DNA from: a virus
Reading direction: 5' to 3' (one strand)
Length of the DNA stretch: 64,000 nucleotides
Virus record (IMG/VR): IMGVR_UViG_3300026183_000827
The notes beneath the pieces are model-generated. The model had not been told where the DNA came from, did no database searches, and saw only the letters and a program-made list of their open reading frames with translations. The stretch's first letter is position 1. Each line of letters starts with the position of its first letter. The position numbers were made by a program, and so were the translations under genes. Positions 1-64,000 of the stretch are shown in pieces.

Positions 1-71
1 TTATAGCAGTGTTTGTAATGGGTATGATAGGTTTAGGAATTGAATTGTACACAGGAAGGTTGCCACTATGA
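1..71 (+). CDS. 3' end of an upstream small hydrophobic protein (partial)
   Basis: Open frame from window edge reads IAVFVMGMIGLGIELYTGRLPL*; its TGA overlaps the QueE ATG (ATGA at 68-71). Confidence 0.55.
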   Translation, partial: IAVFVMGMIGLGIELYTGRLPL

Positions 72-961
72 AGCTACGTTATTCAGAAGCATTTTACAGT
101 GTACAGGGCGAAGGCAAGTTTGTTGGAGTCCCTAGTGTGTTCTTAAGAACTTTTGGTTGTAACTTTCGTTGTATGAACTTTGGCACAGGTGAAACAAAAG
201 ATCGTTGGACACTACACAAAGAAGGTAAAAAATACAACGATGAAGTTGCAGAACTAATTGCAAAAGATGTTCACAAGACTACAAAAGAGTTTAACGACTT
301 GCCTATCATCCACACAGGCTGTGACACATATGCAAGTATCTATCCAGAGTTTAAACACTTTAATAAACTTGCAGAAGTAGACGAAGTGGTTGAACATCTT
401 CTTTCACTTACTCCAGAAGGTAAGTGGACAATGGATAATGGTCAAGACATCCATTTGATATTAACAGGTGGAGAACCTTTGTTAGCGTGGCAAAAGCTCT
501 ACATAGATTTATTTGAGCATCCAAAGATGCAGGACTTAAAAAATGTTACATTTGAAACAAACACTACACAACGTCTACATGACGATTTCTACAACTATCT
601 CAACAATCAAACAAGATTTACAGTTACGTGGTCTTGTTCCCCAAAACTTAGTGTTTCAGGAGAACCTTGGGATACTGCTATACTGCCTGCTGTCGCTAGT
701 CAGTATAGCCATATTAACGGCAGTGACATTTATCTTAAGTTTGTTGTCGCTACTCAAGATGATTTTGACGAAGTTAGCAGGGCTGTGGACGCTTACAAAA
801 GTGCCGGGCTACAATGTCCAGTATATCTTATGCCGTTGGGTGGACGCAGTGAAGAATATTCCCTCAACGTTAAAGACGTGGCAGAAGCCTGTATGGCGAG
901 AGGATGGCGATTCACTCCAAGACTCCACATATCGCTATTCGGGAATGCCTGGGGGACTTAG
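68..961 (+). CDS. queE: 7-carboxy-7-deazaguanine synthase QueE-like radical SAM enzyme
   Basis: QueE-type N-terminus (EAFYSVQGEG...PSVFLRTFGC), CNFRC...GCDT cysteines, TGGEP, ETN, SCSPKL, C-terminal RFTPRLH. Confidence 0.85.
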   Translation: MKLRYSEAFYSVQGEGKFVGVPSVFLRTFGCNFRCMNFGTGETKDRWTLHKEGKKYNDEVAELIAKDVHKTTKEFNDLPIIHTGCDTYASIYPEFKHFNKLAEVDEVVEHLLSLTPEGKWTMDNGQDIHLILTGGEPLLAWQKLYIDLFEHPKMQDLKNVTFETNTTQRLHDDFYNYLNNQTRFTVTWSCSPKLSVSGEPWDTAILPAVASQYSHINGSDIYLKFVVATQDDFDEVSRAVDAYKSAGLQCPVYLMPLGGRSEEYSLNVKDVAEACMARGWRFTPRLHISLFGNAWGT

Positions 962-1037
962 TGAAGAAGATCTTGAAATCCTACGTGGTAAAAAGATCAC
1001 AGAAGAACAATATGAAAAAGTAAGGAGGCAGTTATGA
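945..1037 (+). CDS. Candidate 30-aa micro-protein (MPGGLSEEDLEILRGKKITEEQYEKVRRQL)
   Basis: ATG at 945 inside the queE 3' end; fills the gap to the next gene and ends in an ATGA overlap at 1034-1037. Confidence 0.35.
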   Translation: MPGGLSEEDLEILRGKKITEEQYEKVRRQL

Positions 1038-1417
1038 AAAAATTTTTAAAAGACATAACAGGCATCACAAAAAAAGAAAAAGAACTAGAAGAGCAGGAAA
1101 TGGCTCTTCTTAAAAAGAAAGATCCTAAAGAATATGCCACTAGGCGTAAAGAACCTTGGGTCAGTGTATTAGATGTTAAAGTAAATGAAGATAACGTTCG
1201 CAACGGTTTCTTTGAACTTGACTGGAACAAATACTTTATTGCACAACTAATTGAAAATGGTTACGGTGTAGACAATGATCCAGAAGAAGAAATTGTAGAT
1301 CGTTGGTTCCGTGATATCGTTTACAATATGCTAGAAGCCGAAGGGCAAAGTACTGATAGAGGTGCTGGTTATATTAATGTTGTTCCTATATCAAAAGGCA
1401 AAAGCGAAGTATCATGA
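1034..1417 (+). CDS. Hypothetical phage protein
   Basis: 127-aa ORF with strong SD AGGAGG at 1023-1028. Confidence 0.8.
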   Translation: MKKFLKDITGITKKEKELEEQEMALLKKKDPKEYATRRKEPWVSVLDVKVNEDNVRNGFFELDWNKYFIAQLIENGYGVDNDPEEEIVDRWFRDIVYNMLEAEGQSTDRGAGYINVVPISKGKSEVS

Positions 1418-1512
1418 TTTTTAAAAAGCTCTTTGGATATATTCCTGTTTTTAAACTTGACAAAAGTAAACATAGACAATATAATAGTTTATATGAAGAC
1501 TTATGTATGTGA
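1414..1512 (+). CDS. Candidate 32-aa micro-protein (MIFKKLFGYIPVFKLDKSKHRQYNSLYEDLCM)
   Basis: ATGA overlap with the previous stop; its TGA overlaps the GAGGA SD of the next gene; overlies a promoter, so may be incidental. Confidence 0.3.
   Translation: MIFKKLFGYIPVFKLDKSKHRQYNSLYEDLCM
1457..1485 (+). promoter_or_regulatory. Perfect sigma70 promoter TTGACA-N17-TATAAT upstream of RNase H
   Basis: TTGACA 1457-1462, 17-nt spacer, TATAAT 1480-1485. Confidence 0.85.
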
Positions 1513-1518
1513 GGACAA

Positions 1519-2502
1519 ATGAGCACTTATATTTTAGTAGATACAGCAAACACTTTCTTTAGAGCTCGTCATGTAGTGCGTGGCGATTTGGATACTAAAG
1601 TAGGTATGGCTCTACACATTACACTTAACAGTGTAAAGAAAGCATGGCAAGACTTTAATGCAGATCATGTTGTATTCTGTTTAGAAGGACGCAGTTGGCG
1701 TAAGGACTATTATGAGCCTTACAAGCGTAACAGACAAGAAACTCGTGATGCAATGACTCCTGCACAGCAAGAAGAAGATACTGTGTTTTGGGAAATCTTT
1801 GATGAATTCAAAGACTTTATTGGCACAAAAACTAACTGTACTATGATGCGTCATCCGCAATTAGAAGCAGATGATTTGATTGCTGGTTGGGTACAATCAC
1901 ATCCTAATGACAATCATGTTATTATTAGCACAGACGGTGACTTTGCACAATTGATTGCTCCTAACGTAAAACAGTACAACGGTGTTAGCAATACAACTAT
2001 TACACACGAAGGCTACTTTGACGACAAAGGTAAACCTGTTGTAGATAAGAAAACTAAAGAGCCTAAAGGTGCTCCTGATCCGCAATGGCTACTATTTGAA
2101 AAATGTATGCGAGGTGATACAAGTGACAATGTTTTCTCTGCTTATCCAGGTGTTAGAAAAAAAGGTACAAAGAACAAAGTTGGTCTTATAGAAGCGTTTG
2201 AAGATAAAAGTACAAAAGGCTTCAACTGGAATAATATGATGCTACAGCGTTGGGTTGATCATAATGGTGATGAGCACCGTGTACTAGACGATTACAATCG
2301 CAACGTTACATTGTGTGATTTGTCTGCACAACCTACAGAGATTAGAGAGATAATTAATAACACTATTGCAGAAGTAGAACCTAAGAACATATCACAGGTT
2401 GGTATGCGCCTTATGAAGTTTTGTGCCAAGTGGGATATGCAACGAATTGCAGACCAAGCAGCATCTTTTGCAGAACCTTTACAAGCGAGATACCCTAAAT
2501 GA
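1519..2502 (+). CDS. rnh: T4-like RNase H / 5'-3' exonuclease (FEN family)
   Basis: ILVDTAN, SWRKDYY..YKRNR, LEADDLIA, ISTDGDFAQL, GDTSDNV motifs of the 5'-3' exonuclease fold. Confidence 0.88.
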   Translation: MSTYILVDTANTFFRARHVVRGDLDTKVGMALHITLNSVKKAWQDFNADHVVFCLEGRSWRKDYYEPYKRNRQETRDAMTPAQQEEDTVFWEIFDEFKDFIGTKTNCTMMRHPQLEADDLIAGWVQSHPNDNHVIISTDGDFAQLIAPNVKQYNGVSNTTITHEGYFDDKGKPVVDKKTKEPKGAPDPQWLLFEKCMRGDTSDNVFSAYPGVRKKGTKNKVGLIEAFEDKSTKGFNWNNMMLQRWVDHNGDEHRVLDDYNRNVTLCDLSAQPTEIREIINNTIAEVEPKNISQVGMRLMKFCAKWDMQRIADQAASFAEPLQARYPK

Positions 2503-2972
2503 CATTAAAAGCAAAATCAGTATTAAAAGATAAATTTTGGATTGTTGAAGAAGACGATCAAAGAGTTGGAACACTTTCCTGGAATGACGATCGTTATATG
2601 TTTTCAAGTACAGCAGAGACTTGTTTCTTTGATAACACTCGCCAAATGAAAAAAAAGTTTGGCACAGAAATGATTTTTGTTACTAATGACACAAATATAA
2701 CAACTGTAGACAAAGATAAAATAGTACACGGTTATCCAACAAGTGTAACACCTTTTAATTCTATGTATGATGTAAAAAGAAAACTACCGTTGTTTACAAA
2801 AAGTGACAACTCTAAAAGTATGTATTGTGCGGGATACTATGTAATCTGTTTTGACAAAGGATGGGTTAAATCGTTTTGTCCTAAACTAATTACTGTAGAA
2901 CGTTATAATTTTAAAGGTCCTTTTAAAACAGAATTAGAAATGCGTCAGGAGTTAAGTCGTGTCAACAAATAG
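2499..2972 (+). CDS. Hypothetical phage protein
   Basis: 157-aa ORF with ATGA overlap to the previous gene. Confidence 0.75.
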   Translation: MTLKAKSVLKDKFWIVEEDDQRVGTLSWNDDRYMFSSTAETCFFDNTRQMKKKFGTEMIFVTNDTNITTVDKDKIVHGYPTSVTPFNSMYDVKRKLPLFTKSDNSKSMYCAGYYVICFDKGWVKSFCPKLITVERYNFKGPFKTELEMRQELSRVNK

Positions 2973-3201
2973 TCCTTTAAACACTATACCTATACAACAG
3001 TTTATTCAACAGGTAAAGAGTGCTGAAAACAGCAGAGCAAAAGAAGTTAAGATAGATATTCAGCAGGCAAAAAATCTTGCATTTACTTTAGGTATTGTTA
3101 TGAGTAGGTTAACTTCTGATCTTGAAGAACTTATTAATAAATCTAATAATACCGAAGAAGTTATTAATATTACAATGGACGGCGGCAATAGTTTTGAATA
3201 A
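2959..3201 (+). CDS. Hypothetical protein
   Basis: 80-aa ORF, GTG start with upstream AGGAG. Confidence 0.7.
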   Translation: MSTNSPLNTIPIQQFIQQVKSAENSRAKEVKIDIQQAKNLAFTLGIVMSRLTSDLEELINKSNNTEEVINITMDGGNSFE

Positions 3202-3225
3202 ACTACTCATATAACTTATAAAGAG

Positions 3226-3263
3226 ATAAATATATGCGTATATTATACAAAGGATACGCATAT
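3226..3263 (+). promoter_or_regulatory. ATAAATA late-promoter-like motif plus 10-bp inverted repeat over the SD/start of ORF 3262
   Basis: ATAAATA 3226-3232; ATATGCGTAT 3232-3241 is the reverse complement of ATACGCATAT 3254-3263. Confidence 0.6.
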
Positions 3264-3549
3264 GAGTAGGCCAAAGCCAAATATATTATTAGAAAAAGTA
3301 AACAACAAAACATATAGAAGCGAACAAGTCCTAGAAGCTGAAGCTATTTGGGCTGTATTCTATATGAATAAAGCTTTTAATCTTAAAAGTTCAAATGCCC
3401 TCACAAATTATCCTGGTCCTAAGTATAAAAAAACTGCTTTTTCTAATCCAGGTCATGCACATAATCTAGCCAAAAAATTAAACGATATGTTTAATTGTGA
3501 TGATTTTACTGTTGTAAAACTCACAGATGGCGAAAAAGTTGACGAATGA
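3262..3549 (+). CDS. Hypothetical phage protein
   Basis: 95-aa ORF, SD AGGA 3251-3254. Confidence 0.8.
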   Translation: MSRPKPNILLEKVNNKTYRSEQVLEAEAIWAVFYMNKAFNLKSSNALTNYPGPKYKKTAFSNPGHAHNLAKKLNDMFNCDDFTVVKLTDGEKVDE

Positions 3550-3932
3550 ATAAGGAAGCATATACTAAGATTTTTCTAAAAGAAAAAGGATTAGCTATTA
3601 GTGATGCTAATCTAAAACAATACATGCCTATATGGTGGCAAAATACTAGAAATAAATCACAAGGCGGCTTACGTTTAACAGAAGAAGGATATAATACTTT
3701 ACAAGAAATTGGCATAGAAGTTTATGATATACCATATCCTAAAGATATGCCACTTACTACACAAGTTATTATATTTTTAGATCAATTTATTGATTGTCCA
3801 TATTTTCTTACAAATAGAAGTATAACTGTAACTAATGAAAAGAAAGCTGTCGAGCTAACTCTCTTTAGTGGAGATTTACGTAAATACGGCATTATAAAAG
3901 CAATGAAAAGGCAAGGCAAAGATGTGGAATAG
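3546..3932 (+). CDS. Hypothetical phage protein
   Basis: 128-aa ORF, ATGA overlap. Confidence 0.78.
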   Translation: MNKEAYTKIFLKEKGLAISDANLKQYMPIWWQNTRNKSQGGLRLTEEGYNTLQEIGIEVYDIPYPKDMPLTTQVIIFLDQFIDCPYFLTNRSITVTNEKKAVELTLFSGDLRKYGIIKAMKRQGKDVE

Positions 3933-4416
3933 AGGACACATAACTCCAAAATGGAAAGAAGAATACAAAAGATTTAATTATACACATAAAGAAGCACATC
4001 CTGCAGATGTAGAATATTGGCGAAGACAAGGTTACACTTACAATACTTTTACAGGAGACATGTTTGCTAAACAAGATCAAATGCCCGATTGGGTTAATGA
4101 TATGCAAAATGAAATAGGGTTATTTGATTGTGGATTTACATTCTACAAAATGAAGTCTGGTATTGTTATGCCTAAACATGTAGATCACTTTGAAACATAT
4201 TGTAGAATATTTAATTGCAAAAAGAATCAAGTTTGGAGAGCAATTGTTGCTTTAGAAGACTGGCAAAGTGGCCATTATTTTGAGATTGATAACACTCCTA
4301 TAATTGATTATAAAGCGGGCGATTATGTCATTTGGAGTCATGAAATGGAACATATGGCTGCAAATTTAGGACAAAATACTAGATATACTTTACAGATTAC
4401 TGGAAAAAAATTGTAA
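3922..4416 (+). CDS. 2OG-Fe(II) oxygenase / cupin (Asp/Asn beta-hydroxylase-like)
   Basis: HxD (PKHVD), distal H (EHMAAN) and R (TRYTLQITG) in a DSBH pattern. Confidence 0.7.
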   Translation: MWNRGHITPKWKEEYKRFNYTHKEAHPADVEYWRRQGYTYNTFTGDMFAKQDQMPDWVNDMQNEIGLFDCGFTFYKMKSGIVMPKHVDHFETYCRIFNCKKNQVWRAIVALEDWQSGHYFEIDNTPIIDYKAGDYVIWSHEMEHMAANLGQNTRYTLQITGKKL

Positions 4417-4454
4417 GCTATTGATTATTAAGCTAATCTTTTTTATGAAAAAGG

Positions 4455-4482
4455 TTGACTTTTGCTGTAGTGATGCTATTAT
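4455..4482 (+). promoter_or_regulatory. sigma70-like promoter for the AAA+ ATPase
   Basis: TTGACT 4455-4460, 16-nt spacer, extended -10 TGcTATTAT. Confidence 0.6.
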
Positions 4483-4518
4483 ATATACATACTTAGCAAA
4501 TACAGAAGGGCTTAAATT

Positions 4519-5607
4519 ATGGAAACCGTAGCAACTCGTACAGTTACACCAAAAACTGCTAAATCATCAGTTAAGCATGCACTAACAAAACAACGTCCTA
4601 TCTTCCTTTGGGGACCTCCAGGTATTGGTAAGTCTGATATTGTTGCGCAAATTACAAACAGTTTGCCTAACTCACATTTGATCGATGTTCGTTTGTCACT
4701 ATGGGATCCTACTGACATTAAAGGTATTCCGTACTTTGATTCTAATACTAGCACAATGCAATGGGCACCGCCTGCAGAACTTCCTTCAGAAGAGTTTGCG
4801 GCACAATACGACAATATTGTATTGTTCCTAGACGAAATGAACTCTGCGGCTCCTGCTGTACAGGCAGCGGCTTATCAACTTATTCTTAACCGCAAGGTTG
4901 GTACTTATAAATTGCCAGACAATGTTATGATTGTTGCGGCAGGTAACCGTGAAGCAGACAAAGGTGTTACTTACCGTATGCCTGCTCCGCTTGCTAATCG
5001 CTTTATCCACTTGGAAATGACTGTATCATTTGATGACTGGTTTGAGTGGGCTGTTGATAATAACATTCATTCAGATGTTGTAGGTTATTTGCAATTTAGT
5101 AAACAGGATCTATATGATTTTGATCCGAAATCATCTAGTCGTTCTTTTGCAACGCCTCGTTCGTGGTCATTTGTATCAGAATTACTTGAAGATAAAATTG
5201 ACGAAAACACCACTACAGATCTAGTTTCGGGTGCAGTAGGTGAAGGACTAGCTGTTAAGTTTATGGCACATCGCAAAATTGCTTCGGATATGCCTAATCC
5301 AACAGATATCTTAGCAGGTAAAGTCAAAGACTTGCATAACAAAGAAATTAGTGCAATGTATTCACTTACAGTATCTCTTTGCTATGAGTTAAAAGAGGCG
5401 TCAGACAAGAACGATAAAAAGTTTGACAACAAAGTTAACAACTTTCTGCGTTTTGCAATGGATAACTTTGATACAGAACTAGTTGTAATGGGAATTAAAC
5501 TTGCACTAACACAGTATTCACTACCCATTGATCCAGATGAAGTTGAATGTTTTGATGAATTTCACGATCGTTATGGCAAATATATTAAGGCAGCACAGAC
5601 TGCTTAA
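4519..5607 (+). CDS. MoxR-type AAA+ ATPase
   Basis: Walker A GPPGIGKS, Walker B LFLDE, AAGN sensor, LANRF arginine finger, TPRSW. Confidence 0.88.
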   Translation: METVATRTVTPKTAKSSVKHALTKQRPIFLWGPPGIGKSDIVAQITNSLPNSHLIDVRLSLWDPTDIKGIPYFDSNTSTMQWAPPAELPSEEFAAQYDNIVLFLDEMNSAAPAVQAAAYQLILNRKVGTYKLPDNVMIVAAGNREADKGVTYRMPAPLANRFIHLEMTVSFDDWFEWAVDNNIHSDVVGYLQFSKQDLYDFDPKSSSRSFATPRSWSFVSELLEDKIDENTTTDLVSGAVGEGLAVKFMAHRKIASDMPNPTDILAGKVKDLHNKEISAMYSLTVSLCYELKEASDKNDKKFDNKVNNFLRFAMDNFDTELVVMGIKLALTQYSLPIDPDEVECFDEFHDRYGKYIKAAQTA

Positions 5608-5616
5608 GATACAAAA

Positions 5617-5655
5617 CGAACGGTCTCTTTTGAGGCCGTTTGGCTTTGTTTTTTT
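5617..5655 (+). terminator. Rho-independent terminator
   Basis: 11-bp stem CGAACGGTCTC / GAGGCCGTTTG (two G-U pairs), TTTT loop, followed by a T-rich tail. Confidence 0.7.
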
Positions 5656-5657
5656 GG

Positions 5658-5686
5658 TTGACAAATTCATTAAATACTGTTATACT
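5658..5686 (+). promoter_or_regulatory. sigma70 promoter TTGACA-N17-TATACT (extended -10)
   Basis: TTGACA 5658-5663, TGt-TATACT 5678-5686. Confidence 0.8.
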
Positions 5687-5723
5687 ATATGTATAGAAAA
5701 TGGTAAACAGAAGGGCAAATGAA

Positions 5724-7052
5724 ATGGCTGTTTTAGTAAGCGAAAAAAATACTGCTAGTAAACTAAAAAACTGGCAACCTGATCCAAATATTACTCCTGA
5801 ACAACTAGAAGAAATGCGTGTTGAAGTATACGACCGCATTATTGTTGCACGAGTAGGTTTGTTATTACGTCACCCATTTTTTGGCAATATGGCAACTAGA
5901 TTAAAAATACTCGCTGCCGATGATTGGTGTCCTACTGCTGCCGTTGATGGCAAAAATCTTTACTACAACACTCAATTCTTTAATGCTATGAACAATAAAG
6001 AAATTGAGTTTGTTATTGCACACGAAATTTTGCACTGTGTATTTGATCACCTAGAACGTCGAAATTGGCAGGATCGTAACTTAGATCCTATGATTAGTAA
6101 CATTGCACAAGACTATATTGTAAACAATGTTTTGGTAAGAGACAAAATTGGTGAAAAACCTAGTATTGTTGATTGCTTTCAAGATTTTAAATACGATAAT
6201 TGGACTTCCGAAGAAGTATACGAAGATATCTTTAACAAGTATGACGAAGAACAGTTACGTCAATTAGGAGAATTGTTAGACGAACACCTTGATCCAGAAG
6301 AAGGCGATGGTGCAGCCGACGGCGATGCTGGCGAAGAAAAAGATGTAAATGGCAACGGTGTAAGCAAGAAAAAACCAAAGTATTCTAAAGAAGACTTACG
6401 TAAAATACGTGACGAAATTAAAGAAAATATGATTTCGGCAGCGCAAAGTGCTGGTGCAGGTAACGTTCCTGCAGGTGTTCAGCGTATGATCAAAGAGCTT
6501 ACTGAGCCTAAGATGAACTGGCGTCAACTGCTTCGTCAGCAAATCCAAAGTATTATTAAGCATGACTTTACTTTTTCTCGTCCTTCACGTAAAGGTTGGC
6601 ACGTAGGTGCTGTACTTCCAGGTCAAAACTTTGACGAAACAATTGACATTTGTTTGGCTCTTGATATGAGTGGTTCAATTGGCAATTCGCAAGCATCTGA
6701 TTTCTTAGGCGAAGTAAAAGGCATCATGGAAGAATTTAAAGATTATAATATTAAAATCTGGTGCTTTGACACTGCTGTATACAATGAACAAAGTTACAGT
6801 GCAGACGGTGGTGAAGACTTAATGGATTACGAAATTAAAGGCGGAGGCGGCACTGATTTTATGTGTAATTGGGAATATATGAAAGAAAACGACATTGTTC
6901 CTAAAAAGTTCATTATGTTCACAGACGGATATGCTTGGGATAGTTGGGGTGATCCTGACTATTGCGAATCAATCTTTTTAATTCACTCTAACCACGATCA
7001 AAATTTACAGGCACCGTTTGGTACTACCGTGCATTACGATAAGGCAGCATGA
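5724..7052 (+). CDS. HExxH metallopeptidase-like + VWA domain protein (DUF2201-like), AAA+ partner
   Basis: AHEILH, acidic linker, MIDAS DMSGS, GGGTDF, FTDG. Start moved from 5700 to 5724 because its leader ACAGAAGGGC-N7-ATG matches that of ORF 4519. Confidence 0.85.
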   Translation: MAVLVSEKNTASKLKNWQPDPNITPEQLEEMRVEVYDRIIVARVGLLLRHPFFGNMATRLKILAADDWCPTAAVDGKNLYYNTQFFNAMNNKEIEFVIAHEILHCVFDHLERRNWQDRNLDPMISNIAQDYIVNNVLVRDKIGEKPSIVDCFQDFKYDNWTSEEVYEDIFNKYDEEQLRQLGELLDEHLDPEEGDGAADGDAGEEKDVNGNGVSKKKPKYSKEDLRKIRDEIKENMISAAQSAGAGNVPAGVQRMIKELTEPKMNWRQLLRQQIQSIIKHDFTFSRPSRKGWHVGAVLPGQNFDETIDICLALDMSGSIGNSQASDFLGEVKGIMEEFKDYNIKIWCFDTAVYNEQSYSADGGEDLMDYEIKGGGGTDFMCNWEYMKENDIVPKKFIMFTDGYAWDSWGDPDYCESIFLIHSNHDQNLQAPFGTTVHYDKAA

Positions 7053-7327
7053 TTAAAGAAAAAACATTAAAACCATTAGAAATACTCGAGGCGAGACAGC
7101 TTCGATTTTCGCCGCCGCATTTCGAATGTGTGGACATTACACTAAGATATAACTTAGAAGATTCTTTAATCAAATGGATTAAAAAAAATCTTAAAAAACG
7201 TTTTTATGTCGGAAAAAATATTAAAGTATCAAACAACAGTAAAAAAATATTATTAACTGTTTCTTTTGAAGATTCAAAAGAACTTAGTTATTTCATGTTA
7301 GCTTGTCCACATTTAAAGTATAACTAA
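7049..7327 (+). CDS. Hypothetical protein
   Basis: 92-aa ORF, ATGA overlap. Confidence 0.7.
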   Translation: MIKEKTLKPLEILEARQLRFSPPHFECVDITLRYNLEDSLIKWIKKNLKKRFYVGKNIKVSNNSKKILLTVSFEDSKELSYFMLACPHLKYN

Positions 7328-7365
7328 ATAAACTGCGCATATATAATTGTATAGGAGAATAAAAT

Positions 7366-7599
7366 ATGAGCGATGAAACTAAAGTAGAAGAAACTGCAAC
7401 TCAAGAAGCACCGGCAACTGAAAGTAATGCACCTGATTTGACAGTAAACGATCTACAAGCTTTGAAAAGTATTATTGACGTAGCTAGCCAACGTGGAGCA
7501 TTTAAACCAAACGAAATGGTTACAGTTGGTCAAACTTATAATAAATTAGAACAATTTTTAGGAGCAGTTGCCGTAACGCAACAAACTCAAACATCCTAA
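7366..7599 (+). CDS. Hypothetical phage protein
   Basis: 77-aa ORF with AGGAG SD and upstream CTAAATA. Confidence 0.8.
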   Translation: MSDETKVEETATQEAPATESNAPDLTVNDLQALKSIIDVASQRGAFKPNEMVTVGQTYNKLEQFLGAVAVTQQTQTS

Positions 7600-7610
7600 G
7601 GGAGGAAATT

Positions 7611-8201
7611 ATGTTAAAACACGTTGGCCGCATGGCTAAGAATAAAAGAAAAATAGTAGTAGCTTATAGAGTAGTACCCGATGAACCGGATAATTGTATT
7701 GTTGTTACTACAGAAAACCTAATGGCCGAAGAACACGATGCACTAATGAAACTAGTTGAATCTGATGCAGGCCAATCAGAAGAGCATCTTGCAAATGCTA
7801 TGGCACGTTCTAGAATGCCAGATGGTAAAATTATGTTAGCTGCATTGCATACTACTGGCAAAATGGTTAAGGTTGCAACTGCTGATGTCGAAATGACTCC
7901 TAACTCTAACACAGTAATTAAATTATCAGAACTAAACGAAGTTATTGCTGGACAAAAAGGAGTTACTGTTGCAGATTTGGCTGTACAAGACAACTCTCCA
8001 GCAGCTAGACAGCAACAACGCACAACTAGCGCAGAAGCAACTAGTACAGACGGTGTGTTATCAGATGAAGATTTAGCAGCTCAATATAGATCACAAGCAG
8101 ATGCTATGTTTAAAGAAGCAAAAAGACTTCGCGAGCAGGCCGAAGAGCTAGTGCCTACAAAAAAGAAAGCCAAAACAAAGGCCGAAGAAGGTGTCGGATA
8201 A
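7611..8201 (+). CDS. Hypothetical phage protein with C-terminal coiled coil
   Basis: 196-aa ORF, GGAGG SD. Confidence 0.8.
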   Translation: MLKHVGRMAKNKRKIVVAYRVVPDEPDNCIVVTTENLMAEEHDALMKLVESDAGQSEEHLANAMARSRMPDGKIMLAALHTTGKMVKVATADVEMTPNSNTVIKLSELNEVIAGQKGVTVADLAVQDNSPAARQQQRTTSAEATSTDGVLSDEDLAAQYRSQADAMFKEAKRLREQAEELVPTKKKAKTKAEEGVG

Positions 8202-8499
8202 ACTTCCTGAACATATTGTAGATCAATGGCCAGAAATTTTAAAAGACATCGAGATAAAAGCTGTTCCAATAGAGTATCTTAGATTTGTTAGTGTTTACTT
8301 TCACGACGGCGAAATATGGGAAATAGATGTTAGGCAGGAACTTCTAGAAGATTCTGAAACATCTTTAGAAGAAATACTAGAAGAATTTTTTGATCAAAAC
8401 AACGAAGAAATTAAAAAAATTGATTTCCAAATTGACGCTCCTTCTATGATATCTGATATTAAAAGTAAAACTAAAACTTTTATGAAGAAAAGAAAGTAA
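8191..8499 (+). CDS. Hypothetical acidic protein
   Basis: 102-aa ORF, GTG start overlapping the previous gene. Confidence 0.7.
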   Translation: MSDKLPEHIVDQWPEILKDIEIKAVPIEYLRFVSVYFHDGEIWEIDVRQELLEDSETSLEEILEEFFDQNNEEIKKIDFQIDAPSMISDIKSKTKTFMKKRK

Positions 8500-8519
8500 A
8501 GGTAATATCTACTTATTAG

Positions 8520-8526
8520 ATAAATA
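8520..8526 (+). promoter_or_regulatory. ATAAATA late-promoter-like motif
   Basis: Intergenic, 30 nt upstream of the tail-fibre-like ORF 8556; same motif precedes other structural genes. Confidence 0.55.
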
Positions 8527-8555
8527 TATATAATAAACGGATCAGGAGTAAAATA

Positions 8556-10115
8556 ATGGCATTACGTCTAAGAAGAGGAACAGACGCAGAACGTCAGTTA
8601 ATAACCCCTTTAGAAGGTGAGTTAGTTTATGTTACGGATACAAAGTCCTTATATGTAGGCGATGGAAACACACAAGGCGGGGTTCTTATTGCTACTTCTG
8701 GGGAAGTTTCCAATACATTAGCAGGATTATTAGATACAGACTTTGTTGCATTACAAGATGGTGATGTAATACGATATGACCAAACAACAGGAGAATGGAT
8801 TAATTCTCAATCTGCATTAGAACTTGATGATATATTAGATGTATTATTAACAGGATCTGTATACGGAGATGTACTTTTTTATGACGGTAACAACTGGAAA
8901 AATTTAGCATCTACGGATCTTGTAGATGATGCAATTAGTGCAATTACGCTAAACGAAATTAACGGTGTTATATATACTAGAACTCCTAAATACGGAGACG
9001 TTTTAACACACGACGGTAACACATGGAAAAATTTAGATATTAAAGATTATGCTGATTATATTCTAAGCAAATCTCAATCTCATAGGCTTACTTTAGTAGG
9101 CAACGATAGTACAATTCTAGTTGATCCAGTAACAAATACACTAAGAGGTACACTAGAAGGTGATGTTTACGGTACATTATACGACGGTCTAGGTAATTTA
9201 ATCATCGACGAATTTAGTAAAGCTGCTCTTGTAGATGTTAGAGATCCTACTAATACACATACAGTTTTAGATAACTTTACAGGTGAATTAAAAAGAGGCG
9301 AAAACGGACAAACAATTATTCAAGGTGGGGCTTCGCCAGTATTCATTGGTAGCGTAGATGGGCCTGTAAGAGGTACTGTTGTAGGTCCAGATTTAAACAT
9401 CATTCTTAACCATGATACAGCAACACTAACAGGCCAATTAATTGGTAGTGTATTTACAGATGACAGTTTAACAGTAGTTGATGGCCTAACAGGTAATGTT
9501 AATACACCGTTACTAACAGCTGATGACATTAATGCTTCTATAATTACAGCTAGTTTAACTGATCCATTTTCGGGTGATGTAAAAGACGTTGAATTTGTTT
9601 CTTCAGAAACCGAAGACGTAGGTATAAGAATATTTAGACAAGCACAGGTTGCAGATGCATTACAAACAGATATTGGTACAATATATTTTGATTCTGTAGA
9701 CAAAAACGCAGGCGACTTTCAAAGTACTGGATCTTACATTACGTCAACAGCACAGCAAAACGGTACAGATCCATATCTAAAAACAAAAATTAGCATGGGT
9801 ACTATTGACGGTGCTGGTAATCCTACTTCAGACAACAACTTTACTATTACTTGGGAAGGTAATTTTGGTGTAGGTAAAGATGATCCTAGTACTAAACTCG
9901 ATGTTAATGGAGATATTAAAGCTTCGAATTCAATAGCACCTGGTTCTTTTGCAGATGCAACAGCACGAGATGCTACAATAACATCACCAGCAGCAGGTAT
10001 GATTGTTTTTTTACAAGATAATCAAGGCTTCTTTGCATATGTTGACGACACAGGACTAGCGGGCGGTGGACCATCAAATGCTACACCTGGTTGGTTACAA
10101 CTAAGTTACATTTAA
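8556..10115 (+). CDS. Tail fibre / receptor-binding-like protein
   Basis: N-terminus LRLRRGT..GELVY.TD...LYVGDG (Mtd N-terminal-like fibre anchor), three GDV..YD/HD....W.N repeats, G.G...P...LDVNG fibre motif. Confidence 0.75.
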   Translation: MALRLRRGTDAERQLITPLEGELVYVTDTKSLYVGDGNTQGGVLIATSGEVSNTLAGLLDTDFVALQDGDVIRYDQTTGEWINSQSALELDDILDVLLTGSVYGDVLFYDGNNWKNLASTDLVDDAISAITLNEINGVIYTRTPKYGDVLTHDGNTWKNLDIKDYADYILSKSQSHRLTLVGNDSTILVDPVTNTLRGTLEGDVYGTLYDGLGNLIIDEFSKAALVDVRDPTNTHTVLDNFTGELKRGENGQTIIQGGASPVFIGSVDGPVRGTVVGPDLNIILNHDTATLTGQLIGSVFTDDSLTVVDGLTGNVNTPLLTADDINASIITASLTDPFSGDVKDVEFVSSETEDVGIRIFRQAQVADALQTDIGTIYFDSVDKNAGDFQSTGSYITSTAQQNGTDPYLKTKISMGTIDGAGNPTSDNNFTITWEGNFGVGKDDPSTKLDVNGDIKASNSIAPGSFADATARDATITSPAAGMIVFLQDNQGFFAYVDDTGLAGGGPSNATPGWLQLSYI

Positions 10116-10130
10116 ACCATAATAATTAAT

Positions 10131-10173
10131 AATACTCCTTTGTGTTAATAAATAATATACACATCGGAGCATT
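10131..10173 (+). promoter_or_regulatory. SD-sequestering hairpin with ATAAATA motif in its loop
   Basis: CTCC(10135-38)-tt-TGTGT(10141-45) pairs with ACACA(10159-63)-tc-GGAG(10166-69); ATAAATA at 10148-10154. Confidence 0.55.
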
Positions 10174-10174
10174 T

Positions 10175-10921
10175 ATGAATCATAATACTGTTGTAAGATC
10201 TCTTCAAATTTTAACTCACTTACTTGCACTATACGGTGTGTATTATAGTGTAGTAAATTCAGCATGGGCATTTTTAGGAACGAGTGTATTAGTATACTGG
10301 TTTATAGGAGTCTTTGGAATTAATATAGGATATCATAGACTGATATCACATAGAAGTTTTGAAACATACAAACCTATTGAATATTTACTTGCACTAATAG
10401 GTTGCATAACTTCAATTGGTAGTCCATTAGCATGGAGTGTTTTACATAGGCATCATCACGGTCATGCTGAAAAAGATACAGATGTTCATAGTCCTTATCA
10501 TTTAGGATGGTTTAGAGCCTGGTTTGGATTGTGGAGTGTTCCGCATATTAGTCCTAAGCTGTCAAGAGATCTAAGAAAAATAAAGTTTTATAGATTTACA
10601 CACAAATATTATTTACATATAATTGCTTTATATATTCTAATACTTGCACTAATTGACCCGTTATTTATTGTTTATGTGTATGCAATACCTGCTGTATTAG
10701 TGCTACATAGCACTAGCGCAATAATAGTAATAGCTCATATGCACGGATACAAAACACATAACACAGATGATGAAAGTCGTAACAGTTGGATTGCAAGTTT
10801 AATTACACTAGGTGAAGGTTGGCACAACAATCATCATAACAATAGTAAAGCATGGAACAACCAAGAGCGTTGGTGGGAACTTGATCCGCCTGCTTGGATA
10901 ATTAGAGCTATAAAAAAATGA
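10175..10921 (+). CDS. Membrane fatty-acid desaturase (delta-9/OLE1/DesC-like), copy 1
   Basis: His boxes YHRLISH, HRHHH, GEGWHNNHH; WWELDP; hydrophobic segments. Start set at ATG 10175 (GGAG SD). Confidence 0.9.
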   Translation: MNHNTVVRSLQILTHLLALYGVYYSVVNSAWAFLGTSVLVYWFIGVFGINIGYHRLISHRSFETYKPIEYLLALIGCITSIGSPLAWSVLHRHHHGHAEKDTDVHSPYHLGWFRAWFGLWSVPHISPKLSRDLRKIKFYRFTHKYYLHIIALYILILALIDPLFIVYVYAIPAVLVLHSTSAIIVIAHMHGYKTHNTDDESRNSWIASLITLGEGWHNNHHNNSKAWNNQERWWELDPPAWIIRAIKK

Positions 10922-11664
10922 ATTACGGAACAAAAGTACAATTATTAACATTGTTAAATCATATAGTTTTAGCTATTGGCATTTACTATACTAATAACTG
11001 GTCACTATTATGGTTAGGATTATTAATGTATTTGTTTGTAGGACTTTTTGCAGCAAATATATCTATGCATAGATATTTGTCTCACAGAAGTTTTGAAACT
11101 GGACCATTGCGTGAAAAGTTTTTAAAATATGTAAGTGTACTTGCATGTTTTGGAAGTCCTTTAAGTTGGGCTGCGCTACATAGACATCATCACAAAACAA
11201 GCGACACAGAATTAGACATACAAAATCCAAAAACTATAGGAGCTCTCAGAAGCTGGAGTAGCTTATATCCCGAAACAAATATAAGTCCAAGACTTGTAGG
11301 CGATATGTTACGAGACAAAGATATAAAATTTATTCATAATAATTATTTTACAATTATAACAGTAATTTATATTATATTATTTTTAATTGATCCTATGTTA
11401 CTAGTTTGGGGATTTGTTTTTCCAGCAGTATTAAGTTTTCACGGAGCGGCAGCAATAGGTGTTATTCCACATTACCAATGGGCTGGTTATAAAGTAGTAG
11501 AATCTAATGATGACAGTGTTAACAGTCCACTTGCATGTCTTTTAAGTTTAGGTGAAGGATGGCACAACTATCATCACTATAAATCTGCAGATTATAGACA
11601 CGGACACAAATGGTGGGAATTAGACCCTAGTGCTTGGATAATTGAAAGGATATTTTTAAAATGA
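10918..11664 (+). CDS. Membrane fatty-acid desaturase (delta-9/OLE1/DesC-like), copy 2
   Basis: MHRYLSH, HRHHH, GEGWHNYHH, WWELDP. Confidence 0.9.
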   Translation: MNYGTKVQLLTLLNHIVLAIGIYYTNNWSLLWLGLLMYLFVGLFAANISMHRYLSHRSFETGPLREKFLKYVSVLACFGSPLSWAALHRHHHKTSDTELDIQNPKTIGALRSWSSLYPETNISPRLVGDMLRDKDIKFIHNNYFTIITVIYIILFLIDPMLLVWGFVFPAVLSFHGAAAIGVIPHYQWAGYKVVESNDDSVNSPLACLLSLGEGWHNYHHYKSADYRHGHKWWELDPSAWIIERIFLK

Positions 11665-12218
11665 CACCAGATGATTACTATATGAACTTTGCCTACGTTA
11701 GTGAAAAATGGCTGTTTGAATATATGACAGAACATTATGCTAACTCAGATAACACTGAATGGTTAGAACAAATAGAAGACGAACTTAAACATACTAAAAT
11801 GTGTCAAGGTGCTTTACGTAAACAAGGTGTTGACTATTACGACGATACAAAGTATAGTATAGAAGCAGCAATATATGGAGATTTAGGAAATTTTTATCCT
11901 ACTAATGATGAAGAGTTTAGTGCGCTAAGTTGGATTGTAGAAAAACGTGCATTATTCTTGTATCGTTATTATATGCGTAACGGCAATAATGATTTGTATA
12001 GAAAAATTACACAAGGTATTATTGACGATGAAATGAAACATGTCGGCTTTCATAACGAAGAAATAACACCTTCACACAAACGTATAAGAGAAATTGATAA
12101 AGCAATATTTACAGCATTTAACGAAACTTATGGACGCAAAGGAATGTTTGGTCAACAATTTTGGGAAGATTTGTTTACTGGAAAAATTAAGGACAAAGTA
12201 GATGTCAAACTACCTTGA
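11661..12218 (+). CDS. Ferritin-like di-iron carboxylate protein
   Basis: Two E...DExxH units: SEKW...EDELKH and VEKRA...DDEMKH. Confidence 0.65.
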   Translation: MTPDDYYMNFAYVSEKWLFEYMTEHYANSDNTEWLEQIEDELKHTKMCQGALRKQGVDYYDDTKYSIEAAIYGDLGNFYPTNDEEFSALSWIVEKRALFLYRYYMRNGNNDLYRKITQGIIDDEMKHVGFHNEEITPSHKRIREIDKAIFTAFNETYGRKGMFGQQFWEDLFTGKIKDKVDVKLP

Positions 12219-12966
12219 TTACGTTTCAAATACTAGTTGGGTAGATATTACTCCAATGTTTTCAGTTTGTCCTGTAGATAAAATTATGCAGGAAATACAT
12301 TCCGTTGAAAATATGTTTTTAGAAGAACGTGATCCAGAACAGTATAAAACTATGCAAGAAAAAGGTGCTACAGGCATCGGTGAACATTTTGATAATCAAA
12401 AGAATTGGGAAGCTGTAACATTGTTTAGTAGTACAGGTGACTACAAAGATATTTTAACACAGGGAATTTTACCTAATCAAGACCTTAAAACATATATGGA
12501 AAGTTTTAGAAACTTACGTAATCATAAATGGACACAACTAGCAAAATTAATGCCAAATACTGTAAAATGGATTAAAGATGAAATTGGTCAGTATATGCAA
12601 TTTAGTTATATTAAAATTGCTAAACTAGGACCTGGTGGAGATGTGCCTGTGCATACAGATGTTCCGCACGAAGATTTTGATTTTTTAAATACACAGAATA
12701 CATATAATATGCTTAATAGTTTTTTAGTAGAACTAAACTTTCCTAAAGGCGTTACAGCATGGCACGACGGTGTTGAATTGCCATATCAACAAGGAAGTAT
12801 TATATTTTGTAACCAAAGTAAATCACATGGCACAATAAATCGTAGTAATGAAACACGATATAATTTAAGAATACAAGGTTTGCATAATAAAAAATTTAGA
12901 AACGACTTAATGCAATTGGCTAAAAATTACAATATGTACCCTTCTACAAGCACTCAATACCTGTAA
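12202..12966 (+). CDS. Asp/Asn beta-hydroxylase-like 2OG-Fe(II) oxygenase
   Basis: AKLGPGG.VPVHTD, distal SHGTIN...RYNL. Confidence 0.75.
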   Translation: MSNYLDYVSNTSWVDITPMFSVCPVDKIMQEIHSVENMFLEERDPEQYKTMQEKGATGIGEHFDNQKNWEAVTLFSSTGDYKDILTQGILPNQDLKTYMESFRNLRNHKWTQLAKLMPNTVKWIKDEIGQYMQFSYIKIAKLGPGGDVPVHTDVPHEDFDFLNTQNTYNMLNSFLVELNFPKGVTAWHDGVELPYQQGSIIFCNQSKSHGTINRSNETRYNLRIQGLHNKKFRNDLMQLAKNYNMYPSTSTQYL

Positions 12967-13526
12967 TGTACACATACAAAAATTATCCAATAAACGAATA
13001 TTACAAAATAAAACCAGATGTAGAATACATACTGGAAAGAATGTACAAAGATAAATTAAATTCAAATTATACTAAAGAAAATTTTTATAAAGACGATCAT
13101 TTATTTGTAAGTATAATTTATAAGTATAATCAACCTTTCGAAGCTAGTACTGTTATTACACGTAATATGTTTAATAATGGTTGTAGAGTTTTAAATAGAT
13201 TAATGGTTACTCCAACATGGCGAGAAAAAGGAACAGCAGTTGGTATACCAGAAACAACTCTTACTATGCTAAAAAGTCAAATAGAATTTGCTAGAGATAA
13301 ATTTGATTTTGCATTTATAAGCAGAGAATTTAATACTTATAGATTTTGTAAAAGATTTGCAAAGGATGCAACTAATTTTTTGGACGAACCTTGGCATTAC
13401 GAAACTGATAGATTTTTAGTTTGTAATGATACAAGTAAAAATAGTCCGTGTTGGCAAAACATAGCATGGACTAAATTTACAAATCTTGATATTTTTCCTT
13501 TACAACCTCAGTCATCTTACCACTAA
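12966..13526 (+). CDS. Putative GNAT-fold N-acyltransferase
   Basis: RVLNRLMVTPTWREKG resembles GNAT motif A (V.P..R..G); size fits. Confidence 0.45.
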   Translation: MYTYKNYPINEYYKIKPDVEYILERMYKDKLNSNYTKENFYKDDHLFVSIIYKYNQPFEASTVITRNMFNNGCRVLNRLMVTPTWREKGTAVGIPETTLTMLKSQIEFARDKFDFAFISREFNTYRFCKRFAKDATNFLDEPWHYETDRFLVCNDTSKNSPCWQNIAWTKFTNLDIFPLQPQSSYH

Positions 13527-14316
13527 GACACTCTCCATTTGCACTCATAAAAATTAAATCTGTAGGATTATCTGTACATTGTAATTGTACATCTCTATAA
13601 TTATTCCACAAATAATCGTTAGGATACTTTTTCATAAGCATTGCTGCTAATGCCATGTTTCCAACAGGCAAATATGCAACATCATTTAAAAGTCCTTTGT
13701 CAATAATATAATCTTTGGCATACCATAAACCTAGACGATTAAGAGCTAATCCAAAGTTTTTAGAAAAACTAAAAAATATATTAGTCGCGCTTTTAGGTAT
13801 TTTAAATTCAACAGGCTTACTAGCACCATAGTATGCACAATCTAGCCAGCATTCAATTTCTTCTTGATGACACTTTTCTAATAATTGATGTTGTAATTCG
13901 TGTATTTTGCCATCTCTACAAAAAGGCAAACTAGTTACAAATACGCAATCGTCAGTTAAATCATTAATATCTTTAACCCATACAATGTCAATACCATGCT
14001 TGCTTGCAATAAAAGGATACCAACGATATTCGTTTTCAACCATTGCAAGTTTCTTATTTGTATGCGATAAAGCTATTAAACACTGCGTTATAGCTTCTGT
14101 ACTACCGTTTACAGCGTACTTTCCAAAGTTTGGTAGTTTGATGCCAACCCAGGATTCAAACGTGTTGTAGAAGTCATCTATAGCTTCAAAACGTTTACTT
14201 ACGTCCCAATCTTGATCAAAATAAAAATACTTTTGCATAGGAAAATTCATAATATCATTATGAATTTCAGGCGGTCTAAACGGTACTATTACATCTGTGA
14301 TCGATTTGATTCTCAT
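13477..14316 (-). CDS. PLP-dependent fold-type I aminotransferase/decarboxylase-like enzyme (short)
   Basis: NGSTEAI, WLDCAY (PLP Asp), SFSKNFGL..NRLG (Schiff-base Lys). Confidence 0.8.
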   Translation of the reverse strand: MRIKSITDVIVPFRPPEIHNDIMNFPMQKYFYFDQDWDVSKRFEAIDDFYNTFESWVGIKLPNFGKYAVNGSTEAITQCLIALSHTNKKLAMVENEYRWYPFIASKHGIDIVWVKDINDLTDDCVFVTSLPFCRDGKIHELQHQLLEKCHQEEIECWLDCAYYGASKPVEFKIPKSATNIFFSFSKNFGLALNRLGLWYAKDYIIDKGLLNDVAYLPVGNMALAAMLMKKYPNDYLWNNYRDVQLQCTDNPTDLIFMSANGECLSGKMTEVVKEKYQDL

Positions 14317-14894
14317 TATAAATCCTTCCTTAATAAATTATCACATAGATATTCAAAGCTATAACTTTCATCCCAATGAAAGCTCATTACAATCCTAGAC
14401 CCAGGATTTTCATTTATAACTTGATGCCACGCTGTTGCCCTAAAAAGGCCGCCGCAAGTTGTACTAGGATACCAACGTTCGCACACTTCATAATTGCCTT
14501 CTTCGCTATCCCAAAATTTAACATAACTCTTTTCCCATTCTCCATAAACAGGAAAATTGAGTGCTCCTACACGTTCAGCAATATCAACATGTATTGGTCC
14601 TATACCTGCATCGCTTTTTATAAAAGCAGCATATTTAGGTTCTATTGCTAGTTTATCTGTAATAGGTTTAAAATATTCCCATCTTGAATCATCTTTATCG
14701 CAATAATGCATCTGTATACCATAAGGGCCAATATTAAACCAACCTTTGTTAGCAGCAAGTATATTATCAACTTGTGGTTCATTTGAATGAAAGGGGTCAG
14801 GCAGATTATCTAACAAATATTTTTGTCCAAATTCTAAAGTACATTGTAATTCAGGAAATTCTTTAAAATAGATCATTTGTTTCTCTCCAATCAC
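14316..14894 (-). CDS. 2OG-Fe(II) oxygenase / cupin
   Basis: PIHVD, WHQVIN...RIVMSF; start may be ATG 14876. Confidence 0.65.
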   Translation of the reverse strand: MIGEKQMIYFKEFPELQCTLEFGQKYLLDNLPDPFHSNEPQVDNILAANKGWFNIGPYGIQMHYCDKDDSRWEYFKPITDKLAIEPKYAAFIKSDAGIGPIHVDIAERVGALNFPVYGEWEKSYVKFWDSEEGNYEVCERWYPSTTCGGLFRATAWHQVINENPGSRIVMSFHWDESYSFEYLCDNLLRKDL

Positions 14895-15582
14895 TCTCCA
14901 TTATCATTCCTGTAAGAGTAACACGAATATTTTCGCCTGCATCTTTATCTACTGCTGTAATACCGTGTACAACTTTTTTATTGATTAAAATTAATCTATT
15001 AGGTTTAGGAGAAACAAATGTACCTAGACCGTAATCAATTATAGGCTGATATTTTTTTCCTTGTTGAAACATTTCCATAGGACTATTGGTATCTGTATAA
15101 CAATCATGATGAACAGTACCATCTTCTAAAGGTAAAACTTGTTGATAATTTATACTACCTAATGGCAATATTAAAAGTGTGCTATCCCAATTTATTTGCC
15201 AATGCCTATGCAAATAATATGTATAGGTAGTAAATCCTAAATCATTATGCCATGGATTTTTACTACCTACAGGATATGCATGACACCGCATTGCAATTTC
15301 TATATAATCTTTAGCGAAAGGTTGTGCTTCAGGACATGTATCAAGAAATTTTGTAAAGTGTTTAAACCATAAATCACTGTTATCATTAAAAGGACCTTTG
15401 GTTAACCAACGTTTATTGTTCTTGTAATTTGCGCCATCAGTATAGTGCCAAAATTTATCATCAGCACCTGTTTGACTCCACTTGTCTACTTGTACTTGAT
15501 TCCAAATTTTATCCCAAATATCTTGTGGCAAAAAATCATCTATTACAAGTGCTTCAGGTGTATTCATTACAATGTTATACAT
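14863..15582 (-). CDS. 2OG-Fe(II) oxygenase (prolyl-hydroxylase-like)
   Basis: PWHND, PKPNRLI...VHGI...RVTL. Confidence 0.75.
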   Translation of the reverse strand: MYNIVMNTPEALVIDDFLPQDIWDKIWNQVQVDKWSQTGADDKFWHYTDGANYKNNKRWLTKGPFNDNSDLWFKHFTKFLDTCPEAQPFAKDYIEIAMRCHAYPVGSKNPWHNDLGFTTYTYYLHRHWQINWDSTLLILPLGSINYQQVLPLEDGTVHHDCYTDTNSPMEMFQQGKKYQPIIDYGLGTFVSPKPNRLILINKKVVHGITAVDKDAGENIRVTLTGMIMESDWRETNDLF

Positions 15583-16609
15583 AGGACTCTCTATCGCCTT
15601 CTCTAGTAAGGTCTAGTGTTACACAATGTAAACCGCTATCCCAAAAGTACTTATGTCTAAAATCAAAAGGAATCATATCAACACCGTGTTTTTTGAGCTT
15701 GTGCTCTACATCAGGATCGTAGCCGTTAGTTATTACAGTATTAGCATCTATACTTACTACATTAATATCAAATACAGTTTCATCTACATAGCCTATCCAA
15801 TGATCTAACCAACTTGTAACTTTGTCTTTGTAAAAGTGTTGAATTTTAATATCATTAAAATAATCAGGTAAAGGCTTACGTTCTAGTTTAATATAGTCCC
15901 AACTTTTTAATTCTTCTGGTATTGCGCCCGGATCCCAACAAAATAATAGTCCAGGCTTAATAAGTGCAATTTTTCCGTCTGCATGTCCTGTTCTTGGTAT
16001 TTCTGTCCACTTAACATTGTAACCAATATTGCGTTTAATCCAGTCTAATCCTGCTTGTGTTCCCCTGCCATGTTGCCCTGGAGCATATGGTTGTGTATGT
16101 AACAGTGTATCTCCGCATTTAATAATATTTGCAGCATGCCAGAGTATTTGTCCTTCTAGTTGTTCATACTCTTTGTAGTCGCTTGTTAGTAATGGCTTAG
16201 GCATACTAATATAGTTACGACCTTGTTTAAACTTTTCTAACATAATATCTAGAAAGTAATCACTTTCAGTATACCTATTACAATCTCCGCCAATAGTTCC
16301 AAGAATAGTATTTCCGTATACTACATGAAAATCTCTAGGACATATAGCAGGATAAGGAAACTTAGAATTCCATGTTCTTGTATTTTCTTTTAGTAAAGGA
16401 AGTTTCCTAGGCCTATGTACTTGTACACCGTGTTGTTCAAATATTCCTGCAAGTTTAGAAAAGTCTTGTTCAGTCTCTTCTAATATTTTGCCCATGCCAT
16501 CTACAAATTCGTTATCGTTAAATTGATTTAACGAATCTAGATCGTATGTAGATCCTACTATAACTTCTTTTAATTTATCCCATTCTGTCCAAATCATACC
16601 TGGTTCCAC
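15575..16609 (-). CDS. Amidinotransferase (glycine / inosamine-phosphate amidinotransferase family)
   Basis: EWDKLKEVIVG, CPRD, GHADG (catalytic His), SGLHCVTLD (catalytic Cys). Confidence 0.85.
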   Translation of the reverse strand: MEPGMIWTEWDKLKEVIVGSTYDLDSLNQFNDNEFVDGMGKILEETEQDFSKLAGIFEQHGVQVHRPRKLPLLKENTRTWNSKFPYPAICPRDFHVVYGNTILGTIGGDCNRYTESDYFLDIMLEKFKQGRNYISMPKPLLTSDYKEYEQLEGQILWHAANIIKCGDTLLHTQPYAPGQHGRGTQAGLDWIKRNIGYNVKWTEIPRTGHADGKIALIKPGLLFCWDPGAIPEELKSWDYIKLERKPLPDYFNDIKIQHFYKDKVTSWLDHWIGYVDETVFDINVVSIDANTVITNGYDPDVEHKLKKHGVDMIPFDFRHKYFWDSGLHCVTLDLTREGDRESYV

Positions 16610-17223
16610 TGCGATGCAACATATTCTCCGCGAGAGGCTACATTCATTCCTATGCTTATTCTAATATCGTCTGATACATTACGCTCTGTTTTGTGTCGTA
16701 TATAGCCAGGAAACATTATCAAGTCTCCTTGCTGTATTTTCATTCTTTGTTCAAATTCATCAAAAGGAAAATTAATAGGTTGTGAACCTAATAATGCTTC
16801 TAAAGGATGCTGTATAATTAAGTCTCCCGAACCTTCTGTTTTATCAAGATAGTATACTGCTGTAATAGGTGTAGGGCCATGAAAATGACTAGGAACATAA
16901 CCATCTTTTCTACTAATAGTAGCCCACATTTCTTGTATATAAGGTTTAATGTTAGGATGATAATTTAGATCTTTCCAATACTCTGCAATACAAGGACTAA
17001 TAGCGTTAACTAGCTGATCAGTTTCTTTCCAATTTTGCATGTGGCGTTCTATACCATATGTGTTTATAGTACTAGCATCGTTCATACCTACAACACTTAT
17101 ATGATCGCCGTAACTATCAATATTTAATAGTTCAAGTACCCGTGATCTAAAACTTGACACATCTATACCTTGTAAATTCTTTTTATAAACAGGTATACTA
17201 AAAAGTTGCTGTACATTACTCAT
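16594..17223 (-). CDS. Putative 2OG-Fe(II) oxygenase
   Basis: LFSIPVY N-terminus, SHFHG, GDLIMFPGYIRH...RISI. Confidence 0.8.
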   Translation of the reverse strand: MSNVQQLFSIPVYKKNLQGIDVSSFRSRVLELLNIDSYGDHISVVGMNDASTINTYGIERHMQNWKETDQLVNAISPCIAEYWKDLNYHPNIKPYIQEMWATISRKDGYVPSHFHGPTPITAVYYLDKTEGSGDLIIQHPLEALLGSQPINFPFDEFEQRMKIQQGDLIMFPGYIRHKTERNVSDDIRISIGMNVASRGEYVASQWNQV

Positions 17224-17656
17224 TGTTCATAATCTCTTTATAATAATCTTCAGGCCAATCATCATAATACGTTGTATCTAAAAGTACTTGTCTTTTTATT
17301 TCGATATCGTCTTTTTTTTGTATTAGAACACAGTTTGTAAAATTTTTAACAAAATGACCACTTTGTGGTGTACTTAAAAAGTATAGTAAGTGTGGATTTA
17401 ATTTTCTTAAATCCGCTAATTCATCTTCTATTCCAGAAGTAAACTCTCCTAACCATGCAATACCTATATCATAGTTTTCTTCATCAAATTCTAAAAACTC
17501 TCCGTATATACCTCTAGGAGCATTTATAAACTGTATACGGTCTTGCAATCGTGCTTTACGTGCAAATGGACATATAGGATATCCATTTCCTCTAGTGGGT
17601 TCTATTTTGTCTTGTACCCATTCTAGAAATTGGGTTTTAAAGGTCTCAAAAGTCAT
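17216..17656 (-). CDS. Hypothetical protein with PICPFA motif
   Basis: 146-aa ORF; CPFA motif reminiscent of DUF1415-like proteins; first gene after a TATAAATA motif. Confidence 0.7.
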   Translation of the reverse strand: MTFETFKTQFLEWVQDKIEPTRGNGYPICPFARKARLQDRIQFINAPRGIYGEFLEFDEENYDIGIAWLGEFTSGIEDELADLRKLNPHLLYFLSTPQSGHFVKNFTNCVLIQKKDDIEIKRQVLLDTTYYDDWPEDYYKEIMNNE

Positions 17657-17667
17657 AATTATAGAAA

Positions 17668-17675
17668 TATTTATA
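17668..17675 (-). promoter_or_regulatory. T4 late-promoter consensus TATAAATA
   Basis: Reverse complement of TATTTATA in the 32-nt gap, 12 nt upstream of the ATG at 17656; no clear SD. Confidence 0.6.
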
Positions 17676-17688
17676 GATAAGGTATTTT

Positions 17689-18258
17689 TTAATCGAGCAA
17701 TGTGGCTACAAGGTGTACACGATCTTCTAAACTTGCGTTTAGTGCTGTGTGCTTTACTAATGTATTAGTTAACCACCAAGTGTGCTGAGGCAAATGTTTT
17801 ACTTCGTCTTCTATTAACATAAAACAGCCTTCTTGTGTAACTATGGGATAGTGTATGCGTTTAGTGTCATCTACGTGCCAACTTAAACATGTTTTAGGAG
17901 GGCTTTTCATTAGCCGTACTCTGCCTACATTATAATTTTCTTTTAATACATTGTAAAGATCTTCAAACACAGTATTTTTAAACACAGTACACAAAACTGT
18001 AAAATCTGCTTCTTTTAACGGTGTTTCTCTTTCTGCTGGTATATGGCGCATATGACCTTTTTCGTCGTATACTTCTTTTCCATTTTTCCAATCATAAAAT
18101 AAACTTCCTGCACCATACAAAAAATTATCTTCTTCTCCTACTACAGTATTAATACAAATCTGATTTAAATCTGTCCATTGAACAATTTTACGTGTCAACA
18201 TATTGTTTAAAACACTTTTTACATCGTAATAAGGAAGGTCCAATTGTACAAAATTCAT
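17689..18258 (-). CDS. Asp/Asn beta-hydroxylase-like 2OG-Fe(II) oxygenase
   Basis: RVRLM..P..CLSWHVD..RIHYP, KHTALN...RVHLV. Confidence 0.78.
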   Translation of the reverse strand: MNFVQLDLPYYDVKSVLNNMLTRKIVQWTDLNQICINTVVGEEDNFLYGAGSLFYDWKNGKEVYDEKGHMRHIPAERETPLKEADFTVLCTVFKNTVFEDLYNVLKENYNVGRVRLMKSPPKTCLSWHVDDTKRIHYPIVTQEGCFMLIEDEVKHLPQHTWWLTNTLVKHTALNASLEDRVHLVATLLD

Positions 18259-18992
18259 TTTAATTTTCCAAATGCATATATACGTTCAGCACAAAAAAAA
18301 CAATACCCACAATGTTCCCATGCATGTTCAGACAAAGTTTTAGTTTTATGTTCTTGCCATCTAGTTTCGCAACTGTACGATAGCGGGTATAGGTCGTCTA
18401 ATCTGTTATAATATTTATATGCATCATATATAAGTTTTTTATCACCATGCACAAAAGGCCTTATATTAATAAAATGTTTTGCGTCTATTACGTTTTGTCC
18501 ATACTTGTTTTTTCCTATATCTCTATCAAAATCTCTTTTTACAATGTGACTTTTTGCAATTTCATATGTTTCTGCATTATCTGCATAATATTCTTTAACA
18601 GCATTTAGTATATTTCCTTCAGGAGGATTGCTAGTTAACCCGTTATATATTGCATCAAAATTATAAATCTTTTGACTTTCTCTTATTAATTCACGCTGCT
18701 CTGTAATATAATATTCAACTGTTTGTCTATTTCGATGTTTCGTTGAATATTTTACTATATGCTTTGCTAGTTCTTTACCTGTTAGCTCTGTTACTTTTTT
18801 TATGATACGTTTGGCGCCTTTGCTATACCAAGGTTTAAATTTTGTATCTAGAGTCATTGGATATATTTCTACATCATCTCTATCTTTATAGTAATTACAT
18901 ATTGCATAATACATTATTGTACTATCTGCGCCGCCAGATAATTTTACACCTATCCGCTTCCAGTTGTCGTTAAAATAAAATAACTCATTCAT
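18255..18992 (-). CDS. QueC-like PP-loop ATP pyrophosphatase, copy 2
   Basis: LSGGADS PP-loop; C-terminal SC...HCGYCFFCAER zinc motif. Confidence 0.75.
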   Translation of the reverse strand: MNELFYFNDNWKRIGVKLSGGADSTIMYYAICNYYKDRDDVEIYPMTLDTKFKPWYSKGAKRIIKKVTELTGKELAKHIVKYSTKHRNRQTVEYYITEQRELIRESQKIYNFDAIYNGLTSNPPEGNILNAVKEYYADNAETYEIAKSHIVKRDFDRDIGKNKYGQNVIDAKHFINIRPFVHGDKKLIYDAYKYYNRLDDLYPLSYSCETRWQEHKTKTLSEHAWEHCGYCFFCAERIYAFGKLK

Positions 18993-19882
18993 ATTAGTTC
19001 TACCCTATCTATTGTATTATATTCGCATAATTTTATTACTATTTCTTCTGATGTTTTGTTTGTTTCCATCATTGCTACAGGTATATTTCCTATTGCATTT
19101 TTAGGATCTCCTTTTGTAAAACCTAGTGCAGTTAAATAATTATTGTTTCGATCCCACCATTCATCCATACCTTGTAAAAACTTTTCTACACTCTTAACAG
19201 GTCTATTGTGAAAATAAGCTGTAAAGTCTGGACTGTACCATTTTAACGGACGTATATTATCTTCTCCTACAATATCATCTTCGTCTTTGTACACATCGTA
19301 TAACGGTTTTCCTACTTCACAATAATTAATATAAACTTCTCCAAATTTACGATGCAACGTAAAATGTTTAAAATCATCGTCATCTAAAAGTTTCTTTTTT
19401 CGTTTATTAAATGTTACAACTATTCTAGGAAAATATCCTGTAGATATTCTATGTCCGCCGTAAAAGTTCTCTGCTCTATGTATAATAACATTATACCGCT
19501 CTAGTGCTAATTTCTGTTTATCGTTAGCATTTACATAGTACTCTGCAGGGTTACCAGATTCTCCTCTAAGTTTTTCAAAATAATGATGTAAATGATTTAG
19601 CTGTTCTTGAGGCATACCTACAAATGCATCATGTTTAATAACTGTTTTTTCTGTATTAATAATGTCAATACACTTGTTTAATTCACTTACTATTTTTTCT
19701 TCGTTCCATATATCATTTGGAAAATTATAAAGTCTATCAGATTCTTTAGCTGTTTTATCTTTTTCTAATACTTGTTCGCATAGTGCATTATACCATTTAA
19801 CCGCAATGGGTGTATCATATACTTTATAATTTAATGCATACTCATCTAGATCACTATTTAAAAATACTATTTGAAATCTCAT
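18989..19882 (-). CDS. Unknown His-motif protein, paralogue of 21623-22447
   Basis: LNHLHHYFE, YNVIIHRAE, VYINY...GK, YSPDF, DPKNAIGNIP align with the paralogue. Confidence 0.75.
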   Translation of the reverse strand: MRFQIVFLNSDLDEYALNYKVYDTPIAVKWYNALCEQVLEKDKTAKESDRLYNFPNDIWNEEKIVSELNKCIDIINTEKTVIKHDAFVGMPQEQLNHLHHYFEKLRGESGNPAEYYVNANDKQKLALERYNVIIHRAENFYGGHRISTGYFPRIVVTFNKRKKKLLDDDDFKHFTLHRKFGEVYINYCEVGKPLYDVYKDEDDIVGEDNIRPLKWYSPDFTAYFHNRPVKSVEKFLQGMDEWWDRNNNYLTALGFTKGDPKNAIGNIPVAMMETNKTSEEIVIKLCEYNTIDRVELI

Positions 19883-20979
19883 CGTGTATAGTCTTCTCTA
19901 AGTTCTTTACTTGCGCAAGTACGTTTGCATATGTCAATACATTTAGACGACCAGGAGTTTTCTATAGTAGTCAAAAGTCCTGCATTAACTACATCTGTTG
20001 CAGTGTGTTTAGATAGCAAATTAAAATCTTTTTCTTTATTAAGTGTCTTAAAAAATAAATCTACAAAAGAAGAATAATTATTATTTAAAGTCTTTTCATT
20101 GTAATCAATTTCCATCCAGCAGCACGGCCATAATCTACTATCGCCACTTATATAAATGCTTTCTAATCCTTGTGTAACTTTGCAATCTACAATTTCAGGA
20201 CCATTAATATAAGATTTTGATCTATCATCTTGTAAAACATCAAATTCTTGATTTACAAATTTATATATTTTTTCATACCACTGCTTAGATCTATCTTCTT
20301 TATCTAAATTTTTATTATTTTTTACAAATTCTGTAGGATATAGTATAGCAACTTCGTCAAAGTTTTTATCAACTAGTGCATCATATTCTTTGTAAAACCT
20401 AACACTGTCGTTTGAATAAAATTCTGCAAAGCCTAAGTCTTTACTCATTTGTTTACAAGCATCTACCTGATGTTCGTTATTACCAAACACATTCATTATC
20501 CAACGTGCATAGCCGCCTGCTTTTATGTACGCTTTTGCATTTTTTATTACAATGTCAAAGCGTGTGTTTCTTCTGTACAAATGATGAGTATCTTCTAGTC
20601 CATCTAGTGCAAACTCTACGATAACATTTGGTTGTTTGCCTAACCAACTCCAAAAACCAGTTGGCAAGGCGCCGCCATTTGTATTAATTTGTATATGCAA
20701 ATGTTTGTCTAAAAAAGTTTGTATAAATTCTTTAGGAGATCTATGCATTACAATATCTCCATAATTACCATTTATTAAAACTTTTTTTATATTATTAAAA
20801 AAATCGTCAGACAACATTTTTTTAAGATTGTCGGGTGTAATCTCTGTTTCTGGTATGTTAGGATAAGTTTGTAAAGATGCTCCTATAGTACGAGGGCATT
20901 GCGGGCATGCTGCATTACAGCGTTTAGTAGGCTCAATATGTAAATATTCAGGTAAATCTTTGTATATTCCAATTATCAT
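19879..20979 (-). CDS. Radical SAM enzyme with C-terminal SPASM/twitch-like cysteines
   Basis: CNAACPQC, NTNG, FALDG, C-terminal DC...WPCCW...CKRTC. Start set at 20979 (ATGA overlap with the upstream stop). Confidence 0.85.
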   Translation of the reverse strand: MIIGIYKDLPEYLHIEPTKRCNAACPQCPRTIGASLQTYPNIPETEITPDNLKKMLSDDFFNNIKKVLINGNYGDIVMHRSPKEFIQTFLDKHLHIQINTNGGALPTGFWSWLGKQPNVIVEFALDGLEDTHHLYRRNTRFDIVIKNAKAYIKAGGYARWIMNVFGNNEHQVDACKQMSKDLGFAEFYSNDSVRFYKEYDALVDKNFDEVAILYPTEFVKNNKNLDKEDRSKQWYEKIYKFVNQEFDVLQDDRSKSYINGPEIVDCKVTQGLESIYISGDSRLWPCCWMEIDYNEKTLNNNYSSFVDLFFKTLNKEKDFNLLSKHTATDVVNAGLLTTIENSWSSKCIDICKRTCASKELREDYTR

Positions 20980-21623
20980 AATCTTCCAAAAGCCCATTTT
21001 CTTTCGTGACACCACCAACAGTTTCCGCAGTGTTCCATTCCAGGATCTTCGCCTACTACATGTTCATTCCATTCACAGCTTCGTGTAACTGGAAATAGTG
21101 TTTCCAACAAATCATATTCTTTATATATTTCTGCTATTTTCTTTTTATCATAGTTTGTCCACGGAATATAGCTAAATCCATATCTAAATACTTCCTTTTC
21201 GATATCTGGATTTCTAGTATCTTCATAAAAGTCACCATAAAAAGTTTTACGTTCTTCTATTGGAGGGACATTTGTAATACCAGCATACAACACATTAAAC
21301 TCTTTTTTATCTAGATATTCAAACGGCAAACGTTCAACATATGTATCTATATAATCAGGAGAATAGTCTATATGATGTTCAAAATTATAATTACCTGTTA
21401 ATTGCGCACATCTATAAACTACATTTACTGCTGCTTTTGCGCCTGTGATTTGTTTTGTACCGTCTGCAAGTGTGAAAATGTGTACACGGTCTTTTGAGTG
21501 CTTTAGTAAGAAGTATAATAGTATGGCACTATCGGCGCCGCCACTAACACTAATAGCATTAGGTCCTTTGTATATGTTAAATTCTACACCACATAAATTA
21601 TGTGTTTCAACTATGTTTGCCAT
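20976..21623 (-). CDS. QueC-like PP-loop ATP pyrophosphatase, copy 1
   Basis: VSGGADS; TRSC...HCGNCWWCHER. Confidence 0.75.
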   Translation of the reverse strand: MANIVETHNLCGVEFNIYKGPNAISVSGGADSAILLYFLLKHSKDRVHIFTLADGTKQITGAKAAVNVVYRCAQLTGNYNFEHHIDYSPDYIDTYVERLPFEYLDKKEFNVLYAGITNVPPIEERKTFYGDFYEDTRNPDIEKEVFRYGFSYIPWTNYDKKKIAEIYKEYDLLETLFPVTRSCEWNEHVVGEDPGMEHCGNCWWCHERKWAFGRL

Positions 21624-22447
21624 TATAATTCCTCTATTTCAACTTTAGTTAATTCTCGTTGTAGAATTACTTTTAGAAAATCCTCTGGGTAAACTTTGTG
21701 TAATCGACCTAATGGAATATGTCCTAGTGAATTTACAGGATCTGTAACGTCTATATTGCTGTTTTGCATCCATTGTATACAATTAGTTATTTCTCTATGT
21801 TGTTTTTCAACATAATCTGACTGTAGCACAAAAAAGAAACTTGGACTATATTCAGATAGAGGTACTGCTGTACTAACAGGCCTTCCACTTTTAAATGTTT
21901 TTAGAAAATCTTCGCCGAGTGCATTATAATTTAAGTAAACTATATAAGGTTCAATATACGGATCATACAGTTTGTAATCTTCTTTTTTAAACGGAACTTT
22001 TGGAAAATTAGGAACTCTAGTTTTTGAATCTACGACTCTAAAACGCACTCGTGGTGCTGCTGTTTGATTTTTAATTGCTGCTTCTTCTGCATGATGTATA
22101 CAGTCATTAAACTTGTCTAATAGTCCTATTATAGATTTATACAGAGGATTTACAGCCAGTTGTTCGTAAATGTAATGCAAGTCACTTAATTCTTGTATTG
22201 TAAACTCAAACTTTTCTGTATACAAATAAGGAATAGATAGAGGAAATGCTTTGTTAATTTCTTGTATTATGAGTCTTAGTTGTTTAAAACTATCTTTGCC
22301 TACAAATCCGTTTAGTGTAATTTGGTAACTATAATTTTTATTATCTATATATTGTTGAAGGTCAGTTAACCAACGATTAATAAAATCGTTGTCATTTAGT
22401 CTTATACTAATAGTATGTCTTTCAAATGTTAATTTTAAAAGTTTCAT
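21623..22447 (-). CDS. Unknown His-motif protein, paralogue of 18989-19882
   Basis: LSDLHYIYE, FNDCIHHAE, VYLNY...GE, YSPSF, DPVNSLGHIP. Confidence 0.75.
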   Translation of the reverse strand: MKLLKLTFERHTISIRLNDNDFINRWLTDLQQYIDNKNYSYQITLNGFVGKDSFKQLRLIIQEINKAFPLSIPYLYTEKFEFTIQELSDLHYIYEQLAVNPLYKSIIGLLDKFNDCIHHAEEAAIKNQTAAPRVRFRVVDSKTRVPNFPKVPFKKEDYKLYDPYIEPYIVYLNYNALGEDFLKTFKSGRPVSTAVPLSEYSPSFFFVLQSDYVEKQHREITNCIQWMQNSNIDVTDPVNSLGHIPLGRLHKVYPEDFLKVILQRELTKVEIEEL

Positions 22448-22731
22448 TTCTTTTTTCGTGTACTTTTTAAATCAGCTACGCAAGTACATTTAGATACTGT
22501 ACAAGTAATAAACTCTTTTGGCAAGTTCCATACTTCGTCATCAACGTGTCCGATTGGACCTCCAACTTTGCAAGTACCTCTATACAATGTTCCGTCTGCT
22601 GTAATTTCTAAACTTTCTAGTCCTATGCCGCAATCCCAACCTTCAAAATTAACAGCATCTGCTTTAACTAAGTCATTAGCCCATACCTCTGCACTTTCTG
22701 TTTGTGTATAAACTTTTAAATCAGGCCTCAT
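22444..22731 (-). CDS. Stand-alone SPASM/twitch-like Fe-S domain
   Basis: GWDCGIG...I.ADG..YRGTC...C....CTC.ADL, four-Cys-type pattern shared with the N-termini of 23392 and 25478. Confidence 0.7.
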   Translation of the reverse strand: MRPDLKVYTQTESAEVWANDLVKADAVNFEGWDCGIGLESLEITADGTLYRGTCKVGGPIGHVDDEVWNLPKEFITCTVSKCTCVADLKSTRKKK

Positions 22732-23398
22732 CTACATTCTCCAATTGTGCGTACCTAAATGTACTATCGTTTAAAAAACGTAACTGTTCTTCTGTATATA
22801 CAGGATCGTATCTTTCACCGTCCCATTTTTTACGTATACGTTTCATATAGTATATAATACCATGCTCTTCACAAAATTTTACTAGTTTAACTGCGGTGTC
22901 CCAAAATTCTGGTTCCATCATAAGATTTAAACTTACATGCTTGTACGGAAACTTATTTGCTTCTTTATGCGTTTCTACTAACTTGTGAGTAAATTCATCA
23001 AACTTTAAGTATTCAAAATGGCTGCTAAATTGAATAATGTCTATTTGATTTATAAGTTCTTTAAAGTAATCAGCAGTTCTGCTACCGTTAGTATTAAGTC
23101 CCACGAACCATCCATTTTTAGTTTTAAGATGTTTACACAAATCCATAAAGGCAGGATTAACTGTGGGCTCTCCTCCTGTGAACCAAATGCGCACACGTTC
23201 TCTAGGACTATTAAGTTCTATTTTGTCAGCAATAGACTTTAAACTGTCTAAATCTCTGTGAGGACTAGTAAGGTCGTGAAGTTTGTCAGGACAATAAATG
23301 CAATCATAATTGCAACGTTTTCCAATATTCCAATGTACATAATAGTAGTCTTTATCTCTTGTAGACTCCATTGCAATTATATCTTTGTAATCTACCAT
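22721..23398 (-). CDS. Radical SAM core protein lacking its own auxiliary domain
   Basis: WNIGKRCNYDCIYC, FTGGEPT, NTNG, SSHFE. Confidence 0.85.
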   Translation of the reverse strand: MVDYKDIIAMESTRDKDYYYVHWNIGKRCNYDCIYCPDKLHDLTSPHRDLDSLKSIADKIELNSPRERVRIWFTGGEPTVNPAFMDLCKHLKTKNGWFVGLNTNGSRTADYFKELINQIDIIQFSSHFEYLKFDEFTHKLVETHKEANKFPYKHVSLNLMMEPEFWDTAVKLVKFCEEHGIIYYMKRIRKKWDGERYDPVYTEEQLRFLNDSTFRYAQLENVDEA

Positions 23399-23969
23399 TC
23401 TAATGTCCTAATATACTTTAATTGTTTATCTGTATACGGATAAATTTTATTGCTGTTTGACTTGTCTACTAAAGGTTCTACGTTAACAAATACACAGTCT
23501 TTATCAAGTTTTTTACAGTTGTTTACAAAATTTATATATGTTTCATCAAAGTCTAATGGCAGCATTACCTTTACTACTAAGTGTGCAGTGTCTATCTTAT
23601 TACTTGCAACATATTCTATTTTTGCGTATAACTTATCTAATTGTGTATATTCAGAGTGTATGCTTAAATATATTCCGCCAGCATTAGTATAATCTAATAA
23701 TTGCTTCTTATTTGCTGTTCCGTTAGTATTTGTAAATACACTAACATTATTATAAGATAAACAATAATCGACTATGTTTTTATAAGCAGGATTAATTGTA
23801 GGTTCGCCGCCTGTAAATGTTATTTTTATACTGTCTAGATTTACTTGTTTATAAATGCTATCAAACGCATTTTTAAAATCAGTAAACTGCATGTGTGGAC
23901 TATTGTTATCATGTACACTACTAGGGCAATAACTACAATCATAATTACAACGTTTTCCAATATTCCAAT
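23301..23969. repeat. 34-nt direct repeat (33/34 identical) at 23301-23334 and 23936-23969
   Basis: caatcataatt(g/a)caacgttttccaatattccaat, encoding WNIGKRCNYDC in two adjacent radical SAM genes. Confidence 0.85.
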
Positions 23970-24336
23970 TTATTGAAAAATATCGTTCGTTTGAACCTAT
24001 AGCAATTATATCTGCATTATCGTATAACGGTGCATTGTTTATTACTTTAAAATCTACTAAAGTATTTTTTGCTTTAGATATGTTAATATCACTTGCACAA
24101 TAACACTTCTCTGCAGGACATAGCATAGGTTCTGTTGGCAAAACTATATCAGTAAACACATTTCCGTATTTTCCGCTATGACGGCAAACATTACCGTATA
24201 CATCGCCTGCACTGTTTATCCATAGAAAATCAAATCCTGCAGAACATTTCCAACCTTTAAAACTATTAAAAGTTGTTTTAGCATCTGCTAATGTAGTCGA
24301 TTGTATATCGTCGTTAATTGTTTTTACTAATAACAT
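23392..24336 (-). CDS. Radical SAM enzyme with N-terminal SPASM/twitch-like domain
   Basis: N-terminal FKGWKCSAG...C...CPAEKCYCASD, then WNIGKRCNYDCSYC, FTGGEPT, NTNG. Confidence 0.85.
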   Translation of the reverse strand: MLLVKTINDDIQSTTLADAKTTFNSFKGWKCSAGFDFLWINSAGDVYGNVCRHSGKYGNVFTDIVLPTEPMLCPAEKCYCASDINISKAKNTLVDFKVINNAPLYDNADIIAIGSNERYFSINWNIGKRCNYDCSYCPSSVHDNNSPHMQFTDFKNAFDSIYKQVNLDSIKITFTGGEPTINPAYKNIVDYCLSYNNVSVFTNTNGTANKKQLLDYTNAGGIYLSIHSEYTQLDKLYAKIEYVASNKIDTAHLVVKVMLPLDFDETYINFVNNCKKLDKDCVFVNVEPLVDKSNSNKIYPYTDKQLKYIRTLEW

Positions 24337-25481
24337 TATAATCCAAAGTGTTGCCTAGTTAGTGGACCAATTACATCTTCAGCTTTCATATTACGCTGTG
24401 CTAGTAATACAGTAAATTCTTTCTTTAATTGTTCGGTTGTATAATTATTGTTTCCAGGTACTAGTGTTTTCTTTAGTCCTGACGATTTAATTCGAGAACG
24501 CACATCTTCTATTATATGCTTTGGTAAGTTTTGATAATTCATTAAATGTGTACTAGGTTTGATTTCGCAACTATAACCTACTACATCTTTTACTTCCCAA
24601 AAGTATTCTTCAATTTCTGGTAAAAACTCAAAATTAAATATGTTAACTAAGTTCGATACGCTGATATGAATATTGTCAAATTTATTATTTCGCAAGTATT
24701 CTAAATTTTTGTGCATCTTACTCCATTTGTGTGGCCAGCGTATAAACTCATAGTTAGAATCGATACTGTCTACACTGATGCGTAAATGTGCGCTTTTAGT
24801 TTTACTTAGACGAGAAAATATTTCTTCATTAAGAATAGTTCCGTTTGTAGTAACTTCTAAGTGTAAATCTCTACAATAATCTTTATCGATAACATCTGCA
24901 ATCTTATCCCAATTTTCTTTTAAAAACGGTTCTCCGCCAATTAGTTTAAGAGTATGAACTTTGTAATGTTGTAGTATTTCAGCAATAACATCTGCTGTTC
25001 TAGTTGAACCTGCACTAAAAGAATTAGTTAAAGGTATCCAAGACTTAGGCCTATTGTCGTCATCTAATTTATTAGAAAGTTTATCAATTAAACTACTTGC
25101 ATAACTAGTACAAAACGGACATGCAAGATTACAACTGTTACCTAACACTACATCTAATTTATTAATATCGTACTCTGAATAGTTGATACTATTGATCTTA
25201 TCTCTAGGACTTTTAATACCTTTTGTTTCATAGTTTTTACAACCTATACACGCAGGATGTAAGTCATCATTATTAGCAAAGTAATCTCTATAATATTGTA
25301 ACGGTGCTAGATTCATAATGTCGTTAATAGATTCTACTTTTACAGGTTTGCTAAACTCAGAAGGTTCAAGTTCGTGTGTAATATGACAGCAAGGTTTTAT
25401 ATATGCATAAGTTTCGTTGTTTATATCATATATTTTTATTCTTGCGCCTTTTTCTACATATCCACAATGATTTTGTTTCAT
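24336..25481 (-). CDS. N-terminal twitch-domain radical SAM protein
   Basis: HC...KPCC...CIGC N-terminus, CNLACPFC, IGGEPF, TTNGT, SVDS. Confidence 0.85.
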   Translation of the reverse strand: MKQNHCGYVEKGARIKIYDINNETYAYIKPCCHITHELEPSEFSKPVKVESINDIMNLAPLQYYRDYFANNDDLHPACIGCKNYETKGIKSPRDKINSINYSEYDINKLDVVLGNSCNLACPFCTSYASSLIDKLSNKLDDDNRPKSWIPLTNSFSAGSTRTADVIAEILQHYKVHTLKLIGGEPFLKENWDKIADVIDKDYCRDLHLEVTTNGTILNEEIFSRLSKTKSAHLRISVDSIDSNYEFIRWPHKWSKMHKNLEYLRNNKFDNIHISVSNLVNIFNFEFLPEIEEYFWEVKDVVGYSCEIKPSTHLMNYQNLPKHIIEDVRSRIKSSGLKKTLVPGNNNYTTEQLKKEFTVLLAQRNMKAEDVIGPLTRQHFGL

Positions 25482-26464
25482 AATTGTCTAGCCTTGAGTA
25501 GTTTGATTTTTTCTATTGAGTTTACAATGCGTTTATTGTAATAAATATGTTGTTTTTTAATCGAATCAAAATCTAATCCAAAAACACTTTTTACTAAATT
25601 CCAAAAAATTCTATTATTTTTGTCATCTCCTAACATATCTACTTGTACCTTAGAGTAGTTCTCTTTATAAATTTTGTAAACTTTTTCAATAAGTTTTTTG
25701 TTTGCAAATTCTTCATGTAATGTTATAATAAAAAATACGTTTTTTTCTAATAATTTTTCATATAGTGCAGACGGAGCAGTTCCGTTACTATTGATAGTAA
25801 TATGACTAAACCCATATTCATAACATAAATCAACTAATTTTATCAATTCTTTACTAAGTGTAGGTTCGCCACCAGTTATTATTAGATTAAGTTTGTAATT
25901 TGACATAGATTTAAATTCCAAACACTCAAATAATTTTTTTATTTTTTCTAAACTTAAAAAGTTACCATAATTATTATGAACAAACGGACTACAGTATATA
26001 CAATCATAGTTACATCTTTTTGTATAGTCTAATGTCAAAGTAAAATCTAAATTTTTGTTGGCTCCTCCTAGTGCAATTACTTCATCTTTTTTTGTTAAAC
26101 TAGATAAAGTAGTATAATCTTGAACGCTATTAGCTTTCTCGACAAATAAATCATATGTTTCTTGATCAATGGATTTATATGCTAACAAATCGCTTCCGCA
26201 AGAACAAATCGAAATCCTACAATTATTACTTGCATTATGTAATAAATTTTTTATTTCATCAAATTTTGTCCACCAAGGAGATGTGTCTGTAGATATCCTT
26301 AAATTACCACAGACACCCGACATAGCATTTCCATCTACACTGAATGACACAGCATTTTTTGCAATTGGACAAAACCAATTTTTAAACTTTATATTTCTTT
26401 TTTTTATATCACGCAAGTTAGTTTTTTTTAACACACGTTTATTTGTTAAAACTAACACTGTCAT
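25478..26464 (-). CDS. Radical SAM enzyme with N-terminal SPASM/twitch-like domain
   Basis: FKNWFC...GVC...CRISICSCGSDL, then KRCNYDCIYC, TGGEPT, NSNG. Confidence 0.82.
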   Translation of the reverse strand: MTVLVLTNKRVLKKTNLRDIKKRNIKFKNWFCPIAKNAVSFSVDGNAMSGVCGNLRISTDTSPWWTKFDEIKNLLHNASNNCRISICSCGSDLLAYKSIDQETYDLFVEKANSVQDYTTLSSLTKKDEVIALGGANKNLDFTLTLDYTKRCNYDCIYCSPFVHNNYGNFLSLEKIKKLFECLEFKSMSNYKLNLIITGGEPTLSKELIKLVDLCYEYGFSHITINSNGTAPSALYEKLLEKNVFFIITLHEEFANKKLIEKVYKIYKENYSKVQVDMLGDDKNNRIFWNLVKSVFGLDFDSIKKQHIYYNKRIVNSIEKIKLLKARQL

Positions 26465-27150
26465 TTTATACCTATCCTCATAAATCTTTTATATTTAGAT
26501 AAGCTAAGTTCTCCTTGATAGAACACGTTTTCCATTGGTGTTATTTGTGCAAAATCATCTAAATTATCTACACAATTTACATGTTCAAGCAAATCAAAAT
26601 AATTATTGTTTTGTAATATTACAAGTGTTCCTATCGGAATATTATTATACCATTCTTTAAATTTATCTGTAAAAATGTGTTCACAACTAGTGTTGATAAT
26701 AGTATTAGGCATATCTATTAAATTTTGCGAACTACCGTCAGATCTATAAGTTGTATATTCAGTAGGGTACTCCATTTCTAAAATATCAAGTGTACTTGCT
26801 TTGAATTGCCAGTTGTCCATAACCCACGGTTTATTAATAGTGTCAGCAATTGGCGCACAAGTTTTATCTATATCAAAACTACGAATTTTATCAAACTTAT
26901 CTCTAGCACGTTCGAACATCATACTAGCTAATGTGCCGTACCAACCTGCGCATATAAAAACTGTTCCTAAATTATCTGGAAGATTTTCTACTAGCCACTC
27001 TTTACTTTTTAATTGCCCTAAACTATAAGCATCAACTAACGCAACTTCGCACTCAGGAAACTTATTTAATGTTCTTTTCATCTGACCAATAGTATTATTG
27101 CCAGGATAAAGGTGTTCTAAACCATTTAAAAGATTAGCTGTATTGCTCAT
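26461..27150 (-). CDS. Putative class I SAM-dependent methyltransferase
   Basis: VFICAGWYG glycine loop, RSFDID acidic strand, INTSCEH. Confidence 0.55.
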   Translation of the reverse strand: MSNTANLLNGLEHLYPGNNTIGQMKRTLNKFPECEVALVDAYSLGQLKSKEWLVENLPDNLGTVFICAGWYGTLASMMFERARDKFDKIRSFDIDKTCAPIADTINKPWVMDNWQFKASTLDILEMEYPTEYTTYRSDGSSQNLIDMPNTIINTSCEHIFTDKFKEWYNNIPIGTLVILQNNNYFDLLEHVNCVDNLDDFAQITPMENVFYQGELSLSKYKRFMRIGIK

Positions 27151-27808
27151 TAAACTGCTCCTTTAGCCAATCAAAATTATTTATTAACTTAAGATCATCG
27201 CGATTAGAAAGGCCAAACTCACGGCCAGCCCTAGCACCGGCAAGAGCATAGGAACCATAAGGTCTGTCTTCTCCGACTGTACACCACGTTTCAAGTCTTT
27301 GTTCTGTTTCATCATTTTTCTGCCTATCAATTATTTTGCTGCTAAGTTTAGCACATTCTCTAAATGCACTTTTCCAAGTATTAAATGGGTCAGTATTAAA
27401 TGCTGTTACGTTTGCAACTTCGTGAACTGCTTTAAATTTTGAACTAATACTAGTAGTCATATCAGGCTTACTAGTATCCATATTAATAGTCAGTCTACGA
27501 GGAAGTAATTTTATTCCACCATATCCGTATACTAAATCATTAATAGGATTTTGACTGCGCCAAACATGTACGGTTTCTAAATTGTATTCATCAACTTCAT
27601 AATCAAAATTAAAATCATCAACTATTAATGCATCAGCATCAACTACCCAAAACATTTTAGTAAAACATTTTTTAGCTGCGGCAATATGTGCTTGATGTAT
27701 TCCTTTAACACCATCTACACGTTTTGCCATTGGAAATCTACTTTTTAATTTTTCAAAGTTTTCGTCTGCATTTGGTTCTTGATATGAAATAAAAACAATA
27801 TCATACAT
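27134..27808 (-). CDS. GT-A-like glycosyltransferase, paralogue of 36218-37135
   Basis: DIVFISYQEPNA, WVVDAD (DxD), YGGIK, W.SAFRE. Confidence 0.6.
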   Translation of the reverse strand: MYDIVFISYQEPNADENFEKLKSRFPMAKRVDGVKGIHQAHIAAAKKCFTKMFWVVDADALIVDDFNFDYEVDEYNLETVHVWRSQNPINDLVYGYGGIKLLPRRLTINMDTSKPDMTTSISSKFKAVHEVANVTAFNTDPFNTWKSAFRECAKLSSKIIDRQKNDETEQRLETWCTVGEDRPYGSYALAGARAGREFGLSNRDDLKLINNFDWLKEQFNEQYS

Positions 27809-29030
27809 TTCTTGTATTGCCGTAATAGATAACTTTACTTACATTAGATACAAAACTGCGCCAAGGATCTACAACTATACTGCCTGCAGGCACAACACAA
27901 TAAAGTGTGTCAGTGTCATCGCCTTCCATTTTCATATACTTGTAAGTTGTACTAGCACTATGAGCTAATAACATTACACAAGGCCCGTTTGGTTCGTTAT
28001 TGTCTCCAGTTAATGGATCAATATACGTAGGAGCAAATCCATGTTTTTCACAGTAGTGCCCGACTAGTAGACTATAACTACCGTCACAGTATTCTACGCC
28101 AGGCTTATACGCTTTGCCATGAATGTAAATAGGCAAGTTATGTTCGTTTGCTTGTTCTACTAGTTTGAGTGCAAGGTTTTCTGCCTGTATCTCTCTAGCA
28201 TGCATTATACTGTCAAACAAGTCGTAACCTAGTCCTAGTTCTTGTGCCATATAGCGTAGTGCAATGTTATCACGTGGATGACATGCGCCGCCATCGCCCA
28301 TTCCTGCTTTCATATACTGCGGGCCCATAATACGCATAGTACTTTGCGCTAGTGCATCTGTTACAACATCAACATTAATGTTGCCTTGACGTTCTGCAAC
28401 ATCTTGTATCATATTCACTAGTCCAATTTTAGCACTAATAAATGTATTGTAGAATACTTTAATGCATTCACACTCGTCCCATGTACCAATTACATAACGT
28501 GGATCGTTTTCCATTACAGTTTTATAAAAGTCTACAAGTTGTTTTGCATCGCCGGTTTCGCTTCCATCTTCTGTGCCAATCATTACCATTTCTGGATTTA
28601 CCATATCCCATGCTACACTGCCCATAGCAATTAAATAAGGATTGTATACAAAACGTGTGTTAGTAACTAGCTGTACAAACTCTCTGCGTGTTGTACCAGG
28701 TAACACTGTACTAATAAGAACAAGCAACTGATCTTTGTTCATATGCTTGTTTGCTTCTTCTATAACATGTTGAACAATGCCATACCCAAAGTCTTTAGGT
28801 TCTAAATGTGCTGTAGGAGCTCTGCCGTCGTAATCTGGATCGTGAGGTGTAGGTACAGCAATAAAAACAATATCTCGATCTTTTACAACATCTTCGATTG
28901 TGTCAACTACTGTTACAAAGTTACTTGTTCTAGGTGCAATATCGTATCCAGATACATTATGGCCTTTTTGTACAATAGCTTCTGCACATGGCATGCCAAG
29001 TTTACCTACACCGATAAAACCGATATTCAT
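27801..29030 (-). CDS. ugd: UDP-glucose/GDP-mannose 6-dehydrogenase family
   Basis: GVGKLG Rossmann loop, IAVPTP, STVLPGT, KVFYN, GGACHPRD (catalytic Cys), AYKP. Confidence 0.88.
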   Translation of the reverse strand: MNIGFIGVGKLGMPCAEAIVQKGHNVSGYDIAPRTSNFVTVVDTIEDVVKDRDIVFIAVPTPHDPDYDGRAPTAHLEPKDFGYGIVQHVIEEANKHMNKDQLLVLISTVLPGTTRREFVQLVTNTRFVYNPYLIAMGSVAWDMVNPEMVMIGTEDGSETGDAKQLVDFYKTVMENDPRYVIGTWDECECIKVFYNTFISAKIGLVNMIQDVAERQGNINVDVVTDALAQSTMRIMGPQYMKAGMGDGGACHPRDNIALRYMAQELGLGYDLFDSIMHAREIQAENLALKLVEQANEHNLPIYIHGKAYKPGVEYCDGSYSLLVGHYCEKHGFAPTYIDPLTGDNNEPNGPCVMLLAHSASTTYKYMKMEGDDTDTLYCVVPAGSIVVDPWRSFVSNVSKVIYYGNTRNV

Positions 29031-29041
29031 TTTTTACTCCT

Positions 29042-29063
29042 ATAATATACGTATATTATTTAT
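29042..29063 (-). promoter_or_regulatory. ATAAATA motif overlapping an 18-bp perfect palindrome
   Basis: ATAAATA (-) 29057-29063; ATAATATACGTATATTAT 29042-29059; AGGAG SD follows. Confidence 0.55.
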
Positions 29064-29652
29064 TGCTAAACACAGGCATTGTAGACAGATCAGGATAATC
29101 TTTGTATGACCATTTTTTAGGTTTTGATACTATTGCGTTTTTAATTCTATCTATGCCTAGTTGAGCAGTTTCAGGCGTCATATAATAGTGATAACCCATT
29201 TGGTGTACTTGTTGTTCTGCCCAAGGTGTATTTCTGTGTCTACCGTCATAGCTCATTTTTATTAGTTCTGCACGATCTAACGCACTGTCACATAAAATTA
29301 TTCCGCCTCTACCTAGACCCAGATGTTTTTTAAATTGAAAACTTAAACACATAAAAGTGCCTGATATGTAACTTTTCTCTCTCCATAAAACTGCTGCATC
29401 AATTATACGAGTGTTTGGAAATTGATAGTATTCATACCATTCTTCGCCTATAAAATGCCAACCAATATTTAATTTTTCTAGTGTCATTGGAACACTTAGA
29501 TATGTGTTCTTTGGACAAGCTGTATGTTTTATATTCTTATAACGCAAACATAATTCAATAGCATGTGTACAACTATCTGTTGCTACAGCATAAGGTGCGC
29601 CAAAAAAGTTTGCTACTTCATGTTCAAATTGTTCTACAACATCAAAACTCAT
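29056..29652 (-). CDS. DegT/DnrJ/EryC1/StrS sugar aminotransferase (short form)
   Basis: FE...A.FFG..YAVA.DSCTHA, IDAA, LSFQFKKHL..GRGG; only 198 aa. Confidence 0.8.
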   Translation of the reverse strand: MSFDVVEQFEHEVANFFGAPYAVATDSCTHAIELCLRYKNIKHTACPKNTYLSVPMTLEKLNIGWHFIGEEWYEYYQFPNTRIIDAAVLWREKSYISGTFMCLSFQFKKHLGLGRGGIILCDSALDRAELIKMSYDGRHRNTPWAEQQVHQMGYHYYMTPETAQLGIDRIKNAIVSKPKKWSYKDYPDLSTMPVFSNK

Positions 29653-30254
29653 TACATTGCCTTTAACAATCTAGCAGGGGATCCTACATATATCCCTGCG
29701 GTGTCAACACTTTTAGTTAGGTTAGAAAATGCTCCAACTGTAACATTGTCACATATGTCTATTTTGTTTATTGCACCACTTTTAAAATTAAACATACAAT
29801 TCTTGCCTATGTTTGTTTTGCCAGCAATCATAGATCCACTATGGAACATACAATTATCTCCTACAGTAACATCATGACTAATCAGGCAATATGTTTCAAT
29901 AAAGCAGTGTTTGCCTACTACAGCACCTTGCATAACTGTACTAAAGTTAGCAACACACGAACCTTTACCAATTACAGCACCTTCGTGTATAACAGCAGTA
30001 TCATGAATATACGTTACACAATCACAGTCATGCTCGTCTAACAAATCTACTGTTTGCGCACGTTCTTGCAAGTCTAATGCAAATCCTATAAAATACTGAA
30101 AATCATCTTTGTTTTGCAATTGCTTAAATTTTTGCGGACTTATAATGCTGCAATCTTCGTTAACAAAGTTCTTGCCGTAAAACATACTGTCTTGTGTTAG
30201 TATGCTTTGTTCGTATCCAATAATTTTAAGCGGCTTTTCATTTTTAATCAGCAT
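29652..30254 (-). CDS. Hexapeptide-repeat sugar acetyltransferase (NeuD/PglD-like)
   Basis: Left-handed beta-helix repeats, ISHD catalytic His, C-terminal YVGSPAR. Confidence 0.85.
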   Translation of the reverse strand: MLIKNEKPLKIIGYEQSILTQDSMFYGKNFVNEDCSIISPQKFKQLQNKDDFQYFIGFALDLQERAQTVDLLDEHDCDCVTYIHDTAVIHEGAVIGKGSCVANFSTVMQGAVVGKHCFIETYCLISHDVTVGDNCMFHSGSMIAGKTNIGKNCMFNFKSGAINKIDICDNVTVGAFSNLTKSVDTAGIYVGSPARLLKAM

Positions 30255-31500
30255 AGCGTATTCTCTTGTATATTTTGTTTTTAGTAATAGGTGCTTCTAG
30301 TAGACGTTCCTGCAATTCTTCTATCCATGTTTTATTATGAATTAAAACATATGCCATGTCTGCATACATGTCTTTTAATTCATCTATAGTTTTTGAATTA
30401 ATCCAGTCAATTAGTTCAAATACCTTTTTCATACGTTTACTATGATCCTGTTCTGTATCATAACTTTCGTCAAACCAATCGCTAAATGTCATGAATCCCC
30501 AAGCTCTCATGTATTCTAAATTACCTGGAGGTCCTAGCATTATTAAAGGCTTATAGTTAAGCATAGCATTCATTATCTTTTCTGTCAAGAGTCCTGTTGG
30601 TTCTGCGTAACGTGTTTCATTAACAATAGCACAAAAACATTCTGCATACGAATCTTTAGGATTTGTGTCTATATGAATATCTATGTAATCATCTATGTTT
30701 AATTTTTCTTTTACAGGAATGTCCATACTCAAGGGTGCAAGTTCAGCTAGTTTGTTTGCTCCATTGCGTAATACATCAACACACGGTAAGTTTTCTGAGT
30801 AAGCATTATCTAGCAACACCTTTTCGTCACTGTTGTATAACCAACTAAGATTATAACTGTCTGTGGTTTCTACTAGGTAGCTTGCTACACAATGCCTATG
30901 ACTAGCATAACGCCAATTGCCGCACCAAAACTTTTTAGTAATTAAATTACCATCGTGTACGCCTTCTTGTTCACCAACATTTATTGTAGCAGGATAAATC
31001 CATCCTACAGGCGTACAGTCGATTTCAAGTTCTGGATAATGTGTTTGAAAATATTTTTTGCTGTTGTAACTAGGACTGTATACTTCTACTTTTGTTAGCC
31101 CATTGTTTTGTACATACTGCTGAATACTGTCTAGCTCTCTAGCTCTAATGTACTCTGCGTCTGTAGCAATCCAACTAGTGTAGATGCCATCCTTGTCTAC
31201 TCTTGTGTCGTATGTTGACAACGGTTCCCAGAGATAAAACTTTAATCCTTTTTTATTGCATATTTCTCTGTTTTTATCAGATATTACAGCATTGCTAGAT
31301 TCTAACCATTTGATTCTGTCAACACTGAAATATACAGCATAAGGATTTCCTACATTTTTAAAATATGTTTGTTGTAAATCTTTCCAAACTTCTGCCCAAC
31401 CTTGTTGTAGTTGAGTTTTTAGATTTGGAAACCAGATATTTCCAAGAGATATATTACTATAAAGACCTATATCATTAGGACTAGTTAATCTTTGTTCCAT
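30244..31500 (-). CDS. Putative GT-B-like glycosyltransferase/sugar-modifying protein, paralogue of 33546-34811
   Basis: HR, IVNET, TEKI, P.I.LG, GF.TF...DESYD C-terminal block; function inferred. Confidence 0.5.
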   Translation of the reverse strand: MEQRLTSPNDIGLYSNISLGNIWFPNLKTQLQQGWAEVWKDLQQTYFKNVGNPYAVYFSVDRIKWLESSNAVISDKNREICNKKGLKFYLWEPLSTYDTRVDKDGIYTSWIATDAEYIRARELDSIQQYVQNNGLTKVEVYSPSYNSKKYFQTHYPELEIDCTPVGWIYPATINVGEQEGVHDGNLITKKFWCGNWRYASHRHCVASYLVETTDSYNLSWLYNSDEKVLLDNAYSENLPCVDVLRNGANKLAELAPLSMDIPVKEKLNIDDYIDIHIDTNPKDSYAECFCAIVNETRYAEPTGLLTEKIMNAMLNYKPLIMLGPPGNLEYMRAWGFMTFSDWFDESYDTEQDHSKRMKKVFELIDWINSKTIDELKDMYADMAYVLIHNKTWIEELQERLLEAPITKNKIYKRIRYAD

Positions 31501-32930
31501 TTTTCTTTTAATCCATTAAATTCAGGAAATGTTTTTTCAAAACTTATGCTACGGCGTTTGTCGTATTCTGTAAAGAACCTAACAAAATTTTGTTGTGCTT
31601 CTGTACGTTCTTGCTCTGTAGCAAATCCTTCCTTCATAAATTCAATTGAACGTTCAAATCTAGCAATTTGATGTGGTTTAAATCCTGACCATCGTGTTTC
31701 TCGTTGTCCATCAGGATGAGCTTTCATAAACTCTAATGCTTCTTCTGCATAATGCCAATGTTCTTGTGGAGCAAGTTTTAGACTTTGCCATGCAGGATGA
31801 TGTAGTGCAGGTGTATCTACAAATACACGATGATTACCATAGTATGTTAGTTTGCCTGTAGTTTCATCTCTGCGTACTTTACGCACATTATGGGCCTTTT
31901 GTAGCGCATATATGCCCTCTAGCAAGCGTTTAATGCTAGGCAAGCTCAACATATTAAACGTAACAATAAACGTTACTAAACCGTTGTGTGTCTTTGCTAG
32001 ATAGTTGTTTACGTTGTTCCATAAACGATCAAAGTCTAAACCATCACGCATATATTCTGCTTGCGTTCCCCAGCCGTCTACACTTACATACAATCTAAAT
32101 GAATTTAGTTTATTGTATTCTGTAATGAAACTCACTGTATCTACAAAACGGTTCCAATTTTTCTCAGGGACACTTGCATTTGAAGTAATACTCATATCTA
32201 AATCAGGACGACCATTATCTACTACATAGTCTAGTACACGGAAAGTGTTCTTGTCAAGTAGTGGTTCGCCGCCTGTCATACGGAAATGTTTTAGTTTAGG
32301 ATATAGGTCTGGCCACCATTTCCAAAATGCTTCTACATACGGATTGTGTTCTCTAACAGGTATTGGGTATTGTCCTGTTTGTTTAAAGTAATCTATACTG
32401 TTGTGTGGTACTAGCGTAGGATACGGACCATTTTGCTCAATATCTTCTGCCCACTTAGAACTTAGATGAGGTGAACAATATGAACACGCTAAATTACAAG
32501 CATGATTAAAGTTTACTTCTAAATAACGTGGCTCAATATCTCCATCTGCACCTTTTGCAAGTACATCATCCCAACCGTCTTGCGCCCAAGGCTCTGATGA
32601 ACGATAAAATCTGTCACTAAGATGATCACCTTTCATTGCTTCAACTCGCCAACAAGTTGAACAACCTTCTGGCTTATCGCCGCATAACATTGCAGCACGT
32701 TCTTTTTTCTTTTGTGCTGTATTGTGTAGTGCTTTAAAATTTTCTTCAACTTCATCTGCATCTATTTTATGCAAAGGCGGCAAGAAACAACTATTAGTTA
32801 GACCTGTTGTTAAATGAATACTTGACCATAACCATTTAGCCATACACATACTAGGCGATATCTCATTAAGTAAAGGTATCACTTCTAATGCGGCTGCTTG
32901 TGGATCTGTTTCAGTTACTCTTTTAACCAT
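31485..32930 (-). CDS. N-terminal twitch-domain radical SAM protein, paralogue of 34804-36207
   Basis: SMCMAKW...SC...CSTCW, CNLACSYC, TGGEPL. Confidence 0.88.
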   Translation of the reverse strand: MVKRVTETDPQAAALEVIPLLNEISPSMCMAKWLWSSIHLTTGLTNSCFLPPLHKIDADEVEENFKALHNTAQKKKERAAMLCGDKPEGCSTCWRVEAMKGDHLSDRFYRSSEPWAQDGWDDVLAKGADGDIEPRYLEVNFNHACNLACSYCSPHLSSKWAEDIEQNGPYPTLVPHNSIDYFKQTGQYPIPVREHNPYVEAFWKWWPDLYPKLKHFRMTGGEPLLDKNTFRVLDYVVDNGRPDLDMSITSNASVPEKNWNRFVDTVSFITEYNKLNSFRLYVSVDGWGTQAEYMRDGLDFDRLWNNVNNYLAKTHNGLVTFIVTFNMLSLPSIKRLLEGIYALQKAHNVRKVRRDETTGKLTYYGNHRVFVDTPALHHPAWQSLKLAPQEHWHYAEEALEFMKAHPDGQRETRWSGFKPHQIARFERSIEFMKEGFATEQERTEAQQNFVRFFTEYDKRRSISFEKTFPEFNGLKEKWNKD

Positions 32931-33553
32931 GGACAGTTCTCTAACAGATAATTTGCAAATAATTGGTGTGTTTTTGGACCTGGATGATTTTTATCTTGTG
33001 CATAATCAATACTATGATCGGCTAAACAAGTATTCAAATAATTTTCTTTGTTTATAATGTTTTTTTCGATATCTATGCCGCCTGGAGGTGCAGTGTGTAA
33101 AACTTTAGTTATATTGTTATGTTTGAGTAAAAAGTCTGCATAATTTATGTACCAGCTAGTGGTTTTTTCATTGTTGTATGAACTATAAAACATTTTATAA
33201 TACGTAGTTGATACATAGTCTTTTTTCCAAGGCCCAAGATCTATAGATTTCATATAATTTTTTCTAAATTCATTGCCTAATATACAATCTCGTTCCATAA
33301 AACTCCATTGTAATATAACTGTGTCATCAGGTTTTATTAAATCTAAATATGTTTCTAATGCACTTAAAATCCATTTATTACTTTTTCCAGGACGGGCACA
33401 ATTTTTTACTTCTTTTATATTTAAATAATCAGCAAGCAAATTAACATATACTAATTTACTAGGTTCAGGACCTGCATTGTGCTTTCCTACTATACAATCT
33501 GCAAGTCCATGACCATATGTATAACTACACCCAAACGCAAATAATCTAGCCAT
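32915..33553 (-). CDS. SGNH/GDSL hydrolase-like protein (esterase or acyltransferase)
   Basis: FAFGCSYTYG block I, N.A.PG.SN, D..HP block V. Start set at 33553 (GGAGG SD). Confidence 0.7.
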   Translation of the reverse strand: MARLFAFGCSYTYGHGLADCIVGKHNAGPEPSKLVYVNLLADYLNIKEVKNCARPGKSNKWILSALETYLDLIKPDDTVILQWSFMERDCILGNEFRKNYMKSIDLGPWKKDYVSTTYYKMFYSSYNNEKTTSWYINYADFLLKHNNITKVLHTAPPGGIDIEKNIINKENYLNTCLADHSIDYAQDKNHPGPKTHQLFANYLLENCPWLKE

Positions 33554-34811
33554 ATAGTGCCTCCAACAGATCTTTCCTAAGATCAGCATGCATATTATTT
33601 TGTCTGTACATCCAATGATAAAAATTATGTGTCAAAATTTCATGACAGTCACTGTATAACTTTTTCAATTCAGCATGATCCATAGAAACAATCCTGCTTA
33701 TTTCTTTAAATGCAGTTTGTAACCGTTCTGTATTATCAAAAATGTTATCATAACTTTCATCTATTATCCCATCAAAGGTTTTATATCCCAAACTTCTAAA
33801 ATTTTTTAAATCATTATGAGCACCAATTAAAATAAAAGGTTGCCAATAAATTATAGGTTTAAATATTTTTTCACTAAAAAAACTTTGTCCATTGTGAGAA
33901 TATGTTTCAGTAACAATATGTAACCAACTATTATAAAATTTGTCAGGTTTAGTATCTACAGTAGGATTATCATCTGCTGCATTTATTCCATCTTGATATA
34001 CTAAAGGTAATTTATCTAAAAAATCCACATTAAAATTTTTCCATATACCTGGATATAACTCTTCACAATTCTTTAAAGATGTTTCGTAATAAACAGTATT
34101 GCCGTTATCAGTTTCTTTACAGCAAGTTAATATACCATCATTATAATAGTTATTTGTATATAAAAATTCTGACAATAATAATCTATGAGCGTGAGGACGC
34201 CTATTTAAACAAATAAATTTATGTTTTCTATTACGTTCGTACGGTTGTAATACTCGATACATAGATGCATAATCAAAAAGTGCTCTATCATTGCGCATAT
34301 GTTGTTCCCACCAATTATAATAAACTGATTTGGTATTAAAGTCAGGTGTTAATATATTTCCACTACAAATAACAAAATTTTGATAATTTAAATTATACTT
34401 TTCGATAAAGATATCAATTATATTTTTAAAATGTGTATTGAAACTCCAACCCTCCATTACATTAAGAATTAAAATTTTACATGTTCCTTTTCTAATTCTT
34501 TTTAAATGCTCAGGTTCGATATATGCAATTTCTTTCCAAGTTTTTGCTAAATTTGGATGAGGCTGAAATGGCACAGGATAATAATATTTTTTATTTTTAA
34601 CTTGCTTTAAACTAGTTACTGGTTGATAAACATTTGTTGCAGGAAATCGTGTTGCTCCTAATGAAATATAAGGATCAACATGTGCATGAAATCCTTCAAG
34701 GTGTTCTTTTTTAAGTCCACTATGAAACCAATATAATGGTTCATTAAAATCAGTTCTCTTCCATTTAGCTTCTGTTAAATCTTGTCTCGCCCAAATTAAA
34801 ACTTTATCCAT
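33546..34811 (-). CDS. Putative GT-B-like glycosyltransferase/sugar-modifying protein, paralogue of 30244-31500
   Basis: KFICLNRRPHAHR, IVTET, SEKIFKPI, PFILIG, GYKTF..IIDESYD. Confidence 0.5.
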   Translation of the reverse strand: MDKVLIWARQDLTEAKWKRTDFNEPLYWFHSGLKKEHLEGFHAHVDPYISLGATRFPATNVYQPVTSLKQVKNKKYYYPVPFQPHPNLAKTWKEIAYIEPEHLKRIRKGTCKILILNVMEGWSFNTHFKNIIDIFIEKYNLNYQNFVICSGNILTPDFNTKSVYYNWWEQHMRNDRALFDYASMYRVLQPYERNRKHKFICLNRRPHAHRLLLSEFLYTNNYYNDGILTCCKETDNGNTVYYETSLKNCEELYPGIWKNFNVDFLDKLPLVYQDGINAADDNPTVDTKPDKFYNSWLHIVTETYSHNGQSFFSEKIFKPIIYWQPFILIGAHNDLKNFRSLGYKTFDGIIDESYDNIFDNTERLQTAFKEISRIVSMDHAELKKLYSDCHEILTHNFYHWMYRQNNMHADLRKDLLEALYG

Positions 34812-36207
34812 CTGCTAAATCCTTGCACCGGTAATAAAATTTTGTAAAAGTAGGAAATGTACTTAAAAAATCTTTTTGTCTTCTAAAATCATACGCACTA
34901 AAAAATTTATAAAATTGTTTCATTTCTCTTGACTTGTCTCTATCTAAATTAGATTTAACAAAATCAATTGCTCGTCGCATTTTTTCAATTTCTGTATCTT
35001 GGAAGCCGTGATGTCCAACTAATTGTTCCTTATTAGATAACATAAATGTTAAGTCTTCTTCCATAATACGCAATTCATTTTCGCCTGCAAGTGCAACTGT
35101 TTGCCAATCAGGATAAGTTAGATAACTAATATCTAACCAAAGTTTTTTCCAAGTATTAGAACCATTTGCCTTTCTCCATTCTAGAAGCCATTCTAATAAT
35201 TTTCTAAAATTTGGAATACTTAATAGATTGTAGGTTGCCATAATGATTGTTTTAGCTTTCCAATCTAACATAGGTATTTCTGTTGTAACTCTATTTAGAT
35301 TAACTAAAAATCTATCAAACTCCATTCCGTCACGTATGTATTCTGCTTGTTCACCAAAACTTTCAGCACTTGTATATAAATCAAAATTTTTAATTTTATT
35401 ATTAAGTATTAGATCATTTGCAATTTCTATAAGTCTGTCTATAAACACATCTTGTACTCCAAGATTGGTATTAATGCCTAGTACAAGATTAGGATTTGGA
35501 TTTTCTTGTATATATTCTAATATACGCCAAGTATGTTTACTTAACAACGGTTCGCCGCCTGTGATACGAAATACTTTTAAGTTTGTATAAAGCTCAGGCC
35601 AAATTTTCCAAAATGCATCAATGTAAGGATTTTCTTCCCTTGCAAGTATAGGTATAAGATTTTTAGATTTCATGTAATCTAAATTGTGTACTTCGTAGTC
35701 TCCTATATCGTAACCTCCGCACTGTTTAACGTCCTCCATCCATTTGCTAGAAATTTGAGGACTACAATACATGCAAGCAAAATTACAAGTATTATTAAAA
35801 CTAACTTCTACATATGTAGGTAAAAACTTTTCATCTAAAGGATTAAGTTGTATTTTTTCTAACTGGCCTTCATTCCAATCCTCACCGCTTTTGTAATGTC
35901 TATCACTTAGATGTCCTTGATTTAAGTTTTCGATATTCCAGCAGTAATTGCATTCTTCTGGCTGTTCGCCTGCTAACATTTTTTTACGCTGTTCAATTTT
36001 ATAAATTGAATTATGTAATGCATGAGGATTTCTTTTTAGTTCATCTAACGGAATAAAATGTGGAGCAGGATGGTGACAACTGTGCGTATGTCCGTTATGT
36101 AGGTGCATTGTTACTTGTGTCCACTTAGCAAGACACATTGAACAACTTATATTATTAAGATTTTCTCTTGCACGTTCTGCATTAGAGTTATACGAGCTTT
36201 TTGACAA
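34804..36207 (-). CDS. N-terminal twitch-domain radical SAM protein
   Basis: SMCLAKW...SCHH...CNYCW, CNFACMYC, TGGEPL. Confidence 0.88.
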   Translation of the reverse strand: MSKSSYNSNAERARENLNNISCSMCLAKWTQVTMHLHNGHTHSCHHPAPHFIPLDELKRNPHALHNSIYKIEQRKKMLAGEQPEECNYCWNIENLNQGHLSDRHYKSGEDWNEGQLEKIQLNPLDEKFLPTYVEVSFNNTCNFACMYCSPQISSKWMEDVKQCGGYDIGDYEVHNLDYMKSKNLIPILAREENPYIDAFWKIWPELYTNLKVFRITGGEPLLSKHTWRILEYIQENPNPNLVLGINTNLGVQDVFIDRLIEIANDLILNNKIKNFDLYTSAESFGEQAEYIRDGMEFDRFLVNLNRVTTEIPMLDWKAKTIIMATYNLLSIPNFRKLLEWLLEWRKANGSNTWKKLWLDISYLTYPDWQTVALAGENELRIMEEDLTFMLSNKEQLVGHHGFQDTEIEKMRRAIDFVKSNLDRDKSREMKQFYKFFSAYDFRRQKDFLSTFPTFTKFYYRCKDLADG

Positions 36208-36217
36208 GAGTGCTCCT

Positions 36218-37135
36218 TTATTCTATATCAATAATTTGGTCTAATCTATTTGGATTAGTGTACACCGCTTTAAAAAATTTACTTTGAGATCCATTTAATG
36301 GCATAGTAGATATAGGAATTTCTAATTTTTCAATAAGTATATCTCCTAAGAGTTCTATTTCATTTTCTAAATTTTCTTCTGTCACAGTTTCTATTAACTC
36401 ATCCCAGTGTTCGTTTAAATAATCAAAATCACGAACATTTACATAATCCCAATCTGTACACATAGTTCGCCATAAGCCTTCACGGGCACCGTATATAGCC
36501 CATAGACCATTTTCTGCATCGGCACCTACCATCAACCAAATGTAAAGACGATGTAAATTTTTCCAATGATTTTTATGAAACTCTTCTACAGTTACTTTTA
36601 CACCACGATCAAGAGCCATCTTAACGCCTTCTCTAAATCCTGCTCTCCATGCTTGATGCGGAGTAGCATTGTTATATACATCTGAAAAACAACTATTTTG
36701 TTGAATGTATCTAACATCCCAGCAAAAATCTACTTGCGCATGTGCATTTTTTGGATCTGCATTTTCATGAGTACGCATGCGTAGTACAAAGTCTTTGGGC
36801 CAGCACTTGATCCCTCCGTTACCGTACATTAATCCATTAACTACATTTTTTCCTGCCCAGCTAATTACACAACTTGTTAAATCTTCGTGTTCATCAAAAT
36901 CAATTTCTTGATTTAAAAAATTTTCGTCTATTATATTATCGCCGTCAATTGTAATAAAACGATCTGTCTCACTAAGTCTAGCACAGGCTTTGTGTGCGGC
37001 ATCTGATCCTTTTACACCATGTACACGTTTTGCCCACGGAACTTTTGAACACAAGTCTGCATAGTTTTTTTCTGCGTTTGGTTCGTCGTATGAAAGGTAT
37101 ATAATATCATAATCTATCGGCTTAAATTTACTCAT
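36218..37135 (-). CDS. GT-A-like glycosyltransferase, paralogue of 27134-27808
   Basis: DIIYLSYDEPNA, TIDGD (DxD), YGNGGIK, WRAGFRE. Confidence 0.6.
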   Translation of the reverse strand: MSKFKPIDYDIIYLSYDEPNAEKNYADLCSKVPWAKRVHGVKGSDAAHKACARLSETDRFITIDGDNIIDENFLNQEIDFDEHEDLTSCVISWAGKNVVNGLMYGNGGIKCWPKDFVLRMRTHENADPKNAHAQVDFCWDVRYIQQNSCFSDVYNNATPHQAWRAGFREGVKMALDRGVKVTVEEFHKNHWKNLHRLYIWLMVGADAENGLWAIYGAREGLWRTMCTDWDYVNVRDFDYLNEHWDELIETVTEENLENEIELLGDILIEKLEIPISTMPLNGSQSKFFKAVYTNPNRLDQIIDIE

Positions 37136-38476
37136 TTAGTCAATTACCTCATGTCCATAATTTTCAAAGTATTTTGTTGTGTAAACACTTGTTTCATATT
37201 CTGTAGGGTTCCAATTATTATCAAATGGAACATAACATTCTTTGTTATCAATTAATTCTTGTACATTTATAGTAATAGACTTATACAAAATGTTTGGATC
37301 ATATTTTTCTGTCACACTAAAATATACTACATCATCAGTAGAATAACCAGACAATTTTAAAAACTTTTTAGTATACGGGTTTAACATAAATTCCCAGCGT
37401 TTTAATTTATTGTTTTGCCTAATTACTAAGTCAAATGTTTTATCTATACTATATTTGTATAGTTCTTTACCTATTAAAACTTTTGAACCATTTTTTAAAT
37501 TTTCTACATTTTCTATATGTAAAAAATCTTTATCAACTGAATAAATGTCACTACTTGTTAAATTGATTACATTAATTTCGTCGTCTTTAACTTCAATTAG
37601 ATTATTCCCTGAATAAAAGAAAATCTCTCCAAACTCTCTGTTATGCGCAATCTCATGTAAATCTCGCATATACAGTTTATTATAGTCTAAAAATTTTTCA
37701 CCTATTTTAGTAACATCTTGAAATTTTAATATTTTATTTTCATCGTTATATAAAATTACATCTTCAAGAATAACTTCACAATTTTCCTTTTTAAAATTAG
37801 TGTTACTTTTTTGATCTTTGATAAATTTATAAATTTTTCCTTTATAGAAAACGTGTTGTCCAGTTACATGTTCTAATTCTTTATACCAAACGTCTACATG
37901 TACTCCTTCAAAAATAGGTTTATTAACTTCTAATGATACTTTATGATCTGTTGTAGACGCTGTTGTAAGTTTTACATCTTCTACAAACACTGAAGCACAA
38001 TGAGAGTTAAAATCTTCATTTTCTTTGTTAGTTTCTAATAATTTATAAATGCTTCCTTTGTAATATACAAGTTGATTTTTTTGGTATGAATCTTGTTTAA
38101 TCCATATATCAATAATTGCACCATCATAAATTTTATCAAAATTTGTGTGGCTGTCCTTAGATACACTAGTTCTAGTAAATTCATGTATAAAAGATCCTGC
38201 AGAATTGTAATGATCTTCGTAATTTAATTCTTTTACAACTACTTGTTTTGAAGCAAAATCATATACAACAGTAAAATCAGAGACACTTTTAGAGCCTTCT
38301 AAAATAGGTTTTACGATGTCTGATGAAACTGCAACTACTTCATATTCTGTTTCTAGTGGACGACGATTTGTAATTTTATAAATTTTGTGATCTTTTTTAT
38401 CGTAAGAAACATAGCTTTCGTTTTGTTCGGCTTGTTGTACTTTTATATTTTTTAGTAATTCTTTTAGATTAGACAT
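37136..38476 (-). CDS. Hypothetical protein with two internal CBM5/12-like repeats
   Basis: DIW....Y...QLVYYKGSIYK...EDV and DVW....H..GQHVFYKGKIYK...EDV. Confidence 0.65.
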   Translation of the reverse strand: MSNLKELLKNIKVQQAEQNESYVSYDKKDHKIYKITNRRPLETEYEVVAVSSDIVKPILEGSKSVSDFTVVYDFASKQVVVKELNYEDHYNSAGSFIHEFTRTSVSKDSHTNFDKIYDGAIIDIWIKQDSYQKNQLVYYKGSIYKLLETNKENEDFNSHCASVFVEDVKLTTASTTDHKVSLEVNKPIFEGVHVDVWYKELEHVTGQHVFYKGKIYKFIKDQKSNTNFKKENCEVILEDVILYNDENKILKFQDVTKIGEKFLDYNKLYMRDLHEIAHNREFGEIFFYSGNNLIEVKDDEINVINLTSSDIYSVDKDFLHIENVENLKNGSKVLIGKELYKYSIDKTFDLVIRQNNKLKRWEFMLNPYTKKFLKLSGYSTDDVVYFSVTEKYDPNILYKSITINVQELIDNKECYVPFDNNWNPTEYETSVYTTKYFENYGHEVID

Positions 38477-39308
38477 TTAGTAATACCTTGTAACGTTCTA
38501 ATACAGGCGTTTTTTCTATAAATTCATTTTCAGTATAGTGTAGTATACCTGTTTGAAAATAGTTTCCTATTTTTATTTGACAGTTAGAATTTATATAGCA
38601 ACCAACCTTATCTAACCAGCTTTTTGTAACACTATCCCAACCTTGACAATATGGCTTCATATGCACGAATGTAGGATTTTTTACAAATGGATTAGTTATT
38701 TGATCTACACAATTTAAATTAACAGCAGCAATAGCAGCACATACATCCATACTAGGAAAACTAGGTGTAGATTTTTTTACAACAGATGAATAAAATTTAC
38801 CATAATCTTTTACTACTGTTTCTAATTCTTTATAAAAGTTCATTGCAAAATCGTTTTTCTTAAAATAATGAAACCCAGAAAAAAGATTTGGAAGATTATT
38901 TTCTATAAATGCTTTTCTATAATATGATGTATCAGCAATATTACCTCTATAATCATAAACATTACTAGTATAATATACATCGTAATTTTTTAAAAATGAC
39001 CACCAATTATCTATGTTTTCTAACACTAGCATATCAGTGTCTAAAACTATAGTTTCTTCATAAGGAGTTGCGTGGAATAATTTCCATCTATTTTCTATCT
39101 TCCATTCTTTGTCTTCTGCATCATCACCAAATGGTATAGGAATAACTTTATCAAAAAGATCTACATATTGCTTAGGAATATCATCGTTAGTAACTAAACT
39201 AATTTTGTAATTATTATTAGCTCGCAAACTCATTGCTAGCAAACATGCTTGCATTATATAATTGCCAGACTTTGAATTTTGTGCAAGTACTAAGAAACCT
39301 TTACTCAT
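38469..39308 (-). CDS. GT-A glycosyltransferase (GT8/mannosyltransferase-like)
   Basis: TPYEETIVLDTD (DxD), SGFHYFKK, VHMK. Confidence 0.7.
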   Translation of the reverse strand: MSKGFLVLAQNSKSGNYIMQACLLAMSLRANNNYKISLVTNDDIPKQYVDLFDKVIPIPFGDDAEDKEWKIENRWKLFHATPYEETIVLDTDMLVLENIDNWWSFLKNYDVYYTSNVYDYRGNIADTSYYRKAFIENNLPNLFSGFHYFKKNDFAMNFYKELETVVKDYGKFYSSVVKKSTPSFPSMDVCAAIAAVNLNCVDQITNPFVKNPTFVHMKPYCQGWDSVTKSWLDKVGCYINSNCQIKIGNYFQTGILHYTENEFIEKTPVLERYKVLLNV

Positions 39309-40158
39309 AACCTACCTCATCTATAATTCTAGATAAACTAAACTTATTCATTACATGCATATTCATATTTTTGGTATTAATTGCATAATATTCGCCTAAA
39401 TAATCTTTTTTAGCAACTAAAAACAGCATACTTTCGTCGTTCATATTCCACAATATGTCTTGATCTGTAATGTAAAGTAATTTACCAGGCATCTCTCCAC
39501 AAAAGCTACCTTTGTTAAAACCATTTAATATATGCAATGCAATACTAAATGCAAAGTCGTTTCTAAATAAGTTTGATTGTATTTGGTATACTCTTCTATA
39601 ATGATTCCATTCTTCTTGTATATGTTTTATTAAATCAAAAAATAATTTGTTGTCATCTGTTTTTCTAAAAAACACACAAGTTGCCCAGTAAAACTCGCAG
39701 CCGCTATCACTTATAAACTCAAATTCTTTTTGATTTCTTGTTCCGCTTAGTTCGTAAGATTTTTTATACAATAGTAAATCTTGATCGCTATCAAAACAAT
39801 TTAAAAACAAATCATTATTAATTACAAAATCACTATCTAATAAAAGAGTTTCGTCATAAGGTGATAAATCATATGCAGACGATCTTGATGAATTTTTAAA
39901 AGTATCAGTCTTTGATGCAAGACCGCCGTCATAAAAGTTTCTTGAGTTTGACTTGTGTTCGTAGTCAACTTTTATAATTTTATCAAAAATATTTTTATCA
40001 AACGTTTTTTCTAAATACGCAACATTGTCTGTAATAATAGATGTAGGTAGATTTAGATATTTTTTTACTCGTTTGGCTAAAAACACTGCTTGTTTTACAT
40101 AGTCAATGTTATTGTTATTTCTAGCAATTACTAATACACCTTTACTCATTTGCGTCAA
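39301..40158 (-). CDS. GT-A glycosyltransferase (GT8/mannosyltransferase-like), paralogue of 38469-39308
   Basis: SKG.LV.A.N, SPYDETLLLDSD, RNDFAFS, HVMNK. Start may be the second Met. Confidence 0.7.
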   Translation of the reverse strand: MTQMSKGVLVIARNNNNIDYVKQAVFLAKRVKKYLNLPTSIITDNVAYLEKTFDKNIFDKIIKVDYEHKSNSRNFYDGGLASKTDTFKNSSRSSAYDLSPYDETLLLDSDFVINNDLFLNCFDSDQDLLLYKKSYELSGTRNQKEFEFISDSGCEFYWATCVFFRKTDDNKLFFDLIKHIQEEWNHYRRVYQIQSNLFRNDFAFSIALHILNGFNKGSFCGEMPGKLLYITDQDILWNMNDESMLFLVAKKDYLGEYYAINTKNMNMHVMNKFSLSRIIDEVGYE

Positions 40159-40495
40159 CTAAATTAGGCACCGATCTTTGCTTTTTTAAATTCATAAATT
40201 TGTTATAATATTCATTAGATGCTGTAAAATAAACATCTATAATATTAGAATGAAAGTCATCTAAATCTGTAATTTGAACAGGTATTCCGTTATCGTCAAC
40301 TAAAACAACTTCAGTGTTATCTGTTGATAACAGAGTGTAACAAAAATTAATTAATTCTCTGGTTACTGTGAACTGAGCGCCGTTATGATAATATAAAAGA
40401 TCTTGATTGTACGTTTCTTTTAATAATCTTTTTTGATTGTTAAAAGTAACCATATAGTTGCTAAAATCAAGAGCTTTTTTAAGTCTTTCGTCCAT
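40142..40495 (-). CDS. Hypothetical phage protein, first gene of the long minus-strand island operon
   Basis: 117-aa ORF with AGGAG SD. Confidence 0.78.
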   Translation of the reverse strand: MDERLKKALDFSNYMVTFNNQKRLLKETYNQDLLYYHNGAQFTVTRELINFCYTLLSTDNTEVVLVDDNGIPVQITDLDDFHSNIIDVYFTASNEYYNKFMNLKKQRSVPNLVDANE

Positions 40496-40524
40496 AGAGA
40501 TACTCCTACTATACTTTAACTTAT

Positions 40525-40553
40525 AGTATATAACACTTTTTTTAATTTGTCAA
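40525..40553 (-). promoter_or_regulatory. sigma70 promoter TTGACA-N17-TATACT heading the island operon
   Basis: Reverse complement: TTGACA 40553-40548, 17-nt spacer, TATACT 40530-40525. Confidence 0.8.
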
Positions 40554-40565
40554 GGAAAGTTTGGC

Positions 40566-41873
40566 TTAGAAATTAGAAACTGTTGCGCCAACAGCATCTG
40601 ATTCGTCATAGATAACAGTATCAATTGTCTCACCGTTTATTAAAATGCTTCCGCTAGGAATAGCTAAGAACATAGAACTACTAAGTGTACCTTGAACATA
40701 TTCATCAATCACTTCACTATGAGCATCTTGGCAACTAAGTTTGATTTGAATTTTTTGCGAATTAACTTTAAGAGCATCTATTACAACTCTATTATTACTA
40801 TATGACACAGCACTACCACTAGTATAAATTCTTGTATACGAACTACTTAAATCTTCGTAACCTTTTGTAGTTGTTAATCCTGTACTGTCTGTGACTTTAT
40901 CAATACTTACAGCAATTTGTCCAAGTGTATTCAACAAAGTTTGCCAATTTTTTGTTTTTAGCTGTGATCCTGTATAAGCTATAGATAGTGCGCAACGTAC
41001 TTGTCCGCCTGCATTAAAAAAACTATCTAAACTAGTTTCGCTACTAAAATCTACAGTAAAAATATGACTAACAGTTGTTCTCCACACTAAGCTTCTTGAG
41101 CTTGATAATTGAGTAGTACCATCTGAAAGATATAAAGGCACAATATTTGCCTGATTTGCTACATCGATATTGAATCTAGTTGTTTCTAAAGACGCTACTT
41201 TAGACTCTAGTCCTGATATGTATGCTTCTTCTACTTTGTCTGTTGATGCTAAGTTTGTAGCATAGTCTCCTACAACAAAGGGATCTATTGTAATAGACGA
41301 TCCGTTTTGGTGTGCATCTATTCTTACAATGTCTTTGTATAAGTTAATATATTCGTTATCGTCAACAATATCTGTATCAGAAATTACAGGAGAACTTAAT
41401 AATGTTTGACCATACCCGTAACCAGCAATGCCCCTATCTGATACTACAGTTCCTACTCCAGAATATAAGAAACTTTTACTAGAAGTTAATGATCGTTGAG
41501 CATCTGTTTGGCCGTCTGACTGGACAAATGTACTAAAACTTACAGCATAAAAGAAGTTATCTATGGTTTGTGATTGGGTGATACCGTTAGTTAAGTCATT
41601 TACCCAATATGCTACACCCAATGCCTTTGCTTTTCTAAACAATCCGTATCTAGTGCCTAGGCTTGTACTAAAAGTATCATTACTCTCGTATAAATTTAAC
41701 ACAAAATCTTTGTAAGCAATAACAGTTGATTTTGCAGTGCCGCTCCAGTATGTAGTTTTGTATTCATCGTACCAGCTGTCCCAGTCATAAGTCGCAGAAG
41801 TGGAGGGTCCGAGAATTTGTTCTACTTGAGAATATAAGTCATTAAATCTAGACGCATTAATAGTAACAGGCAA
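40566..41873 (-). CDS. Virion structural protein with inserted DUF4214-like domain
   Basis: Homologous to the N-terminal part of 41921-44779 (GYGQ, FFN.GGQ); TTG start with AGGAG SD and ATAAATA at 41893-41899. Confidence 0.7.
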   Translation of the reverse strand: MPVTINASRFNDLYSQVEQILGPSTSATYDWDSWYDEYKTTYWSGTAKSTVIAYKDFVLNLYESNDTFSTSLGTRYGLFRKAKALGVAYWVNDLTNGITQSQTIDNFFYAVSFSTFVQSDGQTDAQRSLTSSKSFLYSGVGTVVSDRGIAGYGYGQTLLSSPVISDTDIVDDNEYINLYKDIVRIDAHQNGSSITIDPFVVGDYATNLASTDKVEEAYISGLESKVASLETTRFNIDVANQANIVPLYLSDGTTQLSSSRSLVWRTTVSHIFTVDFSSETSLDSFFNAGGQVRCALSIAYTGSQLKTKNWQTLLNTLGQIAVSIDKVTDSTGLTTTKGYEDLSSSYTRIYTSGSAVSYSNNRVVIDALKVNSQKIQIKLSCQDAHSEVIDEYVQGTLSSSMFLAIPSGSILINGETIDTVIYDESDAVGATVSNF

Positions 41874-41920
41874 TTTTATTTCTCCTTATTACTATTTATT
41901 TTCTATTAAGTATTCATTCA

Positions 41921-44779
41921 TTAAGCTGGCGGTAACACTGTTACTGTATCAGAGGCTGTTAACGAACCGCCGCTTCCTGATACTGTCATTGAAATAGTAT
42001 ACGCACCTTGTTGTGAGAAACTAATATTAGGTGTATAGTAATTGTCGCCAGGTGTATAATCTACTACATCTGTTTCTGTAGTTGCATCTGGTTTAGTTAC
42101 TGTATATTCAACTGAGTCAATGTCACCTGTTGCTTGTAGGAAGCCTCTTCCTGTAGTGCCAAATGCTACAGTTTCAAATAATCCTGCCCATTCAGGGGCT
42201 ACTAACCAAGACGGACTTACAGGCTCTACAGTATTTACAACATCAAATGTTATAATTTGCTCTAACGTATCATTTGACGCATTACTAATTGATAATGTTG
42301 CTGTTTTAGTTCCGAGCCCGCCATAGTTTGTGCCGTCAAAAACAATTGCACCGGTAGTTCCACTTGGTAAATCGAGTGAGCTGTAATTAACACCAAAATC
42401 GGTTGTAATTGAAGCTGTGATTGCATTTGAAGTTGCATAAACTAGTCTTAGAGGATCGCCTATTTCAACTTCGCTTAATGGATCTGAATAGAATGCTGAA
42501 ATTGTTGGTAGCGGTGCGCTAACTGGGATTTCTGTTGTTGCAGAAACGCTGCCGCCGGCGTTAGTAGCAGTAAGCGTAGCAACAAGGTTTCCTGTTCCGT
42601 CTGCTTCTTCTAGTACAATTACATTACTACTACCTGTAGCATTTGTACTATCTGTAGTTGATGCAATGCCTAGACCTGAAATAGAAACATTTATCGAATC
42701 AGCATTAGATACGTCCCATGATGTAAACACTGGATCTCCCCAATATGCAGGTGATCTGTTCCATGCAAAGCTGTTTACGACAGGTACTGCAATAGGTGCG
42801 TCTGGCGTTGTTTCATCTATACTTGTATCATTTACTGTAATACTTGCTGTAGCTTTTCCGTTATCAAGTGCTACAGTCATTGTTTGATTACCTTCTGTTA
42901 AATAGTCAGCTACAACATTGTAGTTTTTAACTGCTGTATTACTATAAACTGTAAAGTAATCAGTTAGTTCTGCAGAAATACTTCCACCTGGTGTGCCTCT
43001 ATCAATAGCAACACCTGCGTCTGTTCCAGCAATAAAGTCTTTACTATTAGTTAATGACCTAGTAGCGTCTGATTCCCCTCCAGAATAATCTAAATATTCT
43101 AATGGAATTGTATTTAGGCTAGCTGCATAGAAAAAGTTATTTCTAAATGTAGCTTCTGCTTGACCTAAACTTAATATGTCGTTTACCCAATACGCAATAC
43201 CTGCTGCACCTGGATTTCTAAATAATCCATATCTAGTACCTAATGATGTTGAATATTCGTTATTAGATGTATAATAAGGTAACACTATATCTTTTGTAAG
43301 CAATACTTCAGCTTTTGTAAAACCATCCCAGTATACTTGTCTAAATTCGTCATACCAATCGTCCCAGTCGTATGTGCCGTCTGCTAGATCTTCTCTTTCT
43401 ATGCCACTGATTGTAAATGGTACTTGTGTGCCATTGGTAATATTTGTTGTTGTAAGCGTAAAACTAATAGTTCCGCCCTCATTAATACTCACAGAACTAG
43501 GACTTAGGACATATGTAGCTTCAGTTGGCTCTGTGCTTGTATCATTAACTGTAACCCTTGCGGTTGCTTGATTATTATCAAGTGCAATGTCAAAGAACTC
43601 TATACCTTCTGTAGCTTCGTCAGCAAGTACAGAGAACGTAGCAACTGCAACTCCTGCTCCATTTAATACAAATGTTCCAGTTAGTGAACCTGATAATAAA
43701 TCGTCTGCTGTTACGCCTGAAATTGTATATGGTACGTTTGTTCCTGAAGCAACATTAAATGTACTTAATGTAACTGTAAACGGTGATCCTTCATTTACAG
43801 CAGAAACACTAGGTGTAAGTATGTACCTAGGTCCTGATCCAGGTGTAGATCCTGTTAAATCTACACTTGTAAATACACCAGGAGCAGGTACGCTTACTTC
43901 ACCTGTTGCTCTATATAAACTTACTACACTTCTTAGTGTGCCATCGACATTATTATCTATAAGGTTGTCAGTTACAACATCGTTAAATTCTGCTCTAAAA
44001 GAAATTTGGGTTCCGCTAATTGCTCTAGCTTTTAATTGAAATGTATTTCCAGCATATATTCCACTGTATGATCCAGAACCAATTTTACTATACACTGTTT
44101 GGTAAGCTGTAGTTAAGTCAAAATTTCCTATAGCTGCGCCGGAACCTGAACTTGCACTAGTTCCGTTTGCATCAAAAGATATAATACCAATTTCATTTGT
44201 TAATGCTGCCCAATCTAATCCTTTTGGTGTAGAAGCATTTGTATTGGAGGGATCCAATCTTATTTGGCCACCTGTATTAAAAAAATGTCTTCTAGCATCT
44301 GCACTAAAAAATGTTACAATAAACTCGTGATATATTAATCCGTTCCATGTACTTGTTCGAGTAGATGTAGCTGCTGTTACAAGTCCTGCTTGACTAGGAT
44401 CAATTGAAACCTTGTCTATTTCTACTAAACTCATTAGATCTTCAAAATCTGAAATTCCTTTCTTAGTACCGGCTGGATCAGATGATACTAAACCACTATT
44501 GTTTACAATAAAAGAAGTTTCGTCAGCAACAACGTTTTGGTTTTCTAGAAGTTCTGCAACACTTGTAACACTAGGGTGGCTAGGACCAACTTGGTGTATT
44601 CTAGCTTTAATAATATCTGCATATAAAGCATTAACATGATCTGCGTCAATAATGTCTCCAGGTAGCACTTGAGTGCTTTCTAATGTTTGACCATATCCTG
44701 TTTGACCCGATCCGTTACCTAATACTAGCTCTATTCTAGATTGCAGATTGTTAATTCGTGCTGCTGTAATTTCTGCCAT
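41921..44779 (-). CDS. Virion structural/fibre protein with Ig-like (Calx-beta/PKD-like) repeats
   Basis: Two Y.L.PS...NEG...TEG...ALDN..ATA..TVNDTS repeats, further beta-rich repeats, inserted DUF4214-like domain. Confidence 0.72.
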   Translation of the reverse strand: MAEITAARINNLQSRIELVLGNGSGQTGYGQTLESTQVLPGDIIDADHVNALYADIIKARIHQVGPSHPSVTSVAELLENQNVVADETSFIVNNSGLVSSDPAGTKKGISDFEDLMSLVEIDKVSIDPSQAGLVTAATSTRTSTWNGLIYHEFIVTFFSADARRHFFNTGGQIRLDPSNTNASTPKGLDWAALTNEIGIISFDANGTSASSGSGAAIGNFDLTTAYQTVYSKIGSGSYSGIYAGNTFQLKARAISGTQISFRAEFNDVVTDNLIDNNVDGTLRSVVSLYRATGEVSVPAPGVFTSVDLTGSTPGSGPRYILTPSVSAVNEGSPFTVTLSTFNVASGTNVPYTISGVTADDLLSGSLTGTFVLNGAGVAVATFSVLADEATEGIEFFDIALDNNQATARVTVNDTSTEPTEATYVLSPSSVSINEGGTISFTLTTTNITNGTQVPFTISGIEREDLADGTYDWDDWYDEFRQVYWDGFTKAEVLLTKDIVLPYYTSNNEYSTSLGTRYGLFRNPGAAGIAYWVNDILSLGQAEATFRNNFFYAASLNTIPLEYLDYSGGESDATRSLTNSKDFIAGTDAGVAIDRGTPGGSISAELTDYFTVYSNTAVKNYNVVADYLTEGNQTMTVALDNGKATASITVNDTSIDETTPDAPIAVPVVNSFAWNRSPAYWGDPVFTSWDVSNADSINVSISGLGIASTTDSTNATGSSNVIVLEEADGTGNLVATLTATNAGGSVSATTEIPVSAPLPTISAFYSDPLSEVEIGDPLRLVYATSNAITASITTDFGVNYSSLDLPSGTTGAIVFDGTNYGGLGTKTATLSISNASNDTLEQIITFDVVNTVEPVSPSWLVAPEWAGLFETVAFGTTGRGFLQATGDIDSVEYTVTKPDATTETDVVDYTPGDNYYTPNISFSQQGAYTISMTVSGSGGSLTASDTVTVLPPA

Positions 44780-44788
44780 GACGATCCC

Positions 44789-46264
44789 TTATACCTTTAG
44801 AACACATTCTACTAGTTTTTCACCCTCGTCAAAGTTGCTTTCTAATGCAATGCCAACAACTGAACCTCCATTAATTGCTGTACTTGCACAACCATTGTCG
44901 TCAACATATACAGCATCGCCTTTTGCAACTGGTCCAATTACTCTTACAGGCAATCGTCCTTTTAGACCAATGTATTGTCCTTCTGCATCACTATTCATCA
45001 TTACAGCAGGATCTGTTGATACAACACCAATTGCTATACACCCTCTATTTGCAGCTTCAACTTCATGATCATCGTGTTTGCATACACAAACAACTGTGCC
45101 AGGAACAAGTTCTTCGCTTGTGCTATATTTTTCTGCTAAGTCTGCATATCTTGCTTGTGTAGCAGTACCTTGGAACAATGTTGCACTTAGGTTACCTGTA
45201 GCATCTCTTACTGCAACAGTATTATTTGATGTTGCAACTGAAGCAGTTCTATAATTTCCCGAACCATCATTAAGTGTTGCAGCTTTAGATGCTATGCCTA
45301 CAAAGTTAGTAGCATAAACATCATTCCATACAAGTGATGCACTACCTAAATCAAATGTATTGTTTGTTGCAGGATTAAATCCTGCACTTGTAAATGTAGC
45401 TACATGTGTTTCTTGTCCAGTGCCATTTGTTGCTTTAAATTTTATTTTACTGTTTAATCCAGTAATGTTAGAAATAACACCTTCTGTGCCGTTTTCAACT
45501 TTAATTCTTAAATCTTGGCTATCACCAATTTGTACACCTGCATCTGGGAATGTTACAACTGTATTAAAATTTGGATTTGTTGTTTTAACAAACTGATCTG
45601 CAGAAAATCCTTCTAGTTTATCTGAGTTAGATGCAGTGCCTTGGAACCTGTGTGCATCTGATGTTACACCTGAGGACGAATTGATAAGTGTTATACCTTT
45701 AGTAATTACATTAAATGCATCAAGATTTTTAAGGGCTGTTTCACTTGCTGCTAATGTAAACGTACTACTACTAATAATCATTACAACGTTATCATTAATT
45801 GTACCAGTAATTATACTTCTTGTTGCGCCACCGTCATCAAGTACTTCTCTACTTTGCATTTGGGTTACGCCTTCGCCTGCATTCTGTGGGCCAATTAATA
45901 TAAATGCTGTTCCATTATAAACATACAATTGATCATTGGCATTATCCCACCAAAAATCACCTTCAGCAAGTCCTGCAGGTTCGTCTGCACCTATTTCGGC
46001 ACCACCAGTAGTTCTCCACTGTGTACCATCATAAAATTTAAGTTTACTGTTGCCACTATCAAACCAAACTTGTCCGCTAATTGGTCTTGCTGGTTGATTT
46101 GCTCCACTAAAATTTTCTAGCAAAAACAGGAAGTTTTCATTCTGGATTTCTCCATAACCTGCATAGTTTTTACCTATAAACTTAAGATCAGTAGTTTGAT
46201 CTACTGTTCCGTCCTCTACTGTAGTAAGTAGTGTATTATTGTATCTATCAATTTGATATGCCAT
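44789..46264 (-). CDS. Tail fibre protein with C-terminal intramolecular-chaperone/autoprocessing-like domain
   Basis: Shared fibre N-terminus (GKNYAGYGE..NENF..LLENF...GQ.W.D); C-terminal ADLAEKY...GVVSTDP...GRLPVRV; ATAAATA at 46291-46297. Confidence 0.75.
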   Translation of the reverse strand: MAYQIDRYNNTLLTTVEDGTVDQTTDLKFIGKNYAGYGEIQNENFLFLLENFSGANQPARPISGQVWFDSGNSKLKFYDGTQWRTTGGAEIGADEPAGLAEGDFWWDNANDQLYVYNGTAFILIGPQNAGEGVTQMQSREVLDDGGATRSIITGTINDNVVMIISSSTFTLAASETALKNLDAFNVITKGITLINSSSGVTSDAHRFQGTASNSDKLEGFSADQFVKTTNPNFNTVVTFPDAGVQIGDSQDLRIKVENGTEGVISNITGLNSKIKFKATNGTGQETHVATFTSAGFNPATNNTFDLGSASLVWNDVYATNFVGIASKAATLNDGSGNYRTASVATSNNTVAVRDATGNLSATLFQGTATQARYADLAEKYSTSEELVPGTVVCVCKHDDHEVEAANRGCIAIGVVSTDPAVMMNSDAEGQYIGLKGRLPVRVIGPVAKGDAVYVDDNGCASTAINGGSVVGIALESNFDEGEKLVECVLKV

Positions 46265-46301
46265 TGTGTCAAGCCCCTAAGTATTATACTTATTTATTCA
46301 A

Positions 46302-48203
46302 TTATGGATATGCAGTGTCACTTACAAAATTCCATGCTGATCCGTCCGATTGGAAGGTTAAAAGTTGTCTAGTTGGTGTTAGTACAGCACTACCAGATGC
46401 TGTTGTATTAGCAACAATGTCTTGTATAACTGCGCCGGTTCCGCCGCCAGCTAAGTCGACATCTATATACGATTTTTGTAGAACCCCTGTATTATTGTCT
46501 GCAACAGATACATTAATACCACTAACTGTGGCGCCTGCATAAGACGTTGCGTGTATTCTTGCCGGTTTGCCTGCATTTTCTGGTGCAGCAGGATACAAAT
46601 CATCTAAATAGTCTGATAAACTTGTATATAAAGTAGCACCAGATCCTAGTCCAGTAATATCCATAGAAAACACAATAGGTTCTGTAGCAACTACATTGTC
46701 AACATAATACTTTGTAGCAGCATCTTGATTTTCTGTAGGATCTGCTATCCCTGTAATTTTTTGACTATCGGTTACATGTATGTCTCCAAAACCTGTAATC
46801 GATATGCCTCTGCCATCGCCGTCTACTGCATTTGATGCAATATTTAAAGTAGTAGCACTTTGAATAGTATTACCATCTATTCCTATACTATCTACATTTA
46901 GATATTGTAGGGTTCCTACTCTTACTAAACCAGTAGCATAAATTATACTCGAACCTAATCTATCATTTAATACTTTATCTACTCCAGCAATTTTATAAGT
47001 TGAAGTTGTTGTAGTTAAATCTATATTAGAACCTGAAGTCCATGCATTAGCAGTATTTTTCCAAACAAAAGTTTTATTTCCAGAACTAGATAATAGTGTT
47101 AGGCCGCCACCGTCTACAACAGTATTATCACCATAACTACCACCATTAACATGTGCTAGCTCTATATTTTTGTCTTCAACTAACAATGTAGCAGTTTCAA
47201 CTGTTGTAGTATCACCTTCAACAACAAGATCTCCAGTTACTCGTAAATCTCCGTTTATATCAAACGTATATTCAGGCGTATTAGTAAAAATACCAATTTT
47301 TTCTTCAGATGCATCAATATACAATGCATCGATAATTACTGCTCCAGACGGTGTAGTTCTAACTCTTAAACTAATATCATTATCTAGAAGTTGATTTTCA
47401 AAGTAAAAACGTGGGCCTACAACTTTTTGAACATGGTTTTGCGACAGACCAATTGTTATACCACCTGAATTTTGTACTGTTAATGTACCTACTGTAACAC
47501 CGTTAGCATCAGAAGGTAAAAATTGGTCAGCTGTTCTAGTTATTCCTGAGCCTGTTATAAGAGCATTTGCTCCGCTTGCTGTTCCGTAAAACTTAAAGTT
47601 TGTTGTATCTATGACATTTATGCCTTCGTATATGATGCCATTAGGATTATCATCTGTTACTAAACCTAAAATTCTTTGGCTATACACTGGTGTAAATGTA
47701 AGTCCACTCATTACTGCTACTAGTTCGCCACCAATATATAAATTAGCAAGAGTTCTTGATCTAGATTGAGTATCAAGTATGCTTTCTATTTGAAATCCAC
47801 TTAATCCTTGTGAGTCTGCATACTGAGGTCCTACTAATAGAAGATCATTTCCGTCAAAAGCATAAAGTTGATTTTTTAAGTTATCAATCCATAAATCGCC
47901 TGCAACCATTTGCGGACGAGTATCTTGTACATAAGGTCCACCACTAGCTTTCCATGTTGTTCCATCATAGATTTTTAATCTTTGATCTGCTGTGTCATAC
48001 CATAATTGACCAACTAATGGATTACTAGGGGCAGCAGTATTTGAAAAATTCTCTAAAAGTTTAATAAAATTTTCGTTAAAGTATTCGCCGTAACCTGTAT
48101 AATTTCGTCCTACTAACACAAGGTTAGTAGATGAGTTATCTATTTGACCATCTATTAATTCTGTTAGTAATGTTCCATCTGTTTTGTTTAATTGATAACT
48201 CAT
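46302..48203 (-). CDS. Tail fibre / baseplate-associated protein
   Basis: Same N-terminal family; IGI.T.TP...DING and DAATKYYVD fibre motifs. Confidence 0.75.
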   Translation of the reverse strand: MSYQLNKTDGTLLTELIDGQIDNSSTNLVLVGRNYTGYGEYFNENFIKLLENFSNTAAPSNPLVGQLWYDTADQRLKIYDGTTWKASGGPYVQDTRPQMVAGDLWIDNLKNQLYAFDGNDLLLVGPQYADSQGLSGFQIESILDTQSRSRTLANLYIGGELVAVMSGLTFTPVYSQRILGLVTDDNPNGIIYEGINVIDTTNFKFYGTASGANALITGSGITRTADQFLPSDANGVTVGTLTVQNSGGITIGLSQNHVQKVVGPRFYFENQLLDNDISLRVRTTPSGAVIIDALYIDASEEKIGIFTNTPEYTFDINGDLRVTGDLVVEGDTTTVETATLLVEDKNIELAHVNGGSYGDNTVVDGGGLTLLSSSGNKTFVWKNTANAWTSGSNIDLTTTTSTYKIAGVDKVLNDRLGSSIIYATGLVRVGTLQYLNVDSIGIDGNTIQSATTLNIASNAVDGDGRGISITGFGDIHVTDSQKITGIADPTENQDAATKYYVDNVVATEPIVFSMDITGLGSGATLYTSLSDYLDDLYPAAPENAGKPARIHATSYAGATVSGINVSVADNNTGVLQKSYIDVDLAGGGTGAVIQDIVANTTASGSAVLTPTRQLLTFQSDGSAWNFVSDTAYP

Positions 48204-48206
48204 TTA

Positions 48207-50258
48207 TTATTGCCCCGTATAAATTATGTAGTTAACAGCTAGATATGGGTTCATTGTATCTAGAGGTTGTGCAAGATCGCCAGTAGTTTTAACTCCTCCG
48301 CTTGCCGGATATGCTTGAGTACCGCCTGTGCCAGGATCAATTGTAAATGGTATTGCTTCTTCGTCAGTTGGTTCACCAGATCCAACCCTTAGACCGTAGT
48401 ATTGAGCTCCTGTCGGTGCTTCCATATCGTGTTCGTGTTCAGGAAGGTTTTCTACATTAATATTTTTAGTTTCACTACCTGCGTTACCGCCTATTGCATC
48501 CGCTGCAATATCAGTAACACGATTTGCACTCGGTCCTCCCATATTATCGAGACCTAATGCAAATCTACCTCTAAGATCAGGTAGTGCAAAAGTATTTACG
48601 CCAGCGTCTGATAACAAAGAAGCATCCTTAAAATTAAATCCTATTGCATTATACAATTCTGTATAGTCTGATTTTTGAACTTCGCTGCCATCACAAAATA
48701 ACCATCCCTGTGGCGCTTCTTCTCCGCCAAACGGCATAATTGCGCCTGCTGGTACTAACGGAATCGTTTTGAGGAAATTTCTTTTTGATATCCTATAAAC
48801 TCCCGTTTCGCCTGTTTTAACATTTAATAATAATTCGTCTGCGTTACCTGCATCAAAGGTAACATCTTTATTAGCAATAAAACTATTTGCAATTTGTATA
48901 TTGAAACTTTTGGTTGTGCCGCCCGTTTGACCGTCAAACTCAAAACTATTGTTTTCAACATCGCCTGTCACAGTAAAAGTCGTAGCACTTGCTAATCTGT
49001 CTGCAGAACCTGCTCTACCTGTAACCGTACCACTAACATTACCTTGAACATTACCTATAAATGTATTTGCAAATACTTGATTATATTTGTTATTAGTAGT
49101 ACCTATGTTTCTTACACCAGATGAGTCAGGAGTAACATTACCGCTTACTAAGATGCCTCCAATATCAACATTTCCGCCAACATTTAGATCTAACGCAATG
49201 CCTGCACCACCGGATGTAATTATAGCGCCACTATTAATACTTGTGCTATTTGTTGTGTTTGCAACATTTAAAACACCTGTATCTGGGCTACCTTCTCTTG
49301 GCGAAATTTTTAAATTTCCTTTTACATCTAATTCTACTTCTGGTGCAGTTGTATTAACTCCTACAAATCCTTCAGAATCTAATCTCATTACAGTTGGCAG
49401 TGCAGATGATGTTTTTAATCTAAAATCTATGCTAGAACCTACAATGTTTTGTTGCATCACTACAGCTTCATTTTCTACCCCTAATTTAAACTGGTTACCT
49501 GTTCCAACTGTAAGTCCTTCGTTGTTTTTAATTAAAATAGGAAAATTAGTTTGACTGTTAGCATTTGCTCTTAAAAAGTTTATAGCAGGTACTACTTCGT
49601 CTCCAATTACTAAGGCTTCTGCTTTTTCAGACACTCCATAATATTTTAAGGTATCTGCTACCAGTGGTATACTAGTAATATTCATACCTGCTTTGATACC
49701 TTGTCTAAAACCAGGGATAACAGTTTTAGGAGTAAAAGCAGTGTCTGCTATAATTATAGCAGGATTATTTTTTATTTTAATTGTTAATACTGTGTAAACA
49801 GAATCATTTGATCCAGTAATATTTTCGGATACAGCTCCAGTTAATAAACCGTCACTAAATTCAGGCCCAACTAACACCCATCCTGTTCCAGTAAAAAGAT
49901 ATAATTGCTGACTATCTGTGTTTACCCATAAATCACCAGCAGTGCTATTGCTAACTTCGGGTTGCGAAGAAGATTTTTTTAATCCTCCACTAGCAGTCCA
50001 CGTAGTTCCGTCATAAACCTTTAATTGATTTACTCCGTCACTTGTATCGTACCATAATTGTCCTTCTACAGGTCTTTCTGGCGCATCACTATTTGCAAAA
50101 TTTTCTAATAAGTGTAAAAAGTTTTCTGCTACTGCTTGGCCATAGGATGTTACACCACGTCCTGCAAAAGTTAAACTGGTCTCAGTATTGAGCGTAGCGT
50201 CTTCAACTATTATTGTTCCTTTGTTTACACTGTCTGTATAACTAATTTGATATGCCAT
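48207..50258 (-). CDS. Tail fibre protein with phage tail collar domain (gp12-like)
   Basis: PAGAIMPFGG..APQGWLFCDG...Y.ELY.AIG...LPDLRGRF; C-terminal NPYLAVNYII. Confidence 0.85.
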   Translation of the reverse strand: MAYQISYTDSVNKGTIIVEDATLNTETSLTFAGRGVTSYGQAVAENFLHLLENFANSDAPERPVEGQLWYDTSDGVNQLKVYDGTTWTASGGLKKSSSQPEVSNSTAGDLWVNTDSQQLYLFTGTGWVLVGPEFSDGLLTGAVSENITGSNDSVYTVLTIKIKNNPAIIIADTAFTPKTVIPGFRQGIKAGMNITSIPLVADTLKYYGVSEKAEALVIGDEVVPAINFLRANANSQTNFPILIKNNEGLTVGTGNQFKLGVENEAVVMQQNIVGSSIDFRLKTSSALPTVMRLDSEGFVGVNTTAPEVELDVKGNLKISPREGSPDTGVLNVANTTNSTSINSGAIITSGGAGIALDLNVGGNVDIGGILVSGNVTPDSSGVRNIGTTNNKYNQVFANTFIGNVQGNVSGTVTGRAGSADRLASATTFTVTGDVENNSFEFDGQTGGTTKSFNIQIANSFIANKDVTFDAGNADELLLNVKTGETGVYRISKRNFLKTIPLVPAGAIMPFGGEEAPQGWLFCDGSEVQKSDYTELYNAIGFNFKDASLLSDAGVNTFALPDLRGRFALGLDNMGGPSANRVTDIAADAIGGNAGSETKNINVENLPEHEHDMEAPTGAQYYGLRVGSGEPTDEEAIPFTIDPGTGGTQAYPASGGVKTTGDLAQPLDTMNPYLAVNYIIYTGQ

Positions 50259-50264
50259 TTTTTA

Positions 50265-50867
50265 TTATCCTGTCAAACTTTGTACTCGTACTGTATAATC
50301 TATTTGTATTAAACGGTTGAGTGATTTTTGAACAGGATGGAAAATAACATGTGTTAATAATCTACCAGTTCCTGTTGGACTATAACTCCTTAACCCTAAT
50401 TCATCAAAAACATAAACATCATTTGTATTAGAAGCAGTGTCAAATGCTTGTTGTCCTTCTGGCTCTCCATAATCAAGTAAACAACTTACTAATATATCTG
50501 TGTAATTAGTACCACTTAGGTGTCTTGTTTCAATTTTATTACGTGTAGGATCAGTGTTGTTTACACTACTGTCATCTACAATTTTTGTATATGTTTGATT
50601 ATAAAGACTTGCATTTGTACCTGTAGAATTTGGAGTAAGGTATGTGATAATACCTGTTGGATCAATATTTGTTCCGCCATTGCCGAAACTCATTTCATAC
50701 ACAAATCCTTCTCCTGCATTTGCAAGACTTTCGGCAAGTGCAATGCTCATATTTTCGTAATGGATTGCATTTCTTTTGTTTATAAAAACTTCTTGTGAAG
50801 TAGGGTCAAATATTTTTATATGACCTTGTACTAATATTCCATGATTATCTTGCATTATACTATCCAA
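50265..50867 (-). CDS. Virion structural (baseplate-associated) protein
   Basis: 200-aa ORF between the giant protein and fibre genes; FDELGL, HVIFHPVQKS; ATAAATA at 50882-50888. Confidence 0.65.
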   Translation of the reverse strand: MDSIMQDNHGILVQGHIKIFDPTSQEVFINKRNAIHYENMSIALAESLANAGEGFVYEMSFGNGGTNIDPTGIITYLTPNSTGTNASLYNQTYTKIVDDSSVNNTDPTRNKIETRHLSGTNYTDILVSCLLDYGEPEGQQAFDTASNTNDVYVFDELGLRSYSPTGTGRLLTHVIFHPVQKSLNRLIQIDYTVRVQSLTG

Positions 50868-50884
50868 ATTATCCTATACTGTAT

Positions 50885-53800
50885 TTATTCAGGATGCTCA
50901 TATGTTCCAGCACGTAAGAATCTTGCAATGGAATTTTGAGCATCACCTAATGTTTCTTCTTCTTTAGTCCAAGATTGACCTTGTTTTTTGATTATAGTTA
51001 TACGAGAATTTTCAGTAGGTGTGTTTAATAATGTGATACTATTATTATCAACATCTACGCTAAACTCGGCTTCAATAGTTATATCTCCATTTGGACTATC
51101 AATATCAATTGTTGGGTCAAAAACAGATATACTGTTTTTTCTTAGACGCTTTCCTGCTGCAAATACTTCAATTTCATTAATACTTTCGATATTATAACCA
51201 ATATTAAATGTACTAACAATGCCATCTGCTGTAATGTTTGCAACAAGGTTTTGATCTTTATATGGTACAGTTTTTTCTATGTTTTGATTATATACTTTTG
51301 TTCCTAAATTATGAACAGTTGGAACTCCTGTACCTAATGTTCCTCTTCTAATTTGACGTAAAGTATTATCTTCTTTAACAAAGTATTCTATACGTTCTCC
51401 GTTAATAAAGATAATTCCTGGCATATTTTTACCTTTGTCTGGTACTGGTAGATCTATCCCATTATCAACTTCTATTCTTAGATCATAATAGTTTAATGGC
51501 TGAGCTAGTTTTGCAGTACTTGCATCTAAACGCTTAAAGTGCGTTCTATTTAGTATGTCTTTAAATTGTCTATAGCTAAATCCATCTTGTGATATTTCAG
51601 CAGCAAAATGTATAACTTCTATTACATCGTTTGCAGCAGGTACTTCAACTAGTTGAATTTTTGTTCTATTATCTGTTACATAATAGTCTACACTAGGAAT
51701 TAAAAGCTCGCTATTCTTTGTAATCCAAACATACTGTGCATCTAACGCAGGTTTTCTTAGTAAGATTTCTCCAGCAGTAAGTCTATTATAAGTGTTTGTT
51801 TCTTCGTCATTGATTAAAGTTTCTCTTTTAACAACATCGTATTGTATTTTTTCAATATCTTTTAGGTTATGATTACTAAATTGGTAAACATAAACTTTTG
51901 AATTGACGCCTGGTAAATCTTTTAATATTACTTCATTGCCACTTATAGAATATTCACTTTCAGAAATATTATATATTTCTATATTATCGCCTGGTAGGCC
52001 ATATTCATCACCTAATATTACAGAACTATTTGCAATATCTAAACGCCACTGTTCAGGAGTAAATATTTCTTCTCCATTTAAAAATACCTTCAATCCTTCT
52101 GCAGATAACGATCCTGCAGGCTGTTGGAATAGTTCAAGTTGATATTCTCTTTGATTAGATTCTGGTATAGTAAAGTTACGACTGTATCCACTATTTAGAA
52201 TATTTTGATCAACTCTAACAATTATGTTGTGTTCTGTTGGTAACGAGTAAAATGGAGCACTACTTAATGCATAAGTTTGTGTAATTCCGTTTGCTGTAAA
52301 TTCATCTGTTAAAACTTGGCTAAAATCAACAGTTTCGTTATTAGAGAATATAGTATAATTTATAATCTGTCCTTGTGTAGCAGCGTTTTCTAATCTAAAT
52401 GCAGTTCTATTATCACCTGCAACTTCTGTGGAATAGTCAAATACTGTTATATTTTGTAATTCTCCGTTTACAGTAACGCTTAATGATAATGAATCATCCC
52501 AAGTATAGTCGATAACAAAATCATATTGTTCTGTTTCTTCAACTGTAATTTCATCACTATACATTACTGATGTACTTGTACTTTGTTCTTGCAATATTAT
52601 TGATAATTGCTTATTTGATTCTACTTCTAAAGATAGTTGTTTATTAGGCCAATCAATAGTATATTGATCTTTGCTTAAAACATTTCCGTCATATTTTACT
52701 AAAATGCTATCTTTAGAGCCGGGTAGTAAACCAAAATTGTAAGTAAATGTTCCAGTGATATCTGTTTCAATATTATTACAAATTATTAACCCTTGATTTC
52801 CAGATTCTTTTGTATACACTTTAATGTCTAATGTATCAAACATTGATCCAGGAACTAACTCTTCAGTTTTTGCACGAGATGTTGATACAAACAAATCACC
52901 GTCTGTAATAATTTCTTCAGCGTTTATTCCTGCTGCTGTAGTATATGCTAAATCTCCACCTTCAAGTGCTGTGTCGTAACTTGCAAGATCTGGTGTTATG
53001 CTACCGTCACTTGTAATTTTTCTTACAATAAAGATGTCGCCGTCATTTAGGTTAATGCCTAAATTGCTTGTTTCAATAATAGTAGTTGTACCATCACCTG
53101 TAATACTGTTAACAATAGCATATGCGTTTGTTTGATCTTCTGTTCCGTAATTAGGATCGTCTATTCTTACACCATTCTTATAAAGATTGTAGACTATACC
53201 TTCTTCTAACGGTGCTCTAAGTTCTACAGCAATAGTAGATCCGTCAGATACAAAAACTTCATCTTCAAAAGTGTTTTCATAAACGTCCCATGCATCAGTA
53301 AACCATGGCTGACTATCCCATCCGCTTGGACCTCCAAAATCAAAACTCTTTACTTCTACTCCGCCATAGTCAATACCCGTCATTAACTGATTAAGCTCTT
53401 TGCCAAACATGTTATCAGTCGGATTGTATGCAAATTTAATTCTGTCAGCTGCTTCTAAAAATTCTAAAGGCTTGTAGTATTCAATTCTAATAACACTATT
53501 ACCTGTAGGAGCATTATTAAATGTTAATCTTCCTTTATTTTTTGTATATTGATCAATTATTTCTCTGTTAGAAACTTGATAAGTGCTTTTTAACATTTCT
53601 TGATCGTCTACAAAAACTTTAATCTTATTCTTACGAACATCAATAGGCCATTTTAAATCAAAAATTGTATCAACACCGGATGCAGTAAATGTTTCTGATA
53701 CTGCTAAATCTTCAATAAAGTATTCTCCCGAAACTCTATCAAATTTTACTTTAATACTAGGAGTTCTTACAAGACTTTTTCCTAATATAGCAAATGCTGT

Positions 53801-56800
53801 TGCTGGTGTACCATCTTCAGTTTGTGCACCTTCAAGTGTAATTTTAGGAGGAGTAATAAATCTTCCGCCAGGATTACGAACTTTAATAGCAGTAACTTTT
53901 CCATATCCAATAAAGGCTTCAGCAGTTGCACCTGAATTACTAGAATCTTCTATTATAACTTTGGGTGGGAATATATAACCTGAACCTGGATTTTTTATTT
54001 TGATTTCTGAAAGTTCTGCTCCAAGATTGTCAGCAAAATATTTTCTAGGATATTCTTGTAAAATATTATCAACTTGCAGCAATGCACCATCAAAAACGGT
54101 TGTTTTGATTGTTTCAATTTGATTTGTAGTAGTATTATAAAACGGCGCTGCATCAAAATCTGTTACAACAGAATTTGTTGGATCAGTTTTATCATAAGAT
54201 GCAACAAATTCTCTTATATTTGTCTTATAAGGTTTTACTTCTTTAACATAATTTTCAAAGTACTCTAAGCTGTCTTTCTTAAATGTTGCAGGTTGATCTA
54301 ACTCACCTAATTTATGATTAATTTTTATAAAACTAGTTTTAAATGCCCAATCAAGTAGTGGTTGTTCTGCTACAACGTATCTTAAACTACTTAAAAATAA
54401 TTGGTTGTATTCAACTGCTAGTTCATTTATAAAAATATCATCTCTTAGTGCTTCAAAAATAATTCTTAATTCTTTTGCCGGATTTGTGTCGTAAAGAGTG
54501 CTATCAAAACTTCTATTATCATATCCTACTGTTGACTGTTGTATATTATAAAGATTAGAAGTGAATTGAATAGTACCGTTTTCACGACCAATAGTTTCAT
54601 AATCTACAGTATAATCTTCATTATCAGTAGTGCCTATTCTCTTAAGTAATAACCAGCCTGAACTTCCAATTGATTTAATTTTTATTATAGAATTAAATTC
54701 TGGTTCTAATTCTTGTAATTCATAACTTTCATCAATTTCATAATTTATTTTTGTAAACTGATTATATCCTGGTGCATACCAATCTATATAATTCCAATAT
54801 TTTGGAACATCATAACCTTGGGTAGATGTTCTAAACCATGTTTTGTCAATTTCATTATATCCGTAAATGCTCCAAAGATTCTTTGCAGTAGAATCTGCAT
54901 TTACTAACACACTGAATCTTCTTACACTTATTGTTGTTTGATTTGTATAATTTTTTCCTGTGTTAGTAACTTCTGCAGATATTACACTTCCTAAGTTATT
55001 AATTTGTAATTTTATTTCTGCATCAACGCCAGATCCATTTATATTAATAGTTGGAACTGTTTTATAGCCTCTGCCTGGAGATTCTATTTCAACTCTAACA
55101 AGCTCACCATTAGATATAATAGGTATTAATTTAGCAGGGCTTAAATTGTTTGTGCTTACATATTGCAATTCTTCTACAGTGTCTACAGAAAGATCATACT
55201 TAGAAGATATTAATGTAGGAGCAAGATCGGTTTCAAACAATCGAGCTGTGTTATAATCATCTACTATTAATAAATCTTTAAATATTATATTAATTCGTTC
55301 TATTGTTTGTTTTAGAGCTTCTATTCTATTAACAAACATAGACTGTCTAGGCATATTTAAAATGCCATACTTCTGAGTTTCTGGTAATTTAATATCGGGT
55401 ACAGGTCTATTATTAGTATCAAATCCTATTAAACTGTCAAACCACTTTCTTTCAATGTCTACATCTAATTTAGAATTTGCATCGCCGTCGGCGATTAATT
55501 TGAATTCTTTATGAAGATTAGAATCCTTTGTAGCTTGCGGTTTATATTTAATATTCAATACTAAATCGTCACCACTTAAAATATTTTCAAAATTATTTAG
55601 AACTATTCTGTCTGCACCTAAAAACGAAATATACCTATAACCATTTTCTCTTGGTCTTTCAATTAAATTTACTATTTCAAAAATACTTAAATTTCTATTT
55701 TCTATATCAGGAACTGTTCTTTTAGATTCTACCCAATAGTAATATTTTGTTGAAAAGATTTGAGACACTTCATCATAAATTAATTTTGTACTGTATTTTG
55801 TATCTCCGTATAAAGACTGTCCGCTAATTCCTAGTTTAATGCCTTCTTCTGTGTCAGCAAGATTACTCCATTGGCTTGGAAGATAATCGCTTTCTATCCA
55901 CTCGTATACATTAATACTAGCACCTTCCGTTAATACTGACCAATTATTTTTTTGTTCAAAAATATTACCTTGATAAGGATACTTAAATCTAGCAGTGCTA
56001 ATATTCCACCAAACTTGTCCTACATGTTCATCAAACCATGTTTGATTTGGATCGTATTCTCTATCTGATGTTGTGCCAACATTATAAAATGCTGGATCGG
56101 TTTGAGTTTTAAACGTTATTTCTTGTTCTGCCGGACCTGCAATTTTACCTTGTATTGGATCAATATAATCAATATAACTTACTATCCTATTAGTAGTTTT
56201 GTTATAAACAAATGCTCCTTCAATCAAATCTAAATTTACAGGGTTGACAATTTCTTTATATAGATTCCATGCTAATTTTGTTTTTGGTTTTCTATAATCT
56301 ACAAACATGCCTTTAGAGTCGTTACTGTTATAGAACGGCATACCGACATATACGTGATTGTCTTTTGCAAGTAATCGTTTGCCAAATTCTACTGTTGCAT
56401 TATCAAATCTAAATTTTTCACTGTAGGTATAAGAATTATTTAAATTTTCGTATACGTATATTACACCAGAGTCAATTTTAATATTTCTAAATGCAGTAAA
56501 CTCTAGATCAAAAGTTGTAGATTGGTTATCAAATGTAGTAGGTATAGTTTGATCACCATTTAAACTTGTTACTGCTAAGTTTTCATTAGTAAATGCAATT
56601 TGATAACCAAAATTTTCTGCTACTTCATCTGCAGGACTATAAATTGTTTGACTTAATTCAAATTCTCCGTTTACTTGTGTATAAATTAAAACTGCACCTT
56701 GACCATATTTTCGAGAATCATCTGAAGGGACACTAACGGCAATTTGTCTACCGTCTGGTTTAATTACTACACTTTGCGCCCAGTTTGTTCTATCAATATA

Positions 56801-59800
56801 CAAATCAGGTGTTGCATCTAAATTTTGTGTTCTAGAACCAGTTTCTGAAGTTACTATATTTCCTTCGCTATCTGTGTATATCCATCCGTCTCCATCTTTT
56901 AAAAATTTATCTAAGTCATGATCTTTTAAATCATAGCCACTTATTGGAGCAGATATTGTTTGGTATAATTTATATTTGTTGTTTTCTTTTCTATAAATTG
57001 CTAATCGTTTGTTACTTGTACTATCAGTCGATTCTAGTTTTACAGTAACAACTAAAACTTCTCCGTTTTTACTTACATCAAAATTTTCACTAAATTCAAT
57101 AATGTTTGTAGCAGGATCAAACACATCTTCGTTAAAGAATGCATTGTTAGTAAGATTTGGCAAATAACCTAAATAATCAAAATTATTATCAGTTACTTCC
57201 CAATAAGTGTCACTAAATTCTGTTCCTGTTGCGATATTTGTTTTTGCAACATAAAAACTATTATCTTTAAGAACTATTGAATTTATTTCATAAGGGAAAG
57301 AATTGTCCCACTCCCCTCTATAATTGTCATCAACACCGTATCTCCAACTAATATTTGTCCAAACTATAGGATCAAGAATATTCAATTGCGAACTATCGTC
57401 TGTGTCTTTATTTGCTCTATAATATTTGTCTTTGTAAATTACTACATCACCTTCATTATAAGATGTAGCTTGATAATCCTTTTTAAATACATCTGTAGTT
57501 TCTGGACCAGTTACAAAAATTTCAATACTGCCAGGATCTGAACGTGTAGTAGGATCTAAGTCGCCTTTACTACCAACAAGTAATACATAGGTATTTCCTT
57601 GTTTTCTAATTTTAACTTCGTCGCCAAATTGTCTATTGGCAAACTTATATTGACTTGTGAGCATATAATCAAACTCATAAACAGCATTAGGTTGTCTCCT
57701 ATAAATTACAACCGCGCCTTCATTGTCTAATCCACTCGATGTTCCTCTTTCGTCAGCAGGTATGTTATAAACTTGAGTCCAATTTTTATTTAAATTATAA
57801 GGTGGACTTGCTGGAATTGAAATGCCGCCTTCGATTGTTTCATCATAGAAGTAATATTCTCCATCAAATATTTCAGGAGTAGATACTACATCAAATGGCG
57901 TATCTTTTTGGAAAACTAATAAATCTCCTACTAGATTAGTACCTAAAACAATATCGTTATTTGGATCATCAATTGTACCCATTACACGATCAACATCACC
58001 GGGGCCTCGAGCATCTTCATTCGCTTTTCTGCGAACCTGGAATCTACCAATATTATTCAGCTGATTCCAACTTCCGCTTAAAACTTTTAAATAAACTCTT
58101 ACAGAATTAAATTGCTTTTTATAAAAAACAACTTCTGCTGTACTTGTACTAGTACTAGTAAGAGCTAAACCTCCTGAACCGTCTCTAGGAATTTGTACAT
58201 CTTCAATAATATCTCCTACAACTGGCTCATACGGATTTCCTAAAAAGTCAAATTCTGTAAATTCAAAGTCAATATATCCGTCCCAGATATCATAAATTTG
58301 CTGAGACCCATTCATTTGATCAAGTTCAAATCCAGTAGATTCTAGATTTATTCCAGTATTTTCTGAGTCAAAAAATGTAAATTGTAGAGTTTTATTATCA
58401 GCACTACCTTGAGAATCAAATGCACTTATACTGGTTAAATAATCTTGGAAAGATTTACCAACTCTAACAACCCATAAGTTACTTAATTCTGGGCCGCTGT
58501 CACCATCATAACTTAAATTAGAAATATAACTTACACGATTTTTTTCTAATACAAATTCACCTATATTACCAACTGTATCCTGAATGTTATAATACACAAA
58601 TGGCCTGTCTGCATCGTCATTTTCTGCAGGACGTACATCTGCATAAACTAAACCTCGGCCTATATCTAAATACCTGCCATTATTAGCATACTCGAATCCA
58701 GTTTCTATATACCAAAAACCGCCAATATCTGGTGATGTTGAATATGTTGATTCTTGTGTATAAAATCCTATAAAGTTTCCAGTACTTTGTACAAAAATTT
58801 CATCAGTAACATTAAAAATACCGTTGATATTTTTTAGATACAGTACTGCAGAATCTCTATAACTAGCAACATAAAATACTTCACCTGAGCCAGTATCACT
58901 TTCGATTGTATCGCCTACCTCAGGCAAACTTACAAAAGTATCAATATAAACAATTGCATCAATTTTTTCAACAATTTCGTGTTCTTGTGTAATAAATTCT
59001 TTTGTAATTTCTGGTATTTGATCGTCAAATGGCAAATAGTTATCTAGTGTTGGATATGCATAACTACGCTGGTTCCAAGATAAATTAACTTTATCTCCAG
59101 AAGCACCGTCTATTCTACCTTTAGTTGCAAGATACATATCTAATGGAGCTCTTACTAGTAAATGATCAATACCATTTGTAGGTAACCCAAATTTACCTGC
59201 AACTAACAATTGCAAACTTGTACTATCAGATGTATCAGAAGAAACAAGATTAATATAACTATCAAACGTACTAAATGTTTGTGTACCTACTTCAGGATTA
59301 ACTGTAGTATTAGCTTTCCAAAAACTTTCTCTAAACTTAACAATATCATGTTTACTATACTCTACAGTAGGATCAAAATTTCCTAAAAATTTTGTTTTTA
59401 TTCCTGACATGTTTGGTATGCCAATAGCAAGATATTCACCGTCTTCACTTACATCTATGCTTGATCCAAAGTTTTCAAAAGAGTCTTGGTAACTATTTTT
59501 TGTTTCTGTAAAATCAATTACCTGTTGTAAAATTAAATTAGCATTTTCTTTTGATCTTCTATATACATAAATTTTACCTGTTTCATCGCCAGAAGCAGAA
59601 ACAAACAAATTATTATTATCATCAGTTACAGTCATTACGCCTGTAAAATTTTGAATAGTACTATCCCAATCAGAAGGATTATTATATGTTTCTAAATATG
59701 AATAAACACTGTTGTTTTTTAAAACTGCCCAATTATTAGTGTTGTCATAATTGTCTATCCAGACTTTTTGCTCATTGTATAATTTTTCATTAACAATATC

Positions 59801-62800
59801 ATTTAAATTAGTAGTATCATCAAGACGTACTTCTCTGAGTTTAGAAACTGCAAATGATTGTTCTAAGAAACCTGAAATATCATTTTCTATCGGAACTTTT
59901 ATTTTTGCAATATTTAAATTAATATCTACAATTTTATAAAACCCATTAAGTTCGAATTCTTGTGCTCCGCGAATTGCAATTAAATCGCCAATAGACAGCG
60001 TATTATCTAGCCATTTGTCCATAGACAATTCATAAATTAATTCGCCGGCATCATTTAAAGTATTTGCTTCTGTAAGTTCTGTTACGTTTAAATTTGTGTC
60101 AATATGCTGATAAACAGTCCAGTTTTCATTTTCTTGATTTGTGAGATGTAAATAGCCGCCTAGTCTAAATACATTAACATTACCTAAAGCTAAATCATCT
60201 ATAGTGTAAGATTCAAAATCTATATCGTCTTCGCTAACATATCCAGAAGATTTTATGTATTCTTTACTTTGAGACAATACTGGAAAAACTGAACTAGTAT
60301 ATTCCTGTGGACGATCTAACAAATCTGAAGGTAACACTCTAAAGATATTATCAAATTGCTCTGCAGGAAGATTATCTACAAATTCTACAGGCTGCGGACT
60401 AGATATCATTTTCTTTTCTTCGAGGTTTAACTCAATTTGTTGAATACTTTCTGAAGAACCGTATATACCTGATCGTATAGCCCATTCTTCAAAATATTCT
60501 AAACTTTCCTCGCCAGACGCAGTTAAAGGAGCAAACAATTTTGAAAGACTGTTTTTTGTACCTTTTTCTTGGATATAGCCTTTATAGAACTTTAGTTGAC
60601 TTACATCGTCGACTATTAAATTACTTAGGTAATCTCTTTTTTGGAAGCCAATTAATCTAGATGCTAAATTGTGCAAAGATTGATCAAAACTAGAAGTATT
60701 TGTATCGTAAAAATCGTTAAATTGATTTATTCTATAATCAAAATTTGTTAATAAATCCGGTACTGGTTTTTCATTTAGTTTGTACCATTGATTATAATCT
60801 ACACTTGTTGATCCCTGTATATTTTCTTTAGCAACATAATAATATTCTTTAAATTTTATAAGATCACCAATTTTGTAATCTTTATAATTTTCAAAATCTT
60901 TAACTATAGCATTATCATACAAAAATCCTGGGATATTTAAGCCGCCATTCCAGTCTTCTGATCTATAACCATTAACTTTAATTCTTTGTTGTCTATAACC
61001 AGAAGCTGGGTGATAAATTACATCATTAAATATTGTTGTGTTAGATAGAACAACAACATGTTCTTTTTGTACAATAGGTAAAGATGCTCCATATAATCCA
61101 AAGTCTGTATCTTTTATTTCTAATCCAAAACTATTATCTTCTCTTACTACACTGTTAAAGTTTCTATCAAGTGTTTGACCATTACTTGAAACAATACTAG
61201 TATTATAAAAAGAATCAAATACATCATCTACAACTGAATAATTTGATTTAAAGAATAGTTTATTTGCAGCAGGACTTAAACTAATAATTGTTCCATTAGC
61301 CCATCCTTGTGTAGTCCAGAACATAAATTCTTTTGTTACAGATACCCAATCATTTACTGTTTCGTCAGTTACGTCATCAAAAACAAATCCTTGAGTAGTT
61401 AAATAGTTTCCGTAACCAGTAAGAAAATCTACTACTTCTTGAATACTTGTAAGTATAGATCCGTATGGTAATTTTTCTACTTTATTGTTGTTAAAGTTTT
61501 TGTAAAACTCAGCTGTTCTACCTCCAATTGAAGGTAATGCAGGTAATTTAGCTAGGAAATCTGTTTCAAATATTCCTCCGCTTGTAAAATCTTGTGTTGC
61601 TCTATAATAAGTGTTTAGATGAAAAACTACCTGTCCCTTTTTGTATGGAGTTTGTTCGCTCCATTCTGAAAATTGTTCACTTATTCCGCCAACCGATAAA
61701 ATATAACTTGTCGATCCTACTAAAGGTTTATAGTATTGAAAAAATGGTATTTTTGGATTATAACCCGTCACCTTAAATCCTGCAGGTGTTTTTTCAATAA
61801 CTACACCACTATATACAAAGTTGTCTATAGGAGAACTTACATTATAAACTAAATTATAATTTTCTTGTGGTACAAAAATGCCTGTGGATCCTTTGTCCTG
61901 ATTAGGAGACTTGCTTTCAAGAATAAGATTTAATTTTTGTTTATCACTAAATCCTCCTAATCTAAATGATAAATTTGTTTCTAATGCAGTAACTTCATTT
62001 TGATAATCGCTATATACTGTTAATATATCACTTGCTAAAAGATTGTAAATGTAATTTACAAGTCCACAAGTTGTATTTCTAATATTATCTGCATATGTAT
62101 TTGGAAATACAATGTCTTTATTTCTAAAGAATGTGCCTGAATCTTTATATGTGTTTTGCCCTGCAAGGTTCTTTGTAAATCTTGATAAATCAAATCCTTT
62201 TGCTATTGTCTCTGCTGGATTAATTAGTAGCATAGACTTTAATAATGCAAAAGGATAATCGGAACTTTTCCTCCAAGCAGTTTCTATTGGAGAATAATCG
62301 CCAAATGCATAAGATTTAGAAGCATATCTTTGAACAAATCCTTTAACATAATTTATGTTTACTGGCGGTAATAGTTTACCTGTTTGATCTACTGGTATAA
62401 AAGATCTTAGATTTGGACGTTTGAATCTTTCGTCAATTCTACTATTATTAGGATCTGCTATTCTGCCATTTTCTAAATCTTCCCATAGTACTAGGTTGTT
62501 ACTTGTATATGGTGCAGGACCGTAAACATCGTTCCACCATGTAGGTTTATTTCTAAATCCTAACATTTCCCACGGATTTGTGTGAGGACGATCTGTATCA
62601 AATGCTTGATTATAAATCCCTCTCCAGAAACCTGGCAAAGCTTTGCCATCTGGATTATTAGATTCACTATAATTAAATGTAAACCCATTATTTCTATCAT
62701 AAAATGAGTTTGAAGAATAATCTGCTGCAATGTTGGCTTGCCATCTAGTAAAATCTGTCAACAATAAGTTATTTTGTTTTTCTAAAGTATTTTGATATCC

Positions 62801-64000
62801 TCTAAAATCGCCACCTGTAAAATTAAAAATATCAAACTCATTGTCGTCATATGAAATTTTAATATTACTAAAAATTCTTTTCTCAAATTCAATAATTAAA
62901 CTGTCTCTAAAATCTTTGTAACATGCAACTTGACTTCCGTCATGTCCTCTAATAAATGCAACACCGATTGGGTATTCATCATAATCTTCTGGATTAGAAT
63001 CTTTAGAGTAGTTAGCATTAGTTTCAGGCAAATAAAATTTTGTATTTAATCCCTTAAACCACACTGCCTGAGAAGCACCATTTCCTCCATTGTTACTGTC
63101 TGCTGTTTCAGCAGCATTTTTTGATGTATATACTGGATAGGTCCATCCGAACGAATTTTTTAATTGGCCTACTTCTACTTCTCCGTATATTTTAAAAGGA
63201 CCTGAAATTGTTAAAGATGTTTCATCTATACCGGTGTCATCTATAAAGACTTCTGGATACCAAGATGGATACAATCCTAATTTACTAGGTGTAGGAGCAA
63301 TAAAACTTCCATCTGTATTATTATATTCGTATATTTCAATTGTGTCGCCGTTTTCTTTTGCTGCAATGATCTCTATAAAGCCATCTTCATTAAAATTATA
63401 GTCTCTACCATGTACAAGTATTTTGTTATTAAGATAAACAGTGATTGCTTTTTCTGACAATGTTGACATTGAAAATGCAGTTGTTAAAGGAAATAAATTT
63501 ATTTCTTTGTCAATCACATTATATTCTATTCTATTTGCATCGCCATAAGCAAGCATATCGCTAAAATAAAACGGTTGAGAATCTGCTTTGTCTTTGTTTA
63601 TTTCTTTTAATATTTTGTCTACGTGAGCTTTGGGAGTACCGTCAAATCCTAATGAACTTGCAGTATCTACAAGTATTTTTTTTGCTTTGTTGTATTCTAA
63701 TGTTGAATATTCAACAGCTTTTATCAAATTGTATTTTTTATTTGTTAAATGGTAAATTGCATTAGCCAAACCTGCTTCGTGTTTAACAAATCTTTTGCCA
63801 AACTGACTTATATTACCTAAATCTCTAAGATTGCTTGTACCAGGATATGTACCTGTAAATGATTGAAGATCTTCAATCATGCTATCTACATGATCATAAA
63901 CTTCGCCTAATGTAAATTGATTAATATCTTCATTAAGTGGATTTCTTTCTAAAGAAATAGGTAATTCATAATATCCGTTTTGATTTTTATCAGCCGAGCT
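50885..64000 (-). CDS. Giant virion structural protein (baseplate-wedge-like), 5'-truncated, >4371 aa
   Basis: Frame stays open from the track's Met at 63880 to the window edge; contains FG-GAP-like propeller motifs, CBM-like W/Y..G.VV.Y repeats and PG.GY...P repeats. Confidence 0.8.
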   Translation of the reverse strand, partial: SSADKNQNGYYELPISLERNPLNEDINQFTLGEVYDHVDSMIEDLQSFTGTYPGTSNLRDLGNISQFGKRFVKHEAGLANAIYHLTNKKYNLIKAVEYSTLEYNKAKKILVDTASSLGFDGTPKAHVDKILKEINKDKADSQPFYFSDMLAYGDANRIEYNVIDKEINLFPLTTAFSMSTLSEKAITVYLNNKILVHGRDYNFNEDGFIEIIAAKENGDTIEIYEYNNTDGSFIAPTPSKLGLYPSWYPEVFIDDTGIDETSLTISGPFKIYGEVEVGQLKNSFGWTYPVYTSKNAAETADSNNGGNGASQAVWFKGLNTKFYLPETNANYSKDSNPEDYDEYPIGVAFIRGHDGSQVACYKDFRDSLIIEFEKRIFSNIKISYDDNEFDIFNFTGGDFRGYQNTLEKQNNLLLTDFTRWQANIAADYSSNSFYDRNNGFTFNYSESNNPDGKALPGFWRGIYNQAFDTDRPHTNPWEMLGFRNKPTWWNDVYGPAPYTSNNLVLWEDLENGRIADPNNSRIDERFKRPNLRSFIPVDQTGKLLPPVNINYVKGFVQRYASKSYAFGDYSPIETAWRKSSDYPFALLKSMLLINPAETIAKGFDLSRFTKNLAGQNTYKDSGTFFRNKDIVFPNTYADNIRNTTCGLVNYIYNLLASDILTVYSDYQNEVTALETNLSFRLGGFSDKQKLNLILESKSPNQDKGSTGIFVPQENYNLVYNVSSPIDNFVYSGVVIEKTPAGFKVTGYNPKIPFFQYYKPLVGSTSYILSVGGISEQFSEWSEQTPYKKGQVVFHLNTYYRATQDFTSGGIFETDFLAKLPALPSIGGRTAEFYKNFNNNKVEKLPYGSILTSIQEVVDFLTGYGNYLTTQGFVFDDVTDETVNDWVSVTKEFMFWTTQGWANGTIISLSPAANKLFFKSNYSVVDDVFDSFYNTSIVSSNGQTLDRNFNSVVREDNSFGLEIKDTDFGLYGASLPIVQKEHVVVLSNTTIFNDVIYHPASGYRQQRIKVNGYRSEDWNGGLNIPGFLYDNAIVKDFENYKDYKIGDLIKFKEYYYVAKENIQGSTSVDYNQWYKLNEKPVPDLLTNFDYRINQFNDFYDTNTSSFDQSLHNLASRLIGFQKRDYLSNLIVDDVSQLKFYKGYIQEKGTKNSLSKLFAPLTASGEESLEYFEEWAIRSGIYGSSESIQQIELNLEEKKMISSPQPVEFVDNLPAEQFDNIFRVLPSDLLDRPQEYTSSVFPVLSQSKEYIKSSGYVSEDDIDFESYTIDDLALGNVNVFRLGGYLHLTNQENENWTVYQHIDTNLNVTELTEANTLNDAGELIYELSMDKWLDNTLSIGDLIAIRGAQEFELNGFYKIVDINLNIAKIKVPIENDISGFLEQSFAVSKLREVRLDDTTNLNDIVNEKLYNEQKVWIDNYDNTNNWAVLKNNSVYSYLETYNNPSDWDSTIQNFTGVMTVTDDNNNLFVSASGDETGKIYVYRRSKENANLILQQVIDFTETKNSYQDSFENFGSSIDVSEDGEYLAIGIPNMSGIKTKFLGNFDPTVEYSKHDIVKFRESFWKANTTVNPEVGTQTFSTFDSYINLVSSDTSDSTSLQLLVAGKFGLPTNGIDHLLVRAPLDMYLATKGRIDGASGDKVNLSWNQRSYAYPTLDNYLPFDDQIPEITKEFITQEHEIVEKIDAIVYIDTFVSLPEVGDTIESDTGSGEVFYVASYRDSAVLYLKNINGIFNVTDEIFVQSTGNFIGFYTQESTYSTSPDIGGFWYIETGFEYANNGRYLDIGRGLVYADVRPAENDDADRPFVYYNIQDTVGNIGEFVLEKNRVSYISNLSYDGDSGPELSNLWVVRVGKSFQDYLTSISAFDSQGSADNKTLQFTFFDSENTGINLESTGFELDQMNGSQQIYDIWDGYIDFEFTEFDFLGNPYEPVVGDIIEDVQIPRDGSGGLALTSTSTSTAEVVFYKKQFNSVRVYLKVLSGSWNQLNNIGRFQVRRKANEDARGPGDVDRVMGTIDDPNNDIVLGTNLVGDLLVFQKDTPFDVVSTPEIFDGEYYFYDETIEGGISIPASPPYNLNKNWTQVYNIPADERGTSSGLDNEGAVVIYRRQPNAVYEFDYMLTSQYKFANRQFGDEVKIRKQGNTYVLLVGSKGDLDPTTRSDPGSIEIFVTGPETTDVFKKDYQATSYNEGDVVIYKDKYYRANKDTDDSSQLNILDPIVWTNISWRYGVDDNYRGEWDNSFPYEINSIVLKDNSFYVAKTNIATGTEFSDTYWEVTDNNFDYLGYLPNLTNNAFFNEDVFDPATNIIEFSENFDVSKNGEVLVVTVKLESTDSTSNKRLAIYRKENNKYKLYQTISAPISGYDLKDHDLDKFLKDGDGWIYTDSEGNIVTSETGSRTQNLDATPDLYIDRTNWAQSVVIKPDGRQIAVSVPSDDSRKYGQGAVLIYTQVNGEFELSQTIYSPADEVAENFGYQIAFTNENLAVTSLNGDQTIPTTFDNQSTTFDLEFTAFRNIKIDSGVIYVYENLNNSYTYSEKFRFDNATVEFGKRLLAKDNHVYVGMPFYNSNDSKGMFVDYRKPKTKLAWNLYKEIVNPVNLDLIEGAFVYNKTTNRIVSYIDYIDPIQGKIAGPAEQEITFKTQTDPAFYNVGTTSDREYDPNQTWFDEHVGQVWWNISTARFKYPYQGNIFEQKNNWSVLTEGASINVYEWIESDYLPSQWSNLADTEEGIKLGISGQSLYGDTKYSTKLIYDEVSQIFSTKYYYWVESKRTVPDIENRNLSIFEIVNLIERPRENGYRYISFLGADRIVLNNFENILSGDDLVLNIKYKPQATKDSNLHKEFKLIADGDANSKLDVDIERKWFDSLIGFDTNNRPVPDIKLPETQKYGILNMPRQSMFVNRIEALKQTIERINIIFKDLLIVDDYNTARLFETDLAPTLISSKYDLSVDTVEELQYVSTNNLSPAKLIPIISNGELVRVEIESPGRGYKTVPTININGSGVDAEIKLQINNLGSVISAEVTNTGKNYTNQTTISVRRFSVLVNADSTAKNLWSIYGYNEIDKTWFRTSTQGYDVPKYWNYIDWYAPGYNQFTKINYEIDESYELQELEPEFNSIIKIKSIGSSGWLLLKRIGTTDNEDYTVDYETIGRENGTIQFTSNLYNIQQSTVGYDNRSFDSTLYDTNPAKELRIIFEALRDDIFINELAVEYNQLFLSSLRYVVAEQPLLDWAFKTSFIKINHKLGELDQPATFKKDSLEYFENYVKEVKPYKTNIREFVASYDKTDPTNSVVTDFDAAPFYNTTTNQIETIKTTVFDGALLQVDNILQEYPRKYFADNLGAELSEIKIKNPGSGYIFPPKVIIEDSSNSGATAEAFIGYGKVTAIKVRNPGGRFITPPKITLEGAQTEDGTPATAFAILGKSLVRTPSIKVKFDRVSGEYFIEDLAVSETFTASGVDTIFDLKWPIDVRKNKIKVFVDDQEMLKSTYQVSNREIIDQYTKNKGRLTFNNAPTGNSVIRIEYYKPLEFLEAADRIKFAYNPTDNMFGKELNQLMTGIDYGGVEVKSFDFGGPSGWDSQPWFTDAWDVYENTFEDEVFVSDGSTIAVELRAPLEEGIVYNLYKNGVRIDDPNYGTEDQTNAYAIVNSITGDGTTTIIETSNLGINLNDGDIFIVRKITSDGSITPDLASYDTALEGGDLAYTTAAGINAEEIITDGDLFVSTSRAKTEELVPGSMFDTLDIKVYTKESGNQGLIICNNIETDITGTFTYNFGLLPGSKDSILVKYDGNVLSKDQYTIDWPNKQLSLEVESNKQLSIILQEQSTSTSVMYSDEITVEETEQYDFVIDYTWDDSLSLSVTVNGELQNITVFDYSTEVAGDNRTAFRLENAATQGQIINYTIFSNNETVDFSQVLTDEFTANGITQTYALSSAPFYSLPTEHNIIVRVDQNILNSGYSRNFTIPESNQREYQLELFQQPAGSLSAEGLKVFLNGEEIFTPEQWRLDIANSSVILGDEYGLPGDNIEIYNISESEYSISGNEVILKDLPGVNSKVYVYQFSNHNLKDIEKIQYDVVKRETLINDEETNTYNRLTAGEILLRKPALDAQYVWITKNSELLIPSVDYYVTDNRTKIQLVEVPAANDVIEVIHFAAEISQDGFSYRQFKDILNRTHFKRLDASTAKLAQPLNYYDLRIEVDNGIDLPVPDKGKNMPGIIFINGERIEYFVKEDNTLRQIRRGTLGTGVPTVHNLGTKVYNQNIEKTVPYKDQNLVANITADGIVSTFNIGYNIESINEIEVFAAGKRLRKNSISVFDPTIDIDSPNGDITIEAEFSVDVDNNSITLLNTPTENSRITIIKKQGQSWTKEEETLGDAQNSIARFLRAGTYEHPE

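Follow-up and report, generated by a model that had tools for sequence, protein, structure and literature searches.

A composite enzyme island between the tail-fibre genes of an uncultured giant aquatic phage, with a possible role in virion glycan decoration

Introduction

What does an uncultured aquatic giant phage make with some 30 kb of enzyme genes, coding mostly for soluble proteins and lodged between its tail-fibre genes? The question is raised by positions 10142-40495 of a window of 64,000 nucleotides (IMG/VR virus record IMGVR_UViG_3300026183_000827), by which we mean the whole stretch of DNA analysed. The ORF map of this region holds 37 densely spaced ORFs, 5 on the plus and 32 on the minus strand, instead of the 34 originally predicted. 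Gene content and relatives bear out a real phage-encoded block of tailoring enzymes. In place of the single dedicated 30-kb pathway that had been proposed, there is a conserved head, a cargo that is swapped or absent in relatives, and a separate desaturase unit. The region is a composite accessory island, a conserved head plus hypervariable cargo, and its site is a recombination hot-spot between two receptor-binding (fibre) gene sets of a giant aquatic myophage.

Layout, flanks and promoters

The island consists of a plus-strand unit (10142-13526) and a minus-strand unit (13477-40495), which are convergent and overlap by their 3' ends at 13477-13526. On the minus strand the only gaps are 17656-17689, 29030-29056 and 36207-36218. 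Transmembrane segments occur only in the two FA_desaturase ORFs (10142 and 10918), and no flippase, polymerase, phosphoglycosyl transferase, transporter, lipid-carrier or export gene was found among the island ORFs. The conserved small-ORF families all proved to be antisense artefacts. The flanking features are as follows.

8556-10115, plus: left-flank fibre-like protein with an Mtd_N domain (Pfam PF18454, E 4.9e-10)
40525-40553, minus: sigma70-type promoter TTGACA-17-TATACT heading the island, 30 nt before 40495
40566-44779, minus: two fibre-like proteins of the 41921 type, both rich in Ser/Thr (23-24%), the proposed acceptors
44789-50258, minus: right flank, three paralogous tail-fibre genes (PHROG tail-fibre families)

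Fibre genes on both sides, a sigma70 promoter at the head and late-type ATAAATA motifs inside had all been predicted and are all present. Homologues of the left-flank fibre gene also border the island site in relatives. Perfect -35 sites number only three, each within an intergenic gap, and the island-head promoter, kept in two of the three relatives examined (L185 and L184), is one of them; generic sigma70-like matches showed no excess over chance. For ATAAATA, 51 +/- 6.6 copies would be expected and 12 are present, nine of these boxes sitting 12-36 nt upstream of same-strand starts. Four lie inside the island (10148, 17668, 27178 and 29057), while those at 8520 (before 8556) and 41893 accompany the flanking fibre-like genes.

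A conserved head

The head occupies the promoter-proximal end, from 40495 down to about 33546. Identities are those to the cultured Ralstonia phage RsoM2USA unless otherwise stated.

40142-40495, minus: acidic 117-aa protein, first gene of the operon, no assigned function (30%)
39301-40158 and 38469-39308, minus: two GT8-like GT-A paralogues (33-35%)
37136-38476, minus: 446-aa protein with a repeated VYYKGxIYK-type motif, matching no known family
36218-37135, minus: predicted GT-A-fold transferase, paralogue of 27134 (51%)
34804-36207, minus: N_Twi radical SAM enzyme (NF033640, 307 bits, cut-off 170), 39% identical to 31485
33546-34811, minus: 421-aa protein, putatively GT-B-like, usually found after the head module (34/49 relatives)

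The two GT8-like proteins show a GT-A N-terminal pattern plus DSD/DTD, with an Atlas lead of 0.95 to GT8/Mannosyl_trans3/Nucleotid_trans clusters. Synteny was counted over 70 distinct loci with a homologue of 39301, the denominators being the informative loci (49-56). Upstream of this homologue are found 40142 (56/56), a 41921-type gene (52/56, directly upstream of the head) and fibre genes (50/56); downstream are 38469 and 36218 (both 49/49) and 37136 (48/49). The homologues are therefore not scattered, the head being syntenic in 48-56 of the 49-56 informative relatives, and its order (fibre genes, 41921-type gene, 40142, two GT8-like genes, 37136, GT-A, N_Twi) is kept, with few exceptions, across about 50 distinct relatives. 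It is identical in three large relatives, and RsoM2USA carries a shortened version after its fibre genes. The island and the 41921-type gene are both missing from the site in four relatives whose backbone is the same.

A hypervariable cargo

Outside the head, the cargo is hypervariable, being swapped or absent in relatives with shared flanks; between near-identical strains, one gene falls to 82% identity. The part nearest to the head runs as follows.

32915-33589, minus: SGNH/GDSL-like protein (PF00657, E 0.0024, sub-threshold; GCSYTYG block)
31485-32930, minus: N_Twi radical SAM enzyme (NF033640, 327.7 bits)
30244-31500, minus: 418-aa protein, paralogue of 33546, weak GT-B lead
29652-30254, minus: hexapeptide-repeat acyltransferase (PF00132, E 5.6e-18)
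29056-29652, minus: half-size DegT-like protein, 198 aa (PF01041, E 3.9e-14; Lys motif kept)
27801-29030, minus: nucleotide-sugar dehydrogenase (PF00984 and PF03721; TIGR03026, 153 bits), ATAAATA at 29057
27134-27808, minus: predicted GT-A-fold transferase, paralogue of 36218 (AF2 pLDDT 91.9)
26461-27150, minus: class-I SAM-methyltransferase-like protein (GGWxG..SxDID motifs in a 25-sequence alignment), ATAAATA at 27178

About six transferases had been predicted. The calls stand for 27134 and 36218, by predicted fold and by a DxD invariant in the family alignment (D57 and D59 in 27134), and for the GT8-like pair; 30244 and 33546 retain weak GT-B leads, and PF04101 is carried by one of the 1298 homologues of 33546. 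The model of 27134 gave Foldseek GT-A matches at E 7e-5 and VIA Z scores of 9-10.8. The predicted UDP-sugar dehydrogenase (UDPG_MGDP) and hexapeptide acetyltransferase have Pfam matches. The DegT aminotransferase keeps its family match and Lys motif, not its full length: aligned to 4zwv, it misses about 90 large-domain residues and the entire C-terminal domain, and its length is equal in relatives. The methyltransferase-like protein has a weak thermospermine synthase match.

The following block combines radical SAM and PP-loop proteins with a family that we call protein X.

22721-26464, minus: four successive radical SAM genes (22721, 23392, 24336 N_Twi-like, 25478; PF04055, E 5e-15 to 3e-19)
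22444-22731, minus: free Cys-rich domain of 95 aa, a homologue of the N-terminal regions of 23392 and 25478
21623-22447, minus: X2, diverged paralogue of X (21% identity, E 2e-5), aligning with the X family
20976-21623, minus: second PP-loop QueC-like protein (PF06508, E 8.2e-6; SGGADS)
19879-21018, minus: radical SAM enzyme of SPASM/twitch type with 10 Cys (PF04055, NCBIfam SPASM-family matches; CNAACPQC)
18989-19882, minus: protein X, predicted cyclophilin-like barrel with a helical insert (AF2 pLDDT 93.7)
18255-18992, minus: PP-loop ATPase, QueC-like (phrog_1550, E 2.3e-7; SGGADS plus Cys cluster)

All seven predicted radical SAM ORFs of the island (19879, 22721, 23392, 24336, 25478, 31485 and 34804) carry CxxxCxxC; 24336 scores 164 bits with NF033640, below the cut-off of 170. 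The free domain is indeed Cys-rich, and its SPASM label is putative. The two PP-loop proteins, 31% identical, share SGGxDS and a C-terminal Cys cluster, as predicted, with a weak QueC match (20.8 against a cut-off of 150.3 bits). The model of protein X matches cyclophilin-fold proteins at VIA Z 10-11.6; H99, E103, N131, H135 and E138 are invariant in the alignment, the helical insert bearing invariant His/Glu, and none of Pfam's families covers its 127 homologues. Of 81 viral loci with protein X, 70 have it amid radical SAM genes, and it is the signature gene of the variable part of the island. In the same 81 loci, X is accompanied by the radical SAM, methyltransferase and GT-A families in 33-70 cases, the 26461 family being present in 53. 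Furthermore, on a bacterial chromosome X and an N_Twi radical SAM gene form a bare two-gene pair, with no transferases nearby, within the nusA-infB-truB-rpsO-pnp region.

The far end of the island carries the oxygenases, an amidinotransferase and the desaturases.

17689-18258, minus: Asp/Asn beta-hydroxylase-family oxygenase (PF05118, E 3.6e-8), recurrent in many relatives
17216-17656, minus: 146-aa protein (phrog_10325), no assigned function, first gene after the TATAAATA box at 17668-17675
16594-17223, minus: 2OG-Fe(II) oxygenase (2OG-FeII_Oxy_5, PF13759, E 4.1e-15)
15575-16609, minus: amidinotransferase of StrB1/HsvA/SxtG type (PDB 1bwd, StrB1, E 9.6e-23, residues 8-343)
14316-14894 and 14863-15582, minus: two cupin/2OG-like proteins (HxD..H-type pattern; phrog_19810, E 6.6e-12)
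13477-14316, minus: possible PLP enzyme, CobD/HisC-like (NCBIfam TIGR01140, E 1.2e-7, far below cut-off)
12966-13526, plus: 186-aa protein, no assigned function
12202-12966, plus: Asp/Asn beta-hydroxylase-family Fe/2OG oxygenase (PF05118, E 3.6e-9)
11661-12218, plus: possible ferritin-like di-iron protein (DUF455 and Ald_deCOase matches, sub-threshold)
10142-10921 and 10918-11664, plus: two paralogous membrane fatty-acid desaturases (PF00487, E 1.5e-14 and 3.1e-18), ATAAATA at 10148

Here the match of the predicted amidinotransferase to StrB1 is full length, and both desaturases, 42% identical with 3-4 TM-like segments each, are membrane proteins of the FA_desaturase family. Of the five 2OG-Fe/cupin proteins, Pfam recovers the two Asp_Arg_Hydrox and the 2OG-FeII_Oxy_5 members, whereas 14316 and 14863 are called from the HxD...H-type pattern or a PHROG match alone. 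The SGNH, di-iron and PLP calls all have sub-threshold matches, and the GNAT-like label of 12966 finds no Pfam or PHROG match. With its opposite orientation, the plus-strand desaturase/hydroxylase cassette forms a late unit of its own, which probably acts on acyl chains, and close relatives lack it while keeping the rest of the island.

What the island may make

Glycan building is the best-supported chemistry, given about six GT-like proteins together with the nucleotide-sugar dehydrogenase, acetyltransferase, amidinotransferase and PP-loop enzymes. We tentatively favour a system that decorates virion proteins with glycans, the product being most likely a chemically edited sugar decoration and the target probably the neighbouring fibre-like protein. 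The host-type sigma70 promoter would drive the conserved head, whose transferases, if active, would furnish a soluble acceptor with a short oligosaccharide; the likeliest candidate for this acceptor is the co-inherited Ser/Thr-rich fibre-like protein of 41921/40566 type immediately upstream. The variable part would supply and edit sugars of this one glycan: the nucleotide-sugar dehydrogenase, mini-DegT and acetyltransferase could yield amino or uronic sugars, the PP-loop enzymes amidation, and the amidinotransferase, Fe/2OG oxygenases and PLP enzyme guanidino or hydroxylated substituents. The methyltransferase may also edit sugars, and five further radical SAM enzymes with protein X would contribute radical C-H chemistry of unspecified type.

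Gene content, folds, synteny, presence/absence polymorphism and promoter motifs are the observed side of this reading. It draws on the GT-A/DxD and GT8-like patterns, the sugar enzymes and the StrB1-type amidinotransferase; on the linkage of the head to fibre genes and the 41921-type gene in relatives and RsoM2USA, and the joint absence of island and 41921-type gene in the four same-backbone relatives; on the lack of membrane-bound glycan machinery among the island ORFs; and on the acidic GT-like proteins (pI 4.9-5.9) beside Ser/Thr-rich neighbours. A precedent, at least as cited in PMC12619734, is mycobacteriophage virion glycosylation (Freeman et al., 2023). Several observations count against it. 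The head operon has an early/host-type promoter and the fibre genes have late boxes; the GT-A fold matches cover residues 1-140 only and include nucleotidyltransferases; and the cargo of relatives includes non-sugar enzymes, namely P450, Trp-halogenase (flavin halogenase) and AMP-binding genes. Since the X/N_Twi pair stands alone in a bacterium, the radical SAM part need not act on sugars. Moreover, Ser/Thr richness is common in fibre proteins generally.

Because lipid-linked LPS cores are among the substrates of soluble GT8 enzymes too, the scarcity of TM proteins leaves room for a target in the host envelope. Lipid A, membrane lipids or the LPS/LOS core of the infected cell might be changed by the LpxO-family hydroxylases and desaturases together with the transferases and sugar enzymes, one conceivable purpose being to block superinfection, and the GT8-like pair, the two desaturases with the Asp_Arg_Hydrox-family oxygenases and the early-type promoter would suit this role, which was proposed for GT8-rich pelagimyophage islands with UDP-glucose dehydrogenase and radical SAM cassettes (PMC7029224). 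We consider it somewhat unlikely, as lipid-carrier, flippase, polymerase and export genes were not found in the island, the conserved tight adjacency to the 41921-type protein is left unexplained, and close relatives keep the rest of the island but lack the desaturase cassette. It is unlikely, too, that there is no common product, with independent auxiliary cassettes (glycosylation head, radical SAM/X, guanidino-compound, lipid) accreting at a permissive hot-spot and acting on separate targets. The radically different cargo of relatives with shared flanks, the internal late promoters that divide the block into units, the solitary bacterial pair and the single diverged gene all fit such accretion, against which stand 27 kb of overlapping or abutting minus-strand genes behind one conserved promoter and the co-occurrence of the X, radical SAM, methyltransferase and GT-A families.

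A soluble specialised metabolite made during infection, whether a peptide derivative or a pseudo-oligosaccharide of aminoglycoside-like type, seems distinctly doubtful. The StrB1-type amidinotransferase, twitch-type radical SAM enzymes, DegT-like protein and transferases form a set that we take to resemble aminocyclitol pathways (BtrN/StrB1-type), and both the P450, halogenase and AMP-binding genes of relatives and a hypervariability like that of diversifying biosynthetic gene clusters are in line with it. Yet the island yielded neither a carrier protein or core synthase (2-deoxy-scyllo-inosose synthase, NRPS, PKS) nor a precursor peptide, exporter or self-resistance gene, and the linkage to fibre genes goes unexplained. 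Very unlikely, finally, is hypermodification of phage DNA (5hmC/5hmU glycan pathways, 7-deazaguanines) or decoration of RNA. Phage GT-A enzymes do glycosylate DNA, in clusters that can adjoin structural genes (bioRxiv 10.1101/2023.12.21.572611), and the QueC-like proteins, QueE-size radical SAM enzymes, early-type promoter, a thymidylate-synthase homologue adjoining in one relative and the chromosomal setting of the bacterial pair point the same way. Against this, no island ORF matched Tet_JBP, FolE, QueD, DpdA/TGT, hydroxymethylase or kinase, the QueC scores are far under cut-off, the island motifs are DxD rather than the R..DDD..EDY/F signature of the DNA GT-A group, and the GT-like proteins are acidic.

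Comparison with known islands

The island belongs to a kind already known from the literature and biochemically uncharacterised. The original prediction that no characterised phage pathway has this composition holds in the biochemical sense, but similar islands had been described: in pelagimyophages and cyanomyophages, hypervariable islands linked to fibre genes carry GT8 enzymes, UDP-glucose dehydrogenase and radical SAM cassettes, and the comparable island of pelagimyophages is known as the "host recognition cluster" (PMC7029224). New here are the composite structure of head and cargo, the presence/absence polymorphism of the island and the protein X signature. Like the pelagimyophage islands, this one is fibre-linked and hypervariable, and combines GT8-like proteins with a nucleotide-sugar dehydrogenase and radical SAM enzymes.

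Setting and gene content of the island

The island (window 10142-40495) comprises 37 ORFs, 5 on the plus and 32 on the minus strand, with nearly no intergenic space, in a window whose G+C content is 30-38%. ORFs are named here by their start coordinates, and the genes that surround the island are the following:

Upstream of the island: exonuclease, MoxR-type ATPase and vWA-type protein
8556-10115: Mtd_N fibre gene, left border of the island
40566-44779: two Ser/Thr-rich fibre-like proteins, right border of the island
Far end of the window, before the giant ORF: three paralogous tail-fibre genes
50885-64000, - strand: giant ORF of >4371 aa, running off the window end

Residues ~214-912 of the C-terminal 2000 aa of the giant ORF resemble "virion structural proteins" from jumbo phages of the Rak2/PA5oct/121Q type and from Vibrio phage 2.275.O. 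A DUF4214-like block with 50% identity is common to the 435-aa and 952-aa fibre-like proteins (41430-41792 and 42995-43375).

The enzyme content listed in the original prediction was mostly borne out by HMM, structure and motif checks. All seven radical SAM ORFs contain CxxxCxxC, and the free Cys-rich domain of 95 aa is homologous to the N-termini of two island radical SAM enzymes. The nucleotide-sugar dehydrogenase, the hexapeptide acyltransferase and the two membrane desaturases were confirmed, and ORF 15575 is similar over its full length to amidinotransferases of the StrB1/HsvA/SxtG type (1bwd, E 9.6e-23; 5wpi, E 4.7e-19; 6u1r, E 9.7e-18). Three of the five supposed 2OG-Fe/cupin oxygenases are clear and two probable. 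The presumed DegT aminotransferase, ORF 29056, scores above the Pfam cut-off and its SFQFKK Lys motif aligns, but at 198 aa it is half-size: it lacks chain residues ~90-178, which belong to the large domain, and the entire C-terminal domain, a complete PLP fold-type I domain having ~370 aa. This half-size form of a DegT-like protein is conserved. The SGNH, di-iron and PLP assignments drew sub-threshold matches only, and the "GNAT-like" call found no supporting match. The only transmembrane proteins of the island are the two desaturases, and all products of its minus-strand genes are predicted to be soluble.

Conserved head, variable cargo and island-less sites

The phage is common, near-identical contigs being present in at least 29 assembly blocks and in DNA runs of 17 studies of estuarine, freshwater and marine origin; a megablast search with 20 kb against 50,697 phage records gave no match. 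The head of the island consists of ORFs 40142, 39301, 38469, 37136 and 36218, followed by a twitch domain-containing (N_Twi) radical SAM gene (34804) and by 33546, and it lies directly behind the gene of a Ser/Thr-rich fibre-like protein (41921-type). Homologues of 39301 were found in at least 569 contigs, from which 70 distinct loci were examined. Upstream of the homologue stand 40142 (56/56), a 41921-type gene (52/56) and fibre genes (50/56); downstream of it stand 38469 and 36218 (both 49/49), 37136 (48/49), 33546 (34/49) and an N_Twi radical SAM gene (~30/49). The same order is kept in three large relatives (records of 64-187 kb, CheckV 18-53% complete). The head module is thus strictly kept, and the rest of the island varies.

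The variability is illustrated by L003, a relative's locus that keeps 31485-26461, 24336, the gene of protein X (18989), a PP-loop gene and 17689, and that is devoid of 25478, 23392-19879, 13477-17656 and the desaturase operon. In their stead (L003 9694-16797) are found a P450, an enzyme of the tryptophan-halogenase family, a 259-aa AMP-binding fragment, a 673-aa radical SAM enzyme and a methyltransferase. The site itself is polymorphic as well. IMG/VR contains 499 relatives of the backbone gene 5700-7052, and the analysis covered 37 loci that extend for 8 kb or more past the homologue on its downstream side. Four of these (L139, L169, L175 and L180) have neither island nor 41921-type gene at the site, and the 8556-type fibre gene runs straight into the convergent 44789/46302/48207 fibre genes; the remaining loci have different cargo at the island site.

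Among near-identical contigs, the methyltransferase-like gene 26461-27150 is only 82% identical between the window and two of them (L001 and L002), which are 95-100% identical elsewhere, and this points to a patch of local recombination within the island. Among IMG/VR records of relatives (G001-G006), CheckV rates fragments of 125-187 kb as 35-53% complete, so that genomes of about 350 kb are implied; the rating of the nearest record, of 49 kb, is only 6%.

With 31485, X, 27134 and 39301 as tblastn queries on 50,697 phage records, the cultured Ralstonia jumbo phage RsoM2USA was the only match, apart from two Vibrio phages that the radical SAM query also retrieved. In RsoM2USA a shortened head, whose genes are all annotated as hypothetical, directly follows the giant structural protein and the fibre-type genes. 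The tail sheath family PF04984 had no match in three large relatives, and the RsoM2USA sheath protein used as query matched one record only, ~77 kb from the X gene of that record.

Protein X and the radical SAM enzymes

Protein X (ORF 18989, with a paralogue, 21623) has 127 homologues, none of them with a Pfam family. Its model is of high confidence (pLDDT 93.7), and neither Foldseek against the PDB at E <= 0.001 nor a profile of the family against PDB sequences gave a significant match. In the ESM Atlas the best shape match was a peptidyl-prolyl isomerase cluster with a TM of only 0.39. Exhaustive structural alignment identified a cyclophilin-like barrel (Z 10-11.6 over ~135-141 residues), with the Pictet-Spenglerases McbB and KslB among the matches. 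The model further contains a helical insert, residues 57-149, with the invariant residues H99, E103, N131, H135 and E138.

X is closely associated with radical SAM genes. Among 81 X-centred loci, 70 contain radical SAM genes (median 4 and maximum 9 per +/-10 kb), together with methyltransferase (53), GT-A (33) and PP-loop (29) families, and in 39 of 59 dereplicated X genes a radical SAM gene directly abuts X. A complex predicted for X with a 19879-type radical SAM enzyme received a score of 0.00, which counts neither for nor against an interaction. One cupin-like family present in 31 of the 81 loci, with 57 copies in total, is represented in the window outside the island by a protein of 164 aa with an HVDH...H pattern (3922-4416, + strand). 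In a huge-phage relative (L012 14578-17395, on the 284-kb phage contig GCA_902731415.1) the radical SAM/X block includes a carbamoyltransferase and abuts a PP-loop gene, a thymidylate-synthase homologue and DHFR on the opposite strand. In a near-identical metagenome contig (L008 7486-8376) the X gene was called at only 208 aa after a 264-nt gap, and it may be a natural truncation.

Against NF033640 (N_Twi_rSAM; cut-off 170 bits), 31485 and 34804 score 327.7 and 307, both with CxxxCxxC, and 24336 falls just under the cut-off (164.1). NF033640 is a named family of twitch domain-containing radical SAM proteins to which neither substrate nor reaction is assigned. Relatives of these enzymes form >6000 clusters, nearly all of them metagenomic, and a literature search on twitch domain-containing radical SAM proteins and on radical SAM enzymes in huge phages retrieved nothing relevant.

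X is nearly, though not wholly, restricted to viruses: a search of 185,579 species genomes yielded it on just 9 short contigs, all from MAGs. In a Pseudobdellovibrionaceae MAG (GCA_043730825.1; L186 9021-11407) the gene of X is paired with that of an N_Twi radical SAM enzyme; the two stand by themselves between truB and rpsO, within the rimP-nusA-infB-rbfA-truB / rpsO-pnp housekeeping region, with a flagellin gene ~7 kb off and no transferase nearby. This is a genuine chromosomal context. Moreover, a lone X homologue with 40% identity was observed on a Polyangiaceae MAG contig of 70% G+C (L187 10001-10957), next to a Ser/Thr kinase-FGE-sulfatase protein and OsmC, a clearly bacterial setting.

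Glycosyltransferase-like proteins

Nine ORFs of the island (12966, 21623, 26461, 27134, 30244, 33546, 36218, 37136 and 39301) had no match in PHROG, NCBIfam or Pfam, and structure and motifs were considered instead. The 27134/36218 family, folded from an alignment of 17 sequences (pLDDT 91.9), matches the GT-A transferases WrtF, RmlT, SunS, PBCV-1 A64R (2p6w and 2p72) and GalNAc-Ts (Foldseek probability 1.0, E 7e-5), with VIA Z 9-10.8 covering residues 1-140, and its DxD motif (D57 and D59) is invariant. On the model, both proteins have a predicted GT-A fold; because nucleotidyltransferases with the same fold score about as well as GT-A enzymes, we only infer a transferase activity. The paired proteins 39301 and 38469 display a GT-A N-terminal pattern with DSD/DTD, and the nearest named Atlas clusters are GT8/Mannosyl_trans3/Nucleotid_trans (feature score 0.95), while no GT match was obtained for them in Pfam, NCBIfam or PHROG. 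For 30244 and 33546 there are weak GT-B leads, namely one homologue fragment with PF04101 and an E..EK-type C-terminal motif, their Atlas GT10 score of 0.80 being at chance level.

The GT-like proteins are acidic, and the adjacent 41921 and 40566 proteins contain 23-24% Ser+Thr. ORF 26461 shows class-I SAM-methyltransferase motifs, and the head-module protein 37136-38476 (- strand) contains three copies of a VYYKGxIYK-like motif, which may resemble carbohydrate-binding repeats. Profile searches against PDB sequences with the methyltransferase, GT-A and 33546 family alignments returned no significant match, nor did single-sequence searches with 37136 and 13477.

Transcription signals

The heptamer ATAAATA is strongly avoided in the window (12 sites vs 51 +/- 6.6 expected), and nine of the 12 sites precede a start codon on the same strand by 12-36 nt, start codons of fibre genes included. 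Four of the nine are inside the island (10148, 17668, 27178 and 29057); the site at 17668, in the only sizeable gap, is a full TATAAATA, a sequence that occurs twice in the window vs 16 expected. This pattern fits a T4-type late promoter that would be under purifying avoidance elsewhere. The perfect sigma70-type sequence TTGACA-17-TATAMT is present at three sites only, all intergenic, one of them at the island head, 30 nt ahead of 40495, and the other two as follows:

1457-1485, + strand: TTGACA-17-TATAAT, intergenic, before the exonuclease gene
5658-5686, + strand: TTGACA-17-TATACT, intergenic, before the vWA-type gene 5700-7052

The head promoter recurs in two of three diverged relatives, as TTGACA-17-TATACT and TTGACT-17-TATAAT. 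A generic sigma70-consensus scan of 8-18.5 kb gave 61 sites vs 52.5 +/- 7.1, not above chance. According to these signals, the head operon would be transcribed by a host-type RNA polymerase, presumably early, with late promoters reinforcing internal units.

Hallmarks of known pathways sought in the island

The two PP-loop proteins, originally described as QueC-like, do carry SGGxDS and a Cys cluster of the Zn-binding type, but their QueC scores are far under threshold (TIGR00364, 20.8 vs a cut-off of 150.3 bits), and FolE, QueD, QueE and DpdA/TGT were not found among the island ORFs. Hallmarks of an Und-P-linked O-antigen or capsule pathway are missing as well, the island containing no phosphoglycosyl transferase, flippase/ABC transporter or polymerase family; lipid-carrier, flippase, polymerase and exporter genes are all absent from it. 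The small conserved ORFs near X, considered as RiPP precursors of 50 aa or more in the 81 loci, were all antisense artefacts of larger genes, and no PqqD/RRE match was found.

A proposed role and its alternatives

The strict synteny of fibre genes, 41921-type gene, 40142 and GT-like genes, and their joint absence in island-less relatives, make one model the simplest: the head module would glycosylate the 41921-type fibre-like protein, and the variable cargo would supply and edit the sugars. We regard this model as possible, at somewhat less than even chances; every step beyond gene content and synteny is one that we infer. Modification of nucleic acids is another reading of such a gene set, for which DNA-glycan clusters are a real precedent (10.1101/2023.12.21.572611), but the hallmark genes and motifs are missing from the island. 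The enzymes might also make a soluble metabolite, aminoglycoside-like or peptide-derived. Remodelling of host LPS or lipids is a further alternative, and the published guess for an analogous pelagimyophage cluster (PMC7029224). The island might also be an accretion of unrelated cassettes. The bacterial X/N_Twi pair, which stands without any transferase, is a warning that the radical SAM enzymes may act on something other than sugars.

Fibre glycosylation by the head module can be extended to a wider proposition, which we consider rather unlikely as a whole. Giant aquatic phages would possess a dedicated, fast-diversifying system that puts radical-SAM-edited glycans (methylated, amidinated/guanidinylated and otherwise C-H functionalised) on their own fibre-like proteins, with the uncharacterised pair of N_Twi radical SAM enzyme and cyclophilin-fold X, also found in predatory bacteria. 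Virion proteins would then undergo a new class of post-translational modification, one that tunes host recognition or shields fibres.

If the island decorates fibres, receptor-binding proteins would bear virus-made, strain-variable glycans, with a bearing on host-range prediction, on evasion of phage defence and on how the "hypervariable regions" with low metagenomic recruitment are read. Independently of its target, the island gathers families to which no reaction is assigned, namely N_Twi radical SAM enzymes, X (a confident model without a close solved relative), the half-size DegT and the non-QueC PP-loop proteins. RsoM2USA is cultured and has a minimal version of the system, which opens the question to experiment.

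Comparison with known systems

Virion glycosylation encoded by viruses themselves is represented by PBCV-1 A64R and by the fibril glycan clusters of Megavirinae, the latter being clade-specific and variable. Mycobacteriophage capsids and tail tubes also carry virus-encoded glycosylation (Freeman et al., 2023, as cited in PMC12619734), and that "moraphage" paper reports four core glycosyltransferase groups. The island resembles these systems in combining soluble, GT-A-type transferases with an aminotransferase-like protein, an acetyltransferase and a dehydrogenase, counterparts of which in those systems decorate structural proteins, but they are not known to contain radical SAM arrays, PP-loop proteins, amidinotransferases or X, and the acceptor proposed for the island is putative. 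The sugar-hypermodification clusters of phage DNA contain GT-A/GT-B enzymes related to LPS and teichoic-acid transferases, with tailoring enzymes and sometimes beside structural genes; they require a homologue of 5mYOX/TET or of thymidylate synthase nearby, and R..DDD..EDY/F is the motif of their GT-A enzymes (Pyle et al., 10.1101/2023.12.21.572611). In contrast, the island ORFs have no TET/JBP or thymidylate-synthase Pfam match, and their GT motifs are DxD only.

The block RsoM2USA_347-355 (MG752970), which the paper on that phage does not discuss (PMC8504454), consists of a 41921-like domain followed by homologues of 40142, 39301, 38469, 36218, an N_Twi radical SAM enzyme, 27134 and 26461 (30-51% identity). 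It differs from the island in its size (~8 genes) and in the absence of X and of PP-loop, sugar-nucleotide, amidinotransferase and desaturase genes.

The closest published parallel is the host recognition cluster (HRC) of pelagimyophages and cyanomyophages, a large hypervariable island in the structural region that mixes tail-fibre genes, glycosyltransferases (GT8 being the commonest), UDP-glucose dehydrogenase, radical SAM cassettes and Asp/Asn hydroxylases, with a content that varies among close relatives (Zaragoza-Solas et al., 2020; PMC7029224). The island is likewise large, non-syntenic and hypervariable within a virion-structure region, its cargo varies under identical flanks, and it too brings tail-fibre genes together with glycosyltransferase-like, LPS-type sugar and radical SAM genes. 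The HRC lies between VrlC and the neck gene gp14 of a T4-like genome; no match of the giant ORF is annotated as VrlC, and gp14 is not within the window. The phage lineage differs, the giant structural protein and fibres matching jumbo phages of the Rak2/PA5oct/Atu_ph07/RsoM2USA type and not T4-like VrlC. Cultured cyano- and pelagimyophages gave no tblastn match to the head genes, to the N_Twi radical SAM enzymes or to X. The present island, moreover, has a head module that is strictly conserved and a signature protein, X. At the level of description, islands of this kind (hypervariable, linked to fibres and containing GT8, UDP-glucose dehydrogenase and radical SAM cassettes) are already published for pelagi- and cyanomyophages (PMC7029224); what sets the present one apart is the phage lineage, the absence of gene-level homology to cultured T4-like marine phages, a conserved head with sharp limits, the polymorphic presence or absence of the island at one fixed site, and the structural description of X.

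Follow-up and report, generated by a model that had tools for sequence, protein, structure and literature searches.

QueC (PDB 3bl5 and 2pg3), Cap9 (9nto) and QatC combine a PP-loop Rossmann fold with an SGGxDS loop, a PF(x)4K motif and a four-Cys site (C...CxxCxxC), and they adenylate carboxylates with ATP. Canonical QueC carries in addition the substrate and catalytic motifs YxQxHxxE, VPxRN and YPDC (PMC13329287). QatC works on the 7-deazapurine base though it lacks these motifs (PMC13329287), and QueC-family enzymes can modify protein N-termini (PMC13329287; bioRxiv 10.1101/2025.04.06.647259). The WbpG/PseA-type N-acetyl-sugar amidotransferases, which turn a sugar acyl or carboxyl group into an amidine or amide, belong to the PF06508 PP-loop branch (PMC13329287). 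Among radical SAM/SPASM maturases, the RRE/PqqD-dependent pairs PqqE-PqqD and MftC-MftB have a small non-radical-SAM partner beside, or fused N-terminally to, the SPASM/twitch radical SAM enzyme. An eight-stranded barrel is common to the proteins of cyclophilin-like fold, which include prolyl isomerases (PPIases; PDB 2ose, 1z81), non-PPIases (TM1367, 1zx8; 3kop) and the Pictet-Spenglerases McbB (3x27) and KslB (9k0a). The host recognition cluster of pelagimyophages and cyanomyophages is a hypervariable island beside a giant VrlC-type protein and tail fibres (Zaragoza-Solas et al. 2020, PMC7029224); its cassettes were noted only, and neither the X and PP-loop proteins reported below, nor their linkage, nor any function was described there.

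An island in the same kind of position was found in the window analysed here, a 64,000-nucleotide stretch of the IMG/VR virus record IMGVR_UViG_3300026183_000827, whose carrier is an uncultured, marine or estuarine phage. Seven minus-strand ORFs were verified, in transcription order rSAM-A, a Cys-rich gene, X1, PP1, rSAM-B, X2 and PP2. Together with their neighbours they are arranged as follows:

17689..18258, minus strand: AspH/LpxO-family cupin oxygenase, the next gene downstream of PP2 (PF05118, 3.6e-8)
18255..18992, minus strand: PP2, 245 aa, paralogue of PP1 (BLASTP to PP1, phrog_1550)
18989..19882, minus strand: X2, 297 aa, common branch of the X family (AlphaFold2 model, conservation)
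19879..20979, minus strand: rSAM-B, 366 aa from the revised start, with a C-terminal Cys-rich tail (PF04055, phrog_21308)
20976..21623, minus strand: PP1, 215 aa, divergent QueC-superfamily PP-loop ATPase (PF06508, Foldseek, motifs)
21623..22447, minus strand: X1, 274 aa, rarer branch of the X family (alignment with X2, Asn/His/Glu motifs kept)
22444..22731, minus strand: stand-alone Cys-rich (twitch/SPASM-like) protein, 95 aa, directly upstream of X1 (paralogy to radical SAM N-terminal Cys domains)
22721..23398, minus strand: rSAM-A, 225 aa, bare radical SAM core with CxxxCxxC and no auxiliary-cluster domain (PF04055, 5e-15)
23392..26464, minus strand: upstream radical SAM array of three genes (PF04055 matches)
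23392-24336, minus strand: N-SPASM-like radical SAM gene of the array (PF04055)
24336-25481, minus strand: 'rT', N-terminal-twitch radical SAM gene of the array (NF033640 N_Twi_rSAM, 5e-48)
25478-26464, minus strand: N-SPASM-like radical SAM gene of the array (PF04055)
26461..30254, minus strand: co-transcribed context genes, from methyltransferase-like to hexapeptide acetyltransferase (Pfam or motifs)
26461-27150, minus strand: methyltransferase-like ORF (motifs only)
27134-27808, minus strand: GT-A-like ORF with DxD (motifs only)
within 26461..30254, minus strand: UDP-sugar dehydrogenase (UGDH), DegT aminotransferase fragment and hexapeptide acetyltransferase (Pfam matches)

Every start codon in the seven-ORF stretch overlaps or adjoins the stop of the previous gene, and the ORFs are therefore translationally coupled. 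For rSAM-B, the most likely start is the ATG at 20979, which overlaps the stop of PP1 in an ATGA, and not the TTG at 21018. The gene order of the window recurs in two independent IMG/VR contigs (L006 and L007) at 97-98% protein identity, which rules out an assembly artefact. Genes upstream of the X, radical SAM and PP genes in this late operon match tail-fibre PHROGs, and no excess of promoters or terminators was found in the operon. As part of our whole best reading, which we hold with moderate confidence, the seven would be late genes of an uncultured large T4-like myophage, lying in a mosaic tailoring island behind giant structural protein and tail-fibre genes.

The preliminary description of this DNA had taken X1 and X2 for diverged paralogues that fit no known family and carry conserved His and Glu residues, and these points were borne out. 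BLASTP aligned the two at E=3e-7 (21% identity over 211 columns), a single profile picked up both, neither matched Pfam, NCBIfam or PHROG, and X had no sequence match in the PDB. The motifs it had listed (LH..(F/Y)E, N..IH.AE and others) proved to be invariant columns of a 29-sequence alignment, in which H91, E95, N114, I117, H118, E121, D157, Y174, G178 and G242 (X1 numbering) never varied. That the paralogy is an old one belongs to the same best reading and is stated with the same middling confidence. The X family is large, almost exclusively viral and un-annotated: it comprises 1,186 clusters (50% identity) at E<=1e-3 and 865 at E<=1e-10, with 27 clusters of close homologues for X1 and more than 127 for X2, while a search of 185,579 prokaryote genomes returned one match, tblastn against 50,697 GenBank phage records returned none, and a Pfam search of 122 diverse members gave zero matches, cyclophilin PF00160 included. 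Among these 122 members, N131, H135 and G191 (X2 numbering) were invariant and N96, H99, E103, E138, D170, Y187 and K192 were at least 90% conserved.

Fold prediction and fold search were run on X2. Its AlphaFold2 model (pLDDT 94.5) is a cyclophilin-like beta-barrel that is divided by an inserted helical segment. Foldseek found nothing with this model; in a wide VIA-align search, chains of cyclophilin fold filled 31 of the 36 top rows (Z 8.5-11.6, 116-140 residues aligned). On this one predicted model, the eight-stranded barrel matched cyclophilins at Z 10-11.6, and the barrel core superposed on the cyclophilin-like proteins named above at Z 9.3-11.6, with an rmsd of about 3 A over 116-140 residues. 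X shows no sequence similarity to those proteins (identity 4-11%, no Pfam cyclophilin match), nothing ties it to prolyl isomerase activity and, unlike them, it has a helical insertion of ~95 residues that holds the invariant residues of the family. The family is hence new at the level of sequence databases, its core fold being already known, and ten viral structures in BFVD have the entire fold of X. In X2 the insertion (at about residues 54-150) bears two mirrored, near-invariant Asn-His-Glu ladders, N96/H99/E103 and N131/H135/E138, on two consecutive helices. Helix periodicity and predicted secondary structure suggest that the ladders face each other, and periodicity and conservation together fit a putative metal site. 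With the barrel residues D170, Y187 and K192, the ladders may form one polar catalytic or metal-binding site.

To define the partners of X, 35 dereplicated viral loci with 37 X genes were surveyed. Thirty of the 37 X genes directly adjoin a radical SAM or Cys-rich gene, 16 of them having such genes on both sides, and radical SAM genes occur in 32 of the 35 loci, with a median of 4 per locus. Both rSAM-A and rSAM-B have the CxxxCxxC core and the PF04055 match of the radical SAM/SPASM-twitch class (rSAM-B at 1.5e-7, with 1.4e-16 to phrog_21308). They belong to different types: rSAM-A is paralogous to the ORFs at 23392 and 25478, and in phmmer searches rSAM-B was never among the matches of rSAM-A-type ORFs, nor vice versa. 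The split form of rSAM-A was also found in L056, L057, L143 and L145, and the rSAM-B gene frequently adjoins X2-type genes, in either order. The 95-aa Cys-rich protein contains five Cys and has no Pfam match (SPASM PF13186 included), and phmmer revealed homology to the N-terminal Cys-rich domains of the radical SAM genes at 23392 and 25478, so that only its motif and paralogy mark it as SPASM/twitch-like; PF13186 is weakly matched by homologues, namely genes of P0186 and L046. Each of the five X1-type loci examined has this Cys-rich protein encoded as a gene of its own, immediately upstream of the X gene or genes. In P0186, X is fused to a full N-terminal-twitch radical SAM enzyme of the rT type, with the domain order X, twitch, radical SAM; this fusion is encoded beside ftsZ on a bacterial contig and recalls the layout of PqqE-PqqD and MftC-MftB. 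X differs from the RRE/PqqD partners in its size (270-300 aa), its fold and its enzyme-like invariant polar residues, and no precursor peptide is evident. The rT-type arrays of Bdellovibrionota contain X in 0 of 77 loci, and radical SAM enzymes in general are therefore not dependent on X.

PP1 and PP2 are paralogues (BLASTP E=4e-25, 31% identity). PP1 matches PF06508 (8e-6, 25.9 bits against a cut-off of 22), and the best Foldseek matches of its AlphaFold model were QueC 3bl5 (E 2.8e-5, TM 0.54-0.58) and 2pg3, Cap9 (9nto_B) and TtuA. At the level of fold and Pfam, PP1 thus belongs to the QueC superfamily (PF06508 sensu lato), and PP2 only via PP1 and PHROG 1550 (phrog_1550 'QueC-like', 2.3e-7). 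The SGGxDS ATP-binding loop is present in 20 of 20 PP proteins examined, PF(x)4K is kept in PP1 and PP2, and the four-Cys site (CE...CxxCxxC; C183, C199, C202 and C205), a candidate zinc motif, is invariant. TIGR00364 gave PP1 20.8 bits against a curated equivalog cut-off of 150 and did not match PP2, which places both outside canonical QueC by score, and YxQxHxxE, VPxRN and YPDC, which canonical QueC and Cap9 have, were missing from 20 of 20 PP proteins by regular expression and alignment. The PP genes lie within the radical SAM island: they are not linked to a queD/queE/folE operon, the QueE-like gene of the window being 17 kb off on the other strand, and the QatA/B/D or CD-NTase context of QatC and Cap9 is absent. 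With WbpG/PseA-type enzymes they share the superfamily and a glycan-biosynthesis neighbourhood, and the likeness in role that we propose is one of context only; those enzymes have 300-400 aa against 215-245 aa, and no sugar-amidotransferase model was among the matches in an NCBIfam search. A separate clade of the QueC superfamily is, with moderate confidence, the place given to PP1 and PP2 in the whole best reading.

That reading, which we consider about evenly balanced between true and false, is of a mosaic sugar-tailoring island in which X and radical SAM enzymes form a pair, PP ligases are optional and the substrate is a sugar. X would partner twitch/SPASM-type radical SAM enzymes, serving as a second catalytic subunit to which the radical product is passed for processing, or else holding the substrate for them. 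PP1 and PP2, with their ATP-binding loop and four-Cys site, would adenylate a carboxylate by analogy with QueC, Cap9 and QatC and give an amide, a nitrile or an amide-linked conjugate, their substrate being presumably other than free 7-carboxy-7-deazaguanine. A nucleotide-activated sugar or glycan precursor would be the most likely substrate of the island, and its product may decorate the virion fibres or the envelope of the infected cell. Among the 35 loci, the methyltransferase-like ORF recurs with X in 17, the GT-A-like ORF in 10 and the AspH/LpxO-family cupin oxygenase in at least 16. A sugar context recurs in independent lineages: the window has its UGDH, DegT and acetyltransferase genes, a 331-kb contig (L046) encodes a cytidylyltransferase fused to a mannose-6-P-isomerase-type cupin and has a weak GDSL match (E 8e-4, under the Pfam cut-off), a carbamoyltransferase is encoded in L004, an X-VOC fusion is translationally coupled to a GT1 in L061, and an X-SCP2 fusion stands beside AsnB-like, GT92 and GT2 genes in L062. 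More tentatively, and with a probability that we put well below that of the island itself, X could be a new class of radical SAM partner, cyclophilin-like and with a His/Glu metal site, which pairs with N-terminal-twitch radical SAM proteins as a two-component enzyme, beside a new QueC-clade ligase, the two making an unseen sugar modification on phage fibres or the host surface. If so, the product might be, for instance, a cyano-, amidino- or amide-conjugated uronic sugar, and this chemistry would have its place in the arms race over host recognition in which abundant marine phages are engaged.

Several observations count against the best reading. Only a minority of distant loci have sugar genes within 6 kb of X, the relative in Agrobacterium phage Atu_ph07 has lost the His/Glu motifs, the Bdellovibrionota rT arrays do without X, a QueE-like gene is present in the same window, and cyclophilins bind peptides, so that a protein substrate fits equally well.

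Modification of protein is the alternative that survives best, though we consider it unlikely. X would then be a cyclophilin-like peptide-binding adaptor or enzyme by which parts of virion proteins (the giant protein and the fibres) are presented to the radical SAM enzymes; carboxylates or amines of proteins would be ligated or amidated by the PP enzymes, in the manner of Cap9, QatC or lasso cyclases; and AspH-like oxygenases would hydroxylate residues, which GT-like enzymes would then glycosylate. X has the core fold of the peptide-binding cyclophilins, tail-fibre and virion genes are transcribed together with the island, and in Atu_ph07 an X-like gene, accompanied by three radical SAM genes and a JmjC-type cupin, is ~6 kb away from the gene of a structural protein of 4,449 aa. 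The N-terminal protein modification by QueC-family enzymes mentioned above is a precedent, and hydroxylation of proteins is the classical activity of the AspH and JmjC families (PMC2938197). However, a precursor-peptide gene is absent and an RRE/PqqD domain was not found, fusions join X to domains that bind small molecules (VOC/glyoxalase, SCP2), X is coupled to a natural-product-type GT1, and the operon holds sugar-nucleotide enzymes.

A 7-deazapurine route, in which FolE, QueD and QueE make 7-carboxy-7-deazaguanine, the PP enzymes take the place of the missing QueC or join the base to an acceptor, and the product is elaborated by X and radical SAM enzymes, appears improbable. The window does contain a QueE-like gene (68-961), FolE, QueD/PTPS and QueE-like genes are present in all three large related records, at distances of some 6 to 165 kb from the island, and neither canonical QueC nor TGT/DpdA was found in the five records searched, one of them 93% complete; moreover, QatC shows that the base can be used by an enzyme lacking the canonical motifs. 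Against this, G002 (175 kb), G003 (187 kb) and G009 have a QueE-like gene and no PP-loop gene, each phage has two to three PP paralogues, all 20 PP proteins examined lack the QueC motifs, the PP genes are placed in the late radical SAM island instead of next to FolE/QueE, and FolE and PTPS may equally serve pterin or folate metabolism.

Still less probable is the tailoring of a lipid or other hydrophobic small molecule, such as an envelope lipid or glycolipid of the infected cell: fatty-acid desaturases and an AspH/LpxO-family hydroxylase are encoded in adjoining operons (10918-12966), an X-SCP2 fusion exists and rSAM-B weakly matches HpnH, but the desaturase operon is on the opposite strand and is not kept with X elsewhere, and acyl-carrier and acyl-ligase genes are absent.

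Equally improbable is one fixed three-enzyme unit of radical SAM, X and PP, duplicated whole and now used on two substrates, as the preliminary description had proposed. It was right that the order stands twice in the window (and again in L006 and L007), with X and PP each a paralogous pair, and PP directly follows X in four loci, though only in the window's own clade; the two radical SAM genes are of different types. Neither of the outcomes that the description had named as refuting it, no such linkage of X elsewhere or no significant paralogy of the X pair, came about. The linkage of X to both partners persisted in the survey, tight for radical SAM and looser for QueC-like genes: 18 of the 35 loci have a PP-loop gene no more than 6 kb from X and the other 17 have none at that distance, and the order radical SAM-X-PP occurs only in the window's own clade, so that a fixed triad is unsupported. 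A PP1 orthologue (82% identity) in L008 is next to PP2 without X1 or rSAM-B, and X1 occurs without PP in L056 and in L145, where the order is rSAM-A, Cys-rich gene, X1, rSAM-B. The repeated arrangement is a lineage-specific local gene order and not a conserved machine, and the QueC-like enzymes are optional, movable members of the island. In the X1-type locus L143, PP sits between rSAM-A and the Cys-rich gene; in most distant loci it is two genes upstream of X, the commonest order elsewhere being PP, twitch radical SAM, X, N-SPASM radical SAM.

On the minus strand of the window, positions 18255-23398 are filled by seven open reading frames (ORFs), as the preliminary description had it, and the start of each overlaps or abuts the stop of the preceding one. 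In transcription order, they are:

22721-23398, minus strand: rSAM-A, a radical SAM protein
22444-22731, minus strand: 95-aa Cys-rich protein
21623-22447, minus strand: X1, first of two paralogues of an unnamed family
20976-21623, minus strand: PP1, a QueC-like PP-loop protein
19879-21018 as listed (ATG at 20979), minus strand: rSAM-B, a radical SAM protein
18989-19882, minus strand: X2, second paralogue of the unnamed family
18255-18992, minus strand: PP2, a QueC-like PP-loop protein

Direct reading of the DNA revealed that the ATG at 20979 forms an ATGA overlap with the stop of PP1, and the start of rSAM-B is therefore probably located there. The gene order was identical in two IMG/VR contigs from different samples, with protein identities of 97-98%, and a blastn search of the region against GenBank phages gave no match. 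Scanning of the stretch yielded no promoter-like or terminator-like sites above the shuffled expectation, and therefore the seven genes belong to one long operon, which extends from tail-fibre genes and the following ORF down to about 13.5 kb:

50885-63880, minus strand: 4,331-aa ORF, VrlC-like giant structural protein, head of the long late operon

X is a real, large family that, as first supposed, has no assignment. Neither X1 nor X2 matched Pfam, NCBIfam or PHROG, the family profile returned only noise from PDB sequences, Pfam searches with 122 diverse X relatives gave noise and no consistent match, and ESM Atlas searches produced no usable match. The two proteins were confirmed as significant paralogues (BLASTP E=3e-7, 21% identity), and the motifs originally listed for them corresponded to invariant columns in a 29-sequence alignment. 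The family is large all the same: a profile search covering 1.84 billion representative proteins collected 865 clusters at E<=1e-10, and 1,186 when the threshold was relaxed to E<=1e-3. Pattern scans located 52 loci in IMG/VR and, among 185,579 prokaryote genomes, one 3-kb MAG contig only; tblastn of X2 had 0 matches in 50,697 GenBank phage records. Judged from these searches, the family is essentially viral.

Structure prediction and fold search, proposed from the outset for both X proteins, were carried out on X2 and yielded a confident AlphaFold2 model (pLDDT 94.5, pTM 0.90, with an 81-sequence alignment as input). Foldseek returned nothing from the PDB below E 0.1 for this model. In an exhaustive VIA-align search, 31 of the top 36 rows were cyclophilin-fold chains, aligned over 116-140 residues at an rmsd of about 3 Å with Z 8.5-11.6. 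The part from about residue 54 to 150 matched helical bundles separately, and the whole therefore points to a predicted cyclophilin-like barrel interrupted by a helical insertion. Ten viral proteins in BFVD shared the whole fold, including one 768-aa fusion and one protein of Atu_ph07, a jumbo phage of Agrobacterium that is in culture. Among 122 diverse X members, N131, H135 and G191 (X2 numbering) were invariant, and N96, H99, F102, E103, E138, D170, F174, G181, Y187, K192, D202, P212 and G265 were at least 90% conserved. In the model, N96, H99 and E103 share one face of helix 92-106, and N131, H135 and E138 one face of helix 121-146; these two Asn-His-Glu ladders would mirror each other if the hairpin is antiparallel. 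We infer from this arrangement that the ladders constitute one polar site, possibly the metal site for which X had been called a new metalloprotein family. Two other roles for X were discarded: that of a modified substrate or carrier, since X lacks an invariant Cys or a Lys-only pattern and its conserved residues are enzyme-like, and that of a QueD analogue, ruled out by the different fold.

Gene neighbourhoods were counted in the 35 viral loci that remained after dereplication at 90% X identity, once the ORFs of all fetched loci had been called and classed using the proteins of the window. Radical SAM genes were present in 32 of the 35 loci (median 4, maximum 7), and 30 of 37 X genes had a radical SAM or Cys-rich gene as their immediate same-strand neighbour, 16 of them on both sides. 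A PP-loop gene lay within 6 kb in 18 of the 35 loci; just four loci, each belonging to the clade of the window, had it immediately next to X. Hence, of the linkage initially proposed, the radical SAM side was upheld and the PP-loop side proved less tight, while the claim of a fixed three-component unit (radical SAM, X, QueC-like) used twice was contradicted by comparative gene order. The commonest order in distant loci was PP, an N-terminal-twitch radical SAM gene (rT type), X and an N-SPASM radical SAM gene. Locus L008 harboured a single X followed by a PP1 orthologue (82% identity) and PP2, without X1 or rSAM-B; among the loci with X1-type genes, L145 contained rSAM-A, the Cys-rich gene, X1 and rSAM-B without any PP, and in L143 a PP separated rSAM-A from the Cys-rich gene and X1 had another X next to it. 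The robust unit is X plus radical SAM, the PP-loop gene being a frequent but movable extra. X2-type and X1-type genes adjoin in two lineages (L057 5944-7652; L143 6153-7861), suggesting that the paralogues may act as a pair.

Fusions agree with this picture. One fusion protein (P0186), encoded next to ftsZ and ftsA on a bacterial contig, consists of X followed by a complete rT-type radical SAM protein (profile E 5e-126), and a second radical SAM gene comes after it. This natural fusion argues for a physical partnership. Cellular contigs provided two further fusions: X-VOC/glyoxalase (L061 9001-12710), translationally coupled to a 662-aa GT1, and X-SCP2 (L062 7622-10266), directly after an AsnB-like PP-loop amidotransferase in a cluster that also includes GT92, GT2, a JmjC gene and ABC exporters. 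Of 77 loci with rT-type arrays in Bdellovibrionota MAGs, none had X and one had PP; thus X is an accessory to rT-type enzymes and not a universal requirement. Such tandem arrays (NF033640-like, on prokaryote contigs L066-L142) hold up to about 8-12 paralogues and are mostly located on Bdellovibrionota chromosomes. Searches against the PDB gave no match for rSAM-B or the ORFs at 26461 and 27134, and only generic core matches (viperin, MoaA-type), uninformative on substrate, for the radical SAM genes at 24336 and 23392. The literature search retrieved no paper that connects radical SAM with a cyclophilin-like protein or, in this setting, with a QueC-like one.

The chemistry shared by the QueC superfamily is the ATP-dependent activation of a carboxylate. 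PP1 and PP2 are also significant paralogues (BLASTP 4e-25, 31% identity). The residues invariant in a 20-member alignment were SGGxDS, P120, P154...K160 (the PF(x)4K motif) and S182-C183, followed by C199, C202, C205, E207 and R208. The PP profile matched ThiI and Cap9 in the PDB, and the AlphaFold model of PP1 (pLDDT 79) was closest to QueC (3bl5, 2pg3), Cap9 (9nto_B) and TtuA. Canonical QueC is defined by the motifs YxQxHxxE, VPxRN and YPDC, all of which are retained by Cap9 (PMC13329287), whereas they were found in 0 of the 20 PP proteins. The PP-loop proteins, whose TIGR00364 score is also far under the cut-off, therefore belong to the QueC superfamily without being QueC, and they add a distinct clade to it. 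How this superfamily has been repurposed for reactions beyond preQ0 synthesis is under active study (PMC13329287). Modification of the X N-terminus by PP, as in the QatB/QatC pair, was rejected, X N-termini being neither conserved nor Gly.

Another reading is that the PP-loop proteins act on 7-carboxy-7-deazaguanine. A candidate source of this compound is encoded at one end of the window:

68-961, plus strand: QueE-like radical SAM protein (phrog_2076 7.8e-53; PDB QueE match over the N-terminus only)

In its cluster motif, an insertion of about 49 residues separates C31-x3-C35 from the third Cys, which stands in C85-D-T. FolE, QueD/PTPS and the QueE-like gene all occur in related records of 175, 187 and 331 kb, and canonical QueC and TGT/DpdA are absent from five related records, including one with 93% completeness, which would leave room for the PP-loop proteins to act on 7-carboxy-7-deazaguanine. 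However, three records carried the QueE-like gene without any PP-loop gene, and PP genes never stood beside FolE or QueE, so we regard such a role as improbable; a comparison of PP with QueE-like genes over 20 records, mostly fragments, pointed neither way.

The surroundings of X would point to sugars. Upstream in the same operon are three further radical SAM genes, one of them N_Twi_rSAM (5e-48), methyltransferase-like and GT-A-like ORFs (read from motifs only), a UDP-sugar dehydrogenase, a DegT fragment and a hexapeptide acetyltransferase; AspH/LpxO-family and 2OG oxygenases lie downstream. X lineages unrelated to the window also carry carbohydrate enzymes: a cytidylyltransferase fused to a mannose-6-P-isomerase-type cupin on a phage contig of 331 kb that also has GDSL and SDR-like matches, both weak and below the cut-off, a carbamoyltransferase in another lineage, and GT1 in one cellular contig and GT92 plus GT2 in another. 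Near X, an SDR-like family recurred in 10 loci and an SGNH-like one in 5 (weak Pfam matches); within 6 kb, however, UGDH and DegT were found in close relatives only. The island matches the 'host recognition cluster' described for pelagimyophages and cyanomyophages; marine T4-like phages are known to carry radical SAM cassettes in such islands, without an explanation (PMC7029224). Most likely, X is a radical SAM-partner enzyme or subunit bearing the His/Glu/Asn site, the PP-loops are optional enzymes adenylating carboxylates, and both would be part of a late-expressed sugar-tailoring island. Family, fold, conservation and gene linkage are what the analysis demonstrates, whereas metal binding, the physical partnership, the class of substrate and the product are deduced from them. 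With its confident predicted fold, candidate active site and natural radical SAM fusion, the X family offers a recognisable marker for these unexplained cassettes. Should the putative product be a decoration of fibres or of the cell envelope, it would bear on host recognition or competitor exclusion by abundant ocean phages. Elsewhere in the window, a 519-aa protein (8556-10115, plus strand) with an Mtd_N domain (major tropism determinant N-terminal domain, 4.9e-10) is probably a receptor-binding fibre.

The X protein of Atu_ph07 is diverged (Foldseek E 1.5e-11, hhalign E 8.7e-5) and has lost the His/Glu motifs. Its gene, at MF403008 117995-118897, is grouped with three radical SAM genes and a JmjC-type cupin in an unannotated operon and provides a cultured handle on X plus radical SAM; a 'T4-like structural protein' of 4,449 aa is encoded at a distance of about 6 kb:

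MF403008 116908-123646: JmjC/cupin, radical SAM, 296-aa ORF, 263-aa ORF, radical SAM, 112-aa ORF, X-like, radical SAM (locus L065)

The 296-aa and 263-aa genes of this operon were discarded as X or PP relatives (hhalign probability <1%). Finally, a 146-aa ORF of the window (17216-17656, minus strand), which has a GYPICPFARK motif and no family match, was found again near X in several loci (L016/L017, L047, L008, L096).
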